64,000 nt of DNA, from contig NC_052154.1 of the NCBI RefSeq assembly GCF_902713615.1, positions 39,295,017 through 39,359,016 of the forward strand, read 5' to 3'. Source of the DNA: Scyliorhinus canicula. Taxonomy: Eukaryota. The position numbers and the translations under genes are program-made. Below are positions 1-64,000 of the stretch, piece after piece (position 1 is the stretch's first letter; every line of letters begins with the position of its first letter). A model generated the notes under the pieces. That model had not been told where the DNA came from and did not search any database. It was given only the letters and a program-made list of their open reading frames with translations.

Positions 1-154
1 CTTGAATTTCAGCAAATTGCTCCATTCACCATTCTCTTCTTTAAACAGTGTTATGACAGGCTCTTCATTTATAGCGACACATGAACACTTTTCCTCTAAA
101 ATGCTACCTTGAAGTTCCAAATCCGCCAAATATAATTTGATACCAACAAAGGCA
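1..154 (-). CDS. TDRD12: TDRD12 exon, CS/p23 domain: SAFVGIKLYLADLELQGSILEEKCSCVAINEEPVITLFKEENGEWSNLLKFK
   Basis: tgcag acceptor, phase 2, open to the window edge; LxK...WxxL CS motif. Confidence 0.93.
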
Positions 155-3100
155 CTGCAATTAAATAATATGAAGCCTCAGATAAAGATCAAAGACAATA
201 ACTTTCTTTGTAAGTAATCGAAACTTTAGCTAGCTTTTACCTAAATACTACTCTGCAATCACCAAATTTGCATGAATGTTTTGTAAAATTTCGCAACTTC
301 ACATTCAGTATGAGCCGGTCTTCCTTCTGATGCCACTTTATTTCTGGGTGAAAGCTACAGGAAAATATAAACAATGACAAGTTAAAGTGTAAAATCAAAT
401 TCAAAACTCAAAATTTTGTTTAAATTATGTAATCATATTGCACAACTAGCTTGCAGACAGGAAGATTTAATATCAATACGGATAACCTTTTATGATCCAT
501 TGTTGATCGATTTTTTGCATCTTCAGGAACATCCACAATATCTGTGATTAGAAAATAATATAAAACATAAATCTTAAAATATATATTAATTGTGGAAGAA
601 TCCTTGGAAACTGAAAATAAATGTTTTGCTTTTGCCAATTCATTTTTCTGTTTGAATGCATTGCACCTGTCATTCAGCACTTGTATTTCCAAACAAAACA
701 CAAACCACCTTTGTTAACCTCTGTTAAGCATGTCAAAGTACTTAATGGCAGTTTCATTTATTTTCCACAAACTGATTCACAGTTAAAAGTTGAAACACAT
801 TTTACGAAATTAGTTTCTAATCAAAAAAATAATTCACTGAATGTTAAATTTGAATGTTAACCAGTGTTATTCAATTTAGCATTGAAGGGGTGCTGAACCA
901 TTTAAAATGGAGTCTTTCAGTTGAAAAACTAAACCGAGACCCCATCTACAATTCAGTTGGAAGTAAAAGATCCCACTATGAGGAGGATCAGTGTTCGGGT
1001 CAAAATTTATCCTTTAAACCAACATTGTTAATGCTGCATCTGATGAATAAATAATTTTACTGTTTATTTTATTTTAAAAACATATTCATAAAAAACATTC
1101 TTAGAATATTTTCTATTTCATAACAAGAACAAATGCTACAAATTATAGTCTACAAAGGTGAATAAATACCAGTATTTCCGTCACAGAAGGCTGCACCGTT
1201 TTGTAAGCAATATAAATTTTGAAAACTGGCCAGTGAAAACTTCAAATTGTTTGCAATTTCATATAAAGCACTCCTGTTAGATGTGCTCGCTAACAGCCTG
1301 AAAGTAAAAAAAAAAACACGGTTAAGTTCCCATGCAGTACATCAAATTGAAATCAAAAGAGATAAGAATATACTTGAATATATACTGTGATGCTACAGCA
1401 TCTGTTTTAGATCTTTTCCTGGTTTGTGGCTCCTACAGTACCTCCATGCAAAACTGTATACACATTTTACAGATACTATAATGTTACATACCTCTCAACA
1501 GTCACAGCAAGTCCACTTGATAACATTAAATTTAGACTCTGGGGTCTTCCACTGAGATGACACAAAACCTTCAGAATGTTTTCCAAAACCTTGCAAAGAA
1601 CAAATGTGGCAGGATATTATCTTGACTTCATAAGCAACTCCCGTTTGATGCTAAGTTTGAGAAGTAGCAACATTTCAAACACTTCATTGGTTATAAAGCA
1701 ATTTGGAATGTCCCAAGGACATGAGACACTATATTAAACATATTTTTCTTCCAATCTCTTTCTGTTCATCAATAAGTTATGCTGAATATTTCTTACCATA
1801 GAAGTATTCAAATACTTCACAAATTAACAATGCTGTATTGAGCGGTCCCTTTTAAGTTCCAAAAATCTCCTGGGATCCATGGGGCAATTTTGTTTCAAAT
1901 TCATAAAATGCTTTTAGTTCAAACACGATGTTGAAACAAATTTTTCATATTTTGTACTGGGCATGATTCTCCGAAAAAATTTCTAGGTGCGATAGCGAGC
2001 AGGAATTGCCACGAGCTTCCCGGTACTCAGCCCAGCGAGGTTGGCAACTAAATTCAATGCTAACTGGTCCACTTAAGGTCTCATGGACTTCTCGCCACAA
2101 ATGACAGCTTGCCAGCTGATTCGCCGGGACTGTACTCGCCAGCCCCCTGCAAACAAGGTCGAGCAGCACTTAAGCTGCAGTTGCTCAGACAACCCCAGTG
2201 AGCTCGTACCAATGGCACCCAGGAGACCAGTCCCAAGATTCGGGACGCTGACCTAGGGAGGCTCCAGGGCACGGTGCAGACGAGGAGGGATGTCCTGTTC
2301 CCCGAGGGTCCCGGAAGATGGTACGAGGTGGCGACAGCTGTCATCTCGGGGAGTATGACCAGGAGGACTGACCTCCAGTGCAGAAGGAAGATCAATGACC
2401 AACGCGCCACCCACCCCACAAAGGGAGCATCCACCCACCCAACCCACCCCCAGCCCTCTCTCCACCCCCCCTCCCCACCTTCATACCCAGTCTCCCATCA
2501 ATGTGAACCAACACGTGAGGCGAATGAATCCCTCTCCTCAGGAAAAGCTCTCCCAGGATCAGCGGGAGCAGGCCAAGGTTAGCGGTGGGGTGCCAGACAT
2601 CACCTTTGAGGAGCAGGCCCTGGAGGTGACTGGGGTGGCAGAGGACAGGGCGGTCACCAATGCGAAAGCTGGTGGATGCCACAGAGGTGAGGAACCATTG
2701 GGCCCTGCCCGAAGGACCTGTCAAACGTAAGTACTGATTGCCTTACTGACTGACCCGTTCCTCCCACTGACCACATGTTCATTCGCCCGCAGGTCCTCCA
2801 GGCGACGGAGCCAGCCCATCCGGGCGGTCCCCTCTCCTGACTCAATGGAGAACATCTCGGAGGAGAGCTCAGAGGATGCAACTGTTACAGCCGCAGCACA
2901 GCTGTCATCCCCACCCTCCACCAACGCTGATACACACACCTCAGTGGGACATGTTAGTGGTCAGGCTTCTTGAGCACAATCTGGTGATTGTGCTGTTGAT
3001 GTGCATCAGGTGGCGGCAGGAACCCCCAGGTGAGACAGCAGTCAGAGAGCTGCCGGATCCCAGGACCCAGCTGGGTCCCTGCCTGATGCTGAGCTTCTGG

Positions 3101-6100
3101 AAGAGGGTTATGCGGGGCTGATGGAGACAATAGGGAGCAGCTGGGACATTCAGAGGAGATGTCAGCGTCGTTCCATAGCTGCTTGGAGTCCCAGAGGCTC
3201 CGGGCGCAGGACATGGCGCCCGCAATGAGTGGCACCGAGGCCACTGCTAGGGTGGCGATCGCAGTGGAAAGCCTGGTGCATGACGTCAGCACCATGAGTG
3301 AAGGTGTCTACGGGGTCGCACAGTCGGTGATGGCCATGGCTGAGGGCCTTGGCAGAATGTCAGCCTCGCTGGGAGATATCACCCAGTACCAGGCTGACCC
3401 TGACAACGTTCTGTGGGACATGTCCCGCTCTCAGATAGGCATGACTAAGGCACTGCGGAGCTCGTCCCAGTCTCAGGTGGGCATGGCTAAGTCACTGCAG
3501 AACATGTCCCAGTCACTGAGGTGCATTGCCGAAGGCGTTGACACCATGGCGCAGATATTGGAGAACTGCATGGATGCAGGGGCAGCCAGGGCACAAAACA
3601 GCTGCCCCTCCACCCCAAGGTGGATCCCAGGGCCCATTGGGCACTGACCGGGTGGACGGGTCGCTGAGCGCCAACCTGAACTTGTCCTATGGACTGGCAA
3701 CGGTTGGCACCAGTTCCCCTGGTTTCAACCCTTCTGATGAGGCCGCGTCTCGGGGTCATCTGACGGGACAGTGCAGCACGGCTGTGCATGTGCCACTGAC
3801 AAGTTATATTGGGCACTTCGACCCCAGAGGATGCCCGCCGGGGCATTGAGGGCTATGGGACGAGGTAGGCAGCTGGCTGCTTCCACCTCATATGTGCATC
3901 CTAGGGAAACACCAAAATATAGTGGTAGATTTAGGAGGGCCAGGCGTGTTGAGGATCACGGAGGGCATTGGAGGGGGGGAGGGGGCCACCACCGGAGTGG
4001 GGTATTGTGCACCTGAACAGCCATGGTTCCTGTACTGGAAGAATCCCACAAAAAGCTTTCAATCAAATGAAATAGGCGCTTCAATCTTCAAGTTTATTCA
4101 TACATTTTGATATGTGATGCGTCACCATATGGAGCTGGTGTTATATTATCCCATGTAATGGAAGACAGGTCTGAGAGATCCATTGGATTGGTATCAAGAA
4201 CTTTACCTTATGCAGAACAGGGATATGCATAGATAGAAAAGGAAGTTTTGGCCATCATTTATGGCATTAAGAAATTTCACTAATATGTGTACGGCCGCCA
4301 TTTCACCATTATTACAGATCATAAGCTGCTTTTCGGACAAGGTGGAGCCAGTGTTTTTATGTTTTTATTGGATTTTCACATCCTGTATTTAACAAATCAT
4401 TTTACATTACATATTTGTGGTTTGAACGCTGAGGTACAGGTGTCGTACCCGCCAGTAGGTCTTTACAAAGGTAATCAGGGTGCGGTTCTGGTTTATACAA
4501 GAGAAAAAGAGAAGTAAAAAACTAAAAAGATTTTTAAAAAGTCAACCAGAGTGCGAACAGGCTGGGCTCACGATACATATTTATAATTGCCTGCTTTGTC
4601 CCCCTTCAGTGGTTGCGCCATTTATTTGGCCGGTCTGCCTCTTGCTGCCCTGCTTGTTGTTGGCCCTGGCTTGTGCTTCTCTGCTTGTTGCCATTCCCTC
4701 TGGTCCTCTTTTTGCCCCTGGGTTTAATCCCCCTGCAGTTGTGCCCATCCGTCTCACAGGCTTCCTGTGGGTTTTTACCCCTCCCTCCCTCTCGCCCCCC
4801 CCCCCCTTCCCCTTTCTTTGCTATCCATGACTCTCCGGTGCCTCAGCCTCCCCTCCCCCTCCCCTCTATTGGCTGTTCACTACAAACAGGTCTTGGAACA
4901 TGGCTGCCGTGTCTTGTGGAAGCCCTCTTCCGACTCCCAGATGGCGAATTTGATTTTCTCCAGTTGGAGAAAGACAGCCAATCTGATACCCCGAAGGCTG
5001 AAGACTGCCACTTTCGGGCTTGGCTCTACCTTCACCCCACATTGCCTCAAAAAAGGATGTACATAACCCGGCACGTCTGGGGCATGCCCAGAACATGTGG
5101 GTGTGGTTGGCTGGGCTCCCTAGCACGTTCATATTTATCCCTCACCTCCAAAAAGAACCTGCTCATTCAAGTTCTGATTAGGTGTGCTCTGCATTAAGCT
5201 TAGCCTTGCGAATGCGGAGGTGGAGTTTGCCCTGTTCGGTGCTTTGCTCCTATTTCTATCCGTAGTTCTTCCTCCCATTTTCCCCATGTCTCCTCCAGGG
5301 GGAATGCGCCCCTTCTAATAGTCGCCCTTGTTGCCGTCTTCCCAGCCCATTCTCCTGGACAAATTTGTCCAAGTCCGCAGGGGGCATGAAAAAATGCTCC
5401 CTGCCCTGGAATGCGTTCCATAGTTTGGCCGGGTACAGCATCCCAAACTTCACCTTGCTTTTGCACATAGCCACCTTTGAATTCCACTCGCTGCTTGGCC
5501 AGGTCTGTCCCAATGTCCTGGTAAATCCTGAACTGGTGCCCCTCCCAGATACAGATCCTTGCCTGGCACAGTGCAGGATTCTTTCCAGGTCCTGGTACCG
5601 GTGGATTTTTTCAATTGATCGTCCTTGGTTGTTCCCCGGCCTTGGATTTCAGCCGTAGCGATTTGTGGGCTCTGTCTAACTCTGGCGGGTTGGGGAAGCT
5701 GACGCTTCCCACCAGGTTTCCCAGCAATGGTCACTGCCTTCGGTCCCATCCAGCAGACCCAGTATTCTTAGATTTTGGCTCTGTGATCGGTTCTCCTGGT
5801 CCTCTATTTTTCCCTTTAGAGTTCCCTGTGTCGCCACCAACCTCGCCTACCTCAGTCTCCGATGATCTGGTCATTCTGATCCGTTGAGACTCTTTCCAAT
5901 TCCTTGCTGGTGCTCCCCTGGGCTTCCAGTTGTTTCTCTGTCTTGTCCAGGGCCACCTGCATGAGGGCCACCACCTTGACCGCCACTTTGATATTGATCT
6001 TTATCTCTTCCCTGAGCTCCCTGTGAGGAATGTCCTCCATCCACTCTCCAGTGAGGGGGAACCCAGTGTGCGTCTGGTTAGTCCCTCTCGCCCTGCAGTG

Positions 6101-9100
6101 GCCGGTGTTTCTTGGCCTCATGCGTCCGCCATCTAAATCCCTTGCTTCTCTTGGCTTCTGCTGCTTTTTGCGTCTTTGCGGCCTCTGGAGCTACTGTTGA
6201 TCGACCACGTATCTTGTGATGCTGTTGGGTAGGGTGAGGAGATGCATTTTCCCCCTGTTTTAGCAAGCTATTTTGGGTAAAAAAGCCTAATTTTGGGTTC
6301 TTGGGAGAGCCACCTGTTGTGCATCCCCGTCACCGGAAGTCCCAAGGTGGAGCTGGTGTTGCTGCCTCATCCAGTTGTGCCTGAAAGATGGTTTGCTCAA
6401 GAGATGAAGTGGCTGATTAGTCAGTGGCAGGCAAAAGTGCTGACTCCATTGAAACTGAAAAAGTAAGACACAGAATCCAGAGGAGAGTCCCAATGCGATA
6501 TCTGCAGCAGAATTTACCTCGACAGTTGAGCCACAGCCAGTTGAGCTGTGCCGCTCCCAGAGGAAGAGAAAGTCCCCGGACAAATTGAGATTTTAATGGA
6601 TTGTATACAAGTGTTTCTCAGAACTGGTGCTTTGTTAATGGGATAACTATTTCATGTATTGTATAATAAGGGACTTAAAAGGGGGAAGGCTGTATTAGCT
6701 GGCCCCTTTAAAAGAGAGCACATCAGGAGGAACATGGGGCCTCATCGCCTAATGAGAATCGAGCATGGGAATCTTGGTGCATTACGTCGGCTTTTGCAGC
6801 CAGAGTAAATCAGAGAGTGAGTAGTGATAACATTGCCAAAGACTGTGTAAATACAGTTTGTAAATAAATAGTTATAATTCATTATACATACTGGCTGGTG
6901 GTTCCAATCTTTCCTTTATTACACCAGTAATGGATAAACACTTCAACCAGAACGTGTAAACATCTCAGGTGAGATCCCCAAAGAATGGTAGAGATGGAGA
7001 GCTTGGTTGGCAGGTGTGCGAAAAGTCGGGCAGAATGCAGTCAGTTATAAAATTGAGGATATGGCTAAAGTCTGAACTTCATAGTATTAATTTCAAACCA
7101 GGAAGTTGTGGGGTATTTGGAGGAAAGAAGAGATACTTTTCTAGAAGCTTTTGTTGAGCTTGATTGGAACACAGTACAGGCCGACAGGTCAACATAGGAA
7201 TACAAGGCAAAGTTTAATTGGGTAGCCAGGGTTAGTTTAGGACACCAATTGCAAGCAGAAGGGAAGTGGTCGTGAAGGCGGTCATCGAATAAGGTTTCAC
7301 TTGCATAAAGCATACTGCTTTTTGAGCAGGTAATTTTAGCAGTCGGTTCAAATGATGTTGCCAGGCAAATACATTTAATATAAACAAAACAAGGTGACAG
7401 ACTAGTTTGAAATATTTTCAAAGTAAAGCAGTCAAACACAAAACTGGACAAAGCATTCTAATTTTTGCCACATTCAGACAACAGTTCACCTGATCTTTAT
7501 AGTACCCTTCAATAAATACATTTTGTTTGCAGTTATTCCTGTTAGACCGATAGCAACCCAAAATGTTAAATAGATGATATACCTCTGATCTTTATGCGGT
7601 TCATGTATCAAATTTATAGTAAGTTTAGATTTTCATCAGAAGAAGCTTACATCTCTCGTGTAACCTCCAAGCCAACATGGTCATAACTTTGTAAATGCTA
7701 CTCATTTCATCACAGCACCATCAGTGGTACATTGGTCTGCATCTACAATTCTCCAAATGGCGTGTTTCAAATCACTTCATAGTTAGCTTACTGCAGAGAC
7801 AAAGGACATCATTCCTCACAAGGCCAGAACAAAATGTCAGGTGGCATCAACGAATCGTTCAAAAAATGTCATTCAAGAAAAAATTTGGTGTGAAACTGGG
7901 GTTTCAGTATGCACACTCTGGACATCGACATAGAATATACAGTGCAGAAGGAGGCCATTCGGCTCATCGAGTCTGCACCAGCCCTTGGAAAGTGCGCCCC
8001 ACTTAAGCCCATACCTCCGCCTCATACCCATAACCTAGCAACCCCACCCAACTCCTTAGGGCAATTTAGCATGGGCAATCCACCTAACCTGCCCGACTTT
8101 GGACTGTGGAGGAAACAGAAGCTCCAGGAGGAGACACAAGGAGAATGTGCAGACTCTGCACAGACAGTGACCCAAGCCGGGAATTGAACCTGGGACCCTG
8201 GAGCTGTGAAGCGACAGTGCTAACCATTGTGCTACCATGCCGCCCCACTACTCTACCGAGTACAACACCTAAAGGAGTGGTTAGTTTTGCAGTCTACCCC
8301 ACCAAAAAGATAATACTGCTTTCAGAGAATAGGCTTCTTTTGTGAGGGCCACGAAGAACCCAGCACGAGTTTTCAGGATATAAAGAAATAACATTTCTTC
8401 ACAGCTCACTCCTCTCTCTCTGCTGGTTCCAAACTGGCCAGCTCTATTTATGCAGGGAGTCTGCTAATGATTTCTCCGCCCCCCTCATTGGGGAAGCTCA
8501 TACTCCCACAGGATTGTGGGATTGTCATTAGTCCCCAGCCAATGGTAAGCAGGCAGGTTATAACATCCCTCCCCCACCAAAGTCCAAGGAATCCACCGAA
8601 GACCCTGGCGAAGGAGGGCGTCGGACTCGTTTTGCCGCAGGCCGGACACCATCTGCACGAGGCGCTGGATCGGGCGACGTGTAACGAGACGGAGAGCGGC
8701 GCTTCCGTGATGAACAGCGTAACGGTTGTACATCCACGGCCCGTCGGCCCAAGGATTCCCCCTCGGAGGTGTCTTGTGTCTCCATCTCGGAGTCAGAGTC
8801 TGCTGCCTCCGTCATCTCGGCGTTTTTATCTCCACGCGGTTCTGTCACGACCTGCGCAGGCTTGAGTGAGGCACCAGAGGAAGATTGTGAGGAATATTTT
8901 CCATTGTGTCTGGTCTCTGTGGCTGTAGAAATGAGCTCCTGGGGTGAGGAATCTTTGGAAGGGATAGTCTTCTGGACCGAACATGGTCTACTTGTTTGCA
9001 CTGGAGACGACCCTGGGCTTGCACCTGGTAAGAGATAGGGCCCGTTTGGCGAAAGATTACGCCAGGGACCCACTGGGCACCACCAGCAAAATTCCGAACG

Positions 9101-12100
9101 AACACTGGGTCACCGGGTGTAAACTGCCGAATTGGCCGATGCCGAGAAAAACCATGTCTCTGCCGTTCTTGCGTGCGGCGTACTTTTGCGCCAATGTCCG
9201 GGAAAACCATGCTAAGGCGGGTGCGAAGTCTCCGGCCCATTAGGAGTTCTGCGGGAGCTACCCCAGTCACTGGATGGGGGATGGTCCTTTATGAAAACAA
9301 AAAACGAGCCAGTCTCGTGTCCATCGACCCAGAAGACTGCTTCTTTAGGCCTCATTTGAATGTCTGCACTCTCCGCCAACCCATTTAAAGCCGGGTGGTA
9401 AGGGGCAGTGTGGCTATGGCGTATGCCGTTCACCTTCATGAACCTCGCAAACTCCTCACTTGTGAACGGAGGTGACATTGTCCATGACTAGCACCTCGGG
9501 GAGGCCATGCGTACTGAAAGACAAACGCTTCTTCTAGATTGTTGCACAGGACGTTGTGCCTACCATCTTATGCACCTCTAGCCATTTAGACTGGGCGTCG
9601 ATTAATAGAAGGAACATGGATCCTTGAAAAGGGCCGGTGAAATCCACATGCAAGCGCGCCCAAGGCCGCCCTGGCCATTCCCAGTGATGTAGGGGCGCGG
9701 CCGGTGGAAGCTTCTGATGCTCCTGGCAAATAGAGCAGTTTTGGGCCACCTTCTCAATGTTGGTGTCGAGGCCTGGCCACCAAACATAACTCCGGGCCAA
9801 CATTTTCATTTTGGTCACACCTGGATGCCCATTGTGCAAGTCTCTCAGTATCAGCTCCTGTCCTTTTTCCAGGACAATCACATGCGTCCCCCACAAAAGG
9901 ATGCCGTCTTCCACGCTGAATTCGGACAGCTTGGAGGAAAATGGCCGCAACTCGCCTGGTAGCTGTCTATGCTGCCCACCATACAGGACTATGTGCCGAA
10001 CCTTTAACAGGACTGGTTCCTCTCACAGATCTGTGATGCCATGACAGGCAAGGTGTCCATAAAATTTAGGGTTGCAACCACCTCACCGGTCGTGGGAGTC
10101 GACATGGGGCCGGTCGATAAAGGCAATCAGCTCAGTGCGTCGGCATTCCCTATCTGAGTTCCTGGTTTGTGCTCCAGAGAATACTCGTATGCAGCGAGCA
10201 ACAAAGCTCAGCGCTGGATCTGTGCGGAAGCAATGGGCGGTATTGGCTTATCCTCTCTGAAAATTCCCAGCAGAGGCTTATGATCAGTCACGATAGCGAA
10301 GTGGCGGCCATATACGTACTGGAAGAAACGTTTCACCGCAAAGACTACTGCCAGGCCCTCCTTCTCGATCTGCACGTACTTCTTTTCCGCTGCAGTCAAT
10401 GTACGATAGGCGAAAGCTAGCGGCCGCTCGGCCCCGTTCTCCATCTTGTGGGACAGGACGGCCCCAATACCATATGGGGATGCATCACATGTGACGAGCA
10501 CAGGCTTTCCAGGATCAAAGTGGGTTAGTAACCCAGACGACGACAATTGTTGTTTTACCCGCCGGAAAGCGGTTTCTTGCGGCTGACCCCAAACCCAGGT
10601 GTGATTCTTCTTTAGCAGAAGGTGCAACGGGGCCAGCGTAGTTGCCAGATTGGAGAGGAACTTTCCGTAATAGTTTACGAGGCCGAGAAACAAACGAAGA
10701 TGCGAAGTGTCAGTCGGGCGGGGGCCTGTTGAATCGCGCGCACCTTCTCTGCGACGGGGTGCAAACCTTCGCAGTCCACCCGATAACCCAGGTAGATTAC
10801 TTCCTTCGCCTGAAAGACGCATTTTGTGCGACGTAAACGGATTCCAGCCTCCGAAAAGCGTCTAAGGACAGCCTCCAAATTTTCCAGATGTTCCTGCTCC
10901 GACGTCCCTGTGATCAAAACGTCATCTAAGTAGACAGCAACATGCGATAAACCTCTCAAAATGCCCTCCATAACGCGTTGAAAAATAGCGCAGGCAGAGG
11001 ATACTCCAAAGGGCAAACGTGTATATTCATACAGGTCCCGGTGTGTGTTAATCGTTACATGTGGCCGGGAGGCAGGGTCCAGCTCCAACTGTAGGTAGGC
11101 GTGACTCATATCTAATTTTGTGAACGAGAGTCCGCCTGCAAGCTTCGCGTAGAGATCCTCTATGCGAGGCATTGGGTATCAGTTGAGTTGGGAAGCCGTA
11201 TTCACTAAGTTTATAGTCGCCGCACAAGCGAACTGTGGCATCTGGCTTCATTACAGGTACATTACGGGCCTGATGATACCCAAAGTCTCCAAATGAGTGA
11301 GCTCCCCTTCTACCTTCTCAAGCAAGGCGTAAGGCACCGGGCGCGCCCGAAAATAGCGCGGCGTGGCTCCTGGTTCGACTTGGATACGGGCTACAGCCCC
11401 TTTTATTTTCCCCAAACCGGGCTGGAATACATCTGGGTATCGTCCTAGCACCTCAGTCAACCCTCCAGAAACTGTTTGAAGGATGTGCTGCCACTGCAAC
11501 CACAAATGGCGCAACCAGTCCCGACCCAACAGGCTGGGCCCATGGCCACGCACCATGATAAATGGGAAACGCCCCTCCTGGCGTCCATAACCAACAGGGG
11601 TCATCATAGTTCCTGCAATGTCCAATGGTTCCCTGTGTAGGTGGCCAACCTGGCCTGTGTGTCGGTTAATGTAAGGGTCTGTATACCCTGCTTGATGGGG
11701 TCGAATGTCCTCTGGGCGATCACGGAGACCGCTGCGCCAGTGCCCAACTCCATCTCAAGCGGGTGGCCATTGACCCGTACTGTCACTTTAATGGGGGCCA
11801 CATGGGGAGCTGCCACACAATGCAGCTGCAGGCAGTCATCCTCCATCTCCACGTGGGAGTAGTCGCTGCAGGTTCATCCAAATGAAAGGTACGGCCCCCG
11901 GGCTGGCCCCAGTTTCGGTTGGAATGATGGCGCCTCTGGCACCCCCAGGAGCAGCGTCCGCGACGGGTTCGGCGCCTACAAGTCTGACACGGACATGGCT
12001 CCTCATCCATTGTTTCTGGAGAAGGCTCCCTTCGGGGAGGAATGTCCGACGGCCACTGGCGTCGAACCGGACGTTGCCTCGCCCAAGGTACCGCAGGGGT

Positions 12101-15100
12101 GCAGGGGGACGCTTTTGGATGGAAGGGGTTGTGCCCCAAGACATGCACCTCCATTCCCTGTAGCTCCTGCACTCCTCGTTCTGCGCTCTCTCGGGACAAT
12201 ACTATTTGAATGGCCTGTTGAAAAGTCAATGTTGGCTCGGCTAACAACCTTCTCTGGGTGGCCACATTGTTAATACCGCAAACCAAACCGTCGCGTAACA
12301 TTTCTGACAAGGTCTCACCATAGTCACAGTACTCCGCAATCCTGCTTAGCCTGGATAGAAAGTCGGCAAGGGATTCTCCTGGGGTCCTCTCAGTGGTATT
12401 AAACCGGTAACGTTGGACTATCGTGGATGGGGTTGGGTTAAAATGTTGCCGCACTAAGTTCACAAGTTCATCAAACGTTTTGGTGTCCGGCGCAGCTGGG
12501 TACGTAAGGCTCCTAATCACCCCAAACGTATGCGGGCCGCAGGCGGTGAGCAATATGACCACCTGGCGCTCGTTTTCGGTGATGTTGTTTGCCCGGAAAT
12601 AGTAACGCATCCATTGTGCGTACTGGTTCCAGCTTTCCAGCGCAGCATCAAAAATATCCAAATGTCCATAGAGGCATGGTGTAATAGAAAACAACTTCCA
12701 ACCTGTATCCAACAAAAATCCAGGGAGGTGGCTTCAGCAGTGTAGACAGCTATTCACTTTAACCCTCGTTGCCAGTTTTGTGAGGGCCACGAAGAATCCA
12801 GCACAAGTTTTCAGGATACAAAGAAATAACATTTATTTACAATAACAATAAACAGCAGCAGCAACTTCCCTTGCTGCTCACTCCTTTCTCTCTGCTGGTT
12901 CCAAACTGGCCAGCTCTATTTATGCAGGGAGACTGCTAATGATTTCTCCGCCCCCCTCATTGGGGAAGCTCATACTCCCATAGGATTGTGGGATTGTCAT
13001 TAGTCCCCAGCCAATGGTAAGCAGGCAGGTTATAACAGCTTCACAGACAAAAAGGGAGCCACATGAGGATAAACAAATGAATCTAACTAAAATCCTATTA
13101 AAAGACCTTTGACCCACGAGCATCGAATTTCTGATTGCAGAATGCAGTACTATTAAATAGAAATAATTCAGACCTTGGGCTTTCCCTTCAAGTAGATTGT
13201 CACAGGCAAGTTAACTAGGTCTTGGTGTGTTGCAATATTTTGAATAAATTACCAGTTTTCAATGATGGTATCAGGAGTCAGAAGCTAACCAAATGGTTTG
13301 TGGTCACTCAAAAGCTAGCCTTAAATGGTATAATTTGAAACTACCTGTAAATTATTCATACAATAGTAATTAAATTAGTATCTTCAATTTTACCTTATCC
13401 TTTGAAGATTGCTGAATTTTTGTACAAAGATGACAGATAATGTCTTGCTCTTCAATTTCTTCACAAACCCTAAGAAAGGACACATTTATGTGCATGCAAT
13501 AAAATGCTATACTATTCTCAAAACTATAACATGATGATTTTAGATTCCAAAATATAAATCATGAAATTTCTCCAGTAATTGGATTGTTGTGAAGAGAGAA
13601 CTACCAACAGATCACTGATTTCCATCCCTAGAAAGAAAGATACCAACAGCACGTGGGGAGGCCTAATATGTTTGTGTTAGCTTCTCATTACAGTAATCTA
13701 ATACTAATCCCAGTGATCTACTCTTCACATACAAACCTGGATTTCGCTTCGCTGCAAATATTTAACCAATTTTTCCTTAAAAGGTGATACATTATCTGCC
13801 TCATTCCATGCTCTACATGAAGAATTTTTTCCCAACCTCTCTCTTCATGCTTTTTGTGGCAATTTGAAATTGAATACCCTTTGCAGCAGTGCCCAGGTAA
13901 TATTTGTTCAGCCTGGAAGGCCCAATAAGGATAAAAATAGAAATTTACTCTCGGGCTCTTCAGCTGGATAGCCAGTTGATACTGGGGATAAGTTCCACGG
14001 TATAGGTTATTGATTTTCATAGATACATAGAAGATAGGAGCAGGAGGTGGCCTTTTGGCCCTTCGAGCCTGCTCTGCCATTTATCATGATCATGGCTGAT
14101 CATCCAACTCCACAGCCTAATCCTGCTTTCTCCCCATAGCCTTTGATCCCATTCGCCCCAAGTGTTATATCTAGCCGCCTCTTGAATATATTTTTAGCAT
14201 CATATTTAAAAGGACTGATAACTGAAATAGGTGAGCATCTGGTCATCCAGTAACTGATGGCCTTGGACATGGCAGTGGCCAAAGTGTCTGTTCAAATGGG
14301 TTGGTAAGCCACTTTCAGGCCATCATGGCCTGCTTATGCTGAGGTGACCCAAGTTGACCTTTAACGCTGTATCTTTCATAAGTGCTCAATTTTTGCCGAG
14401 TCCCACTTTCTATTATAGACTTTCATAATTTGTTTTTTGAGTGACTTTACCAAATATTTTCTGCAAGGCCAAATCAACTATATTTTAGGAGCTCTACTAG
14501 ATAATCACCCCGAATTTTCTGCCAAGGGTTCTGCTGTAGCCTAGCACATGGGCTATCAAGTCTCAAAAAGAATTTTTAGCAACCTCTGATGGAACTAGAA
14601 GTTCATTAACGTCCGTTGAGGACAGAATCAGGGTCGGCTGAGATTCCTGCCTACTAAGACTCACAAATGAACAGCAATACCCAGGAGTACGGGAAGCAAT
14701 TCATGCTTTTGGAACTTCAGCAATAAGTTGAAGTTTCACAGAAGGGATGAAGGTAGGTAGATTGGCCAGAAAAAATACATTTAACGTTTACAAAAACATG
14801 CATCTTAATTACAATAAGTATTGCAAGCCAAGTAAATTAATTGAATAACAATGAAAATAAAACATTTCATTTTACAACATATGCATAACTCATATTTATC
14901 CTTTTATTTCACATTAACAAAAGACTGGAAGGAGGAAAAAGGTAACTGGGACCGAGTAAGGAAGGAGAAAGATAATGGGAACAGAGATAAGGAAACAGAG
15001 ATAAGGAAAAAAGGTAAGAATGAGGAAGATTAGGTGGGATACAAGGAGGATAGATGAGGGAACAGGTTTTGTCAGGATATGCAAGTTTATAATTTACACA

Positions 15101-18100
15101 AGGAAACCTATTTTTGGACTAGTTAAAGCAAATCCAGGTGCTAAAATTCAAATTTTTTTGCAATCAGGCAGGCAAACTTTGTATTTCATGCGATGTTCCC
15201 TTCTAACCTGAACCCCAACGTTTCTACCTGCGAGAGCTTAGTGACCTTTCTTCTAGGAGTGCTATCATTATATATGGAAGATAACATTTAAATCATTCTT
15301 TTATACCTGCTGGAGGAAAGAAGTGCAGCTAAAGCTCCAATAATAGCTTCCCACACATTATTTTCAATCGGCTTTTTCAGTAAATGGCAAAGGTGCTTCA
15401 ATGCATCGGCATCAATAATAGCTGTACTGAGATCACGGTTTTCACTTAGAATCCCAAGTGCAACGCAGACGCTTTCTTGTAGTTCTGCATTGGTTACTAA
15501 AACCAGAGAGAAATCAGGGCAGTGAAAAATGGTTCCATCAATTTTGAGAATAACATTGAACAAAATTCTGAGCACTGGTGGTCAGAAATCTTAATTAATG
15601 CTGAAATTTGATATGGATTTCTCACCCTGAAGTAGGTTCACAAGCACACAAATTCCTTTTTCATTTTTGATTTCATCCAGATTTCTGCAATAATAATGAC
15701 TGAGAATTAGATTCTAAAAAAGAATTCAGAGCATTTAAATGCTTCAGAACATTAAAGATTTTTTACAGAATAGAACTATGAATACCCAGGAGTGATTTAT
15801 CAGATAACATTCTTATCGAGGATGATAGAGGATTACACAGATGATTGGGACAGTGGGATCAGTTTTAGATTGTTTTAACCAATACAGACATGATAGGTAA
15901 ACAATTATGGTTCTAGGATGTGCTCATACCATCTGTGTTTCCACTTCTTAAGCTGAACAAATGACAAAAGAAAATAACATTTAAAGTGTTTTAAAACAGC
16001 TTTTACTTGTACCGAAGACTTGGTACTTGATAGTACTGTTGATGACACCTTCCATCATTTTGCTAATGATCGAGAGTAGACAGATGGTGTGTAATTGGCA
16101 GGGTTCGATTCACCCTTTTTGTGATCATGACATGCCCGGGCAGTCTTCCCACGTTGCCAGGTAGATGCCAGTGTTGTAGCCGTACAGGAACAGCTTGGTT
16201 AAGGGCACAGCTAGTTCTGGGGCAAAAGTCTTCAGTACTACTGCCAGAATCTTGTCAGTGTCCATATCCTTGGCAGTCCCCACATCCTTGGCAGTGCCCA
16301 CATCCTTGGCAGTGTCCACATCCTTGGCAGTGTCCAGTGCCTTCAGCTGTTTCTTGATGGAGTGAATCAAATTGCTTGAAGACGGACAGCTGTAATGCTG
16401 GGAACTTCCGGATGAGGCTGAGATGGATTACCCACTGAACAATTCTGGCTGAATGCTTCAGTCTTGACTTGTGCATGTGTTGGATTGAGGATGGGATATT
16501 TGTGGAGCCACCTCTTTCAGTTATTTCCCCACCATCTTTAATGGCTGGATGTGGCAGCATTTCAGCTTAGATTTGTTCCATTGGTTGTAGGTAATTAGCT
16601 CATTCTACCGTATGCTTCTTGCACTGTTTGACATGCAAGTAGTCTTGTTTTCACCTGGCGAAGACCTCATTTTAGGAATGCCTGGTGCTATTCCTGCATG
16701 CCCTTCTGCACTTCATTGAACCTGGGTTGATCGCTGAGCTTGATAGTACTGGGAGCGAGAAGGAAATGCCAGGCCACGAGGTTACAGATTGAAGTTGTAT
16801 ACAATTCTGCTGTTACTGATGGCGCACAGCATCTCATGGATTGAACGTCTAGACCAGTTAGGTCACAAGGGAGTCTGGTGACATTTATTTTAATACAAGG
16901 AGTCTTATGAACAAGGTAGTTGAATTGAGGACACAAATTGAAACCTGGGGTATGATCATTGCTGTCACAGACATGTTTGAGAGAGGGGCAGGATTGGCAG
17001 CTCAATATTCCGGAATACAGGGTCACCTGGCAAGATAGGGAAGGACATAAAAGAGGATGGTGTGTCACAATTTTGATCAGGGAATCAATTACAGCAGTAA
17101 GGAGGGATGTCATCTTAGAAGACTCTTCAACTGAAGTCATATAGGTAGAATGTAAAAACCAAAAAAAAGCAATCACATTGCTGGGAGTGTTCTATAGGCC
17201 CCCTAATCATCCGAGAGAAATAGAAGAGCAGATATATAGGCAACTTTCAGAGAAGTGTATAAGTAATAAGGTAGTGATAGTGGAGGATTTCAACTTCCCC
17301 AACATTAACTGGGGTAGCCATAGTGTAAAAGGTTTAGAGGGAGCGAAATTCTTAAAATGCATCGAGGAGAAATAGGTCAGGTTCTAAATGAATACTTTGT
17401 GTCAGTGTTCACTTGTGAGAGGAAAAGTGTGGGTTTAGAAATCAGGAAGAAAGGCTATGATAAAATTAAAGAGATTAACATAGACAGAGAGGAGGTTCCG
17501 AATGGTCCGGCAGGCTTAAAAGTAGACAAATCTCCAGGGTCAGGTGACACTTATCCCAGGCTGTAGAGTGAGGCAAGGGAGGAAATAACAGGGGCGCTGT
17601 TTATTTTCAATTCCTTTCTGGCCAAAGGAGAGGCACCGGAGGACTGAAGGATAGTCAATGTGATACTTTATTCAAGAAGGGAGGACAGGATAAACCAGGA
17701 AACTACAGGACAGTCAGTCTAACCTCAGTGGCAGGGAAACAATTGGAAGCAATTCTGAAACACAGGATTAATTTGCATTTGGAGGGGCAGGGATTAATTG
17801 AGAATAGTCAGCATGGCTTTGTTAAGGCAAGGTCATGTCTGACCAACTTGAGTGAATTTTTCGAAGAGGTGACCTAGTATGCAGATGAGGGAAATGCATT
17901 TGGCGTAGTCTACTTGAACTTCAGCAAGGCTTTTGAACACATGGGAGACATATAGTGAAGGTAAGAGCCCATGGGATCCAAGGAAATTTGGCAAATTGGA
18001 TCCAGATGTTTGAGGGGTGTTTTTCCAAGTGGAATCCTGTGCCCAGTGGGGTCCCGCAGGTATGTGTTGGGGCTCTTGCTGTTTGTGGTTGATACAAATG

Positions 18101-21100
18101 ATTTAGATATGAATGTTGAAGGGTTGATCAGTAAGTTTGCGGATGATACAAAAACTGGTGGGGTGGTAAATAGTGAGGAGGACTTCCTTAGATTACAGGA
18201 GGATATAGACGGGCTGATCCAGCAGAGGGCAGCAGAGCAGAGCTACTGATCAGCTGTTCTGGGGAAATTTGCATACGTGCAGTGCGGTCAGCCTAAGTTG
18301 AAGGGGAATCTGCGAAGGAGACCCGAGGAGTTTGAGTGAAGGCAATCATCCAGCAGAGGGCAGCAGAGCAGAGCTACTGATCAGCTGTTCTGGGGAAATT
18401 TGCATACGTGCAGTGCGGTCAGCCTAAGTTGAAGGGGAATCTGCGAAGGAGACCCGAGGAGTTTGAGTGAAGGCAATCATCCAGCAGAGGGCAGCAGAGC
18501 AGAGCTACTGATCAGCTGTTCTGGGGAAATTTGCATACGTGCAGTGCGGTCAGCCTAAGTTGAAGGGGAATCTGCGAAGGAGACCCGAGGAGTTTGAGTG
18601 AAGGCAATCATCCAGCAGAGGGCAGCAGAGCAGAGCTACTGATCAGCTGTTCTGGGGAAATTTGCATACGTGCAGTGCGGTCAGCCTAAGTTGAAGGTGG
18701 TTTGCGGAGAGGCTGTTGGCAAGTGACAGTTAAACCCGAAACACTTCGTGAGTGTTCCCCACCCTACCTCCTCCTCTAACCAACCCCCCCACCCCACGGT
18801 GGTTGGGAAGCGGGAGCAGGGGCCTGTCGTGAAGGTGAGTGAGTGCCTTTAAATTTGCTTACCTTTCAGCGGGAGCAGGGTTTGAGGGAATATCAGGTAA
18901 GCTCTTCCTTTCTTTTTCTTTTTCTTGTTTTTTTTTTTAAATCTAGAGGTGATGTCAGGGAAGGCAGTACAATACTCCTCCTGCAGAATGTTTGAGGTGA
19001 GGGACGCCGTCAGTGTCCCTGCTGATTTCATCTGTGGGAAGTGCACCCAACTCCAGCTCCTCAAAAACCGTGTTAGGGACCTGGAGCTTGAGCTGGATGA
19101 ACTTCGGATCATTCGGGAGGCAGAGGGGGTCATAGATAGGAGCTTCAGGGAAGTAGTTACACCAAAGACTGGAGATAGATGGGTAACTGTAAGAGGGACT
19201 GGGAAGAAGCAGTCAGTGCAGGGACCCCCTGCGGTCGTTCCCCTGAGTAACAAGTATACCGTTTTGGATACTTGTGGGGGGGACGACTTACCAGGGGTAA
19301 GCCATGGGGTACGGGCCTCTGGCACGGAGTCTGTCCCTGTTGCTCAGAAGGGAAGGGGGGAAAGGAGTAGAACATTAGTAATTGGGGACTCAATAGTCAG
19401 GGGCACAGATAGGAGATTTTGTGGGAGCGAGAGAGACTCACGTTTGGTATGTTGCCTCCCAGGTGCAAGGGTAAGTGATGTCTCGGATCGTGTTTTCCGG
19501 GTCCTTAAGGGGGAGGGGGAGCAGCCCCAAGTCGTAGTCCACATTGGCACTAACGACATAGGTAGGAAAGGGGACAAGGATGTCAGGCATGCCTTTAGGG
19601 AGCTAGGATGGAAGCTCAGAGCGAGAACAAACATAGTTGTTATCTCTGGGTTGTTGCCCGTGCCACGTGATAGTGAGATGAGGAATAGGGAGAGAGAGCA
19701 ATTAAACACGTGGCTACAGGGATGGTGCAGGCGGGAGGGATTCAGATTTCTGGATAACTGGGGCTCTTTCTGGGGAAGGTGGGACCTCTATAGACAGGAT
19801 GGTCTACATCTGAACCTGAGGGGCACCAATATCCTGGGAGGGAGATTTGTTAGTGCTCTTTGGGGGGGTTTAAACTAATTCAGCAGGGGCATGGGAACCT
19901 GGATTGTAGTTTTGGGGTACGGGAGATTGAGAGTATAGAGGTCAGGAGCACAGATTTGACTTCGCAGGAGGGTGCCAGTGTTCAGGTAGGTGGTTTGAAG
20001 TGTGTCTACTTCAATGCCAGGAGTATACAAAATAAGGTAGGGGAACTGGCAGCATGGGTTGGTACCTGGGACTTCGATGTTGTGGCCATTTCAGAGACAT
20101 GGATAGAGCAGGGACAGGAATGGTTGTTGCAGGTTCCGGGGTTTAGGTGTTTTAGTAAGCTCAGAGAAGGGGGCAAAAGAGGGGGAGGTGTGGCGCTGCT
20201 AGTCAAGGACAGTATTACAGTGGCGGAAAGGATGCTAGATGGGGACTCTTCTTCTGAGGTAGTATGGGCTGAGGTTAGAAACAGGAAAGGAGAGGTTACC
20301 CTGTTGGGAGTTTTCTATAGGCCACCTAATAGTTCTAGGGATGTAGAGGAAAGGATGGCGAAGATGATTCTGGAAAAGAGCGAAAGTAACAGGGTAGTTG
20401 TTATGGGAGACTTTAACTTTCCAAATATTGACTGGAAAAGATATAGTTCGAGTACATTAGATGGGTCATTCTTTGTACAATGTGTGCAGGAGGGTTTCCT
20501 GACACAATATGTTGACAGGCCAACAAGAGGCGAGGCCACATTGGATTTGGTTTTGGGTAATGAACCAGGCCAGGTGTTAGATCTGGAGGTAGGTGAGCAC
20601 TTTGGAAACAGTGACCACAATTCGGTGACCTTTACGTTAGTGATGGAAAGGGATAAGTATACCCCGCAGGGCAAGAGTTATAGCTGGGGGAAGGGCAATT
20701 ATGATGCCATTAGACATGACTTAGGATGTGTTGGTTGGAGAAGTAGGCAGCAAGGGTTGGGCACACTGGATATGTGGAGCTTGTTCAAGGAACAGCTATT
20801 GCATGTTCTTGATAAGTACGTACCAGTCAGGCAGGAAGGGGGTCGAGCGAGGGAACCGTGGTTTACCAAAGAAGTGGAATCTCTTGTTAAGAGGAAGAAG
20901 GAGGCCTATGTGAAGATGAGGCGTGAAGTTTCAGTTGGGGCGCTTGATAGTTACAAGGAAGCGAGGAAGGATCTAAAGAGAGAGCTGAGACGAGCAAGGA
21001 GGGGACATGAGAAGTCTTTGGCAGGTAGGATCAAGGAAAACCCAAAAGCTTTCTATAGGTATGTCAGGAATAAAAGAATGACTAGGGTAAGAGTAGGGCC

Positions 21101-24100
21101 AGTCAAGGACAGTGGTGGGAAGTTGTGTGTGGAGGCTGAGGAGATAAGCGAGATACTAAATGAATACTTTTCGTCAGTATTCACTCAAGAAAAAGATAAT
21201 ATTGTGGAGGAGAATGCTGAGACCCAGGCTATTAGAATAGATGGCATTGAGGTGCGTAGGGAAGAAGTGTTGGCAATTCTGGACAAGGTGAAAATAGATA
21301 AGTCCCCGGGGCCGGATGGGATTTATCCTAGGATTCTCTGGGAAGCCAGGGAAGAGATTGCTGAGCCTTTGGCTTTGATTTTTAGGTCATCATTGGCTAC
21401 AGGAATAGTGCCAGAGGACTGGAGGATAGCAAATGTGGTCCCTTTGTTCAAGAAGGGGAGTAGAGATAACCCCGGTAACTATAGGCCGGTGAGCCTAACG
21501 TCTGTGGTGGGAAAAGTCTTGGAGAGGATTATAAAAGATACGATTTATAATCATCTAGATAGGAATAATATGATTAGGGACAGTCAGCATGGTTTTGTGA
21601 AGGGTAGGTCATGCCTCACAAACCTTATCGAGTTCTTTGAGAAGGTGACTGAACAGGTAGACGAGGGTAGAGCAGTTGATGTGGTGTATATGGATTTCAG
21701 TAAAGCGTTTGATAAGGTTCCCCACGGTCGGCTATTGCAGAAAATACGGAGGCTGGGGATTGAGGGTGATTTAGAGATGTGGATCAGAAATTGGCTAGTT
21801 TAAAGAAGACAGAGAGTGGTAGTTGATGGGAAATGTTCAGAATGGAGTTCAGTTACGAGTGGCGTACCACAAGGATCTGTTTTGGGGCCGTTGCTGTTTG
21901 TCATTTTTATAAATGACCTAGAGGAGGGCGCAGAAGGATGGGTGAGTAAATTTGCAGACGACACTAAAGTCGGTGGAGTTGTAGACAGTGCGGAAGGATG
22001 TTGCAGGTTACAGAGGGACATAGATAAGCTGCAGAGCTGGGCTGAGAGGTGGCAAATGGAGTTTAATGTGGAGAAGTGTGAGGTGATTCACTTTGGAAAG
22101 AATAACAGGAATGCGGAATATTTGGCTAACGGTAAAATTCTTGGTAGTGTGGATGAGCAGAGGGATCTCGGTGTCCATGTACATAGATCCCTGAAAGTTG
22201 CCACCCAGGTTCATAGGGTTGTGAAGAAGGCCTATGGTGTGTTGGCCTTTATTGGTAGAGGGATTGAGTTCCGGAGCCACGAGGTCATGTTGCAGTTGTA
22301 CAAAACTCTAGTACGGCCGCATTTGGAGTATTGCGTACAGTTCTGGTCGCCTCATTATAGGAAGGACGTGGAAGCTTTGGAACGGGTGCAGAGGAGATTT
22401 ACCAGGATGTTGCCTGGTATGGAGGGAAAATCTTATGAGGAAAGGCTGATGGACTTGAGGTTGTTTTCGTTAGAGAGAAGGTTAAGAGGTGACTTAATAG
22501 AGGCATACAAAATGATCAGAGGGTTAGATAGGGTGGACAGCGAGAGCCTTCTCCCGCAGATGGAGGTGGCTAGCACGAAGGGACATAGCCTTAAATTGAG
22601 GGGTAATAGATATAGGACAGAGGTCAGAGGTAGGTTTTTTACGCAAAGAGTGGTGAGGCCGTGGAATGCCCTACCTGCAACAGTAGTGAACACGCCAACA
22701 TTGAGGGCATTAAAAAATTTATTGGATAAGCATATGGATGATAAGGGCATAGTGTAGGTTAGATGGCCTTTAGATTTTTTCCATGTCGGTGCAACATCGA
22801 GGGCCGAAGGGCCTGTACTGCGCTGTATCGTTCTATGTTCTATGGTCAGATGGCTATCAATGGCAAATGGAATTCAATCTGGTTAAATGTGAGGTGATGC
22901 ACTTGGGCAGGACAGACAAGGCAAGGGAATACATGATAAACGGCACAACCCTGGGAAGCATGGAAGATCAGAGGGACCTTGGGGTACATGTACATTGGTC
23001 CCTTAAGGTAGCAGAGAAGGCGAAAACAGTGGTTAAGAAGCCATATGGTATACTTGCCTTTATTAGCCGAGGCATAGAGTTTAAGAGTAGGGAGGTTGTG
23101 CTGGAACTGTATAAAACGTTGGTTAGGCACAGCTAGAGTATGGTGCGAAGTTCTGGAATCCATATTATAGGAGGGATGTGATAGCACTTGAAAGCGTGCC
23201 GAGGAGACTTACCAGACTGTTACCTGGGCTGGAGAATTTTAGCTATGAAAAGAGATTGGATAGACTGGAGTGGTTTTCCTTGGAACAGATAAGTCTGAGG
23301 GGGGACATGACTGAGATGTATAAAATTATGAGGGGCATAGATTGAATAGACAGGAAACCTTTCCTCTTGGTGGAGGGGTCAATGACCAGGGGGCATAGAT
23401 TTAAGGTAAGGGAGAGGAGATGTGAGGAAAAACTTTTTTATCCAGAGGGTGGTGGAAGTCTAACTTACTGCCTGAAAGGGTGGTAGAGACAGATCCTCTT
23501 AACATTTAAGAAATATTTAGGTGTGCACTTGCAATATTAAGACATAGAAGGCTGTGGGTGAAGTGCTGGAAAATGGAATTAGAATAGTTAGGTGGTTGTT
23601 TTTGACTGGTGCAGATGCAATGGGCCGAAGGGCCTTTTCTGTGCTGTAGGTCTCTATGCCTATGACCCAGTTTAGAGTTACTAGATGCATCTAAAATGTA
23701 TCCCATTCAGCACACTGGTGGTGCCATACATAATGATCTATGTAATAATTTGATACATGTGCTGCACATTAAATTGAGAACTCAATAACAATGAATACAT
23801 ATTCAAATATTCCAGTATATGTTACCCATGTAACTTGCATGGTAATAGATTCTGGAATAAGTTGAATAAGTATCTTTCCCAGTGCTAGTGCATTGTCCTT
23901 TAATTTCATGATCTAGCCACCAGTGGCAAAATTTTCACCCAAACTTGAGGTGTGAACGAACACAGGTCAGGCATTCAATTTCACAGTGCCTAGGGAAACC
24001 TCTGGTCAGCAAGCTAGGAAGGGGCCAGTGTTCCAGGATGCCTCTGAGACACCCTTGCCACCACAAACCCCTTCCTTACCTGGCAACAGCTGCAAGTCAT

Positions 24101-27100
24101 CCTGTAAGATGGGTTTCTCCTCTGCAGTGCTAGCCCAGTAGCGGTGGCTATTTTTTAGTTAACACGTTTTAAATGTGCTAAGGGGACACCTGGAGATGAT
24201 GTCACCTTCTGTCTCCCTTACATGCAACAACAGGCTGCAGCTATCTCTGTAGGGCCTTCTATTGGCTCTCCAGCTTTCCGAGCCTGCATGCTGTCCTTAA
24301 CTGAACGCAAGTGCACCTCCTGTCTTTTATGATATTCTTTCACGGGACGTGGGTATCATTGGTTTGGCCAGCATTTTAATTGCCCATCCCCAATTGCCTG
24401 TACCCACGAATTATCTAATCAAGCCAAGATCACTGTTGGGGGACTGATTCTGACACAGCACAGGGTTGGGTTCCAAATTTGACCCTGACCTTGGGGTCCT
24501 GAACCAAAGCTTAGAATCCAGGCCGTTGTCCTGAAAATTACTCAAAACACTTCAAGTTTCTGTTTCTCCATGATGATTTTCTTCATATCTGAAATATCTA
24601 GTGTCCAAAATAAGGGTTTAAACAAACTGAAAAAAAACACACATTTTGGAACATTCTGGTCTACTCTCCAACAGAACATGTTGAACTGTCAAAGAATATT
24701 GAGTAGTATTACCTTACTTGCATCTTGGCCAAATGAGTCATTGCTACTATTACATCAGCTTGTTCTTTAGTAGAAAGGAACTGTAGCAATCTGCACAGGA
24801 AGCTTAAACTTGATTCTGATGCATTGTCTGCAGGATACTGCAGCACCATGTTTTTGAGTTCCTCCACTGTTGTGGTTCTTAATGAAGATGCTTTAAAATA
24901 AAAGATAAACCATTTCAAACATGTTTTGACTGGGTTATTTTGTGAGATTTTATTGGAGCAAGGCGATGGATGTACATTATTTCACAAAATAACTTTTTCA
25001 GAATTAATAGAATTACCACAATAATCACACAGAAAAATCTCATCCATCTCATTATCTGAAATCCCCTCCCCTGCCACGCAGCCCTCCTGCAAAAAGAAAG
25101 TGTCGCAATCCAATGGAATTCACTTGAGGCTAATGGACAAGGAGAAACTATAATGTAAGAGGCTAATGGAATGTTGGCCTTTATCTCAAGGGGTCTGGCA
25201 TATAAAAAAGGGGAAAGTGATGATGCTGTTAGACATTTAGAGAACTGAGCTCAGTTCGGGATATTACACCCCAGGAAGGATATGTTGGTCTGAGGAGTGC
25301 AGTACAGATTAACCAGAATGAAGCTGGGCTAAAACAGATAATTTATCAGGCTGAACTGCATTGATCGGGCTTGCACTGGCCTTGAGAACGCAAGATTAAG
25401 TGGTGATCCATCTGGTTGTTTAAGCTGATTTAAAGAAAGACTCTGTCTGGAGAATCCAAAACAAGGGAGTGCAAACTCAGTTAAAAATATGCTGTGGTCA
25501 GAAAGGGCGAACTTCACACAAGGATCATGGAAAGCTCTCCCACCCAAAAAAACTGTGGTAGCTAAGTAGCATGAACATTTCAAACCGACGATTGACTGAT
25601 TGTTGATAGGCAAGGTAATTAAGGGTTACAGAATCAGGTGACAAGGTAGAATTAAGATTCAGATCAGCTATGAGCCAACTGAATCGCAGCACAGATTCAA
25701 GTGGCAAAATGGCCTATTACTGTTCCTAATTTCTAAACTGTGTTGCACTGACAATGCCACAGGACATATTGGAAAATCTACAAACAATTTTGCACTGATT
25801 TAAAAAAAGATTCTTTGGACAGACTCGAAGGTTATTCAGAGTTCAAAAATAAATATGTAATTCTTGCATTTTTAAAGCACTTTTAATGAAGTAAAACATA
25901 ACAAGGGGCTTCATAGGAGGACTATCAGCAGAAATCAATGCAAAGCCACGTAGAGATGATAGTACAGATGCCTTTGGTCAAAGGTAGGTTTTAAAAAGCA
26001 TCTTAAAAGTGTTAAGAGAGGTTTAAGGAGAGAATTCCAGAGCTTAGGATCAAAATAGTTGAAGGCACAGTTACCAATCGTGGAGCATGAAACTTGTAGA
26101 TTAAATTTTAAAAAATCAAGGGGTTGGCAAACTGTAGTCAATTTTGGTCAGCAAGTGATGAGAGAACAGAGTATTTAAGATTTCGAACAGCTTAAATTTA
26201 CATAAAGGGGATAGGAGATCAGGAGAACATTAGAATAGTGAAGTCTGCAAATAACAAAGGTTTGAATGATGGTTTCAGCTCCAGATGAGCGGGGACAAAG
26301 GCAGTGTTGATTTTCTCAACAAATGCCTGTGGAACATCCTCTTAAAATTGTAAGTTTTCAGCTTGATATCACCATACTTCACGCTGATACCATGTAATAA
26401 TTTACACATTAGGCAACTGAATCTTACACAGATTGCACTTGGCCAACAGTTGGACATTTTCAGCTTAAAAAACTGCCAGAGCAGTTTACTAACTTTATAA
26501 TCAGGTAAGCATCACTTACAATTTAGATTTTGATCTCCTAAAAGGGCACAAACAGAAGAACCGAGGCATGAAATGGAGCTGGTTTGACCATTTATTACTG
26601 CTTCTTCGGGAAACAATTGGTTTAAAATTGCAGGTGGCCCTTCACCTTGTCCTTTAGATACAATACATTCTGATAGTTTTAAAGAGCCAGCATTAGAGGG
26701 ATCTTGCACAACGACATGGTAGCACACAACAGCAGCTACAAAGAAAAATACAAGGGAAATATTTCAATTTAATACATTAATGACATTTCTCTGTTATGAC
26801 TGAAGTATACTTCCCAATGCAGACTTCCAAATTTTGTTCCCATTAAAAAAAGTGTTAAAAAAACTCAATTTATTGTGGGCACGACACGGTGGCACAATGG
26901 TTAGCACTGCTGCCTCACAGCGCCAGGCACCCGGGTTTGATTCTGGTTCCGGGTTACTGTCCGTGTGGAGTCTGCACTTTCTCCCTGTGTCAGTGTGAAT
27001 TTCCTCCGGGTGCTCCAGTTTCCTCCCACTGTCCAAAGATGTGCAGGTTAGGTGGATTGGCCATGCTAAATTGCCTCTTGGTATCCAAATGGTTAGGTGG

Positions 27101-30100
27101 AGATACTGGGTTAAAAGGATAGGATGGGGTCTGATCCGAGGGAGGATGCTCTTTCAGAGGAACGGTGCAGACTTGATGGGCTGAATGGCCTCCTTCTGCA
27201 CTATTGGTATTCTATGAATTCTGGGAAACTCATCCGCCCAAATTTAATTTGACATATTTTAGATGTTATCAATTTGGTTGAATTGGACATTCTGAATTCT
27301 CCCTCAGTGTACCTGAACAGGCGCCTGAGTGTGGCGACTGGGGATTTACACAGTAACTTCATTGCAGTGTTAATGGAAACCTACTTGTGACATTAATAAA
27401 GATTATTATTATATCAACTCACTTAGATCATTTCTATTTTGTTCAATAACTTTAACTTGGAGCTCCTTGTCCTGAAAAGTATTGAATACCAACTCTTTAA
27501 TCTCTGGGTTCCAGTTTTCTTCCACAGGTTCCACACCAAATAATGAACAGCAGATGGCCTGCAACACCAAGATAATCACATAGGGCTATATTAATCCACA
27601 ATCATGATCATATGTAAAGCTAGATGGTCACAGTTAAGTAATGTAATGGCTTCAGGATTTGTATTTCTAATGGGGGAAAAAGTTAAAAGAACTTATTGTA
27701 CAGGACAATTAGGTGCATTAGGGAATAAACTTCCTGGGCTACAGCAACTAAGTGACGGAGTGGGAATGACTGGAGTGCTCCACAGCGAGCTGGCATAGAA
27801 GTCATGGGGTTGAATAGCCTCCTTCTGTGCCAGACGTGACTCTGTGACTATAAAACTTGACTATACGGCATGCATTTCTTTTAGACCGAACAAGCATTGA
27901 ACAAAATATGAACAAAAGGGAGATGTTTCAGCACACATGTAGAACCGGATGTATTTTCAGATGATAACGTCAAGGGGCAGGATGTAAATGAGAAATGGTG
28001 GGGGCCAAAGATAGATCCGTGAGGGACCCCAAAAGGTAATGTGCAAGTGGAAAGAGAAGGCAATGCAGACAATTCTCTGGCTACACCTGGCTACATTGGA
28101 ATAAAAACCCCTGCACCATTCAATCATTCATCATGTTTTAAAGAATCATATTGAGGAAGGAGCTCCAACAATCACTTCTCAGTCAAAACTTCCGTATGCA
28201 AACAAGTCAGGTACAGGATAGTAGGCAAATGGAGGAAGAAACTAAAAAGTAACAATACAGTTAGTGCAGAGATGAGCTCTGATTCTTCTGCACCTGCTAA
28301 GCGTTTATGTCATTGTTTATCTAAGCACTAAAAGCATTGCATCCTTTAACTGAACAAATAGGTCTAGGTTGTAAGGAAAAAGGTAAGGCACAGACTGGCA
28401 AGAGAGAAAATAAATTACAGTGGTGTCATACATAAAATGGGTGGCAAAGGTAGCAAGTAAATATTTAAATTTATCTAATAACTTTAGATCATATAAAGAA
28501 TGCGTGAAATGATTAAATACAGAAACTTTAAATAAAGATAAGGTTAGATAGGGATGATAATGTAGGTGGTACGCCGCAAAACAGAGTACCTGGAGAGCGT
28601 TGCAATCCTGGCCTATCACATCCAGAGTAAGTAGCTGCATCTTGAAGAACATCAGCTCAGATTTGTTGAGTTGGAGTCTGGGATGCTGACATTGGGGAGG
28701 GCATCAGGGAGAAGTTACCTGGACACTTTATATTCAGGAAGTGACCATAGAATCATAGAAATAACAGTGCAGAAGGAGGCCATTCGGCCCATTGAGTCTG
28801 CACCGGCTCTTGGAAAGAGCACCCTACCTAAGCCCGTACCTCCACCCTATCCCCGTAACCCCATCTAACCATTTTTGGACACTAAGGGCAATTTAGCATG
28901 GCCAATCCACCTAACCTGCACATCTTTGGATTGTGGGAGGAAACCGGAGCACCCGGAGGAAACCCACGCAAACACGGGAAGAACGTGCAGATTCCGCATA
29001 GACAGGTGACCCAAGCCCGGAATCGAACGTGGGACCCTGGAGCTGTGAAGCAATTGTGCTAACCACTGTGCTGCCCCCACATCCCTTAGGTAATGTACAG
29101 GTCTGGTTTATGGTCACGAACAGGAGAGCGAGACTTTCAGTCAGGCAGATATGGGTGCCCCAGATGCAGGGCTGGAAGATCCTTGACCGCTGCCCTAATC
29201 CAACAGGTATGAGACTTTTACTGCCTGAAGCCTGAATGGATAAGGGGAAAGTTTTCAGAGGGCATGAACAACTGACCACAGCATCATGGTATAGGAAACT
29301 ATTCAAGTAGGGAAGTGAATAGGAATATGGTAGCAGCGTGGGACAATATAGTCAGGAGTTAGATACCGTGCTAGTGTAGCCATCTGGGATGGCCACTTAC
29401 AACCATGGACAGAGAGACTCGCAAAGCCTAGCGGGTAAAATGGACAAAGCCAGATTAAGGCAGGCTCAGAGCCGGAAATGTATATTTGCAAGCAAGGAGT
29501 CCAGTTGGTATCGAAACTCCGACCAATTAGCATTTTGATGGGCTGATTAGCATTTGATGGCCCATCTTCACCAAGACAAAGGACTGGTACTCGAGCGACC
29601 GGTACAGTCCCAGACATTTTGGCGCCACTCCCTGTTCAAGGGAAACGTAAACAACGGGATCAGTGACTGCTTGGGACACGTCCAGCCATCCAGGCATCCA
29701 CCCATTTATTGGTTAGGAATCAAACAAAGTGATCAAGGATCACCCAATTAGTGGGGTCCAAACTGAAGGACTGCCCGAAAGAGCACGAAAACCCCCAAGT
29801 ATAAGAAGAGAGTCCGCCATATGTTCAACCCCTTTTGGACCTGGCGCCTGGCAACGTCCATCTCCAATCGCAGCACCACCAGAAGCAAGTCCAAGTTCAA
29901 CGCTCGCTACCAAACGGATGAGCCTAGCTGAGCAGCAGTTACTTCTCCAGACTCGATAGATCCAGAATCGAACAGCGGCCACTGTTCCTCTGACCTAAAC
30001 CGGGTGCCTGAAGTTAAGTACAGGTTGTCTTAGTCGATAGGTGTAGTTAACTAGTAGTGTATGTTGCATGATCCATTGTGTGTTTAAATAAAGTACCCCT

Positions 30101-33100
30101 GACCTTGAACTAACTAACTGGTGTTTGGCTCTTTGATTGATAGCCGGTTGAACCTTGTGGTGGTATCATTTGATACCTGGCGACTCTGAGCATCAGAACA
30201 TAGATATCAAAGAAAGGAGGGCAAACTCACTGATTGCCATAATTAGAGCAGAGCAACAGAGGAAACGAAAGCACAACATTCTGCAATTGTGACCATGAGC
30301 TCCAAAGGTTGTGCTACCTGCTCAACATCACTTTGCAGCTAGAGAAGAGCCCTTGAGTGGAACAATTGTTACGGTTCATGTGTAGACCAATGGCATAGGT
30401 AAAACTAGCAATCAGATTCTGCTGAGAAGGTTTGAGGAACGAGGGCCCAAATTAATAAACAGAACCTCAAAAGGTAAGATTACTAAACAAGGGGAAATTT
30501 AGAAATCTAAAGAGAAAAGTCAAATGTTTAGGGCAGTGGATCAATGTAGGTAAAAACAAAAAGTGCAACAGAAGGGAGAGAGTTTAATAGCAAGAGTGCA
30601 TCAGTGAAAGGATTAAATCAGGAATAAATGGTAAAACATGAAAATTAAACACTATCTGAATGCACAAAGCATTTGCACTAAGAGATTTGAACAAATATCA
30701 CAAACAGATATAAATGGGAAGGATGTAATAGCCATTATGATCGCATAGTCATAAGGCTGTAAATTAATATTTCAGGGTATTTAATGCTTCAAAAACACAG
30801 ACAGAATAGAAAAGGAGGGTAGCAACACTCATAATTACAAATGACACAAGTTCAGCAAGTGAGGAATGATCTTGGCGAGGGAAAGCAGGGAGTAGAGTCA
30901 ATATTGATGGAGAGAAGAATGAATAATGGATAAAAATACTGGTGAAGTGCAGTGGTTTACAAACCCACCCCTCTCCCCGTCCCCAACATGAGCTATATAG
31001 TTGAACAGAGTCTTATTAAGTAAGAGAAGCTTGTAAACAAAGGTATTGCAATAATTGTGGAGGACTTTAAACTTCACAGAGGGTGGAATTTTTCATTTTT
31101 GTGACTAAGTACCATGGTGGGCAGGTTCCACTAAACATTTCGTACTGCATGTGGCAAGAGATCGCACCTGATTTTGCTTTCGGAAGTGCATTAATTATGC
31201 ATAGGTGCATTTTGCTCTGAATCACATGGCAGATTGAGAACTAATTGTCCAATCCCGCTACCACCTAATGAACTTGTTGGTATAGGCGCTATATTTAGAC
31301 GCCACCCTCACCCTCTTCAGGCCAGCTTTCAGGAAAAGTTTCAAAAAGGCTGCGTCAAAGAGAGCTGTTCCAAAGTTCAACAGTGACTCATTGGAGGTGC
31401 TCATCATTGATGTGTGGCAACACTGGGATATCCTCTATCCCCGGGCTGGCTCCAGGAAGCCCAACAACCTCACCTCTCAGGCCTGGGAGGCCATTGCAAA
31501 GGCGATCAGCACATTGGGGACTCAGCCATGAAACGCCATCCAATGTAGGAAGAGAATGAATGATTCATCTGCTCTGCCAGCGCAAGTCAACCTTGAGGTC
31601 ATTCCAATCTCTCACTCTCATAACAGCATCATGCACTGAAAGGGTTACACTGCTCGGGGATCTCACTCAATATTAGCAGGAGGCATAACACCACTGATTG
31701 TCTCACGGGCATTTCAATATCCCCAACATCTCATCTATCATGCTGCACAAACTCCATCGTCATCCCTTACGGAGCAAGGCTCAACCTCTCATCCCACTTT
31801 TCCCAGCACATTCCCTCCGTTTGCCTTCATCAAGGCCAAGCTTGCGCACGACAAGGAGAGATCCCAAATCATTGAGGAGCTCCTGTGAGTAAGTGAAATC
31901 GGCTTCTTCCTGCAAGCCAATGGGGGTGAACCCTCCATGAGTTGATCACATCTCGTCATTCTCAGCGATTCTCTCTTACAAGGTGCCCAGGTGGCTCTTC
32001 CAGGGTGCCCAGGTGGCACCCCATCTGGAGAACAATTACCTGGGAGCCTTCCCCTGGTAGACACCCCAAATGTGGTTATGCCTGGTCCCCATTTGTGGCC
32101 ACAAATCCTTCTCAAGCTTTTCCCTTGCCTGAGGTGTGGTCAACCTCAAGTTAAATCACCACCAGTCAGCTCTCTCAAAGTGGGGAGCAGTCTATGGTCT
32201 TCTGGGACAATGGAGACTTTAAATTTAAAAGTACAATTTCCTTTCTCTAACTTTATGTTTAGTTGCAGTGTTTCTAAAAAAATTCTTCCCATTATTAAAT
32301 GCAGTTTAATTAACAATTAAAACTGACCTGAAAAGGAAGCTGAAGGACATCTTTCACTAAAGGTTGAATGTTGTTCAATGAAACACAGCTGCATGTCCCA
32401 AAATCCACAAAGAACACCGTACAATTCCTTTTGGTGTAGAGAACTGACAAGACCTCCACTCTACGCCACCTGAAATTTCAAGGAAAATTTGTCATTAGTT
32501 TTCCAAATGAAGAAAAAGTCCAAGACACTGCCAATCCATAACCAACAGCCAAAACTTTCATTCTTCAGTATCTGTGTCATATCAACATAATATTCTTTCA
32601 GAAAACAATCTAGTTTTGAGGTCCATATCAACATTTAGGCCAGTTGGTGGACTTAAATGAGTTGGCCTGTCCACGACTGGCAGCAACATGGCAATTTTCT
32701 GACCAAAGCTGCAAAGAACTCAACTGAGAAGGAGCTGTACAGCCACAAAAACCTGGCAGATGAAACCTTACAAGTCATGGGAAATCTAACAACACAAGCA
32801 GAGGTTTGGAATTCCAATCAGGGTGGGGGAGGGGAAGGAAGTTCAGGGAAATGGGGATTCAAAATTACCTTCTGGGTAAAAGAAAATTGTAAAACCTCCT
32901 TTGCTGGGCCTCAAGCAGCTGCAGTGTTCAGCAGATTTGATTTGGAGGGGAAGCTAACAATTCTCACTTGTATTTTTTTGTTTGTTATGAAAAAGAGGAT
33001 GTTTGGGTTTTGAAATCCAATCAGTCTACATGTCACATATGGTTTTCTGTAGTCAGATGACCTCTATCATGAGGCAGCCTCTGTAAGCAGACATCTTAAC

Positions 33101-36100
33101 AGTCAGTTCAATAAAGCGTCTCACTTGAGTAAATTGATGAAGCACTGCTGTCTCTATACATGAAACATGGAAGTGGGGGTGACTCTCCCAAAAAATGCCC
33201 AAGTGTCATTTCAGGTGGGAAAACTGGTGAGAATTCCACCAGCTGTTCTGGCGTGAATCCCATTGCAATCCGCCCACACTTCAATCATTTTTTTTGGAGC
33301 TCAAGGAAATGTCATTGAATTCACCTCTACTATGAATTTTTTCAGGATTAGGGACCTAAAGACGCTGGCAAGACCGGCTCCTTCGAGATCGGGATGCTCT
33401 TTTTAAAGGGTACCCAGATCTCAAAGTTAAGTTGAAGGTCTCCCACACCCCCAACCTACGGACATCATGATCCCACCGCAGTCATGGGCAATACCCACAA
33501 CTCTTGACACCAGGGGGAAACCCCCTCAAGCATGCAATAGCCCGCGATGGGGTCATTGAGGGCACTCTCCTCAGGCCACCCACCCCTTCATGGCCATGAC
33601 CCCTCTCAGGCCCTACCCATTTCAGCTTAAACCAGTCTAAAGTTGGATTGGTAACCGTGAAGTGCCAACAGAGGTTTACAACATATCAGAGCACACAAAA
33701 CCATTGGCAGCAGAGCAAGTCCTAGAGGAGTACAAAGATGTGTTAAAGGGTTGGGATGTCAACCAGGAGAATATCATCCAGAAGTCGATGAGAATGTATA
33801 ACCAATTCAGGGTCTTACCCACATGGCGAGCTTAAAATACAAGTCAGAAGAGGTGGAAAAGAGGGGAATAATCAAAACAAATGACAACTCCTAAAGAGTG
33901 GTTAGCAGCTTGATAGCAGGGAAGCAACCTGGAAATCTTAGCATGTTTAGACCCAAAGGATTTAAATAAAGTGCTGAACAGATCTCACTATGCCATGCCA
34001 AACACGGAAGGAAGTTTGCTGCAACTTGCTAAGCTAAAGATATCCGCTATCCGAGATGCAAAGGATGGTTATTGACAAGTGAAGCTGGGTGAAAGCAGCA
34101 GCTTTCTAACTACATTCTGGGTGCCTGTTGGAAGATGCAGATGGTTGAGCATGTTGTTTGTCATTTCCAGCATCCCAGAAGAGTATCAATGTAGATGTTA
34201 TGAGGTAGTCAGCAATCTTCCAGAGTGGAAACCATAGTGGATGATCTATTATGTGGAGATAAAATGGAAGAATCCTTAGCTGACCTGGATGAGAATTTAA
34301 TCTGACTGCTGGAGAGTTTGCCAGATTAATCTGAAGCCGACCAATAAAAATTTGCTAAGGTGCCTGATGTTAATCAAGCACTTAAGTCATGTATGGATGG
34401 CAAAAGGTCTTTGCCCGGATCCTGACATGATGAAAGCTGCGGCAGCGGTCAACAGACATGAAAGCAGTGCCAAAGATTTTCTGGATTTGTGAACTGTTTT
34501 GCAAAATGTTTGCCTAATTTGTCAGCTATGCAAGCTCACTGGCAAGGAGGTGGTGTGATATTGGGGAACAGAATAAGAAGCATCAGTCACTAGAATCAAT
34601 AACTAGTAACGACAATGCCTATGCAGAAGTACTATGATGGAAGTCACCTTGCAATATGAAGCCTGCAAGTCACACGTGTGTCCAGGACACAAACACAAAT
34701 AAGAACAACACTATGCTCAGATTGGGAAAAAGTGTCTGGCTATCGTTTTTGCTTGTGCATCAGTACCTGCTTGAGAAAGACAAAGTAACAGTGGAATTCA
34801 ACCAGAAATCCCTTCAAAGCATTTCTGGAATCTGTTCCAAAGCATCTGCAAAGAATGTTATTTTATTTACGAAGATATAATTTTGTCACGACATGCAAGC
34901 GAGGAAAACAGATGCAGATATGCTGTTGAGAACAGCGTTCCTCATGGAGATAGTTGAGGATTCTAAGGTAGTATGTGAAATCTTCCAGATTCAGCATGAA
35001 GCAGCAGCCATGCATGATCTGGAAGTCATCAACCCAGCAGAGACAGTGAATCTGACAGACAAGTGCCCTGCTCAAATCAAGCAAACTACCCAACAAGATG
35101 CAGCGCAACAAGACATAGTGATGAAAGGATGGCCTGAGAGCACCAAGGACACATCTTATAGTCACAAGAACATATTGGGCATACCGAGTTGAACTCTCAG
35201 GCCAAGATGGCATCCTGTACAAAGGAAATAAGAGTAATCATCCCTCAGATGAGAGGAGAGATGCTGAAGTGCATGCATGCAAGCCTTCAAGGAATTGAAT
35301 TGACTCAGTTCCCATGTCACACATGGATTTCTGTAGTCAGGTGACCTCTGCCATGAGGCAATCTCTGTAAACAGACACCGTAACTGTTTAATAAGCCTCT
35401 CACTGAGAAACATTGATGAATCTCTGCTATCTTTACACATGAAGCACAGCTCTCCTATTCAGGCCTCAAATTGAAATTGACAGTTTAGGACTCAGTTATG
35501 TCATTAGAACCAAACCTACATATTTATAGAGCATTCCACTGGTCTGCCAATGCCAGATTTAAAAATTTGCATCTTTTTGTTTAAATGATTAAATTCCTAA
35601 TGAAACAGTCACTCCCCTTTCTAATCTCCTCCAGTTAAATAACTCTGAAATATCTCTGTACTCACACAACTCTGATTTCTGGTTCACAAGCTTTATTTTT
35701 GAGAATTTAGTAATTTGTGTCTGTATTATGATCAACTTCAAGAAATTATTAAATTGATTTTGTGCATCATTTAGGTACCCAACTGTCAGTCTGGAGGTAC
35801 AACTGTGGCATAAATATAACTAGGTCGAAGGAAAATTGAAAAAGCAAAATTCAAGAAATTAAATAGTTCACGCATTAATCTGGAAGTACACAATTATCTG
35901 AGACCCACATTTGTTTATCCTATTTGTCACAGAAATTGAGTGTTTTTAAAAACAATTTTTAATTTAATCTTCTCCTCAAAGTTCCCCATCAATCTGGATC
36001 TCAATTTAATCTGTAAAATCCAAGAAAAGCTTTTTGTAAAAGTCTCAGGTTTTCTTACAGACTAAGCACATGGCCTAAGTTGCACCCCTGTGATCTGCCT

Positions 36101-39100
36101 GCCACATTGGTTAATGCTAACTTTATCATGTTTACTCTAACGATTGAAGAATAAAACTGATGCTCGGCCCAATCACTTGCTTGGCAAGACACACACAAGC
36201 AAACTGCAGCGTAAGGACATCCGAATAGTTACCTCTTTTTTGTTTCACAAAACGCCAAGCACAAGTCACCAACAGCTGGCACATAACTGCCTGAAATGGA
36301 AGTTTCCTTTCCCAGGGCTCTTTGGTTAATTTCATTCTCTAAAGCGCAAAGCCTAATGGAACAGAAAAATAATCTTGATCTTACTATTTTCAGCCATTTG
36401 TCAATTTCATTTTGAATTTTGCACCTATGGGGCAAGATGGAAAACCATTTTATAAATCCTTAATTTAAAAAAAAATATTTTTAAGGTTTTGCAGAATTTT
36501 TCATAATAAAATAGTAGTAACAATAATAACAAAACAATTCTTAACTGTACCAGTACAATATTATTTACTTACGCTTCCCGTGTTTCCACCAACTGCACGT
36601 AGAATTGCTTTGGACTATGAAATTCAGAAATTATGACTGAATAGTAGTTTCCATCATTCTTGAGAATGGCATATTCTAACTTCTTGTCGTAAAGTGGCCT
36701 ATAAAACAAATCATAACACTTGCACAAAGTTTGATTTCACAGATTACTATTAGAAATAGTCAAAATGGAAGAAAATTCTTCAAGCAGCACATTCTTATTA
36801 ATTGTGGTACATAGGTAAACATGGTAACTACTCTTTTCATCAATGCCAAGCAAACCAGTCATGAGATTATGTTTTGTGTTAGTATTGGTTTCAGGAGGAA
36901 CATCGAACAGGATATTTGGCACTGTATAATGTCCCTCTGAATTACTGAGGCAGACTTTGGAGTTTTTATTTTGATTATGAGCACAAATTCCTGATATCTT
37001 GCTAATTTGAATATACACCTCTAATCTTAAAAGCGCAAATGCACTACCAACTGAGCTAATCTCACAGATAGTGCAGTATGGTCATGGTATGATATGTGTC
37101 TTTCTAAATGATCCTCCTTTGCAGTGTAGTAGAGATATTTTCCCCAAATGTTAGGAATTTAAAAAGAATAAAAAGCAGCAATGAGAAAGAACCGCACTTT
37201 ATTAGAAAAAAACTCACCTTTGTGCTCAGGCAATCCATAACATCCAAAGAAATTTGCAAGCAACCTGGAAAGGGAAAGACCATCCAACTTCCGCTCGATA
37301 GAACTTAGAAACAGAATGGGATCTGAACTCTCATCTAACGACCTTGGCTTCATATCCTTGACTTAATTGAGCTAGTTCCACACATCTGTCACCCTTTGAG
37401 GAGTGCTTCCTAACTTTTCTTCTGAACAGTTTGGCTTCTGATTTTAAAGTTACATTCACTTGGCTAGAGAAAGTTCTTTATATAGCCCATCAATGCCTTT
37501 CAAATTCCTAAAATAAACTTTGACCAAATCACCCATTAATCTAATAATAATCTTTATTATTGTAACACTGCAATGAAGTTACTGTGAAAAGCCCCAGTCA
37601 CCATACCCCGGCGCCTGTTCGGGTACACTAAATTGGAGAATTCAGAATGTCCAATTCACCTAGCAAGCACATCTTTCAGACTTGTGAAGGAAACCAGAGC
37701 ATCCGGAGGAAACCCACGCAGACACGGAGAGAAAGTGCAGACTCCACACAGACAGTTACCCAAGCGGGAATCAGCTCACCTCTGATCCTGACAGCAGTCT
37801 TGCAATTTTACGCTTGGAACAGCTTTAATTGCTCTTAAGTTAGACACACACCCCATCCTGGATAAAAAGTCCCACCTTGGAGAGCTGCCAGCCAAGTGGA
37901 TGATGACAGATGTGCAGATCCCGTCGGAAACACTGCACCCAAGGAAACCCTCCCTAGACTGCCAACCGACCAGACACCAAAAATAGAGGATCATAGAATT
38001 TACAGTGAAGAAGGAGGCAATTCTGCACCGGCCCTTGGAAAGAACACTCTACTTAACCCACCCTATTCCCATAACCCCACCTAACCTTTTGGACACCAAG
38101 GGGCAATTTAGCATGGTCAATCCACCTAACCTGCACATCTTTGGACTGTGGGAGGAAACTGGAGCACCCGGAGGAAACCCACGCAGACACGGGAGAAAGT
38201 GCAAACTCCACACAGACAGTCACCCAAGGACAGAATTGATTCCGGGACCCTGGAGCTGTGAGGCAACAGTGTTAACCACTGTGCCACCCCAGGATACTAT
38301 GGTCAACCTCACCACAAAAGTTCTGGCAGCATAAAAACAGTCAGAGGGAGACACAATTCAGGGTAAATGACTGACTCCTCTCCCCCCACCTCCAAGGGAG
38401 TGCTCGACAAACTCCTGTTCTCAACAGGTTAAAACACAACTTGCCTGGGCCCCAAGAATAAGCGCAGCCTAAAGAAAAAGATTAGATCGGACTGTGGGGA
38501 CGGTCCTCGAACATAGTGAGGACAGATCTAACCTCATCACCCACACCCTCCACCCTGCTCGGCTCATCCTGCCCCCAGGATACAAAAGGATAAAGAAACT
38601 GTGCACAAATTCAGCTTAACATAATGCAAACTTATTCATTTAGGATAATTGATTGCCACCCCCAAAAACTTCACCTTCCTGCAAGCAGATAAAGTAACAT
38701 TAACAGACATCATGATTATCAGGGCGTAAAGTCCAGGGTCAATTGAGGAGCGAGGCCATCACCAGGATAAAAGATCACTCCATTGACGCACAAAGAAAGT
38801 AGACATCAAGGGAAAACAGGAGAGCATCCTTCAGGATCTTCCAGGGATTTCAGCGATCGGAATACGAGATTCAGTACTTCCAGGCTGCAAACTCGACCGG
38901 GCCCAGGCAATCAACAACTTAGGCTCCCGCAGGTTGGGGGAAAAACGGCCTGGCGGGCTCAGGTAGTTTCCACTCCTCTTGGCCGACACCAGGAACAAGA
39001 CCACATAGAGCCAGAGGTTGGAAGGCCACCCCAATCCCAGGCTTTGAAGATGGGATTAAATGTGCTCCAGATCGAGATTCCCAAAACATGGCAGCCAGTT

Positions 39101-42100
39101 CTCAAACCCGGCCTAAGGGATTTTCACAGTAACTTCATGCAGTGTTAACGTAAGCCTACTTGTGACAATAATAAATATTATTATTATTAGAAACTCTCCA
39201 CCATCTCATCTGAGACATCAGGCTCAGCAGGGCTTCACACTGGTTCCCCCATGCCCTCACCCCTCAGGATGGACAACAGTTCATGCAACAGAATCGCAAC
39301 TATGCGGTGCTGGGCTCATACCAAGAATGGTCTCTCTGTTACAAGAACTTCCTCATGTGCGACCACTGCTTCACAAAGACACCTTGCACCTCCTGAAACT
39401 GGGTTTTGATGACTTGTATTGCAAAACTAAGCCATTCATCGCTTGCAGCCATCATCCGCCGGTACCGTCAGGACGGTACCACCATACCGTCAGGACGGGA
39501 ATCCTCACAAAACTAGCTGCGCCAAAAACAAGCCCCACCTTCTTCCAGCTGCCGTAAATCAACAAGGATTAATGCCTTTTAATTCGACTCAATAAAGCGG
39601 AGACACTGACCAATAACTCTTGATACTTTGCACTAACCATGCAGATCAAGACATAAAAAGGTGTCCACAAGGATAAAAATAAAGATTGAAAGATGAGCAG
39701 AGCCAGAGCTTGCAAAAATGCAGATGTTCCGCTCTCACATCATGTGATCCCTCAGATCTTTTTAAACTGTTACCACAGCATCAATGTCCTCCATCAGCAT
39801 ACTTGTGGAGTGCATGATTAGGACTTTTGTGATGGATGGGAAACCAGAGAGAAAGGTCACAAGAATAAGATTGGGGTTTGGGAAGCAGAGATTTGGACTG
39901 AGAGGGTGTTAGGAGGCTGAGACTGGACAAGGTTAGGTGAGGGAAACAGAACATGTTGGGGGAGGTGGGTGGAGTAGTGGTGTCCACACTGGACTCAGCA
40001 TTTCTTGTACAGGAGCCTCAGCAACAATATCTGCGCTCCTTATTTTGGGTAAAATGTGAAAGATTGTTTTCACTTCTAGGTATATGGGAATGGAGACTGA
40101 GGACTCACACTATGCTCAGGAAGCAGCAGTAGTTCCAATACATGAAGGAGATGCAGGAGGTTACAGACCGAGTACGACCCACACGTGGTGCTGTGCAGCC
40201 AAGAGGAGTACTCCTGCTTCTTCATTGTCAACTGAGAGAGGTTTATTGGAAGATGAAATTTTCCAACCAATTCTACAGTGCCCTTCAAAGGACTGCTGGA
40301 GAACTGGTTAAACTAATTGGAGCTTGTGTGGCACAAGGTCCACCTAGTTTCTCCAGCACATTTTACAAGAGGATCCTGAAATAAGTACAGGATCCATCCC
40401 TGAATATTTAATTTGATCCAAAGCCGATTTCAGAAAGTGCTAGGTCCACCTAAAAATAGCATCTCCAGTAATTGGTATACATAGTGCTAATTTTAGGCCC
40501 AAAAAATGGGTGAAATTTATACTAATTTTTACCGTGGCATGTTCAAAGTGTTTTGCTGAATATGGCCTATGTTTAGCACCAGGATGTTGATCCGATCATG
40601 CAAATCAGGAGTTTGACATTCCTGACGCAGACGGTTCTGAATGAGGAAGTATGTTTCTCATGTTAAATTGAATAGTTGTAATTTATTGATCACAACTAGA
40701 TCGATTAGAAAGTCATTTTTAATAGCATAGCAACTTACTGCTTCAGGGGAGAATCCTCATCAGTCAAACAAAGTCCAGCTATCCTACAGAGTTCTTTCAA
40801 CTGTTCAATGTGCTCTGCATTATCTGTTCCAAATCCAGAATTCATGATTTCTGAGCGAATGTTATATTCCAATATTGTGGTCTTCAGATCAGTTAATTTA
40901 GCCATGTGTACCTCAACAAGAAATATCAATCATAAAAACACTTCTGATTCACACAATATAGAATATCTGGTTGCAAAAATGTACATATCAGATTTTATGG
41001 ATTTTAAGCCTATACTGAATAAATAGTTATTTTATATTGAATCTAACGTTGTAGACATTGATCTAAACCTAACTGTGAGTGTGCTTTGATTAATTAATCA
41101 ATGATAATCAGTAGTGACGTGTTGTCCAAATTAATCATCCGGTGTTTGGATTACAGCTCTGTATTTCCATTCTAAGTTAGACTACTAAAGGTAGTTTATT
41201 TTATTCAAAAGTCCTATTTTTAAAAAAAGTTGTTTATTTTATTCAGAAGTCGTATTTTTTAAAAAAAACTTAATTTGATGACCGTTGGAAAACAAACTCG
41301 GAAAAAGAATGGCCTTGTGTAAGGTGGTCAACTGCAGTGTGGTCATCAGGAGATGGAGTTTGATTGATAAACATGCCAGCTAATTGATGACAGTTGGGAA
41401 GACACCATCAAAAATATGTAAACATCTTGGATTGTGAAGTCTGCAAAACCTTGTAGTGCCTGTGAGAATTGATAAGGACGTTTGTTTACAGACCTGTTGA
41501 GAAAGTCTGAACAACGTCTCAAAAAGATGGAATGGAGCAAGAAATTTGGCTCAAAGGGTCTTGTTTCCAGGATTCGGTGCTGCAGCCGGAGTGGAATAGC
41601 CAACCACTGGAGACTACGGGAGGAAAGGCCAAAAATGGAATGACTGACCTTGGTGCCCACCTGTTATAAGGTTATTTGGACACTTGGTGATGTATGAACT
41701 AAGGGGAATTGCACCAAATTAAGTTCCTGTCGTAGAACAGAATAAGTTGGGGTTATCCATTTTGGGAAGCTGTTGTGAACAGACCAATTTGGGGTTAATG
41801 TTTATAATATATCGTATGTAGAATTATCTTTCTTTGTTCCTTTTAACATACAAAATGTCTTCTTTCAATAAATATTTTTTCTTAGTTCTTCCACATTATC
41901 AATTCTAATTATATATAAATGTTATAATTGTTACTCAACAAAATTATTGTTTTAACACATAACTGGCATTGTCACTCATTCCTGTTACGTGCAGAGTACG
42001 GCTCTGGACGCAAGCGAGACTCCAAAGGGACTCCTTACAATGGCAATCTCAATGGCAACAGCTGTCTGTAAAATGTATATACAGACTCCTAGAACTAAGT

Positions 42101-44698
42101 AGGTTACACTTGATCCATCACTTTCTTATGGATTTCTATCTTTACATTTGAGAGTTTTCTCCAGTCAAATTGTTGTTTTTCTTTTTTTCTTATTTTATAA
42201 ATTTAGAGTACCAATTCATTTTTTCCAATTTGGGGCAATTTAGCATGACCAATCAACCTAGCCTGCACATCTGGCTTATGGGGGCAAAACCCACGCAAAC
42301 ACAGGGAGAAAGTGCAATCTCCACACGGAGTGACCCAGAGCCGGGATTGAACCAGGGACCTTGGCACCGTGCGTCAACAGTGTTAACCACTGTGCTGCCC
42401 TTGGTTTTTCTTTTAATGGCTTTCCATCTTACTTCCTTGTTCCCGACTATACAGTGCCTGCAGTCCTAATCAACAGCCTCTGCCACCTCTACTGAACTTC
42501 GACTGTCCATTGCTAGGATGAAAATATCCTTTTTCAAACACCTAATTGACTTCCAAGAATTCCGTTCAAATTCTATGGTTACATATAATTAAGTTTTCCA
42601 TTAAGCATTTAAAAGTAAAGATAATTGCATACGTGAGCAAATTAAGTAGGAGCCGCTTCAAAAATAAACTTATTTGGAACAGTACATTTAGCTTTGAGAT
42701 TTAATTTCTCATACTCACTACAGTATTCAGCCATAAAGTATTACCAAGAGCAAGAACAATTTTGGCGTTGAGTGATTTATTGCTGATCTTTTGTTTAATA
42801 AATCTGGAAACCTGTTAAAAATCAGAAAGTTTCAAGACAAAAACTACACTTCGAATCATACCGTTCTCGGACACCGGCTAATTCATAAAATGGGCTCCAA
42901 ACTGCTTACATACCAAGATAACAAATCAAATATTCATTATGAAGGTCAGAATTCTTGCAGTTAGAATTGATTAATTATTCAGTTTCTCATTTTCCAAAAC
43001 AAGAATAAAATATACTGCATTATAAAATGAGGTTATGGGCTGGGGAAGGAGTACAAGTTTTCAACCACTTCAAAATGATGAAAAAAGAAATGAAGGTCAA
43101 CAGCGCTCACTTTTATCACTAGAAACATCGAACAATTCAGATGCATCTTTTTAAATGAAGCCCAGATGAAGAATAAAGACCAAACATCTTTTAACTGTTA
43201 CCTGTGGAAAAACACTCTTTATGAGATTGACATTCTCAACTGCTATATTAGTCATCCCAGTGGTTTCCATCAATGAAGCAGCTAATCCGTACCGAATTAT
43301 GTCCAGATTAATGCTGTGAATTTTTACACTTTTGGAATGCTTTCAACTGCCTTCCCACATCACTTAACAATCCTTGCAAACATTGTGGGCGAGACTTTCA
43401 TTAATTATTCAGGCAGAATTCAGACTGAAATGCTCTGAGGTGAAACAGAAACTTACTAACCTGTTCCATCAGTTTCCTTATGTGAATTACTACATAATTT
43501 TTTTAATTCAGGAGCAGAGCTGAGCGGGAGAAATCCGGAGTGCAGTCTGGGAAGATAAGTGATATAAAACAACTTACCTCAGGGATCTGCGGCCTTCACA
43601 TCATGAGCGGAGCTGAACAGGAGAAATCCGGAGTGCAGTCTGGGAAGATAAGTGCTATAAAAAAAAACTTACCTCATGATGCACTGTCAATTATCATAAT
43701 ACAAGAATGAATGGTGGAACAATCGAGGCTTTATTGAACGACATATTGTGCCTCCTGTAGCTGGAAGCAGAATGGCGTCAGCATGGGCGAGCACACACAT
43801 TTATACGCCGCCAGCTGGTCGGTGCCAGCAGGCAGGGATTTACCAACATACATCTAATATACGGACAGTGCCGTAATACATATAATATACCACTAGTGAT
43901 GTTAACCACACCTGAAATGAAATGAAAAAATGAAAATCACTTATTGTCACGAGTAGGCTTCAATGAAGTTACTGTGAAAAGCCCCTAGTCGCCACAATCC
44001 GGCGCCTGTCCGGGGAGGCTGGTATGGGATGGTACCTCAGAGATCTGTGGCCTTCATGTCGGGAGCAGAGCTGAGTGGGAGAAATCCGGAGTGCAGTCTG
44101 GGAAGGTAAGTGATACTCTGTGCCTGTATCTCTCTCTCTGCATTTTCAAATTGTGGGGGGGAAAAAAAAAACTGAGAAGTAACATCACAGTAAAGCTATG
44201 ACCTGATTGGCTGGTAGGGAATCAGTGTTAAATTTAAAAAGCCATTGGAGAAACTAATTCATTAACTTGACAGAGGAGTAACTAAACCTGAGGGAGGAGA
44301 TTAGTATTTAGCATTTAATGCCACAATACCAAAACAGCTCTCAAAATCACAAATGTCATAATATCAGGCTGTGAGAATGGTCAACTAATCCTCCACATCC
44401 TTGGCCTGCCCGCAGTCTTGTACAGAGTGAATGCAACATTCTCCTCCAATGCCTCTCCACCATCAATCTTCTGGGTGGGACTGCACTTGCCCAATTCTAT
44501 TCTTATCTAATCTTAGTCATTGAATCACCATCAATCGCTTCTTTTCTTGCTCCTTCAATATTACTTTGATGCCAGCAAGAATCAATCCTTGGTCCTCTCA
44601 TAATTCTCGTTTGCACGTTTCATGTAAGTAGCTAGCAAGCTTAAAGTCAATGGGAACCGGAGTGGTGGTGGTGGGTGGGTGGGGGGGGGGGGGGGGGG

Positions 44699-44744
<46 letters not shown>

Positions 44745-47700
44745 AGAGTGATACTTAACACACAGGAAGATGGTTGTGGTTGTTGTGAGGTAAATCATTT
44801 CAGGCTCAGAGCACTACTACATGAGTTTCTTCAAGTAGTGTCCTTGGCCCAGCCAGTGCAGCTGTTTCATCAATAATCAGCCCTCCATTAAAAGGTCAGA
44901 AGTGGGGATATTTGCTGATGATTGCACGATGTTCAGCACTATTTGCTACTCTTCAGGTCCTGATGCAGTCTGTGCCCACACGGAATAAGACCTGATCCAT
45001 GCTTGATCCGACAACAAGGGACACATCCCGAGAGTACATTATCAGCTGGGAAACATTATTTCCACCAAAATTATCTCGCAAAATGTAGGAACATCTGAAA
45101 TTGTGGACCTCCAAATGTCATAATGCAGCTTTTCAAACACAAATGTTTACTCCTTACCTGTGGATTCCAATCCATTTCATTGTCAATAGGTTTTACTCGA
45201 CATATAATAAATTCGACAACCTGTGGTGGCAGACCCTGAAATTTGGCAGGTAGTTCGAGCAGCTGTTTCTGCATCACTTGTCCAGTTTGCCCAATGTCAA
45301 TGTACTTTATTCTTGCATTACTGAGAACTGCACTCTCAGTCTTCTGTGACAATGCTATTAACTGTACCCTTAAAACATAACAATAATATATTTGTTATGA
45401 ATTTGAAAGTTTTATTAAAGCCATGTGCTTATTTATCATTTTACAGAGGCAGTCAGAGGAAGGATCTATAATTAGTATATTACGAATCTTGAATATGATG
45501 CACACTTCCAATCTACGTTAGATTTATTAATGTCACATTTTTCAATCAAAATATTATAATGACGAAACTCTCTTTCAAAACTTCATCATCATCATGAAAA
45601 TCATTTATTCAAAGTACTAACTCCAGGATTATTCTTCTCTCAGGCGACAGAACATCAAATCACCCAGATCTGTACACTACTTTTTCATTTTCAGGAAGCA
45701 GGAAGTTTCAAAAGGGGAAGAGAAGCATAGTAAGAATGTCCCTTTTCACACAAAGGTTATTGGAAATCTGAAACTCTATTTCCAAAAGGCTTTGAATGCA
45801 GATGCTAAAATTGATACTTTTGTTAGCTAACTGTATCAAGTAAATAAGGTACTAAGACAGGTAAATGGAGTTGATGTATAGTTTATTCATGATCCAATAG
45901 ACAGCAGATAAGGCTGTAGAAACTGAATGATCCATCTCTAATTCTATGTTCTAATGAAACACAAAGCCTAGAAGCTACACTTTCTCCACATCCAATTTTC
46001 ACGATGACAAGTTTTCTGCAGCAGTTGTTTCATACGGTATTACCATCGCATTACTCCAGTTATGGTATTCTGTTATGTTTAAAAATTACTCCTTCATTTT
46101 ACATTTTTCTGACTTGAGTTCTTCAAACTATGTTCTCCTTCAATTCCATTCCTACATCCAGCAATCTAGAAAGTGCAGTTTCTAGGCTTTGGTGGTTCAT
46201 AAGAACAGAGAAATGGAGGTAGGCCATTCAGTCCCTCAATCCTATATCTTTTCGTTGTTTCTTACAGCTCAATGAACTCCTCATTCCTCATATCCCTCCT
46301 ACTTTGATTGCCCAAGCCAAACTCCCCTCTCAGCAAGGCCAATCTGTTATTTATAAAATATCTTGTGGCTGTATCCTCAACAATAACCCACTAATCAGCT
46401 TTATGATTCTTAAAGGAATTACAGAATTTTATTACAAAATACAGGACCACTAATAGCACTTTCAGTTTTGGATCATATAATATCCACATTTTGTTATGAA
46501 TTGCAAATCACTAGTCTAATTTGTTAGAAAGATATATTACTGGTATTAATTTCTAGGTCATCGCATAGTTAAAAAATATTAAATTAATATGTGATATAGC
46601 CATATTGCATAATCTGAAATGTGTACCCAAAATTGTTCGAGATTATCAAAGGTTTGATAAATTTAATCTGGTTGATTAAAAAACGTAACCCCACAATCTC
46701 ATCTTCAAATTAAAAAATAAAGACTGTATTCAGCAGCCACAATACTTGCTGTTAAAAAGCTCCGGTCTGAATAACTGTTACTCCCTTGTTAAATTTTTTA
46801 CTGTCAACAATGAAAATTAAATTTCCCATTTTACCTGCTATATGTTTTTTCCTCCAATCCATATAGAGCAGAAACTACCAATTGCTCTACTGGTTTCCTG
46901 TGGTTCTCTTCTGAGTAGTAATCAGCCATATCTTTCAAAAGCATCAGATAGTCCTCTTCCATTGAAACAGGAGGATCCTCCCATTTACTTCTGTGATGAA
47001 TTATTCTACCATAATAACTGGTAGCATCACTGATACATGTTGGAGTAATCTAGGGAAGTTTAATTCCACATAAGAAGAAATCATTTTCATACTCAATATA
47101 ACAACATAATTATACATCTATCCTTAAGAAAAGAGATGACCTTGCAAGAGTGTGAGCAGCACAGATATTTCCTTCTCTTTGATGAACTCAATATATAGAA
47201 TATTTCTCATCAACTTTGTTGGATATTCACACTAGGAAAATTGGGATTTAGTGATTTTCTGCTCGTGATTTTCTGGCCAGTTGCATTTTGTGCAGCGCTC
47301 AAGAACTAGTGGACATTTCATGCATGGTCTCATTAAGGTCACAGGATGTTTGCAAAAAACACCACTATTTTTCCAGCTTTTGCCTCAAGCTGCAAAGCTG
47401 GTTTGAGATGAGAAGCTCTTGAATAGGTAGCGGGACTGGTAGGCTTTTTACAATTTATGCTTTTTCAGTGCTCACTTTCTAAGCACTGTTTTTCATTATT
47501 TTCTTTCTCAAAACAGGTTTTGGAATAGCTTTTTACAGGAAACGTTCTAACTTGTTACACTAGATTTTGAATGTGTTATCATCTCCTAAATCTGCACCCA
47601 TTTTCAGCTTTTGACACAGTTGACCTCTCCATCCCCCTCAGTGCCTGTCCTCCATTGCCCAGTTGGGCGGGACACCATTGAATTCCATTCCCATCTACCC

Positions 47701-50700
47701 AGTGGTCGTCAGAGAAACTCCTGCAAAGGCTTTTTTTCCCATTCCTGCACCATTATCTCCAGTGGCCTCAAAGGGTATATCCTCGGTCTCCTTTACATGC
47801 TGCTTGATGCCAATGTCATCAGAAAATACAATGCCAGATCCCACAGGCACACTACCATCACCCAACTCTGCCTCACCACCACCTCCCACCCCCCTCTCTG
47901 CCTCGTATTTCTCAAATTGTTTGTCTGATATTCAGTACTGGGGCAGAAATTTGCTCTGTTTAAATATTTGGAAGAGTGAAGGCATTTTCTTCCGACCCTG
48001 CAAAAGACTGGATTCCTTAGCCACTGACATCTCCCTACCTGACCACTCTCTGGGGCTGAACCAAATTGTTTGTAACTTAGCATCCTTTTTGACACTGAGC
48101 TAGGCTAGTAATCCCATATCCTCTCCATCACCAAGACCGCCTACTTCCACTTCCATAATATCAGCCGTCTCTGCTCTTACCTTAGCTCATTTCCTAATGA
48201 AACCCTCATCCATACCATGGTCAACATCAAACTCCACACGTCTCCTGGCAGCCTTCCACCTACCAGCCTTCATGGGCTAGAATTGATCCAAACCTCTGCT
48301 AACTTGCACCAAGTCTCACTTACCTATCACTCCTGTTTTTTGCTGATTGACATTGGCTCGTAGTCTGGCAAAGCCTCCATTTTAAAATTCTCACTTTTGT
48401 ATTCAACTCACTACAACCCTCCAACATATCTGCGCTCTTGCATTCCTGGCTTCTTGCGCATTCTCAATTTCATCACTTCACTTTGGTGGCTATGATTAAA
48501 GCTGCCTAGGACCCAAATTCTGAACGCCCTTCCTAAACCTCTGTTTCTCATCCTTTCATTTGTTCCTTGAAACCTAACTGGTTACTTGCCCAATATCTCG
48601 GAGGCTTAGTATCAAATTATGGTCGATAATGCTCGTATGAAGTAACCTGGAATGTTTTATTATGTTAAATATGCAACTATAAATGCAAGTTGTTGTAGAC
48701 TACTCCTCTGCCACCTAAAATATATTTTCATTGCCAACCAAACCACTGGAACAAATGTAAATAAATAAATTAGAGGGCTTGTTTAATAGAAGAAGTACAT
48801 GTGAAAATAGGGTACATGAGAAGGAACTGTTTCAATACTAACTTTTCCAGATGTGGAGATGTCGGCGTTGGACTGGCGTGGGGACAGTAAGAAGTCTTAC
48901 AACACCAGGTTAAAGTTCAACAGGTTTGTTCGGAGTCACTAGCTTTTGGAGCTCACCTGAGGAAGGAGCTGCGCTCTGAAAACTAGTGACTCCAAACAAA
49001 GCTGTTGGACTTTAACCTGGTGCTGTAAGACTTCTAACTTTTCAAGAGAACAAGGATCCACCAGATGTTTAGGAGCAAAGTGCAGAATCCTATGGTGAGA
49101 TCAAATGAAGGTACATTTATTGATGGGAGTTGGTTTTCTATATACCAAATACAATATTTCATGGTTCATGTGGTAACAAGATAGTGGCCGGAATTCTCTG
49201 GCCGTTGCGATTCATTTTTCCCGCAGGTAGCACACCCCATCCTCAGTTTTCCCGTCGGCGTGGGGTGGCTTCAATGGGAAAGCCCATTGACAAGTGGTGG
49301 GTAGAAAAAAACCCCACCGCCAGTGAACAGGCACACTACTATCACCCAACTCTGCCTCACCACCACCTCTCACCCCCCGCTGCTGAGAAGCATGTGGCTG
49401 GGGAACCGATTAATCCAGCCCAGTATCTATAAATGCATTACCTCATTTAGGATATAAGCTGCATGAAAATAAATCTGCCTGTTGCAAACGTATGGATAAA
49501 AAGAACCATTTTGATCAATTAAGAAATTCACTAAACCAAGATGTACAGAGATTGACTTGTACATCAAAAAGTTATTCAATCAAAGTTCCTTTAGATGCTT
49601 TGCTAAAAGAAAGATAAATAATGCATTGTTCAAATTATAAATATTAGTTTCTAACAGGGTATAAAGTTGCTATTGTGAAACTGGTCATTAATTGCTATTC
49701 TACTGTGACATGGGAGGAAATGTTGGCATAGTGGCAACGTCACTAGACTAGTAATCTAGAGGCCCATATTCTGGGAACAAGGGTTCAAATACCACCATGG
49801 CAGCTGGTGGAATTTAAATTCTATTAATGGTCTGGAATTAAAAAGCTAGTCATGAAACCATAGTCATTTGTCGTAAAAATCCACCTGGTTCACTCATGTC
49901 CATTAAGGAAGGAAATCTCCCAACCTTAATAAAAGCAATAAAAATAAATGGGCAGCACGGTAGCACAAGTGAATAGCACTGTAACTTCACAGCGCCAGGG
50001 TCTGCTGGGTCACTGTCTGCGCGGAGTCTGCGCGTTCTCCCTGTGTCTGCGTGGGTTTCCTCCGGGTGCTCCGGCTTCCTCCCACAGTCCAAAGACGTGC
50101 AGGTTAGTTGGATTGGACATGATAAATTGCCCTTCGTGACCAAAAAGGTTAGGAGGGGTTATTGGGTTACGGGGATAGGTGAAGGCTTAAGTGGGTCGGT
50201 GCAGACTCGATAGGCCGAACGGCCTCCTTCTGCACTGTATATTCTTTATTGTATGTTCAAATTACTGCGGATGCTGGAATCTGAAAGGAAATAGAATATG
50301 CTGGAAAATCTCAGCAAGTCTGGCAGCATCTGTAGGGAGAGAAATAAGCTAACATTTCGAGTCTGATGACTCTTTGTCAAATACCACCATGGCAGCTGCT
50401 TTGACAAAGAGTCATCGGACTCGAAACATTAGCTTGTTTCTCTCCCTACAGATGCTGCCAGACTTGCTGAGATTTTCCAATCTGCCAACCTTACCTGGTC
50501 TGCTCTACATGCGACTCCAGACGCACAGCAGTATAGTTGACTCTTAACTGCCCTCTAAAATGGTGTGGTAAACCAGTTCAAGGGCAATAAGGGGTGGACA
50601 ACAAACGCCGACCTGCCAACTATGCCCACATCCCAGGAAAGAATAAAGAAAAAAAGCATTCACAGAAAATAGCAGCGTAGATATAATGCTCAAATTTCTA

Positions 50701-53700
50701 ATGACAGGTAAGCAAATCCTGAACAAATGGTGAAAACTATACAAAGAAGCAAAATTTCAAAACAAGCTCACAAGGCAAGGCACATAGGGGCTGGTTTAGC
50801 TCACTGGGCTAAATCTCTGGCTTTTAAAGCAGACCAAGCAGGCCAGCAGCACGGTTCAATTCCCGTACCAGCCTCCCCGGACAGGCGCCGGAATGTGGCG
50901 ACTAGGGGCTTTTCACAGTAACTTCATTGAAGCCTACTCGTGACAATAAAGCGATTTTCATTTTTACAAAAATAAAGCACAAGTAATTTTACCTCAACGT
51001 AACCTGAGGCAGGCAACTTCTTTTCACCTGAAAGACACCGTGGTTTGTCCACATCTCGGTGAAGTCTGTGACGACTTGGGCATGTTTTGTTCTCCCTGAA
51101 ACGAGCAAAAACACGATGTTATCAATTTGATACAGATGGTTGAGGTTGTGTTACATCAAGAGAATTCTGGTGCCTAATGCATTGACACATCAGCGTGATG
51201 AGTGCAATAGCAGGAAATCCTTTGCAAGAGTAAAGAAATGGTGCAAAAAAGTGTATTCTGATGCATTTGGTTTAGACCTGCTCATTAAATAAAATGTTCA
51301 TTTATGATTAAATTAAGGATACTACTGCCAAAAACCACGCTTCGGTGTTATTGCGAGGGTATCCCAATTTGGATCACTAGCTCGTGGGTGTGTATAGTTT
51401 TGGTATGATGCGAGGAGTTAAGTAAAACCCCAGTGAGAATAAGCAGCCCAGTCACTGTGTAATAATTATTAAATACTATTTATTAAATTGAAGAAAAGAC
51501 GAATACACAAAACTTTATGTTAAGCCAATTAAGTATATGAATTACTAAACACACACAGGGGCGGCACAGTAGCATAGTGGTTAGCATCAATGCTTCACAG
51601 CTCCAGGGTCCCAGGGTCGGTTCCCGGCTGGGTCACTGTCTGTACGGAGTCTGCATGTCCTCCCCGTGTGTGCGTGGGTTTCCTCCGGGTGCTCCGGTTT
51701 CCTCCCACAGTCCAAAGATGTGCGGGTTAGGTGGATTGGCCATGCTAAATTGCCCGTAGTGTCCTAAAAAGTAAGGTTAAGGGGGAAGTTGTTGGGTTGC
51801 GGGTATAGGGTGGATATGCGAGTTTGAGTAGGGTGATCATTGCTCGGCACAACATCGAGGGCCGAAGGGCCTGTTCTGTGCTGTACTGTTCTAAATCTAA
51901 ACATGGTTTATGTAGAACGTACCCCTTGTTCCAAAATATATCTACGATTGCTGAACTCCTCAAGACTCTCCTTTCCATCAAACAACATCCAAATCAAATA
52001 GATCTACAAGTCACAACCAGTTTATAGTTACAACACAACACAAGGGTGATAAGTCTGGGAAATGACTTGTCCTGGTCCAGCAAAGATGTTATGAAGGCCA
52101 GTATGCACTGCTTTGGCTCCAAGATTTAGAGGCCGTTAGATGTAAAACTGGCCTCCAGGCTACTAGATGTAAACTAGCCTGTCTGCTTTGGAGGGTGCTG
52201 GCAATTATATCACTGTTCCTCTATGAATCTGCATTTTGTGTATTTGGATGTCTGCCTCTCTCATTCCTGGAAATTAACATATGGGTGTTCCTCACTGATC
52301 TCCCAATCGTCTAGGTAAGCTGTTTCTACTAGTACGCAATTCACACCTGATTTATCGCGATGGCTGGGAAAGGTGCATCTCATACAGTCTTTTGAATACT
52401 GGCCATGAGGTTGCAAGGCAGATTTGTACCTGTTGCTAGGCAGAACGCATCCTATTCTGTTTTAAGATTAATTTTGCTGCTGTTACTGGGTAAATCCATG
52501 ACAACTACACCAAATTCTCCATTTGATTTGTGGCATCATAACAAAATAGCCTGCTCCTGCACCAATCATTATTGAATTATTTACAACAGATTCCAGGTAA
52601 TGTTTTAGCTTAGCAACCTAATATACATTATTTTACATTATATATGTAAATTAAAGAGGTTTGTAACCATTCGTGACCTGAAAATTTGAATTCCCATACC
52701 AGGAATTATACCAAGCCAACTAAATGAAAAATATCCCTAATCAAAGAAAATAATTTTTGTACCAAATATCTGATGGAAATTCTTGAAATTTCAGATTAGT
52801 CTGCTTACCAGCTATATAATCTGCCACAAACTAATTCATTTGTTGTTTTTCCCCATTATAAAAGGATATACTAGTCCAAATAGAAATCTATGTCCAAAGA
52901 ACAACCGAGCTGCCTTGTCATTGTAGCTCTCTAGATATTTCCCCATTTTCCTCAAGTCCATAAAGCAAGCTATTTCTAAGAGTTTACCTGCAGATTCCAT
53001 ATGCTTTTAGGTATTTGCACAAAGATTTGTCATAGCAAATGGCATCGATGTTATTCAGATCAGAAATAAATGTATATAGCTCTTTAGGAACTTTAGCATC
53101 GGTTCTTTCCAGATAGTGCAGAATAGAAGATGCTTGTGGTGCGTCTTTGTCGGTCAGTAGTATGATTGACTGACTTTGAAGAGTTGATCCCTGGTATTAA
53201 GAAAACATTTTACATCAAATAACATAAACATGTGCTGAAAGTCCTACACATTAATTTTTGCAAAGCACTAGCAACATTCAGCACTATGCGGTACACATGC
53301 CAAAACATCAAGACTCCAAGGTCAATTTATAAAATCTACATCATCCTCAATCATTTCTCTTATAACCAGTTTACGAATATGGATAAGGAATAAACTGCAG
53401 TTACTTTAAATAGCAAAAGTGTTGAAGCAATCCATTGTAAACTCTTATGCACCTTTAAAGTAACACTGATTATGCTCAAGCGTGGTAATGAAGATAAGTA
53501 CAATAAAAGTATGAATATGAATAACAATTCAACATTGGATTTGGACGTTGAGTATGGTATCAATTTGAAAGAAAATTAATACAATGCTGGAAAGTTTAGC
53601 AGGTGGTCAGAAGATGGGGAAAATCCTGGAAAATAACAAAGGACGTCTTAAAAAAAAAAGGAAGAAATCACAGTAAGAGAGTAAACTAGGAGGAATAAAA

Positions 53701-56700
53701 AAGATAAGTTTCTACAAATATATAAAAAGGGAAAAGAGTAGCTAAAGTAAACATTAGTTCCTTAATTGATGAGACTGGGGGGTTAATGATGAAATGCCAG
53801 AAAACGTCAGAAACTTTGAACAAGTATTTAATTTTTTCCTTCACGACAGAAGGCACAAAAAGCATACCATCAGTAGCAGAAAATCAAGTTTCAAAAGGGA
53901 GGGAAGAACTTAAAACAATCACAAGAGGAAAATCTTCTAGGAAAAGTAAAGGAATTAGAGGATGATACGTTCCGTAGACCCATTGATTTGGATTTTGTTT
54001 ATTGCCACGTGTACCAAGGTTAGTGAAAAGTATTTTTCTGTGAGAAGCTCAACAGATCATTAAGTACATGAAAAGAAAAAGAAATAAAAGAAAATACATA
54101 ATAGGGTAACACAATGTACACAATGTAACTACATAACACCGGCATCAGGTGGAGCATACAAGGGTGTAGTGTTAATGAGGTCAGTCCATAAGAGGGTCGT
54201 TTAGGAGACTGGTAACAGTGGGGAAGAAACTGTTTTTGAGTCTGTTCGTGCGTGTTCTCAGACTTTTGTATCTCCTGCCCGATGGAAGAAGTTGGAAGAG
54301 TGAGTAAGCCGGGTGGGAGGTGTCTTTGATTATGTTGCAGAGATAGTGGTTGTAATCTTCCCAAATTCCTTGATATCCGGAAAGGTCCCAGCAGATCGGG
54401 AAGCCGCAAATGCAATGCCTGTACTTAAGGAAGGAGGGAGAAAGAAAGAAAGTAGAAAACTGTGGGTCAGTTGTCCTAATGTTATATTTGAAAAAGTACC
54501 AGAATCCATCACAGGTAGCAGAGGCAGAGATTTAGAAATTCAATCTGCTTGATTGTTGAAAGGAAAATTGTGTTTGACAATTTATTAGAGTTCGTTGCAA
54601 ATATAAACAGGAGGGTGGATAAAGGGGAATCAGCAGATTATAGTGTATTTAGATTTCCAAAAGGCATTCAGTAAGATGCCACATAAAAGATTGCAACACA
54701 AGATAAGAGCTCATGATGTTGGGGTAATATATTTGCATGGACAGAGGACTGGTCAACTAACCGGATACATAGTCAAGATAAATGGACCATTTTCATTTTG
54801 GCAAATTATAACTAGTGAAATGCAACAGGGATCAGTGCTGCGACCTCAACTAGATAGGTAGAAAAGCAAGTTGTGAGGAGGACAGACTCTCAGGTTAGTG
54901 GACAAATATTTAGCAGATACAGAGGAATGTGGCAAATATGAGATTGTCCACTTTGGCAGGAGGAATCAAGAAACAAAATATTATTTAAATGGAGAGACAC
55001 TGCAGAATGCTATGGTGTAGAGTGATGCAGATGTCCTATATACTCACAAATGTTAGGATTCAGGTACTGCAAGTAACTAGGAAGGTAATTAGGGGAGTGG
55101 AGTATAAAAGTCTTGCTACATCTGTACAGGGCAGTTTTGGTCTCCTTATTTAAAGAGGGATATACTTGCATTGGAGACAGTTCAGAGAAGGTTCATCAGG
55201 TTGACTCCTGGATGAAGGAGTTGTCTAATGAGGAAAGGTTGAGCAGGATGGGCCAATACTTACTGGAGTTTTGAAGCATGAAGCAATGATCTTATTGAAT
55301 TCTGAGGGGGGCTTTGTAGGTGGCTACAATGTTTACCTTGCGGAGGAATCTAGAAGGGGGCAGCACTGTTTAAAAAAGGGGGGTCACCTATTTAAGATGG
55401 TGAGGAGAATGAATATCTTCTCTCAAGAGGGTAATTAATCTTTGGAATTCACACAGTGCCGGGGTGGTTTGTGGAATGTTATAGGGATACGGGGACGTAG
55501 AAGCTCTCTAAAAGTTTCAGATTTGGCTATTATACAACATTTGTAAGCAGTTGTCAAAATTGCACCGTTAGAAAGAAAAATAGGAACATAATTTATGTCC
55601 CTACAATATCACATCCTTTCACTGTTGCTGGGTCAAAATCCTGGAACTCCTTCCCTCATAGGAATGTGAGTGTGCTTACACCACATGGACTGCAGCAGTT
55701 CAAGAAGGTGGCCTACCACCACCTTCACGAAGACATTTAGTGACGTGAAATAATAATTCTGGCCAAGGCAGCGGCACTAATGTCTCAAGAAAGAATACAT
55801 TTTTAAAAGCACATTGCAGAGGCAACAATCACTATGACAGTGATTTAGATTGACAAAATGTCGACCAAAATGTTTCAAGACAAATCAACTGCTCAAGCTT
55901 TCAAATTTCTTCAGCAGAATAGAAATTAAAGAGGAACAAGGTAAAGTTCAGATTTAACACTTCAAATACTCTACTTCTATATGCTGCAGTTTCTTTCCTT
56001 GCTAAAACATCTCCAAGGTTTAAGAGTCAACTAAAACTACTTCACAGAACAAATACATCCCCAAAAACAACTGCTGAATCTGAATACTCTTGCATGAAGC
56101 TCAATGACCGCACTTTCAGAGATATTTCAACATTTTAAAATAAAATACATTTTTCCGAACAATGTACTGTACCTCCACAATCAGATTATCAAAATTGTCA
56201 ACCATGCAACATAGGCGAGCTCCAAATATATCCCAAGATGGAGGAAAATGATAATGGATCACACAGGTGGCATCTGTGATTCTCAAGGCATTGAGATAGT
56301 TATCAGTCGTAACTGTTAGGGAAATAAATATTCAAAACAAAATTCAACTCAATTTATGAATTACAAAATGTGTGGTGTATTATTTCATAGAATTTACAGT
56401 GCAGAAGGAGGCCATTTGGCCCATTGAGTCTGCACCGGCTCTTGGAAAGAGCACCCTACCCAAGGTCAACACCTCCCCCTATCCCAATAACCCAGCAACC
56501 CCACCCAACACTAAGGGCAATTTTGGACACTAAGGGCAATTTATCATGGCCAATCCACCTAACCTGCACATCTTTGGACTGTGGGAGGAAACCGGAGCAT
56601 CCGGAGGAAACCCACGCACACACGGGAAGGATGTGCCGACTCCGCACAGACAGTGACCCAAGCCAGAATCGAACCTGGGACCCTGGAGCTGTGAAGCCAT

Positions 56701-59700
56701 TGTGCTATCCACAATGCTGCCGTGCTGCCCATATATTATCATATATGACTGCAAGAGCAATGACCAAGGTGTTGTAAAAATGAGATAATCATTGATTTGC
56801 TGTAAAAGTGAGATAATCATTGATTTGTAGGTGAAATGTTCTGGTAATAGGTATTGAGAACCATTTACTTGTTTACAGATAGCTAGCCAATGGGATATTG
56901 TTTAAGTTTGAAGGACTCTTTTGAGGTAGATAATTTATGAGGAGTATTGTGTTTGGTCCTGGCTAAACAAGTCGAGGGACATTGAATCTCATTTGAATAG
57001 AGGTGTTTCAGCTTAGTCCTGAAACGCTCACTCTCCAAAGATTCTTCACAGAGAAAAGCAAGTAGAAACCTGGTCGTTAACTTTATTTGTGAGTGGCATT
57101 TGAAATATATTGGTTTGCTTAATTGCAATATAGTGGTAGGTTTGGGAAGCAAGTTAAGGTTTTCTCTTTTACTTAAGAATTTTAACTATTAACTGTAAAG
57201 CTATTTCTTTGTTGCTGTTGTGGTTCATTCTGTGCTTAAATTAAAGTTTGTTTTAACATAAAAGATACCTATGAGTCAATGTTATCACTTCTGCGGTGCA
57301 ATAACATTTCCGCACAGTTTTACCAATTTCAAATAGTTGGGTTCTCGTCCGGGATCCTAAAATACTGAACAAGCAATATTTGTGTGGTCCTCTTAAAGGG
57401 TTAACAATGTTACACAACAGTATTAAAAATATCCTAATGTGAGATACTATTCCACTTTCATGATAATAAGTATCAAACAAAAAAATAAATCAGGTTTAAT
57501 TGTTTTTATGGAAACCTAGATACCTCTGGAATAAAGATTGTTTAACCAAACCGTGTATTTATCGGTTATGGTGAAGGTTATTTTTTAAACCCATAAATAA
57601 CCTTAACATAAGAATGTTAACCACTGTGTGGAGTCTGCACATCCTCCCCCTGTGTGCGTGGGTTTCCTCCGGGTGCTCCGGTTTCCTCCCACAGTCCAAA
57701 GATGTGCGGGTTAGGTGGATTGGCCATGCTAAATTGCCCGTAGTGTCCTAATAAAAGTAAGGTTAAGGGGGGGGTTGTTGGGTTACGGGTATAGGGTGGA
57801 TACGTGGGTTTGAGTAGGGTGATCATGGCTCGGCATAACATTGAGGGCCGAAGGGCCTGTTCTGTGCTGTACTGTTCTATGTTCTATGATCTCGGGCATA
57901 TGTAGACTGGAACAGGGGAATGTGTACACAAACTATTATTTTTCCTACAGCTTGCAAAATACAAACATTAATACTAGAACTAAAACGTAGATATTTCCTG
58001 TAGATTTTAAAACTTCAGTGTTTGAAATACTCACCTAATATCACATGTGTGCCAGGATTGAATTTCTTATTCCACTGCTCCATTACATTGCTAACGTGGA
58101 TGCTCATTCCTTCATGGACCTTCATGCAGAAATTTGAATTACTGCCCAAAGCCTGGAGGAGAGATGTTACCACAAGATTCTCAAGAATAGGATATACTAT
58201 TAAAAGAGTTCAACAATTTAAAAATTACCTTGACAACATAGGAATTCACTAATAGTTACAACAGTCTCAGATTCAGTTGTCAGCCAAATTACTCCTCTGG
58301 AATTTCACATACTTTTTGCTAAAGTACCAGCTGAGTTGTTTTGTTTTGCATTATCCTTACTTTAGTGAAAAGAGTCTCTAAATGTCCAGAAATCCATACA
58401 CTATTGTATTTTTAAAAAAATGCATGGAAAGTCAGTGAATGAAAGATACAGTTGAAAGAAGGAAAAATGACCACGGCCAAAAAAAGCTTAAATAAAATTT
58501 ACAATGCAATAACAGGTCATTCCACCTGAAAAACCTATGCGCAAATTAAGCCTCCACTCAGCCTACTTCATCTAACCCCCATCAACATCGATCAATCCCT
58601 TTCTTTCTGGTTTAGCACAGTGGGCTAAACAGCTGGCTTGTAATGCAGAACAAGGCCAGCAATGAGGGTTCAATTCCTCTACCGGCCTCCCCGAACAGGT
58701 GCCGGAATGTGGCAACTAGGGGCTTTTCACAGTAACTTCATTGAAGCCTACTTGTGACAATAAGCGATTATTATTATTGAGCTTCCTCTCAATTTGGGTG
58801 GACAATATAGATATTACTTTACTATTTTCTATTTGCGGTGGACAGTGGCACAGTGGCTAGCACCGCTGCCTCACAGCTCCAAGAATCAGGGTTCAATTCT
58901 GACCTTGGGTGACTGTGTGGAGTTTGCACTTTCTCCCCGTGTCTGCATGGATTTCCTCCGGTGCTCCGGTTTCCTCCCACAGTCCAAAGTGCAGGTTAGG
59001 TGGATTGACCATGCTAACTTGGCTTTGGTGTCCAAAAGGTTAGGTGGAGTTGCGGGAATAGGATGAAGGTGCAGGCTTGGGTGGGTGCTGTTTCCAAGGG
59101 TGGACTCGATGGACCGAATGGCCTCCTTCTGCACTGTAAATTCAATGTCATCAGGATGGCTGTCAGCATTTCAGTCAATGAATTGCATTGGTTATGCAGT
59201 CATCATTTTGTAGCCTAACAACAGCAAGAACAATCAATAACCAGTCAATGCTGTGTTGAATGAAGGATAAATGTTGGCCAAAAGAAGAAAATCAAATAGT
59301 GCCACAGGATTCTTTAGATACATCAAAATCTTACTTTAAAAATATACAAAAGCATTTCAAGATTATGACACAGATTCAAGTCAGCGGCGGAGGGCATTGC
59401 TCGCTGCCAACTTAGAGAATGTTGTCCCACAATGATTTAGTAGGCTGTAAAGTGTCCATTTCCTCCATTCCAATGGGATTTTGACTATGGAGCGCTCTCT
59501 CTCGGTGATTTGTGGCATTCACCAGCTGTGAACTCACTAAGAAAGTTGCTCATCAAACCGAAAATAATTATGGATTATAATGAACCTTTTAATCATTTTC
59601 CAAAATGTGAAATGAAAATTAGAATATACACATGGGATTTAGATAGCTCAAATATCATCAACGTTAAAAAAGCGTGAACTTCCTATTTTCTTCAATAAGA

Positions 59701-62283
59701 ACAAATGCACAACTGTAATTCATTTGAAGTTTTTAAACTTTGTTTTAAATTAGTTTTTCATGGGCCATGGGATGTAGGCATCATTGTCAGCATTTGTTGT
59801 CCATCCCTGATTGCCCTTGAACAGAGTGGTTTGCTAGGCCATTTCAGAGGGCAGCACAGAGTCAACCACAATACAGTGGGTCTGGAGTCACATGCAAACC
59901 AGACCAGGTAATGATCGCCGATTTCTTTCTCTAAAGAACATTAGTGAATCGGATGGTTTTTTACAACAATTGATGAAAGTCTCAACAATTGTGACCATGA
60001 AACTATCTTTATAATTCCATATTTATCAACTAAGTTTAAATTCCACCAGCTGCCATGGTGGGTATTGAACCCATGTCCCTAAAACATTAGCCTGGGCCTC
60101 TGGATTTCTCGTCCAGTGGATTACCACTCATTGCATTGTCTCCTCATGCAGTTGCACACACTGGTAGCTATAATTTAATTAAACTAATAATCTTTATTGT
60201 CACAAGTAGGCTTACATTAACACTGCAATGAAGTTACTGTGAAAAGTCCTTAGTCGCCACATTCCGGCACCTGTTCAGGTACACAGAGGGAGAATACAGA
60301 ATGTCCAAATTACCTAATAGCACATCCTTCAGGACTTGTGGGAGGAAACCAGAGCACCCGGAGGAAACCCATGCAGACACAGGGAGAACGTGCAGACTCC
60401 ACACAGGCAGTGACCCAAGCCGGGAATCGAACCTGGGATGCTGCAGCTGTGAAGCAACAGTGCTACCCACTATGCTACTGTGCCTCCCAATTTTCAGTAA
60501 CAGTAAACTTTTAAAAATAAATATTGCCTTTAATAAATGATTAGATCACTCAACAATATAGCACCGTGGGTGTTCCTACAAAAATGGACTATAGCAGTTC
60601 AAAAAGGTGGCTCACACCCACTTTCTCAAGGGCAATTGGAGATGGGCAATAAGTGCTAGTCCAGCAGTAATGCCTGCATTCCATGAATGCATATAAAAAC
60701 ATATATATTCTAGCACTGATTTGCATTGTTAAAATCTGCCACGAGTAAACAGAAATAATAGTATTTCTTTTGAGATAAAATATTTACAATGAAGTGCCAC
60801 AAAGGGTGGAGTGGGGGGAAACGGAGGGGTGCGAAAATAAATTAAAAATGGAAACACTGAATTGAGAGCACACCTCAAAAGAGCAGTGCCTTCAGTTTAT
60901 GACAAAACAGGGGACATGGGTTTGCTTTGGCTATACAAACACTAGGCCTCGCTACTCAGCTTGCCAATGGGATAGAAACCTCTTGCTAAAACCGATAAAA
61001 ATATTTTTTAAAAATCCAGTCAACAATGTACACCACAGTTTGGTTGCGTACAGGAAGATCCAGGCCTATGGTTTCAACGAAGTCCTGAAACATTGCACAA
61101 GACTTTCTTACTCTTGCACTCAATTCCCTTTGCAATAAAGGCCAACATCCCATTAGCCTTCCTCTTAACTTGCTACACCTGCACGTTAATTTTGTGTTTC
61201 ACCTATAAGGACACCCGTTTCGTTATGAACAAACAGTTAATAGCTGGCTGCCATTTAAAAAAGTATCCGGTTATTTATTCTCTTCCCACTTAAGTAAATG
61301 GCCTCATGTCCCCAATTACACTTCGTCTGCCACTTTCTTGCCTTAACTTGCATATAGCCCCATGCAACTTCTTGTATCCTCCTCACAACTTACTTTCCCA
61401 CCTAGATTTGTGATGTTAGCCACTTTCCCACCTAGATGTGTTGTTAGACGAAGTATAATATTTCCAAGTCATTAATATAGATTATAATTAGTTATGGCCC
61501 CAAGCCTGATCCTTGTAGCACCTCGCTAGTTAACCTACTGTTTCCTGTCCTTCAACCCAAACATTTATCTCTGGCAATATGGGGCCTCACGGTAGCATGG
61601 TGGTTAGCATCAATGCTTCACAGCTCCAGGGTCCCAGGTTCGATTCCCGGCTGGGTCACTGTCTGTGTGGAGTCTGCACGTCCTCCCTGTGTGTGCGTGG
61701 GTTTCCTCCGGGTGCTCCGGTTTCCTCCCACAGTCCAAAGATGTGCGGGTTAGGTGGATTGGCTATGCTAAATTGCCCGTAGTGTAAGGTTAATGGGGGG
61801 ATTGTTGGGTTACGGGTATACGGGTTACGTGGTTAAGTAGGGTGATCATTGCTCGGCACAACATCGAGGGCCGAAGGGCCTGTTCTGTGCTGTACTGTTC
61901 TATGTTCTATTCCCCAAATACAATGTGTATGAAGAACCATGCATCATATTTTTCTTGACAATTACACATAAAAGGTTCAACACAATTTACATCTCTGTAT
62001 TAAGAGTGTAATCTGAAAAGGTTTTCAAAACACCAATGTAGACAGTGACATTTTTATTATTAGGACAGGACTCCATACCAACCAGAAATGGTATATTTAA
62101 TCACAACTCGGAATGCCCAAAGAGATTAACTCACATCTTAACCATTTTACCTACTTTGAACACATGATCCACTTCCTCAGCGCAATTAGTAAAGATAATA
62201 GTCTTCTGCAAAATCTCAGAAGTGAAGTCTAACATGGTTAGCAAAAATGATGTCTTCTCACAATCCAGACAAACCTGCACAAC
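1..62283 (-). CDS. TDRD12: TDRD12 (Tudor domain-containing 12, putative RNA helicase); partial multi-exon CDS, 23 exons in window, both ends of the gene outside the window
   Basis: 23 GT-AG exons with matching phases give 1059 open codons. Peptides match vertebrate TDRD12 as recalled (e.g. [80 protein letters not shown]). Confidence 0.95.
241..354 (-). CDS. TDRD12: TDRD12 exon, CS/p23 domain: [38 protein letters not shown]
   Basis: tgtag acceptor, GTAAAA donor, 114 nt, phase 2-2; PxxxWxQ CS-domain motif. Confidence 0.93.
487..541 (-). CDS. TDRD12: TDRD12 linker exon: DIVDVPEDAKNRSTMDHK
   Basis: cacag acceptor, GTTATC donor, 55 nt, phase 1-2; needed to bridge the flanking phases. Confidence 0.75.
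1170..1297 (-). CDS. TDRD12: TDRD12 exon: RLLASTSNRSALYEIANNLKFSLASFQNLYCLQNGAAFCDGNT
   Basis: Strong polypyrimidine tract plus ttcag acceptor, GTATTT donor, 128 nt, phase 2-1. Confidence 0.8.
1492..1589 (-). CDS. TDRD12: TDRD12 exon, ARM-like: VLENILKVLCHLSGRPQSLNLMLSSGLAVTVE
   Basis: gcaag acceptor, GTATGT donor, 98 nt, phase 0-2. Confidence 0.83.
1959..4050 (+). mobile_element. PIF/Harbinger-type transposon remnant carrying a decayed, intron-containing Myb/SANT-like gene
   Basis: From 2213: MAPRRPVPRF...RRDVLFP...WYEVATAVISGSMTRRTDLQCRRKIND (frameshifted). Splice-like GTAAGT near 2727 and cccgcag near 2792; coiled-coil ORF 3159..3647; GC-rich relative to the host intron. Confidence 0.7.
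4130..4337 (+). mobile_element. Gypsy RNase H fragment (old LTR retrotransposon), interrupted by the L1 insertion and resuming about 6343-6930
   Basis: [35 protein letters not shown]/LTR-like segment about 6680-6930. Confidence 0.7.
4356..6342 (-). mobile_element. Internally deleted (non-autonomous) L1-clade LINE with target-site duplication
   Basis: ORF1 C-terminus VKFGMLYPAKLW (5256..5513); ORF2 C-terminal HMFWACPR near 5090; A-rich 3' end; 18-bp direct repeats at 4338-4355 and 6343-6360 (16/18 identical). Confidence 0.8.
7929..8246 (-). mobile_element. HE1-like tRNA-derived V-SINE
   Basis: A/B-box head, V-domain core (cctccacagtccaaag...ggttaggtggatt), CR1-type tail. Confidence 0.85.
8338..8565 (-). 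repeat. 3' LTR of the Gypsy element (about 34 bp shorter than the 5' LTR)
   Basis: Direct repeat of 12776-13037, preceded by the polypurine tract. Confidence 0.9.
12776..13037 (-). repeat. 5' LTR of the Gypsy element
   Basis: Direct repeat of 8338-8565, followed on the minus strand by the PBS. Confidence 0.9.
13394..13469 (-). CDS. TDRD12: TDRD12 exon, ARM-like: RVCEEIEEQDIICHLCTKIQQSSKDK
   Basis: cttag acceptor, GTAAAA donor, 76 nt, phase 2-0. Confidence 0.83.
15307..15496 (-). CDS. TDRD12: TDRD12 exon, ARM-like: VTNAELQESVCVALGILSENRDLSTAIIDADALKHLCHLLKKPIENNVWEAIIGALAALLSSS
   Basis: tttag acceptor, GTATAA donor, 190 nt, phase 1-2; overlaps ORF 15288..15575. Confidence 0.87.
15626..15684 (-). 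CDS. TDRD12: TDRD12 exon, ARM-like: RNLDEIKNEKGICVLVNLLQ
   Basis: tgcag acceptor, GTGAGA donor, 59 nt, phase 2-1; GIxxLVxLL ARM helix-2 motif. Confidence 0.85.
16251..16336. repeat. 18-bp tandem repeat (CTTGGCAGTGTCCACATC, about 4.8 copies) inside an old minus-strand LINE RT fragment
   Basis: Visible periodicity; translates as (TAKDV[G/D])n in ORF 16125..16370. Confidence 0.85.
16860..18216 (+). mobile_element. Old decayed CR1 LINE ORF2, 5' portion (continues at 22845-23660)
   Basis: EN remnants (GVFYRPPN, DFNFPNINW) and RT remnants (SKFADDTK) with stops. Confidence 0.85.
18217..18697 (+). repeat. 131-bp tandem monomers (about 3.7 copies) in the CR1 5'UTR
   Basis: Units start at 18217, 18348, 18479 and 18610; identical as read. 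Confidence 0.95.
18952..19878 (+). CDS. CR1 ORF1p (zinc finger/leucine zipper plus SGNH/GDSL esterase)
   Basis: YSSC..FICGKC, LELELDEL zipper, IGDSIVRG, HIGTND, DGLHLN; ORF open. Confidence 0.9.
   Translation: MSGKAVQYSSCRMFEVRDAVSVPADFICGKCTQLQLLKNRVRDLELELDELRIIREAEGVIDRSFREVVTPKTGDRWVTVRGTGKKQSVQGPPAVVPLSNKYTVLDTCGGDDLPGVSHGVRASGTESVPVAQKGRGERSRTLVIGDSIVRGTDRRFCGSERDSRLVCCLPGARVSDVSDRVFRVLKGEGEQPQVVVHIGTNDIGRKGDKDVRHAFRELGWKLRARTNIVVISGLLPVPRDSEMRNREREQLNTWLQGWCRREGFRFLDNWGSFWGRWDLYRQDGLHLNLRGTNILGGRFVSALWGGLN
19860..22757 (+). pseudogene. CR1 ORF2p (APE endonuclease plus reverse transcriptase) with a single in-frame stop at 21801-21803
   Basis: ORFs 19860..21803 and 21816..22757 are in the same frame; motifs NARSI, SETW, GDFN, SDH, GVPQGSVLGP, FADD. 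Confidence 0.93.
22845..23660 (+). mobile_element. Old decayed CR1 LINE, 3' portion
   Basis: WQMEFNLVKCEVMHLG, LYKTLVR, CR1 3'UTR gggccgaagggcc. Confidence 0.85.
24713..24890 (-). CDS. TDRD12: TDRD12 exon, ARM-like: SSSLRTTTVEELKNMVLQYPADNASESSLSFLCRLLQFLSTKEQADVIVAMTHLAKMQV
   Basis: taaag acceptor, GTAATA donor, 178 nt, phase 1-2. Confidence 0.82.
26520..26735 (-). CDS. TDRD12: TDRD12 exon, end of eTudor plus linker: TAVVCYHVVVQDPSNAGSLKLSECIVSKGQG...ALLGDQNLN
   Basis: tgtag acceptor, GTAAGT donor, 216 nt, phase 1-1. Confidence 0.85.
26877..27222 (+). mobile_element. HE1-like V-SINE
   Basis: Same tripartite structure. Confidence 0.85.
27423..27558 (-). CDS. TDRD12: TDRD12 exon, SN-like part of extra eTudor: AICCSLFGVEPVEENWNPEIKELVFNTFQDKELQVKVIEQNRNDL
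   Basis: tgcag acceptor, GTGAGT donor, 136 nt, phase 0-1; AxxCxLxGV...W motif. Confidence 0.88.
28746..29078 (-). mobile_element. HE1-like V-SINE
   Basis: Same tripartite structure. Confidence 0.85.
29375..30278 (+). mobile_element. Solo-LTR-like insert (about 900 bp)
   Basis: TGT...ACA ends, TATA-like and AATAAA signals, interrupts the CR1 ORF1 remnant; no clear TSD. Confidence 0.45.
31081..32150 (+). mobile_element. Second Harbinger-type Myb/SANT remnant
   Basis: 31352-31565 reads ASKRAVPKFNSDSLEVL...AWEAIAKAIS...QCRKRMND with one stop. Confidence 0.65.
32328..32469 (-). CDS. TDRD12: TDRD12 exon, additional Tudor core: RWRRVEVLSVLYTKRNCTVFFVDFGTCSCVSLNNIQPLVKDVLQLPFQ
   Basis: ttcag acceptor, GTCAGT donor, 142 nt, phase 2-0; WxR...VFFVDFG...LPFQ. 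Confidence 0.9.
33031..35446 (+). mobile_element. Old, internally deleted Gypsy element with short (about 135 bp) diverged LTRs at 33031-33167 and 35315-35446
   Basis: TG..CA direct repeats; decayed RT (DAKDGY*QVKL, FLTTFW, PEEYQ, IVDDLL) and RH remnants. Confidence 0.8.
36233..36352 (-). CDS. TDRD12: TDRD12 exon, additional Tudor: ALCALENEINQRALGKETSISGSYVPAVGDLCLAFCETKK
   Basis: attag acceptor, GTAACT donor, 120 nt, phase 2-2; PxVGDLCLA Tudor signature. Confidence 0.88.
36573..36698 (-). CDS. TDRD12: TDRD12 exon, start of additional extended Tudor: QPLYDKKLEYAILKNDGNYYSVIISEFHSPKQFYVQLVETRE
   Basis: tatag acceptor, GTAAGT donor, 126 nt, phase 2-2; VxxSxxxSPxxFYVQ eTudor signature. Confidence 0.88.
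37992..38290 (-). mobile_element. HE1-like V-SINE
   Basis: Same tripartite structure. Confidence 0.85.
40739..40911 (-). CDS. TDRD12: TDRD12 exon: VHMAKLTDLKTTILEYNIRSEIMNSGFGTDNAEHIEQLKELCRIAGLCLTDEDSPLK
   Basis: Rare GAG acceptor, GTAAGT donor, 173 nt, phase 0-2; overlaps ORF 40735..40929. Confidence 0.9.
42170..42400 (-). mobile_element. Short V-SINE variant with an A-rich tail
   Basis: HE1-like head and core ending in poly(A)-like sequence rather than the CR1 tail. Confidence 0.7.
42719..42811 (-). CDS. TDRD12: TDRD12 exon: VSRFIKQKISNKSLNAKIVLALGNTLWLNTV
   Basis: aacag acceptor, GTGAGT donor, 93 nt, phase 0-0. Confidence 0.93.
43510..44300. mobile_element. Repeat-containing LINE 5'UTR-like remnant (three copies of a ...GAGAAATCCGGAGTGCAGTCTGGGAAG... 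unit) split by a SINE and a solo LTR
   Basis: Unit copies at about 43511, 43604 and 44062. Confidence 0.55.
43677..43910 (-). mobile_element. Solo LTR (234 bp)
   Basis: TG...CA ends, TSD CCTCA/CCTGA, AATAAA on the minus strand. Confidence 0.7.
44660..44742. repeat. Compound microsatellite (GGT)n, poly(G), (GT) about 21
   Basis: Direct inspection. Confidence 0.95.
45158..45368 (-). CDS. TDRD12: TDRD12 exon, Tudor core: RVQLIALSQ...IKYIDIGQTG...[25 protein letters not shown]
   Basis: ttaag acceptor, GTAAGG donor, 211 nt, phase 2-0; overlaps ORF 45071..45352. Confidence 0.95.
46835..47049 (-). CDS. TDRD12: TDRD12 exon, extended Tudor N-part: ITPTCISDATSYYGRII...LYGLEEKTYS
   Basis: cctag acceptor, GTAAAA donor, 215 nt, phase 0-2. 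Confidence 0.92.
47500..48700 (+). mobile_element. Decayed L2-clade LINE 3' fragment
   Basis: Eroded QGxILGxLLF-type RT segment, LHWL/FKIL remnants, tail ctataaatgcaagttgttg. Confidence 0.65.
48849..49036 (+). mobile_element. Penelope-like element terminal remnant (inverted repeat with minimal hammerhead motif)
   Basis: About 55-bp inverted arms (about 48893-48947 and 48979-49033) around CTGAGGA, stem, GAAA. Confidence 0.7.
49950..50245 (+). mobile_element. HE1-like V-SINE
   Basis: Same tripartite structure. Confidence 0.85.
50260..50479. mobile_element. Penelope-like inverted terminal repeat (80-bp arms at 50302-50381 and 50400-50479)
   Basis: Near-perfect inverted repeat with a degenerate hammerhead-like core. 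Confidence 0.7.
50787..50965 (+). mobile_element. Short tRNA-derived SINE with a ...GGCGACTAGGGGCTTTTCACAGTAACTTC... tail; further copies at 58606-58778 (+) and 43916-44032 (-)
   Basis: ggggctggtttagctca head, ggttcaattcc B box, shared tail. Confidence 0.8.
50993..51095 (-). CDS. TDRD12: TDRD12 exon: RENKTCPSRHRLHRDVDKPRCLSGEKKLPASGYVE
   Basis: ttcag acceptor, GTAAAA donor, 103 nt, phase 2-0; completes the CCCH finger. Confidence 0.92.
51558..51901 (+). mobile_element. HE1-like V-SINE (young subfamily)
   Basis: 3' tail nearly identical to the CR1 3' end at 22785-22844. Confidence 0.9.
52988..53190 (-). CDS. TDRD12: TDRD12 exon: [39 protein letters not shown]...LCKYLKAYGIC
   Basis: accag acceptor, GTAAAC donor, 203 nt, phase 0-2. 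Confidence 0.93.
53650..55450 (+). mobile_element. Decayed CR1 LINE ORF2, interrupted by a minus-strand non-LTR 3' fragment (about 53985-54335, Rex1/RTE-like)
   Basis: YLDFQKAFSKMPHKRL and QGSVLRPQL motifs; the insert ends in an AATAAACAAAATCCAAA-type tail. Confidence 0.75.
56173..56312 (-). CDS. TDRD12: TDRD12 exon: [47 protein letters not shown]
   Basis: aacag acceptor, GTACAG donor, 140 nt, phase 1-0; degenerate helicase motifs V/VI. Confidence 0.93.
56386..56730 (-). mobile_element. HE1-like V-SINE
   Basis: Same tripartite structure. Confidence 0.85.
57621..57888 (+). mobile_element. 5'-truncated HE1-like V-SINE
   Basis: Core plus CR1-type tail ending ttctatgttctatg. Confidence 0.85.
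58035..58152 (-). CDS. TDRD12: TDRD12 exon: ALGSNSNFCMKVHEGMSIHVSNVMEQWNKKFNPGTHVIL
   Basis: ctccag acceptor, GTGAGT donor, 118 nt, phase 0-1. Confidence 0.93.
58835..59143 (+). mobile_element. HE1-like V-SINE
   Basis: Same tripartite structure. Confidence 0.85.
60186..60488 (-). mobile_element. V-SINE with the alternative (GGCGACTAAGGACTTTTCACAG...ATT) tail; a related copy lies at 37543-37770 (-)
   Basis: HE1-like head and core joined to the tail of the short SINE family. Confidence 0.8.
61581..61910 (+). mobile_element. HE1-like V-SINE (young subfamily)
   Basis: Nearly identical to 51558-51901; CR1-type tail. Confidence 0.9.
62155..62283 (-). CDS. TDRD12: TDRD12 exon, helicase RecA2 lobe: [43 protein letters not shown]
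   Basis: tttag acceptor, GTAGGT donor, 129 nt, phase 0-0; contains motif IV-like KTIIFTN. Confidence 0.93.
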
Positions 62284-62815
62284 CTAAAGAAGAAATTCCA
62301 TCAACAACTTCTTATTGCAACAATAATTCTCAAAAGTATTCTGCTGTTGAATATACTACAGGTCAGAACAGAAATATGACAAACAAAAAAGGCCAGCTTT
62401 TGTGAAGTTTCATCTGCACTGCCTGAGTTAGGTGACAGGCAAACACTGGGTAGCAGGATGATAATGTCACCAACCCATCAGCTTTCTCACGTCCTGCTGC
62501 AACTTTCTATGACTCTCTTTGGAAAGGGAAACGTATCTTCGTTTTAACCAAGTTACTATGATTGGCAATGCTTACTCAACATAGCAATCCTTTGTAAAAG
62601 GTATGGATATTATCACAGGAATACCCAAAATTAATCAAATCTCTTAAGGCGACAAGAAGCCATATGAAACCACAAAAAGAGCTTGTCAGCATCCAAAATC
62701 ACATGCTTCAAATGCGAAACTAGCATCAGGCTCAATGAAGCTGTTAGATGTAATAATCTTAAAAGCACAATAAATCCAATAGTTACAGGGGAGGAAAGAA
62801 TATCCAATTCTCCCT

Positions 62816-63700
62816 GTTTTGTGGAAGTTTAATTTTAGACAATGATTGACTTGAGGTATTCAGTGTAGAGATTTTCTAAAAACTATTTATTTACACCATT
62901 ACAAGACTTTGTAGTGAGTGCATGGTTTCTGGCTCTCTGGGCCACCTGACCCTTGATGTCATACTTAAGTCATTAATATCATCATAGTCTAATTAAAATA
63001 ACCATTAACCCATTACTTAACATCTTCCCCCAAATATAATCTCAAAAATTTTGGTAAGCTATTTACATTCCAGCTATCTGCCCCAAAATTATAATATCAT
63101 AGGTGCAACCTGTCAGGTGTTTCAACTCTCCCTGATCTTAGCTCGAGGGCTCTTGGTTAGGGTTGCTGGAATATGTTCGATTGGGGTTAGTACACCCGCT
63201 TCCAGAAATTGAACGCAATTTCTGGGAGTGTTTGCAGGAAGGACTGGCTTATCAGCCTCATTTTGATATTATTGGAAGGATTGGCTCCTTGTAAGTCTCT
63301 AGGGCTTTTCTACTGCTTTGTGAAATCCCAGGTGGTTTGTTGACTAGGTATTACCACAGTTAGTGGGTTTGACCATTCCTTGGGTTTGATGGTCTCCGAT
63401 CCAGACTTTATGCCCTGGTTCTAGTGTGAGCAGTGTTCGTGTCCTATGGCAGCAGTTATACCGTTGGGCTGCCTCTCTTGCTGTTTGTTTGGGACACCTT
63501 CCTAAGTCAGTATTGGAGAGTGATGTTGAGTCTAAAGTTGATGATGGAGCGAAGGAAATTGGGTTTTCTGCCTTCTGTCCATCAAATGAACAAGGCCAGC
63601 TCTGGGTCATTGTTCTTTTTCAGGACAGTCTTGATGGTTTTAACCCCTCATTCCGCTTCTTGTGATTGTCAGAAGTCTGACGGCTGCCTTTGTGTTGTAG
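62816..63700 (-). mobile_element. Gypsy-like integrase C-terminal and LTR remnant
   Basis: RYNCCHRTRTLLTLEPGHKVWI; PPT-like GGGGGAAGA followed by TGTT near 63021. Confidence 0.5.
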
Positions 63701-63719
63701 ATGTAAACAATTAAGGCGT

Positions 63720-64000
63720 TTTTGAAATTCTGTGGAAGGATCCTCTGCTCCCATGTGATCTGAAAGAGCTGGGTGAGCTTTCTGAGCAGCTATGATCTAC
63801 CGTATTTATAGATCTCTGCTGGAATTCAATCAGCTCCAGAGGCTTTTTCACTTGATAATTGCTCTACAACTTTTTTGGTTTCCAGCAGTGTGGGTGCAGT
63901 GCCTAGAGCAGGGTTAACCTGGGGCAGTCTAGTTAGAGCTTAGTCATTGGTGTTAGATGGTCTGTTGAGGACGTTATTGAAATGCTCAGCCCATCTCTCC
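63720..64000 (-). mobile_element. RTE-clade LINE fragment
   Basis: Translates ERWAEHFNNVLNRPS...KASGAD*IPAEIYKYG. Confidence 0.75.

What the first reader, a model, noticed from the sequence alone, without database searches (positions are those of the whole stretch)
487..36698. Shark TDRD12 carries a 508-codon, 12-exon insert (extra extended Tudor plus armadillo repeats) before its CS domain
Seen in sequence: 12 GT-AG exons totalling 1524 nt lie between the exon ending the post-helicase Tudor (40739) and the first CS exon (354). Their phases chain without a stop. Established, from recall: mammalian TDRD12 is described as Tudor, helicase, Tudor, CS with only a modest linker here, and is required for secondary piRNA biogenesis together with EXD1 and PIWI. 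Inference: this lineage has a longer, possibly ancestral architecture with an extra eTudor and an ARM scaffold, i.e. an additional protein-interaction module in a piRNA factor that I do not recall being described.
Basis: partly seen in the sequence, partly recalled or inferred. Interest (0 to 1): 0.8.

Follow-up and report, generated by a model that had tools for sequence, protein, structure and literature searches.

The report
Extra Tudor and armadillo module in TDRD12
In sharks, rays and chimaeras the germline piRNA factor TDRD12 carries a third extended Tudor domain and an armadillo-repeat block before its CS domain; a coelacanth relic suggests this is an old jawed-vertebrate feature that ray-finned fishes and tetrapods lost.

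Summary
Twelve GT-AG exons on the minus strand (36698 to 487) total 1524 nt, chain in phase without a stop, and join the post-helicase Tudor exon (ends 40739) to the first CS exon (starts 354). Their spliced translation is an exact substring of two database proteins of this same genome (1716 and 1756 aa). The chimaera TDRD12 locus has the same 12 exons with the same phases, and shark-chimaera dN/dS over the block is 0.33, against 0.31 for the neighbouring Tudor2 region.

Exons 1-5 encode a true extended Tudor (best solved match a TDRD1 eTudor, E 2e-19) with a degenerate aromatic cage. Exons 5-11 encode an armadillo solenoid: four canonical repeats plus caps. Exon 12 is a disordered linker.

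About 20 cartilaginous fishes already have annotated TDRD12 models with this block. Coelacanth TDRD12 keeps the third Tudor plus a 34-residue relic of ARM exon 10. Paddlefish, zebrafish, tetrapods and insects lack both. The module therefore most likely predates the cartilaginous/bony split and was later lost, rather than being a shark insert.

I found no paper describing it. Its function is inferred only: an extra protein-docking platform next to the CS domain. It is a new variant of a known family, of moderate interest.

The parts
40739..40911 (-). Upstream flanking exon (173 nt, P0025 residues 1046-1103): tail of the post-helicase eTudor2 region. Its donor joins to insert exon 1.
   Evidence: Exact mapping of P0025. 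GT donor and AG acceptor. 67% identity to the chimaera protein.
36573..36698 (-). Insert exon 1 (126 nt, residues ~1104-1145): N-terminal SN-like part of eTudor3.
   Evidence: Weak Pfam TUDOR hit to profile positions 3-26. Falls inside the match to the TDRD1 eTudor 5M9N. Exact in P0025.
36233..36352 (-). Insert exon 2 (120 nt, residues ~1145-1185): connecting helix and start of the Tudor core.
   Evidence: 63% identity to chimaera.
32328..32469 (-). Insert exon 3 (142 nt, residues ~1185-1232): Tudor beta-barrel core.
   Evidence: Pfam PF00567 E 7e-9, profile positions 68-113. The coelacanth protein stays collinear up to the end of this exon.
27423..27558 (-). Insert exon 4 (136 nt, residues 1233-1278): C-terminal SN-like part of eTudor3.
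   Evidence: Aligned to TDRD1 eTudor residues 130-188. Exact in P0025.
26520..26735 (-). Insert exon 5 (216 nt, residues ~1278-1350): last strands and helix of eTudor3, a short linker, and the first capping helices of the ARM block.
   Evidence: 61% identity to chimaera over 67 aa fixed the long donor at 26520. Secondary structure comes from the ARM model.
24713..24890 (-). Insert exon 6 (178 nt, residues ~1350-1409): ARM cap and repeat 1.
15626..15684 (-). Insert exon 7 (59 nt, residues ~1409-1429): start of ARM repeat 2.
   Evidence: The chimaera exon is the same size, 59 nt.
15307..15496 (-). Insert exon 8 (190 nt, residues ~1429-1492): ARM repeats 2-3, the best conserved part (pLDDT about 90).
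   Evidence: Pfam Arm 22.9 bits against a cut-off of 20.6. Designed ARM proteins match at E 4e-16. 69% identity to chimaera TDRD12 in an exhaustive search. Many invariant columns in the alignment.
13394..13469 (-). Insert exon 9 (76 nt, residues ~1492-1517): ARM repeat 4, first helices.
1492..1589 (-). Insert exon 10 (98 nt, residues 1518-1550): ARM repeat 4, third helix. Coelacanth TDRD12 keeps a relic of this exon.
   Evidence: Coelacanth P0039:1153-1186 scores 20.3 bits against the exon-10 profile; the best of 2000 shuffles scores 10.7. In six cartilaginous-fish proteins the best ungapped window is always exon 10.
1170..1297 (-). Insert exon 11 (128 nt, residues ~1550-1593): C-terminal capping helices of the ARM block.
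487..541 (-). Insert exon 12 (55 nt, residues ~1593-1611): disordered linker into the CS domain.
   Evidence: pLDDT below 50. Lowest conservation of the block, dN/dS 0.7 over 18 codons.
241..354 (-). First CS-domain exon (114 nt, residues 1611-1648). The CS domain continues in 156..1, which is cut by the window end.
   Evidence: Exact mapping. 48% identity to the coelacanth region that Pfam calls CS, PF04969.

Best explanation
The 12 exons are coding exons of the TDRD12 orthologue of a shark. They give the protein the architecture eTudor1, DEAD-like helicase, eTudor2, eTudor3, armadillo solenoid, CS.

The module is shared by all cartilaginous fishes sampled. It most likely existed in the last common ancestor of jawed vertebrates. 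Coelacanth retains eTudor3 plus one ARM exon, while ray-finned fishes and tetrapods replaced the module with a short disordered linker.

The proposed mechanism is inferred, not shown. The module is an additional protein-docking platform placed directly before the CS domain. Published work reports that the CS domain mediates nuage localisation in silkworm cells and binds a TDRD1-like partner in flies. eTudor3 has a degenerate aromatic cage, so it probably binds partners independently of methyl-arginine, as other non-canonical eTudors do. The ARM groove is strongly conserved but lacks the importin-type Trp/Asn ladder, so it probably binds a specific, still unknown, peptide or domain rather than a basic NLS-like peptide.
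For: Gene structure: the exon chain is an exact match to this genome's database proteins, and all sites are GT-AG. The chimaera locus has the same 12 exons and phases.

Selection: shark-chimaera dN/dS is 0.33 for the block, 0.31 for the Tudor2 region and 0.13 for the CS exon.

Domains: Pfam TUDOR reports three stretches in the full protein. eTudor3 matches TDRD1 eTudor 5M9N at E 2.4e-19 over 162 residues, and also TDRKH and SND1. The ARM block is supported by Pfam, by solved sequences, by a model with pLDDT 71 and pTM 0.72, and by Foldseek probability 1.00 with TM up to 0.74 by target against designed ARM proteins, plus beta-catenin, importin-alpha and U-box ARM domains.

Distribution: the ARM block is present in about 20 annotated cartilaginous-fish TDRD12 models and in no bony vertebrate among the 120 listed. 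Coelacanth has the third Tudor and the exon-10 relic. The 28-kb paddlefish locus has no trace of either. Tetrapod linkers do not hit the insert profile.

Published architectures of fly, silkworm, mouse and zebrafish TDRD12 homologues have no third Tudor and no ARM (PMC4712191, PMC12526068, PMC5485951).
Against: No transcript data could be consulted, so inclusion of every exon in mature mRNA rests on conservation and on gene predictions.

The ancestral inference for the ARM block rests on one 34-residue coelacanth segment from a predicted protein, and the coelacanth locus could not be fetched.

No cyclostome or non-insect invertebrate TDRD12 was seen.

The word-seeded searches miss distant relatives; even the coelacanth protein was missed.

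No binding partner is known. The three-domain model was of low confidence (pLDDT 55, pTM 0.39), so nothing can be said about contacts between eTudor3, ARM and CS.
Confidence: 0.8

Rival explanations
1. The ARM block is a gain in the stem of cartilaginous fishes. Only eTudor3 is ancestral to jawed vertebrates, and the coelacanth 34-residue segment resembles exon 10 by chance or convergence.
For: All ARM-bearing TDRD12 proteins found are from cartilaginous fishes. Insect homologues lack ARM (PMC12526068, PMC4712191), so one gain is as parsimonious as one gain plus losses if the coelacanth segment is ignored. The relic is short, and its whole-protein E-value against the exon-10 profile is only 4e-4 in a set of about 100 proteins.
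Against: The segment lies exactly between Tudor exon 3 and the CS exon. It begins and ends at the exon-10 boundaries, and the phases fit. None of 2000 shuffles reaches half its margin: 20.3 against 10.7 bits. In six proteins it matches exon 10 and no other ARM repeat, scoring 43-62 against 20 or less for the next best window.
Confidence: 0.12
2. The exons are real but form an alternative cassette or a nested transcript, and the main TDRD12 mRNA skips them. Skipping all 12 exons keeps the reading frame.
For: 1524 is a multiple of 3, and the 40739 donor and 354 acceptor have compatible phases. Some ray and shark models carry shorter versions of the block. The coelacanth model joins exon 3 to exon 10 to CS, which shows that such in-frame skips are possible.
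Against: Purifying selection on the block equals that on the flanking Tudor2 region. Exon number and phases have been conserved since the chimaera/shark split. No start codon or promoter evidence points to a separate gene. Both isoforms on record for this genome include the whole block.
Confidence: 0.06
3. The chain is an artefact of gene prediction: pseudo-exons picked to keep a frame open.
For: All supporting proteins are computational predictions.
Against: 55-85% protein identity across about 20 species. dN/dS is 0.33. There are independent domain hits from Pfam, solved sequences and fold search. Intron positions are conserved in a second genome.
Confidence: 0.02

Closest known systems
TDRD12 (ECAT8) of mouse and zebrafish, BmTdrd12 of silkworm, BoYb/SoYb of Drosophila
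   Same: It is the orthologous gene. The N-terminal Tudor, DEAD-like helicase core, post-helicase eTudor and C-terminal CS domain are all present and collinear, at 42-50% identity to tetrapod and coelacanth proteins outside the block. In chimaera the neighbouring gene is an amino-acid permease.
   Different: About 500 extra residues (eTudor3 and an ARM solenoid) lie between eTudor2 and CS. Tetrapods and paddlefish have a 50-110 aa low-complexity linker there. Published architectures list no third Tudor and no ARM (PMC4712191, PMC5485951, PMC12526068).
Extended Tudor domains of TDRD1, TDRKH and SND1 (for example PDB 5M9N, 6PI7, 3OMC)
   Same: The full eTudor span matches, with Tudor core plus SN-like flanks: E 2.4e-19 to TDRD1 and 4e-16 to TDRKH. 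eTudor3 is closer to these than to TDRD12's own Tudor1 and Tudor2, which reach about 24% identity.
   Different: At the cage positions read off the TDRD1 alignment, eTudor3 has C, R, F, F and Thr where TDRD1 has F, Y, Y, Y and Asn. The residue after the invariant Trp varies among cartilaginous fishes. Canonical methyl-arginine reading is therefore doubtful.
Canonical armadillo-repeat proteins (importin-alpha, beta-catenin, plant U-box ARM domains, SPAG6, designed ARM proteins)
   Same: The same three-helix repeat solenoid. Pfam Arm scores above its cut-off. Foldseek gives probability 1.00, TM by target up to 0.74 and rmsd about 4 A over about 250 residues.
   Different: It is a short array: four canonical repeats plus caps, by my grouping of the helices. 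It is embedded in a helicase/Tudor protein. No particular ARM family stands out as donor. The nearest non-TDRD12 hits are generic multi-ARM/HEAT proteins at 35% identity or less. The Asn of the peptide-binding ladder aligns with Ile in the best conserved repeat.

Membership tests
TDRD12 orthologue group | Collinear architecture: N-terminal Tudor, DEAD-box-like helicase core, post-helicase Tudor | tested here: met
   On P0025, which maps exactly onto the window from residue 642, Pfam finds TUDOR (three stretches), DEAD and Helicase_C. The profile search returns named TDRD12 proteins of vertebrates at E = 0.
TDRD12 orthologue group | C-terminal CS domain | tested here: inconclusive
   Pfam CS did not reach E 0.01 on the shark protein itself. 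The region is 48% identical to the coelacanth segment that Pfam does call CS at 27.3 bits. The precomputed list gives PF04969 for the sawshark orthologue. The model shows a beta-sandwich-like run of strands.
TDRD12 orthologue group | Conserved genomic neighbourhood | tested here: inconclusive
   In chimaera an amino-acid permease gene lies directly downstream on the opposite strand. This fits my recollection of SLC7A9 next to mammalian TDRD12. The window itself ends inside the gene, so its own neighbourhood could not be checked.
Extended Tudor (eTudor) domain | Tudor barrel flanked by SN-like strands and helix, about 180 residues | tested here: met
   The match to TDRD1 eTudor 5M9N covers query residues 12-173 and chain residues 30-188 at E 2.4e-19. 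TDRKH and SND1 eTudors also match. Pfam TUDOR covers positions 4-121 of 121.
Extended Tudor (eTudor) domain | Intact aromatic cage (four aromatic residues plus Asn) for symmetric dimethyl-arginine | tested here: not met
   Read from the alignment, the positions are C, R, F, F and Thr, against F, Y, Y, Y and Asn in TDRD1. The assignment of cage positions rests on established SND1/TDRD1 structural work as I recall it.
Armadillo-repeat superfamily | Tandem repeats of about 42 residues and three helices forming a superhelix | tested here: met
   PF00514 scores 25.4 bits against a cut-off of 20.6 on P0025 and 22.9 bits on exon 8 alone. Designed ARM proteins match at E 4e-16. The AlphaFold model aligns to 5-6-repeat ARM structures.
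Armadillo-repeat superfamily | Importin-alpha-type Trp/Asn ladder on helix 3 for binding basic peptides | tested here: not met
   In the alignment to an engineered consensus ARM protein, the ladder Asn aligns with Ile. The conserved helix 3 reads Q-E-S-x-C-x-A-L-G, invariant in 13 species. Which positions form the ladder is from my recollection.
ARMC5-type ARM domain (PF24768) | Score above the Pfam gathering threshold | tested here: not met
   29.9-34.9 bits against a cut-off of 79.9. This is a generic ARM resemblance only.

The most novel reading that the evidence does not exclude
The eTudor3-ARM module was part of TDRD12 in the first jawed vertebrates. It supplied in cis a contact that other animals make in trans. 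In flies the CS domain of BoYb/SoYb is bound by an eTudor of the TDRD1-like protein Vreteno (PMC12526068), and eTudor3 is most similar to TDRD1 eTudors. On this reading the fusion is a 'Rosetta stone' for a TDRD12-CS to TDRD1-eTudor interface, and the ARM groove holds a further nuage partner. Loss of the module in tetrapods and ray-finned fishes would then mark a rewiring of the PIWI-EXD1-TDRD12 complex.
Probability: 0.1. Interest if true: 0.6.

Novelty: new variant of a known kind. Interest (0 to 1): 0.4.

Why it matters
TDRD12 is essential for secondary piRNA biogenesis and fertility, yet the role of its C-terminal half is poorly understood. A natural, strongly conserved version with two extra interaction modules beside the CS domain offers a handle on what that region binds. 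The coelacanth relic shows that the compact mammalian form is a reduced form. Cartilaginous fishes could therefore be used to find partners that act in trans elsewhere. The practical limits are that the sequences are already public as automatic annotations and that the function is still only inferred.

Tried and rejected
1. My first exon chain used a short exon 5 (26735-26646) and gave 1398 nt. I rejected it after the chimaera protein aligned through to 26527.

2. I tested whether tetrapod or paddlefish linkers hide remnants of the block. A profile of the insert hit only their Tudor1 and Tudor2, and the linkers are low-complexity. A BLAST hint in turtle was not reproduced.

3. Six-frame BLAST and a profile search of the paddlefish locus L001 for Tudor3 or ARM exons found nothing.

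4. The coelacanth locus could not be fetched; two look-ups were not on record.

5. ESM Atlas look-alikes for the ARM block and for the C-terminal half scored 0.63-0.78, which is chance level, and returned only generic ARM clusters.

6. The three-domain model (eTudor3-ARM-CS) had pLDDT 55 and pTM 0.39. It was not used for any claim about domain packing or for fold search.

7. I looked for a donor ARM gene. The other 18 hits of the exhaustive search are not TDRD12. The seven I scanned with Pfam are multi-ARM/HEAT proteins without Tudor, helicase or CS, and the two others I scanned are Ig-repeat proteins. No donor was identified.

8. Rfam found nothing in the window.

9. Literature searches for TDRD12 with armadillo, shark, coelacanth or lamprey gave no relevant description. 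The 2013 PNAS paper on mouse TDRD12 is not held.


Full report
**Observation**

The gene lies on the minus strand. Working from stop-free blocks and splice signals, I rebuilt a chain of 12 exons between the exon ending at 40739 and the CS exon starting at 354.

My first chain used a short exon 5 and totalled 1398 nt. tBLASTn with the chimaera protein P0001 aligned 67 residues through 26727-26527, so exon 5 is 26735-26520.

The spliced translation has no stop. It is an exact substring of two database proteins that the tools flag as this window's own products: P0024 (1716 aa) and P0025 (1756 aa). P0025 maps residue for residue onto 22 exons of the window from residue 642, and a 23rd exon is cut by the window end. 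All 14 exons checked have a pyrimidine-rich AG acceptor and a GT donor. Introns range from 129 to 11,804 nt.

**Are the exons real coding sequence?**

An exhaustive phmmer search of 1.84 billion representatives with the 62-residue exon 8 returned one TDRD12-like protein: Callorhinchus milii TDRD12 (P0001, 1735 aa, 69% identity).

I fetched its locus (L002) and mapped the protein exactly. The same block is built from 12 exons of 114, 108, 142, 136, 210, 184, 59, 193, 76, 98, 131 and 55 nt. The shark sizes are 126, 120, 142, 136, 216, 178, 59, 190, 76, 98, 128 and 55 nt. Every phase is identical, although the block spans 5.9 kb in chimaera and 36 kb in the shark.

Nei-Gojobori dN/dS between the two species is:

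| Region | dN/dS |
|---|---|
| Whole block (499 codons) | 0.33 |
| eTudor3 exons | 0.30 |
| ARM exons | 0.34 |
| Adjacent Tudor2 region | 0.31 |
| First CS exon | 0.13 |

The block is therefore under the same purifying selection as the rest of the protein. No transcript data could be consulted, so inclusion in mRNA is inferred from this evidence and from gene models.

**What the block encodes**

*Extended Tudor (residues 1104 to about 1310 of P0025, exons 1-5).*
- Pfam TUDOR hits exon 3 at E 7e-9 and exon 1 weakly. It reports three Tudor stretches in the full protein, the best at 1119-1240.
- Against solved structures, the segment matches the TDRD1 eTudor 5M9N over 162 residues at E 2.4e-19. 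TDRKH, SND1, Drosophila Tudor and Qin eTudors follow.
- It is closer to these than to TDRD12's own Tudor1 and Tudor2, which reach about 24% identity. It is therefore not a recent tandem copy.
- At the positions where the aligned TDRD1 domain has F, Y, Y, Y and Asn, eTudor3 has C, R, F, F and Thr. The identification of these as the methyl-arginine cage comes from established SND1/TDRD1 structural work as I recall it. I therefore call the cage degenerate.

*Armadillo solenoid (residues about 1330-1590, exons 5-11).*
- Pfam Arm is above its cut-off. The ARMC5-type model scores far below its cut-off.
- Exon 8 alone hits designed armadillo proteins at E 4e-16, and also SPAG6 and importin-alpha.
- An AlphaFold model built from 13 cartilaginous-fish sequences has pLDDT 71 and pTM 0.72, with pLDDT around 90 over exons 7-8. 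By my grouping of its helices it shows four canonical three-helix repeats with capping helix pairs, followed by a disordered tail corresponding to exon 12.
- Foldseek gives probability 1.00. TM by target reaches 0.74 against designed ARM proteins, and U-box ARM domains, gudu, beta-catenin and importin-alpha also match.
- The most conserved helix 3 reads Q-E-S-x-C-x-A-L-G and is invariant in 13 species. In the alignment to a consensus ARM protein, the ladder Asn aligns with Ile. An importin-like basic-peptide site is therefore unlikely.

A combined model of eTudor3, ARM and CS was of low confidence and says nothing about domain packing.

**Distribution**

Three searches of the 5.8-billion-protein collection gave a consistent picture.
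- The ARM block is present in annotated 'putative ATP-dependent RNA helicase TDRD12' models of about 20 cartilaginous fishes. These include chimaera, lamniform, orectolobiform and carcharhiniform sharks, sawshark, skates, sawfish, electric ray and stingrays, at 1430-1810 aa.
- Among them, the great white shark protein is closest to the window's (86% identity).
- None of the bony vertebrates among the 120 best hits has the block. Coelacanth is 1319 aa, paddlefish 1387 aa, and tetrapods about 1220-1340 aa.
- BLAST and profile searches of those roughly 100 proteins confirm this.
- Their Tudor2-to-CS linkers are 50-110 residues of low-complexity sequence.
- The compact paddlefish locus L001 has no trace of Tudor3 or ARM exons.
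- Zebrafish Tdrd12 is published with two Tudor domains, a DEAD box and an ACD/CS-like domain (PMC5485951).
- Silkworm and fly homologues are published as helicase flanked by Tudor domains plus CS (PMC4712191, PMC12526068).

**The coelacanth**

Pfam finds three Tudor stretches in coelacanth TDRD12 (P0039), the third at 1041-1155, directly before CS at 1189-1261. This third Tudor is collinear with shark eTudor3 exons 1-3 and 39% identical to it (E 5e-29).

A global alignment shows that the 34 residues between this Tudor and the CS domain (P0039:1153-1186) align to shark exon 10, window 1589-1492. They start and end at the exon boundaries. The phases would allow exon 3 to exon 10 to CS splicing.

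Three results support the match:
- Against a profile of exon 10 from 12 cartilaginous fishes, the segment scores 20.3 bits. The best of 2000 composition-preserving shuffles scores 10.7.
- Among about 100 bony-vertebrate proteins, it is the only hit.
- In six cartilaginous-fish proteins the best ungapped window is always exon 10, scoring 43-62 against 20 or less for the runner-up. This is exon-specific homology, not generic ARM similarity.

I conclude that eTudor3 certainly, and the ARM block very probably, predate the cartilaginous/bony split. Coelacanth keeps a reduced version, or its gene model skips exons. Ray-finned fishes and tetrapods lost the module. Insects lack it, so I do not claim it is ancestral to animals. 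Cyclostomes could not be examined.

**Mechanism**

What is shown: the module is a conserved eTudor plus ARM solenoid inserted immediately before the CS domain.

What is published for relatives:
- In silkworm cells the second Tudor binds the PIWI protein Siwi, the CS domain is needed for nuage localisation, and the helicase core binds EXD1 (PMC4712191).
- In flies the CS domain of BoYb/SoYb binds the MYND and eTudor1 of the TDRD1-like Vreteno, and non-canonical eTudors use unusual surfaces (PMC12526068).

My inference is that the module adds one or two docking surfaces next to the CS domain. eTudor3 would act as a methyl-arginine-independent binder. The ARM groove would bind a specific, unknown peptide or domain. 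A speculative extension is that eTudor3, being TDRD1-like, makes in cis the CS contact that is made in trans elsewhere.

**Novelty and score**

The sequences are already public as automatic annotations, including Pfam ARM hits. I found no paper that describes an ARM block or a third Tudor in TDRD12.

This is a new architectural variant of a well-known family with a clear evolutionary story. It is of moderate interest to piRNA specialists and is not a new kind of system. I score interest at 0.4.

Noticed in passing
window 18925-22757, + strand (inside the intron between 24713 and 15684): A non-LTR retrotransposon lies antisense to TDRD12. Its first ORF has a GDSL-type esterase domain. Next come an apurinic-type endonuclease and a reverse transcriptase, and the reverse transcriptase is split over two ORFs (19860-21800 and 21816-22754). 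The region has a strong positive GC skew (0.25-0.37).
   Followed up: partly
window, for example 51561-51893, 61588-61902, 57624-57879, 56446-56728, 28814-29072: A SINE-like interspersed repeat of about 200-330 bp occurs at least 14 times in both orientations, at 67-94% identity. All copies lie outside the mapped TDRD12 exons. It gives recurrent pseudo-ORFs in six-frame translation. Rfam finds no RNA family in the window.
   Followed up: partly
window 62155-62283, - strand: The two proteins on record for this genome differ by this 129-nt exon, which encodes 43 residues at the start of the C-terminal helicase domain, and by a 3-residue VSV indel near residue 272. The 1716-aa form lacks the exon, so part of the helicase core may be alternatively spliced.
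   Followed up: no
proteins P0034, P0037, P0038 (stingray and devil ray TDRD12): These ray models carry a shortened ARM block. They match only residues about 63-146 and 172-329 of the 329-residue query, at 40-56% identity. This is either a real partial loss in myliobatiform rays or incomplete gene models.
   Followed up: no
L002:29667-30036, - strand: In chimaera an amino-acid permease gene lies tail to tail just downstream of TDRD12, which suggests that synteny with the mammalian TDRD12 neighbourhood is conserved.
   Followed up: no
window 44600-44810: A (CA)n microsatellite followed by a C-rich run lies in the intron downstream of the exon 45368-45158.
   Followed up: no
L001:25422-27799 (paddlefish TDRD12): Paddlefish has its own lineage-specific coding exons in the Tudor2-to-CS linker (protein residues about 1066-1245). 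They are serine- and acid-rich and unrelated to the shark block, and one exon appears duplicated (42% identity between 25422-25697 and 26202-26390).
   Followed up: no

What the first reader, a model, noticed from the sequence alone, without database searches (positions are those of the whole stretch)
1170..24890. About five armadillo-like repeats inside a piRNA-pathway protein
The spliced peptide shows roughly 41-42 aa periodicity: SLSFLCRLLQFLSTKEQADVIVAMTHLAKM / QVRNLDEIKNEKGICVLVNLLQVTNAELQESVCVALGILSE / NRDLSTAIIDADALKHLCHLLKKPIENNVWEAIIGALAALLS / SSRVCEEIEEQDIICHLCTKIQQSSKDKVLENILKVLCHLSG / RPQSLNLMLSSGLAVTVERLLASTSNRSALYEIANNLKFSL. This fits the ARM consensus (GGixxLvxLL...xvqxxAxxALxNL). 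An ARM domain directly ahead of a p23/CS domain suggests a chaperone-linked scaffold (inference), possibly relevant to HSP90-dependent PIWI loading.
Basis: partly seen in the sequence, partly recalled or inferred. Interest (0 to 1): 0.7.

Follow-up and report, generated by a model that had tools for sequence, protein, structure and literature searches.

The report
Armadillo-repeat domain in shark TDRD12
The shark version of the piRNA-pathway helicase TDRD12 carries a real, expressed and conserved armadillo-repeat domain just before its C-terminal CS domain; mouse, human, zebrafish and fly TDRD12 lack this module, it looks ancestral rather than new, and nothing here ties it to HSP90.

Summary
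All five quoted peptides lie on the minus strand in six exons (24890 to 1170). Joined, they equal residues 1378-1572 of the window's own 1756-aa protein, a TDRD12 orthologue. Pfam Arm scores 36.6 bits on residues 1340-1600 (cut-off 20.6). An AlphaFold model (pLDDT 73, pTM 0.71) shows five H1-H2-H3 units after N-terminal cap helices. It superposes only on ARM proteins (TM 0.6-0.79). Spliced contigs from three studies join the exons exactly. Exon structure and frame match the elephant shark, and dN/dS is about 0.32, like the rest of the protein. A CS/p23-type beta-sandwich follows after a disordered linker of about 35-40 residues.

The module is present in all sampled sharks, skates, rays and a chimaera. 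It is absent from tetrapod, paddlefish and zebrafish TDRD12. The coelacanth keeps a 33-aa relic of one ARM exon, and two AlphaFold DB entries named "RNA helicase" and "Tudor domain-containing protein" match ARM plus CS together. The module therefore looks ancestral and later lost.

The function is inferred: a protein-docking solenoid beside the CS domain, not an importin-type peptide binder. The HSP90 idea has no support. Public databases already tag these proteins with Arm, so novelty is modest.

The parts
24713..24890 (-). ARM exon a (P0023 aa about 1350-1408): N-terminal cap helices and repeat R1
   Evidence: Exact protein-to-DNA chaining with GT-AG junctions. The 3' end of this exon appears as the loose end next to exon b in spliced contigs. 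Helices are in the model.
15626..15684 (-). ARM exon b (aa about 1409-1428): H1-H2 of repeat R2
   Evidence: Joint 15496>15626 seen in 4 runs from 3 studies.
15307..15496 (-). ARM exon c (aa about 1429-1491): H3 of R2 and all of R3, the most canonical repeats
   Evidence: Pfam Arm 23 bits on this exon alone. PDB hits to designed ArmRPs, SPAG6 and importin alpha-3. 69% identical to the elephant-shark protein. Highest pLDDT, 85-92.
13394..13469 (-). ARM exon d (aa about 1492-1517): H1-H2 of R4
   Evidence: Joint 13468>15306 in spliced contigs.
1492..1589 (-). ARM exon e (aa about 1518-1549): H3 of R4 and H1-H2 of R5; the exon with a relic in coelacanth TDRD12
   Evidence: Its start appears as the loose end after exon d. 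The coelacanth segment P0039:1153-1185 scores 19.0 bits against this exon's profile, against at most 8.9 for 5000 shuffles.
1170..1297 (-). ARM exon f (aa about 1550-1592): H3 of R5 and the start of the disordered linker
487..541 (-). Linker exon g (aa about 1593-1610), disordered and fast-evolving
   Evidence: pLDDT 26-48. dN/dS 1.36 over 25 codons.
241..354 (-). CS domain exon h (aa about 1611-1648)
   Evidence: Beta strands with pLDDT about 80-87. Arabidopsis At3g03773 (PDB 2kmw; a p23-type protein from my own knowledge) at E 3e-4 and SGT1 CS at E 0.42. 54-60% identical to tetrapod TDRD12 CS.
1..154 (-). CS domain exon i (aa about 1649-1700); the gene runs on beyond the window start

Best explanation
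Shown: window 24890-1170 (minus strand) encodes, in six exons, a genuine armadillo-repeat domain of the shark TDRD12 orthologue (residues about 1350-1585 of 1756). It has N-terminal cap helices plus five units of about 42 residues and three helices each, forming an ARM-type superhelix. It sits after a third Tudor domain. A flexible linker of about 35-40 residues ties it to the C-terminal CS (p23-like) beta-sandwich. The exons are transcribed and spliced as predicted. Exon structure and frame are kept across roughly the whole of cartilaginous-fish evolution. The domain evolves under purifying selection at the same rate as the Tudor and helicase parts.

Inferred: like other ARM solenoids, it serves as a rigid protein-docking surface. 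It would add a partner-binding site next to the CS domain of a protein whose job is to scaffold PIWI, EXD1 and other piRNA-biogenesis factors. It lacks the Trp/Asn ladder of importin-alpha-type repeats, so it is unlikely to bind basic NLS-like peptides that way. The partner is unknown.

Evolution (inferred): the module was already present in the common ancestor of jawed vertebrates, and possibly earlier. Tetrapods and ray-finned fishes replaced it with a disordered acidic linker.

The confidence given applies to the shown part (a real, expressed, constrained ARM domain in TDRD12). The docking function I put at about 0.5 and the ancestral-presence reading at about 0.7.
For: Identity: P0023 is the window's own protein and contains the quoted peptide. 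Its Pfam domains are TUDOR x3, DEAD, Helicase_C and Arm, and its orthologues are named TDRD12.

ARM: Pfam Arm 36.6 bits against a cut-off of 20.6. PDB sequence hits. AF2 pLDDT 73.4 and pTM 0.71 with 16 helices in H1-H2-H3 order. The top 50 Foldseek PDB hits are all designed or engineered proteins, 45 titled armadillo and 5 titled only "Engineered Protein" (4hxt, 4rzp, 4rv1 chains; 4rzp also matches exon c by sequence); TM 0.5-0.75, mostly 0.6-0.73. AFDB clusters and Atlas return only ARM families, TM 0.7-0.79.

Expression: spliced contigs in 4 runs from 3 studies, with no mismatches in exons b, c and d. One contig is 6609 nt long.

Constraint: exon lengths are 178/59/190/76/98/128 in the window against 184/59/193/76/98/131 in the elephant shark, so all differences are multiples of 3. 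dN/dS is 0.32 for ARM, 0.31 for the whole region, 0.20 for CS and 1.36 for the ARM-CS linker.

Distribution: every listed cartilaginous-fish TDRD12 aligns over at least part of the ARM region; several models miss whole exons and the Cetorhinus model aligns only over its start. Tetrapods and paddlefish align only up to about residue 1090 and again from the CS domain. Zebrafish Tdrd12 is described as 2 Tudor + DEXDc + ACD (PMC5485951). The coelacanth has a relic of exon e. Two AFDB entries match ARM and CS together at E 9e-15 and 1.6e-12.

No importin-type ladder: in the alignment to designed ArmRPs, the binding Trp aligns with Cys and the binding Asn with Gly in R2. The same is seen by eye for R3-R5.
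Against: Only R2 and R3 are recognised by the Pfam Arm model. R4 and R5 have moderate confidence (pLDDT 64-78) and lose their H1 helices in the second model. Repeat-to-repeat profile similarity is weak. The structure is a prediction from a shallow alignment of 16 sequences. No binding partner was tested, so the docking function is by analogy only. dS of 0.7-1.0 is close to saturation, so the dN/dS values are rough. The stingray and manta models lack exons b and c, the two best repeats, so part of the domain may be dispensable. The organisms of the two AFDB hits were not shown. The coelacanth relic is a single exon in a single gene model.
Confidence: 0.85

Rival explanations
1. One reading: ARM and CS together form an HSP90 co-chaperone-like scaffold that helps HSP90-dependent loading of PIWI proteins.
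For: The CS domain is of the p23/SGT1 type. HSP90 and FKBP6/Shutdown are known piRNA-pathway factors, as reviewed in PMC12526068.
Against: According to PMC12526068, which cites Pandey 2013, the mouse TDRD12 CS domain did not bind HSP90 in vitro. The fly BoYb/SoYb CS domain binds Vreteno. ARM and CS are not predicted to form one rigid unit (pTM 0.46, disordered linker). TDRD12 works in mouse and zebrafish without any ARM domain.
Confidence: 0.1
2. The ARM module is an invention of cartilaginous fishes, gained by exon gain or shuffling in their stem lineage, and is not ancestral.
For: The sequence searches found the ARM region only in cartilaginous-fish TDRD12. Insect BoYb/SoYb are described as helicase-eTudor-CS with no ARM.
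Against: The coelacanth keeps a collinear 33-aa segment of equal length, homologous to exon e, between Tudor 3 and CS (19.0 bits against at most 8.9 in 5000 shuffles). AFDB entries named "RNA helicase" and "Tudor domain-containing protein" match ARM and CS in one alignment.
Confidence: 0.15
3. The region is only a generic helical or HEAT-like spacer with no specific ARM fold or function, and the Arm hit is a chance match of amphipathic helices.
For: Internal repeat similarity is weak. There are weak hits to HEAT_2 and Cnd1. pLDDT is moderate outside R2-R3.
Against: Arm scores above its gathering threshold and HEAT_2 below its own. The repeats have three helices, not two. All structural neighbours are ARM families. 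Purifying selection contrasts with the neighbouring true linker, which has dN/dS 1.36.
Confidence: 0.05

Closest known systems
TDRD12 (ECAT8) of mouse, human, zebrafish and Bombyx; fly BoYb/SoYb
   Same: Orthologous protein. N-terminal Tudor, DEAD-box helicase core, second Tudor and C-terminal CS domain align at 41-49% identity to tetrapod, coelacanth and paddlefish TDRD12; named TDRD12 in public records.
   Different: The published architecture is Tudor-DEAD-Tudor-CS (PMC4712191; PMC5485951; PMC12526068). The shark protein has about 500 extra residues between Tudor 2 and CS: a third Tudor domain and the ARM domain. Tetrapods and paddlefish have a disordered, acidic linker of about 90-100 residues there.
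Canonical armadillo-repeat proteins (designed ArmRPs, importin-alpha, ARMC4/ODAD2, ARMC3, SPAG6, Vac8, RAP1GDS1)
   Same: Units of about 42 residues with three helices, a superhelical fold, a Pfam Arm match, and TM 0.6-0.79.
   Different: It is short (five units plus a cap) and embedded in a helicase/Tudor protein. The Trp/Asn peptide-binding ladder of importin-alpha-type repeats is replaced, for example by Cys and Gly in R2. No single ARM family stands out as a donor; the ARM_ARMC5 match of 30-35 bits is far below that family's cut-off of 79.9.
p23 / SGT1 / NudC-type CS-domain co-chaperones
   Same: The C-terminal domain is a seven-stranded CS beta-sandwich. It is related by sequence to Arabidopsis At3g03773 (PDB 2kmw; a p23-type protein from my own knowledge) and by fold to CS and p23 entries.
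   Different: No HSP90 binding is known for the TDRD12 CS domain; the mouse test was reported negative. No known co-chaperone of this class was found here with an ARM domain in front of its CS domain.

Membership tests
Armadillo repeat (Pfam PF00514, ARM clan) | Sequence match to the Arm profile at or above the curated gathering score | tested here: met
   36.6 bits in two stretches on P0023:1340-1600, and 25.4 bits on the whole protein, against a cut-off of 20.6. 23 bits on exon c alone. 28.8 bits in the elephant-shark orthologue.
Armadillo repeat (Pfam PF00514, ARM clan) | Tandem units of about 42 residues, each with three helices (short H1, H2, long H3) | tested here: met
   The AF2 model shows H1-H2-H3 triplets for R2-R5 and H2-H3 for R1. 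This is a prediction, and in the second model H1 of R4 and R5 is lost.
Armadillo repeat (Pfam PF00514, ARM clan) | Superhelical solenoid that superposes on solved ARM structures | tested here: met
   Foldseek PDB: the top 50 are all designed or engineered proteins, 45 titled armadillo and 5 titled only "Engineered Protein"; probability 1.00, TM 0.5-0.75, mostly 0.6-0.73. Atlas: TM 0.72-0.79, rmsd about 3 A over 236-252 residues.
Importin-alpha-type peptide-binding ARM | Conserved Trp and Asn on H3 of successive repeats, forming the NLS-binding groove | tested here: not met
   In the HMMER alignment to designed ArmRPs, the Trp position aligns with Cys and the Asn position with Gly in R2. By eye the same positions are G/A, K/H and N/F in R3-R5. 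The role of these residues is from established knowledge of importin-alpha.
TDRD12 orthologue | Tudor, DEAD-box helicase core, Tudor and C-terminal CS domains in this order, with best matches named TDRD12 | tested here: met
   Pfam TUDOR x3, DEAD and Helicase_C. CS domain. 41-49% identity to tetrapod, coelacanth and paddlefish TDRD12 over up to about 1090-1150 residues, and the names given.
TDRD12 orthologue | Binds EXD1 through the helicase core and a PIWI protein through Tudor 2; needed for secondary piRNA biogenesis | not testable with these tools
   Known for mouse and Bombyx (PMC4712191). Not tested in any shark.
p23/CS HSP90 co-chaperone | CS beta-sandwich fold | tested here: met
   Seven strands with pLDDT about 80-87. 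PDB 2kmw (Arabidopsis At3g03773; p23-type from my own knowledge) at E 3e-4. CS and p23 entries in AFDB. The Pfam CS model itself is below threshold (15.7 bits in the elephant shark).
p23/CS HSP90 co-chaperone | Direct binding to HSP90 | not testable with these tools
   Not tested here. Reported negative for the mouse TDRD12 CS domain in vitro (PMC12526068 citing Pandey 2013).

The most novel reading that the evidence does not exclude
The Tudor3-ARM-CS tail is the ancestral C-terminal module of TDRD12-type helicases in animals. It recruits a piRNA-pathway partner that has never been seen because every model organism studied (mouse, zebrafish, fly, silkworm) has lost the ARM part. Cartilaginous fishes would then preserve an ancestral interaction of the PIWI-EXD1-TDRD12 machinery, with the coelacanth caught in the middle of losing it.
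Probability: 0.25. Interest if true: 0.55.

Novelty: new variant of a known kind. Interest (0 to 1): 0.35.

Why it matters
TDRD12 is essential for secondary piRNA biogenesis and fertility in mouse and zebrafish. Its domain map in the literature (Tudor-DEAD-Tudor-CS) comes only from lineages that lack this module. If TDRD12 of early-branching vertebrates carries a conserved, expressed ARM docking domain and a third Tudor domain, the ancestral protein probably had more interaction surfaces than the model-organism versions. That gives a concrete handle, the ARM domain as bait, for finding partners. It is also a clean case of domain loss during vertebrate evolution. The finding is an incremental domain-architecture result, not a new mechanism, and automatic Pfam annotation already tags these proteins with Arm.

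Tried and rejected
- **Repeat-to-repeat profiles:** hhalign comparison of the five repeats gave only weak signals (best E 0.002 for R3-R4), so internal periodicity alone would not prove ARM.
- **Earlier notes:** The search of earlier findings around the window returned nothing.
- **Atlas feature searches:** residues 860-1756 gave no usable hit. Residues 1340-1756 gave only sub-threshold ARM rows.
- **Atlas shape search:** the two-domain model returned only ARM families.
- **dN/dS with a close relative:** not possible. The great-white gene spans 161 kb and no DNA was served.
- **Coelacanth locus:** not retrievable, because this isoform is not on record. Its other ARM exons could not be looked for.
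- **Remnants in other bony vertebrates:** an HMM of the shark ARM region found nothing significant in 101 tetrapod and paddlefish TDRD12 sequences (E above 1). Short resemblances in the marsupial and turtle linkers were judged to be chance.
- **ARM-CS packing:** AF2 of ARM plus CS gave pTM 0.46, so there is no evidence that the two domains pack together.
- **Rfam:** no RNA family matched in the window.
- **Pandey 2013 (PMC3799322):** not held in the library, so the HSP90-negative result is cited second-hand.
Full report
**What is there**

Exact chaining of the window's own annotated protein onto the DNA gives six exons with canonical GT-AG junctions:

| Exon | Window coordinates |
|---|---|
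| a | 24713-24890 |
| b | 15626-15684 |
| c | 15307-15496 |
| d | 13394-13469 |
| e | 1492-1589 |
| f | 1170-1297 |

A short linker exon follows at 487-541, then two CS-domain exons at 241-354 and 1-154.

The protein is P0023 (1756 aa). It is listed without a source, which marks it as the window's own. Upstream exons in the window encode the C-terminal helicase lobe, a Tudor domain (47-45 kb) and a further Tudor domain (36.7-32.3 kb). Pfam finds TUDOR three times, DEAD, Helicase_C and Arm. The best-matching public proteins are all named TDRD12. The gene is therefore the shark orthologue of the piRNA-biogenesis helicase TDRD12.

**Is it an armadillo domain?**

Sequence evidence:
- Pfam Arm scores 36.6 bits (E 4e-9, two stretches) on residues 1340-1600, against a gathering score of 20.6.
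- Exon c alone scores 23 bits.
- Exon c alone, run against all PDB sequences, hits consensus-designed armadillo proteins. Their summed E-values are inflated by identical repeats, at about 11 bits per repeat. It also hits natural SPAG6 (4e-5) and importin alpha-3 (4e-3).
- In an exhaustive HMMER scan of 1.84 billion cluster representatives, the same 62 residues found one TDRD12 representative (elephant shark, 69% identity). Every other hit was matched at several repeated stretches, as tandem ARM repeats would be; these hits were not scanned against Pfam. None shares the Tudor or helicase part.

Structure evidence:
- An AlphaFold2 model of residues 1335-1600, built on 16 cartilaginous-fish sequences, has mean pLDDT 73.4 and pTM 0.71.
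- It consists of 16 helices: two cap helices, an H2-H3 pair (R1) and four H1-H2-H3 triplets (R2-R5).
- Foldseek against the PDB returns only designed or engineered proteins in its top 50. Forty-five are titled armadillo and five are titled only "Engineered Protein". TM is 0.5-0.75, mostly 0.6-0.73, at probability 1.00.
- AlphaFold DB clusters and the ESM Atlas shape search return only ARM families (ARABIDILLO, Vac8, ARMC4/ODAD2, ARMC3, SPAG6), with TM by query of 0.7-0.79.
- The language-model look-alikes are ARM proteins as well.

Weak points:
- Only R2 and R3 are seen by the Pfam model.
- R4 and R5 are modelled with less confidence.
- Profile comparison of the repeats with one another is weak (best E 0.002).

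"About five ARM repeats" is a fair description: five units plus an N-terminal cap.

**Is it real, expressed and constrained?**

- **Expression.** Logan contigs of four runs from three studies, under the same species label, lie only on exons b, c and d. They skip the two introns exactly at GT..AG sites and have no mismatches.
- Their loose ends continue into the end of exon a and the start of exon e. One contig is 6609 nt long, about the size of a full mRNA.
- **Exon structure.** The elephant-shark locus (L001) has the same exon structure. ARM-region exon lengths are 184/59/193/76/98/131 against 178/59/190/76/98/128 here. Every difference is a multiple of three.
- **Selection.** Pairwise NG86 dN/dS between the two species is given below. 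dS is 0.7-1.0, so these values are rough.

| Region | dN/dS |
|---|---|
| ARM | 0.32 |
| All 1044 aligned codons | 0.31 |
| Tudor 2 | 0.38 |
| Tudor 3 | 0.27 |
| CS | 0.20 |
| ARM-CS linker (25 codons) | 1.36 |

- **Identity to the great white.** It is 85% in the ARM region and 86% overall.

**Surroundings**

The CS domain is supported by several results:
- A sequence match to Arabidopsis At3g03773 (PDB 2kmw; a p23-type protein from my own knowledge) at E 3e-4, and a weak match to SGT1 CS.
- A seven-stranded sandwich with pLDDT about 80-87 in the ARM+CS model.
- CS and p23 neighbours in AlphaFold DB.

In that two-domain model the 35-40 residues between ARM and CS have pLDDT 26-48 and pTM is only 0.46. 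There is no sign that the two domains form one rigid body.

**Distribution and history**

Every listed cartilaginous-fish TDRD12 aligns over at least part of the ARM region. Several gene models miss whole exons, and the basking-shark (Cetorhinus) model aligns only over the start of the region.

| Group | Species sampled |
|---|---|
| Sharks | great white, whale shark, two bamboo sharks, epaulette shark, zebra shark, sawshark, smooth-hound, basking shark |
| Skates | three species |
| Other rays | a sawfish, an electric ray, a stingray, a manta |
| Chimaeras | elephant shark |

The stingray and manta models lack exactly exons b and c. That is two whole repeats, and the skip is in frame.

Other lineages:
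- Tetrapod and paddlefish proteins (1200-1390 aa) align with the shark protein only up to about residue 1090 and again from the CS domain. In between they have a low-complexity acidic linker.
- Zebrafish Tdrd12 is described as two Tudor domains, DEXDc and an ACD/CS-like domain (PMC5485951).
- Mouse, silkworm and fly relatives are described as Tudor-helicase-Tudor-CS or helicase-Tudor-CS (PMC4712191; PMC12526068).

Two results argue that the module is old rather than a cartilaginous-fish novelty:
- The coelacanth protein keeps the third Tudor domain. Between it and the CS domain it has a single 33-residue segment (P0039:1153-1185), collinear with and as long as shark exon e. That segment scores 19.0 bits against the exon-e profile, while the best of 5000 shuffles scores 8.9.
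- Foldseek with the ARM+CS model puts two AlphaFold DB entries on top whose alignments span both domains. They are A0A2B4RYJ2 ("RNA helicase", residues 311-886, E 9e-15) and A0A7J7JXZ9 ("Tudor domain-containing protein", residues 182-676, E 1.6e-12). The first had already matched the ARM model alone.

The organism column was blank. From memory these accession blocks belong to invertebrates, but that is unverified. My reading is that the jawed-vertebrate ancestor had Tudor3-ARM-CS. Cartilaginous fishes kept it, the coelacanth retains a relic, and tetrapods and ray-finned fishes lost it.

**How it probably works**

- **Shown:** a folded-looking ARM solenoid, flexibly tethered to a CS domain, in a scaffold protein of the piRNA pathway.
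- **Inferred from what ARM domains do in general:** it offers a docking surface for another protein or an extended peptide.

The alignment to designed ArmRPs shows that the Trp and Asn that make the importin-type binding ladder are replaced, by Cys and Gly in R2 and by other residues in R3-R5. An NLS-type binding mode is therefore unlikely.

In flies the neighbouring CS domain binds Vreteno. In silkworm cells it is needed for nuage localisation. The ARM domain may extend this C-terminal recruitment module, but that is speculation.

The mouse TDRD12 CS domain is reported not to bind HSP90 in vitro (PMC12526068 citing Pandey 2013). TDRD12 also works without ARM in mouse and zebrafish.

**Novelty and verdict**

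I found no paper describing an ARM domain in TDRD12. The precomputed Pfam annotation of the public shark proteins already lists PF00514 and PF24768. This is therefore a real but modest finding: a lineage-retained variant of the TDRD12 architecture, with a plausible story of ancestral presence and later loss. It is of interest mainly to piRNA-pathway and domain-evolution specialists.

Noticed in passing
window 36573-36698, 36233-36352, 32328-32469 (minus strand): A third Tudor domain (P0023 about 1119-1240) lies between Tudor 2 and the ARM domain. It is present in cartilaginous fishes and the coelacanth but absent from the tetrapod and paddlefish TDRD12 sequences compared.
   Followed up: partly
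alignment A1, rows P0032 (Hemitrygon akajei) and P0037 (Mobula hypostoma): The stingray and manta TDRD12 models lack exactly exons b and c, which is repeats R2 and R3 (83 aa, in frame). This is either real loss of two repeats in this ray order or alternative splicing. Two other models (P0031, P0036) lack exon d and part or all of exon e, probably through annotation gaps.
   Followed up: no
window about 18200-22760 (plus strand, inside the intron between exons a and b): A non-LTR retrotransposon lies antisense to the gene. It has an ORF with a GDSL-esterase domain, then endonuclease and reverse transcriptase. The RT reading frame is interrupted near 21800. A perfect 131-bp x 3.7 tandem repeat sits at 18217-18697. 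The element explains the strong G-over-C skew between 17 and 23.5 kb.
   Followed up: partly
window about 8850-12730 (minus strand, inside the intron between exons d and e): Remains of an LTR-type retroelement: a gag-like ORF, reverse transcriptase, RNase H and an integrase zinc domain, spread over several different frames, so it is broken.
   Followed up: partly
window, 13 places, e.g. 8059-8246, 28872-29072, 51500-51800, 56521-56730, 61581-61811: A SINE-like repeat of about 200 bp occurs 13 times on both strands at 67-94% identity. It produces the recurring pseudo-ORFs seen in the six-frame listing. No Rfam family matched.
   Followed up: partly
window 13972-14223 (intron between exons c and d): Very high depth of short contigs in all four runs that were laid (up to thousands), with many different flanks. 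This is an abundantly represented repeat, single-copy within this window.
   Followed up: no
P0022 versus P0023: The window's gene has two predicted products. The shorter one skips the helicase exon at 62155-62283 (43 aa) and carries three extra residues near position 272.
   Followed up: no
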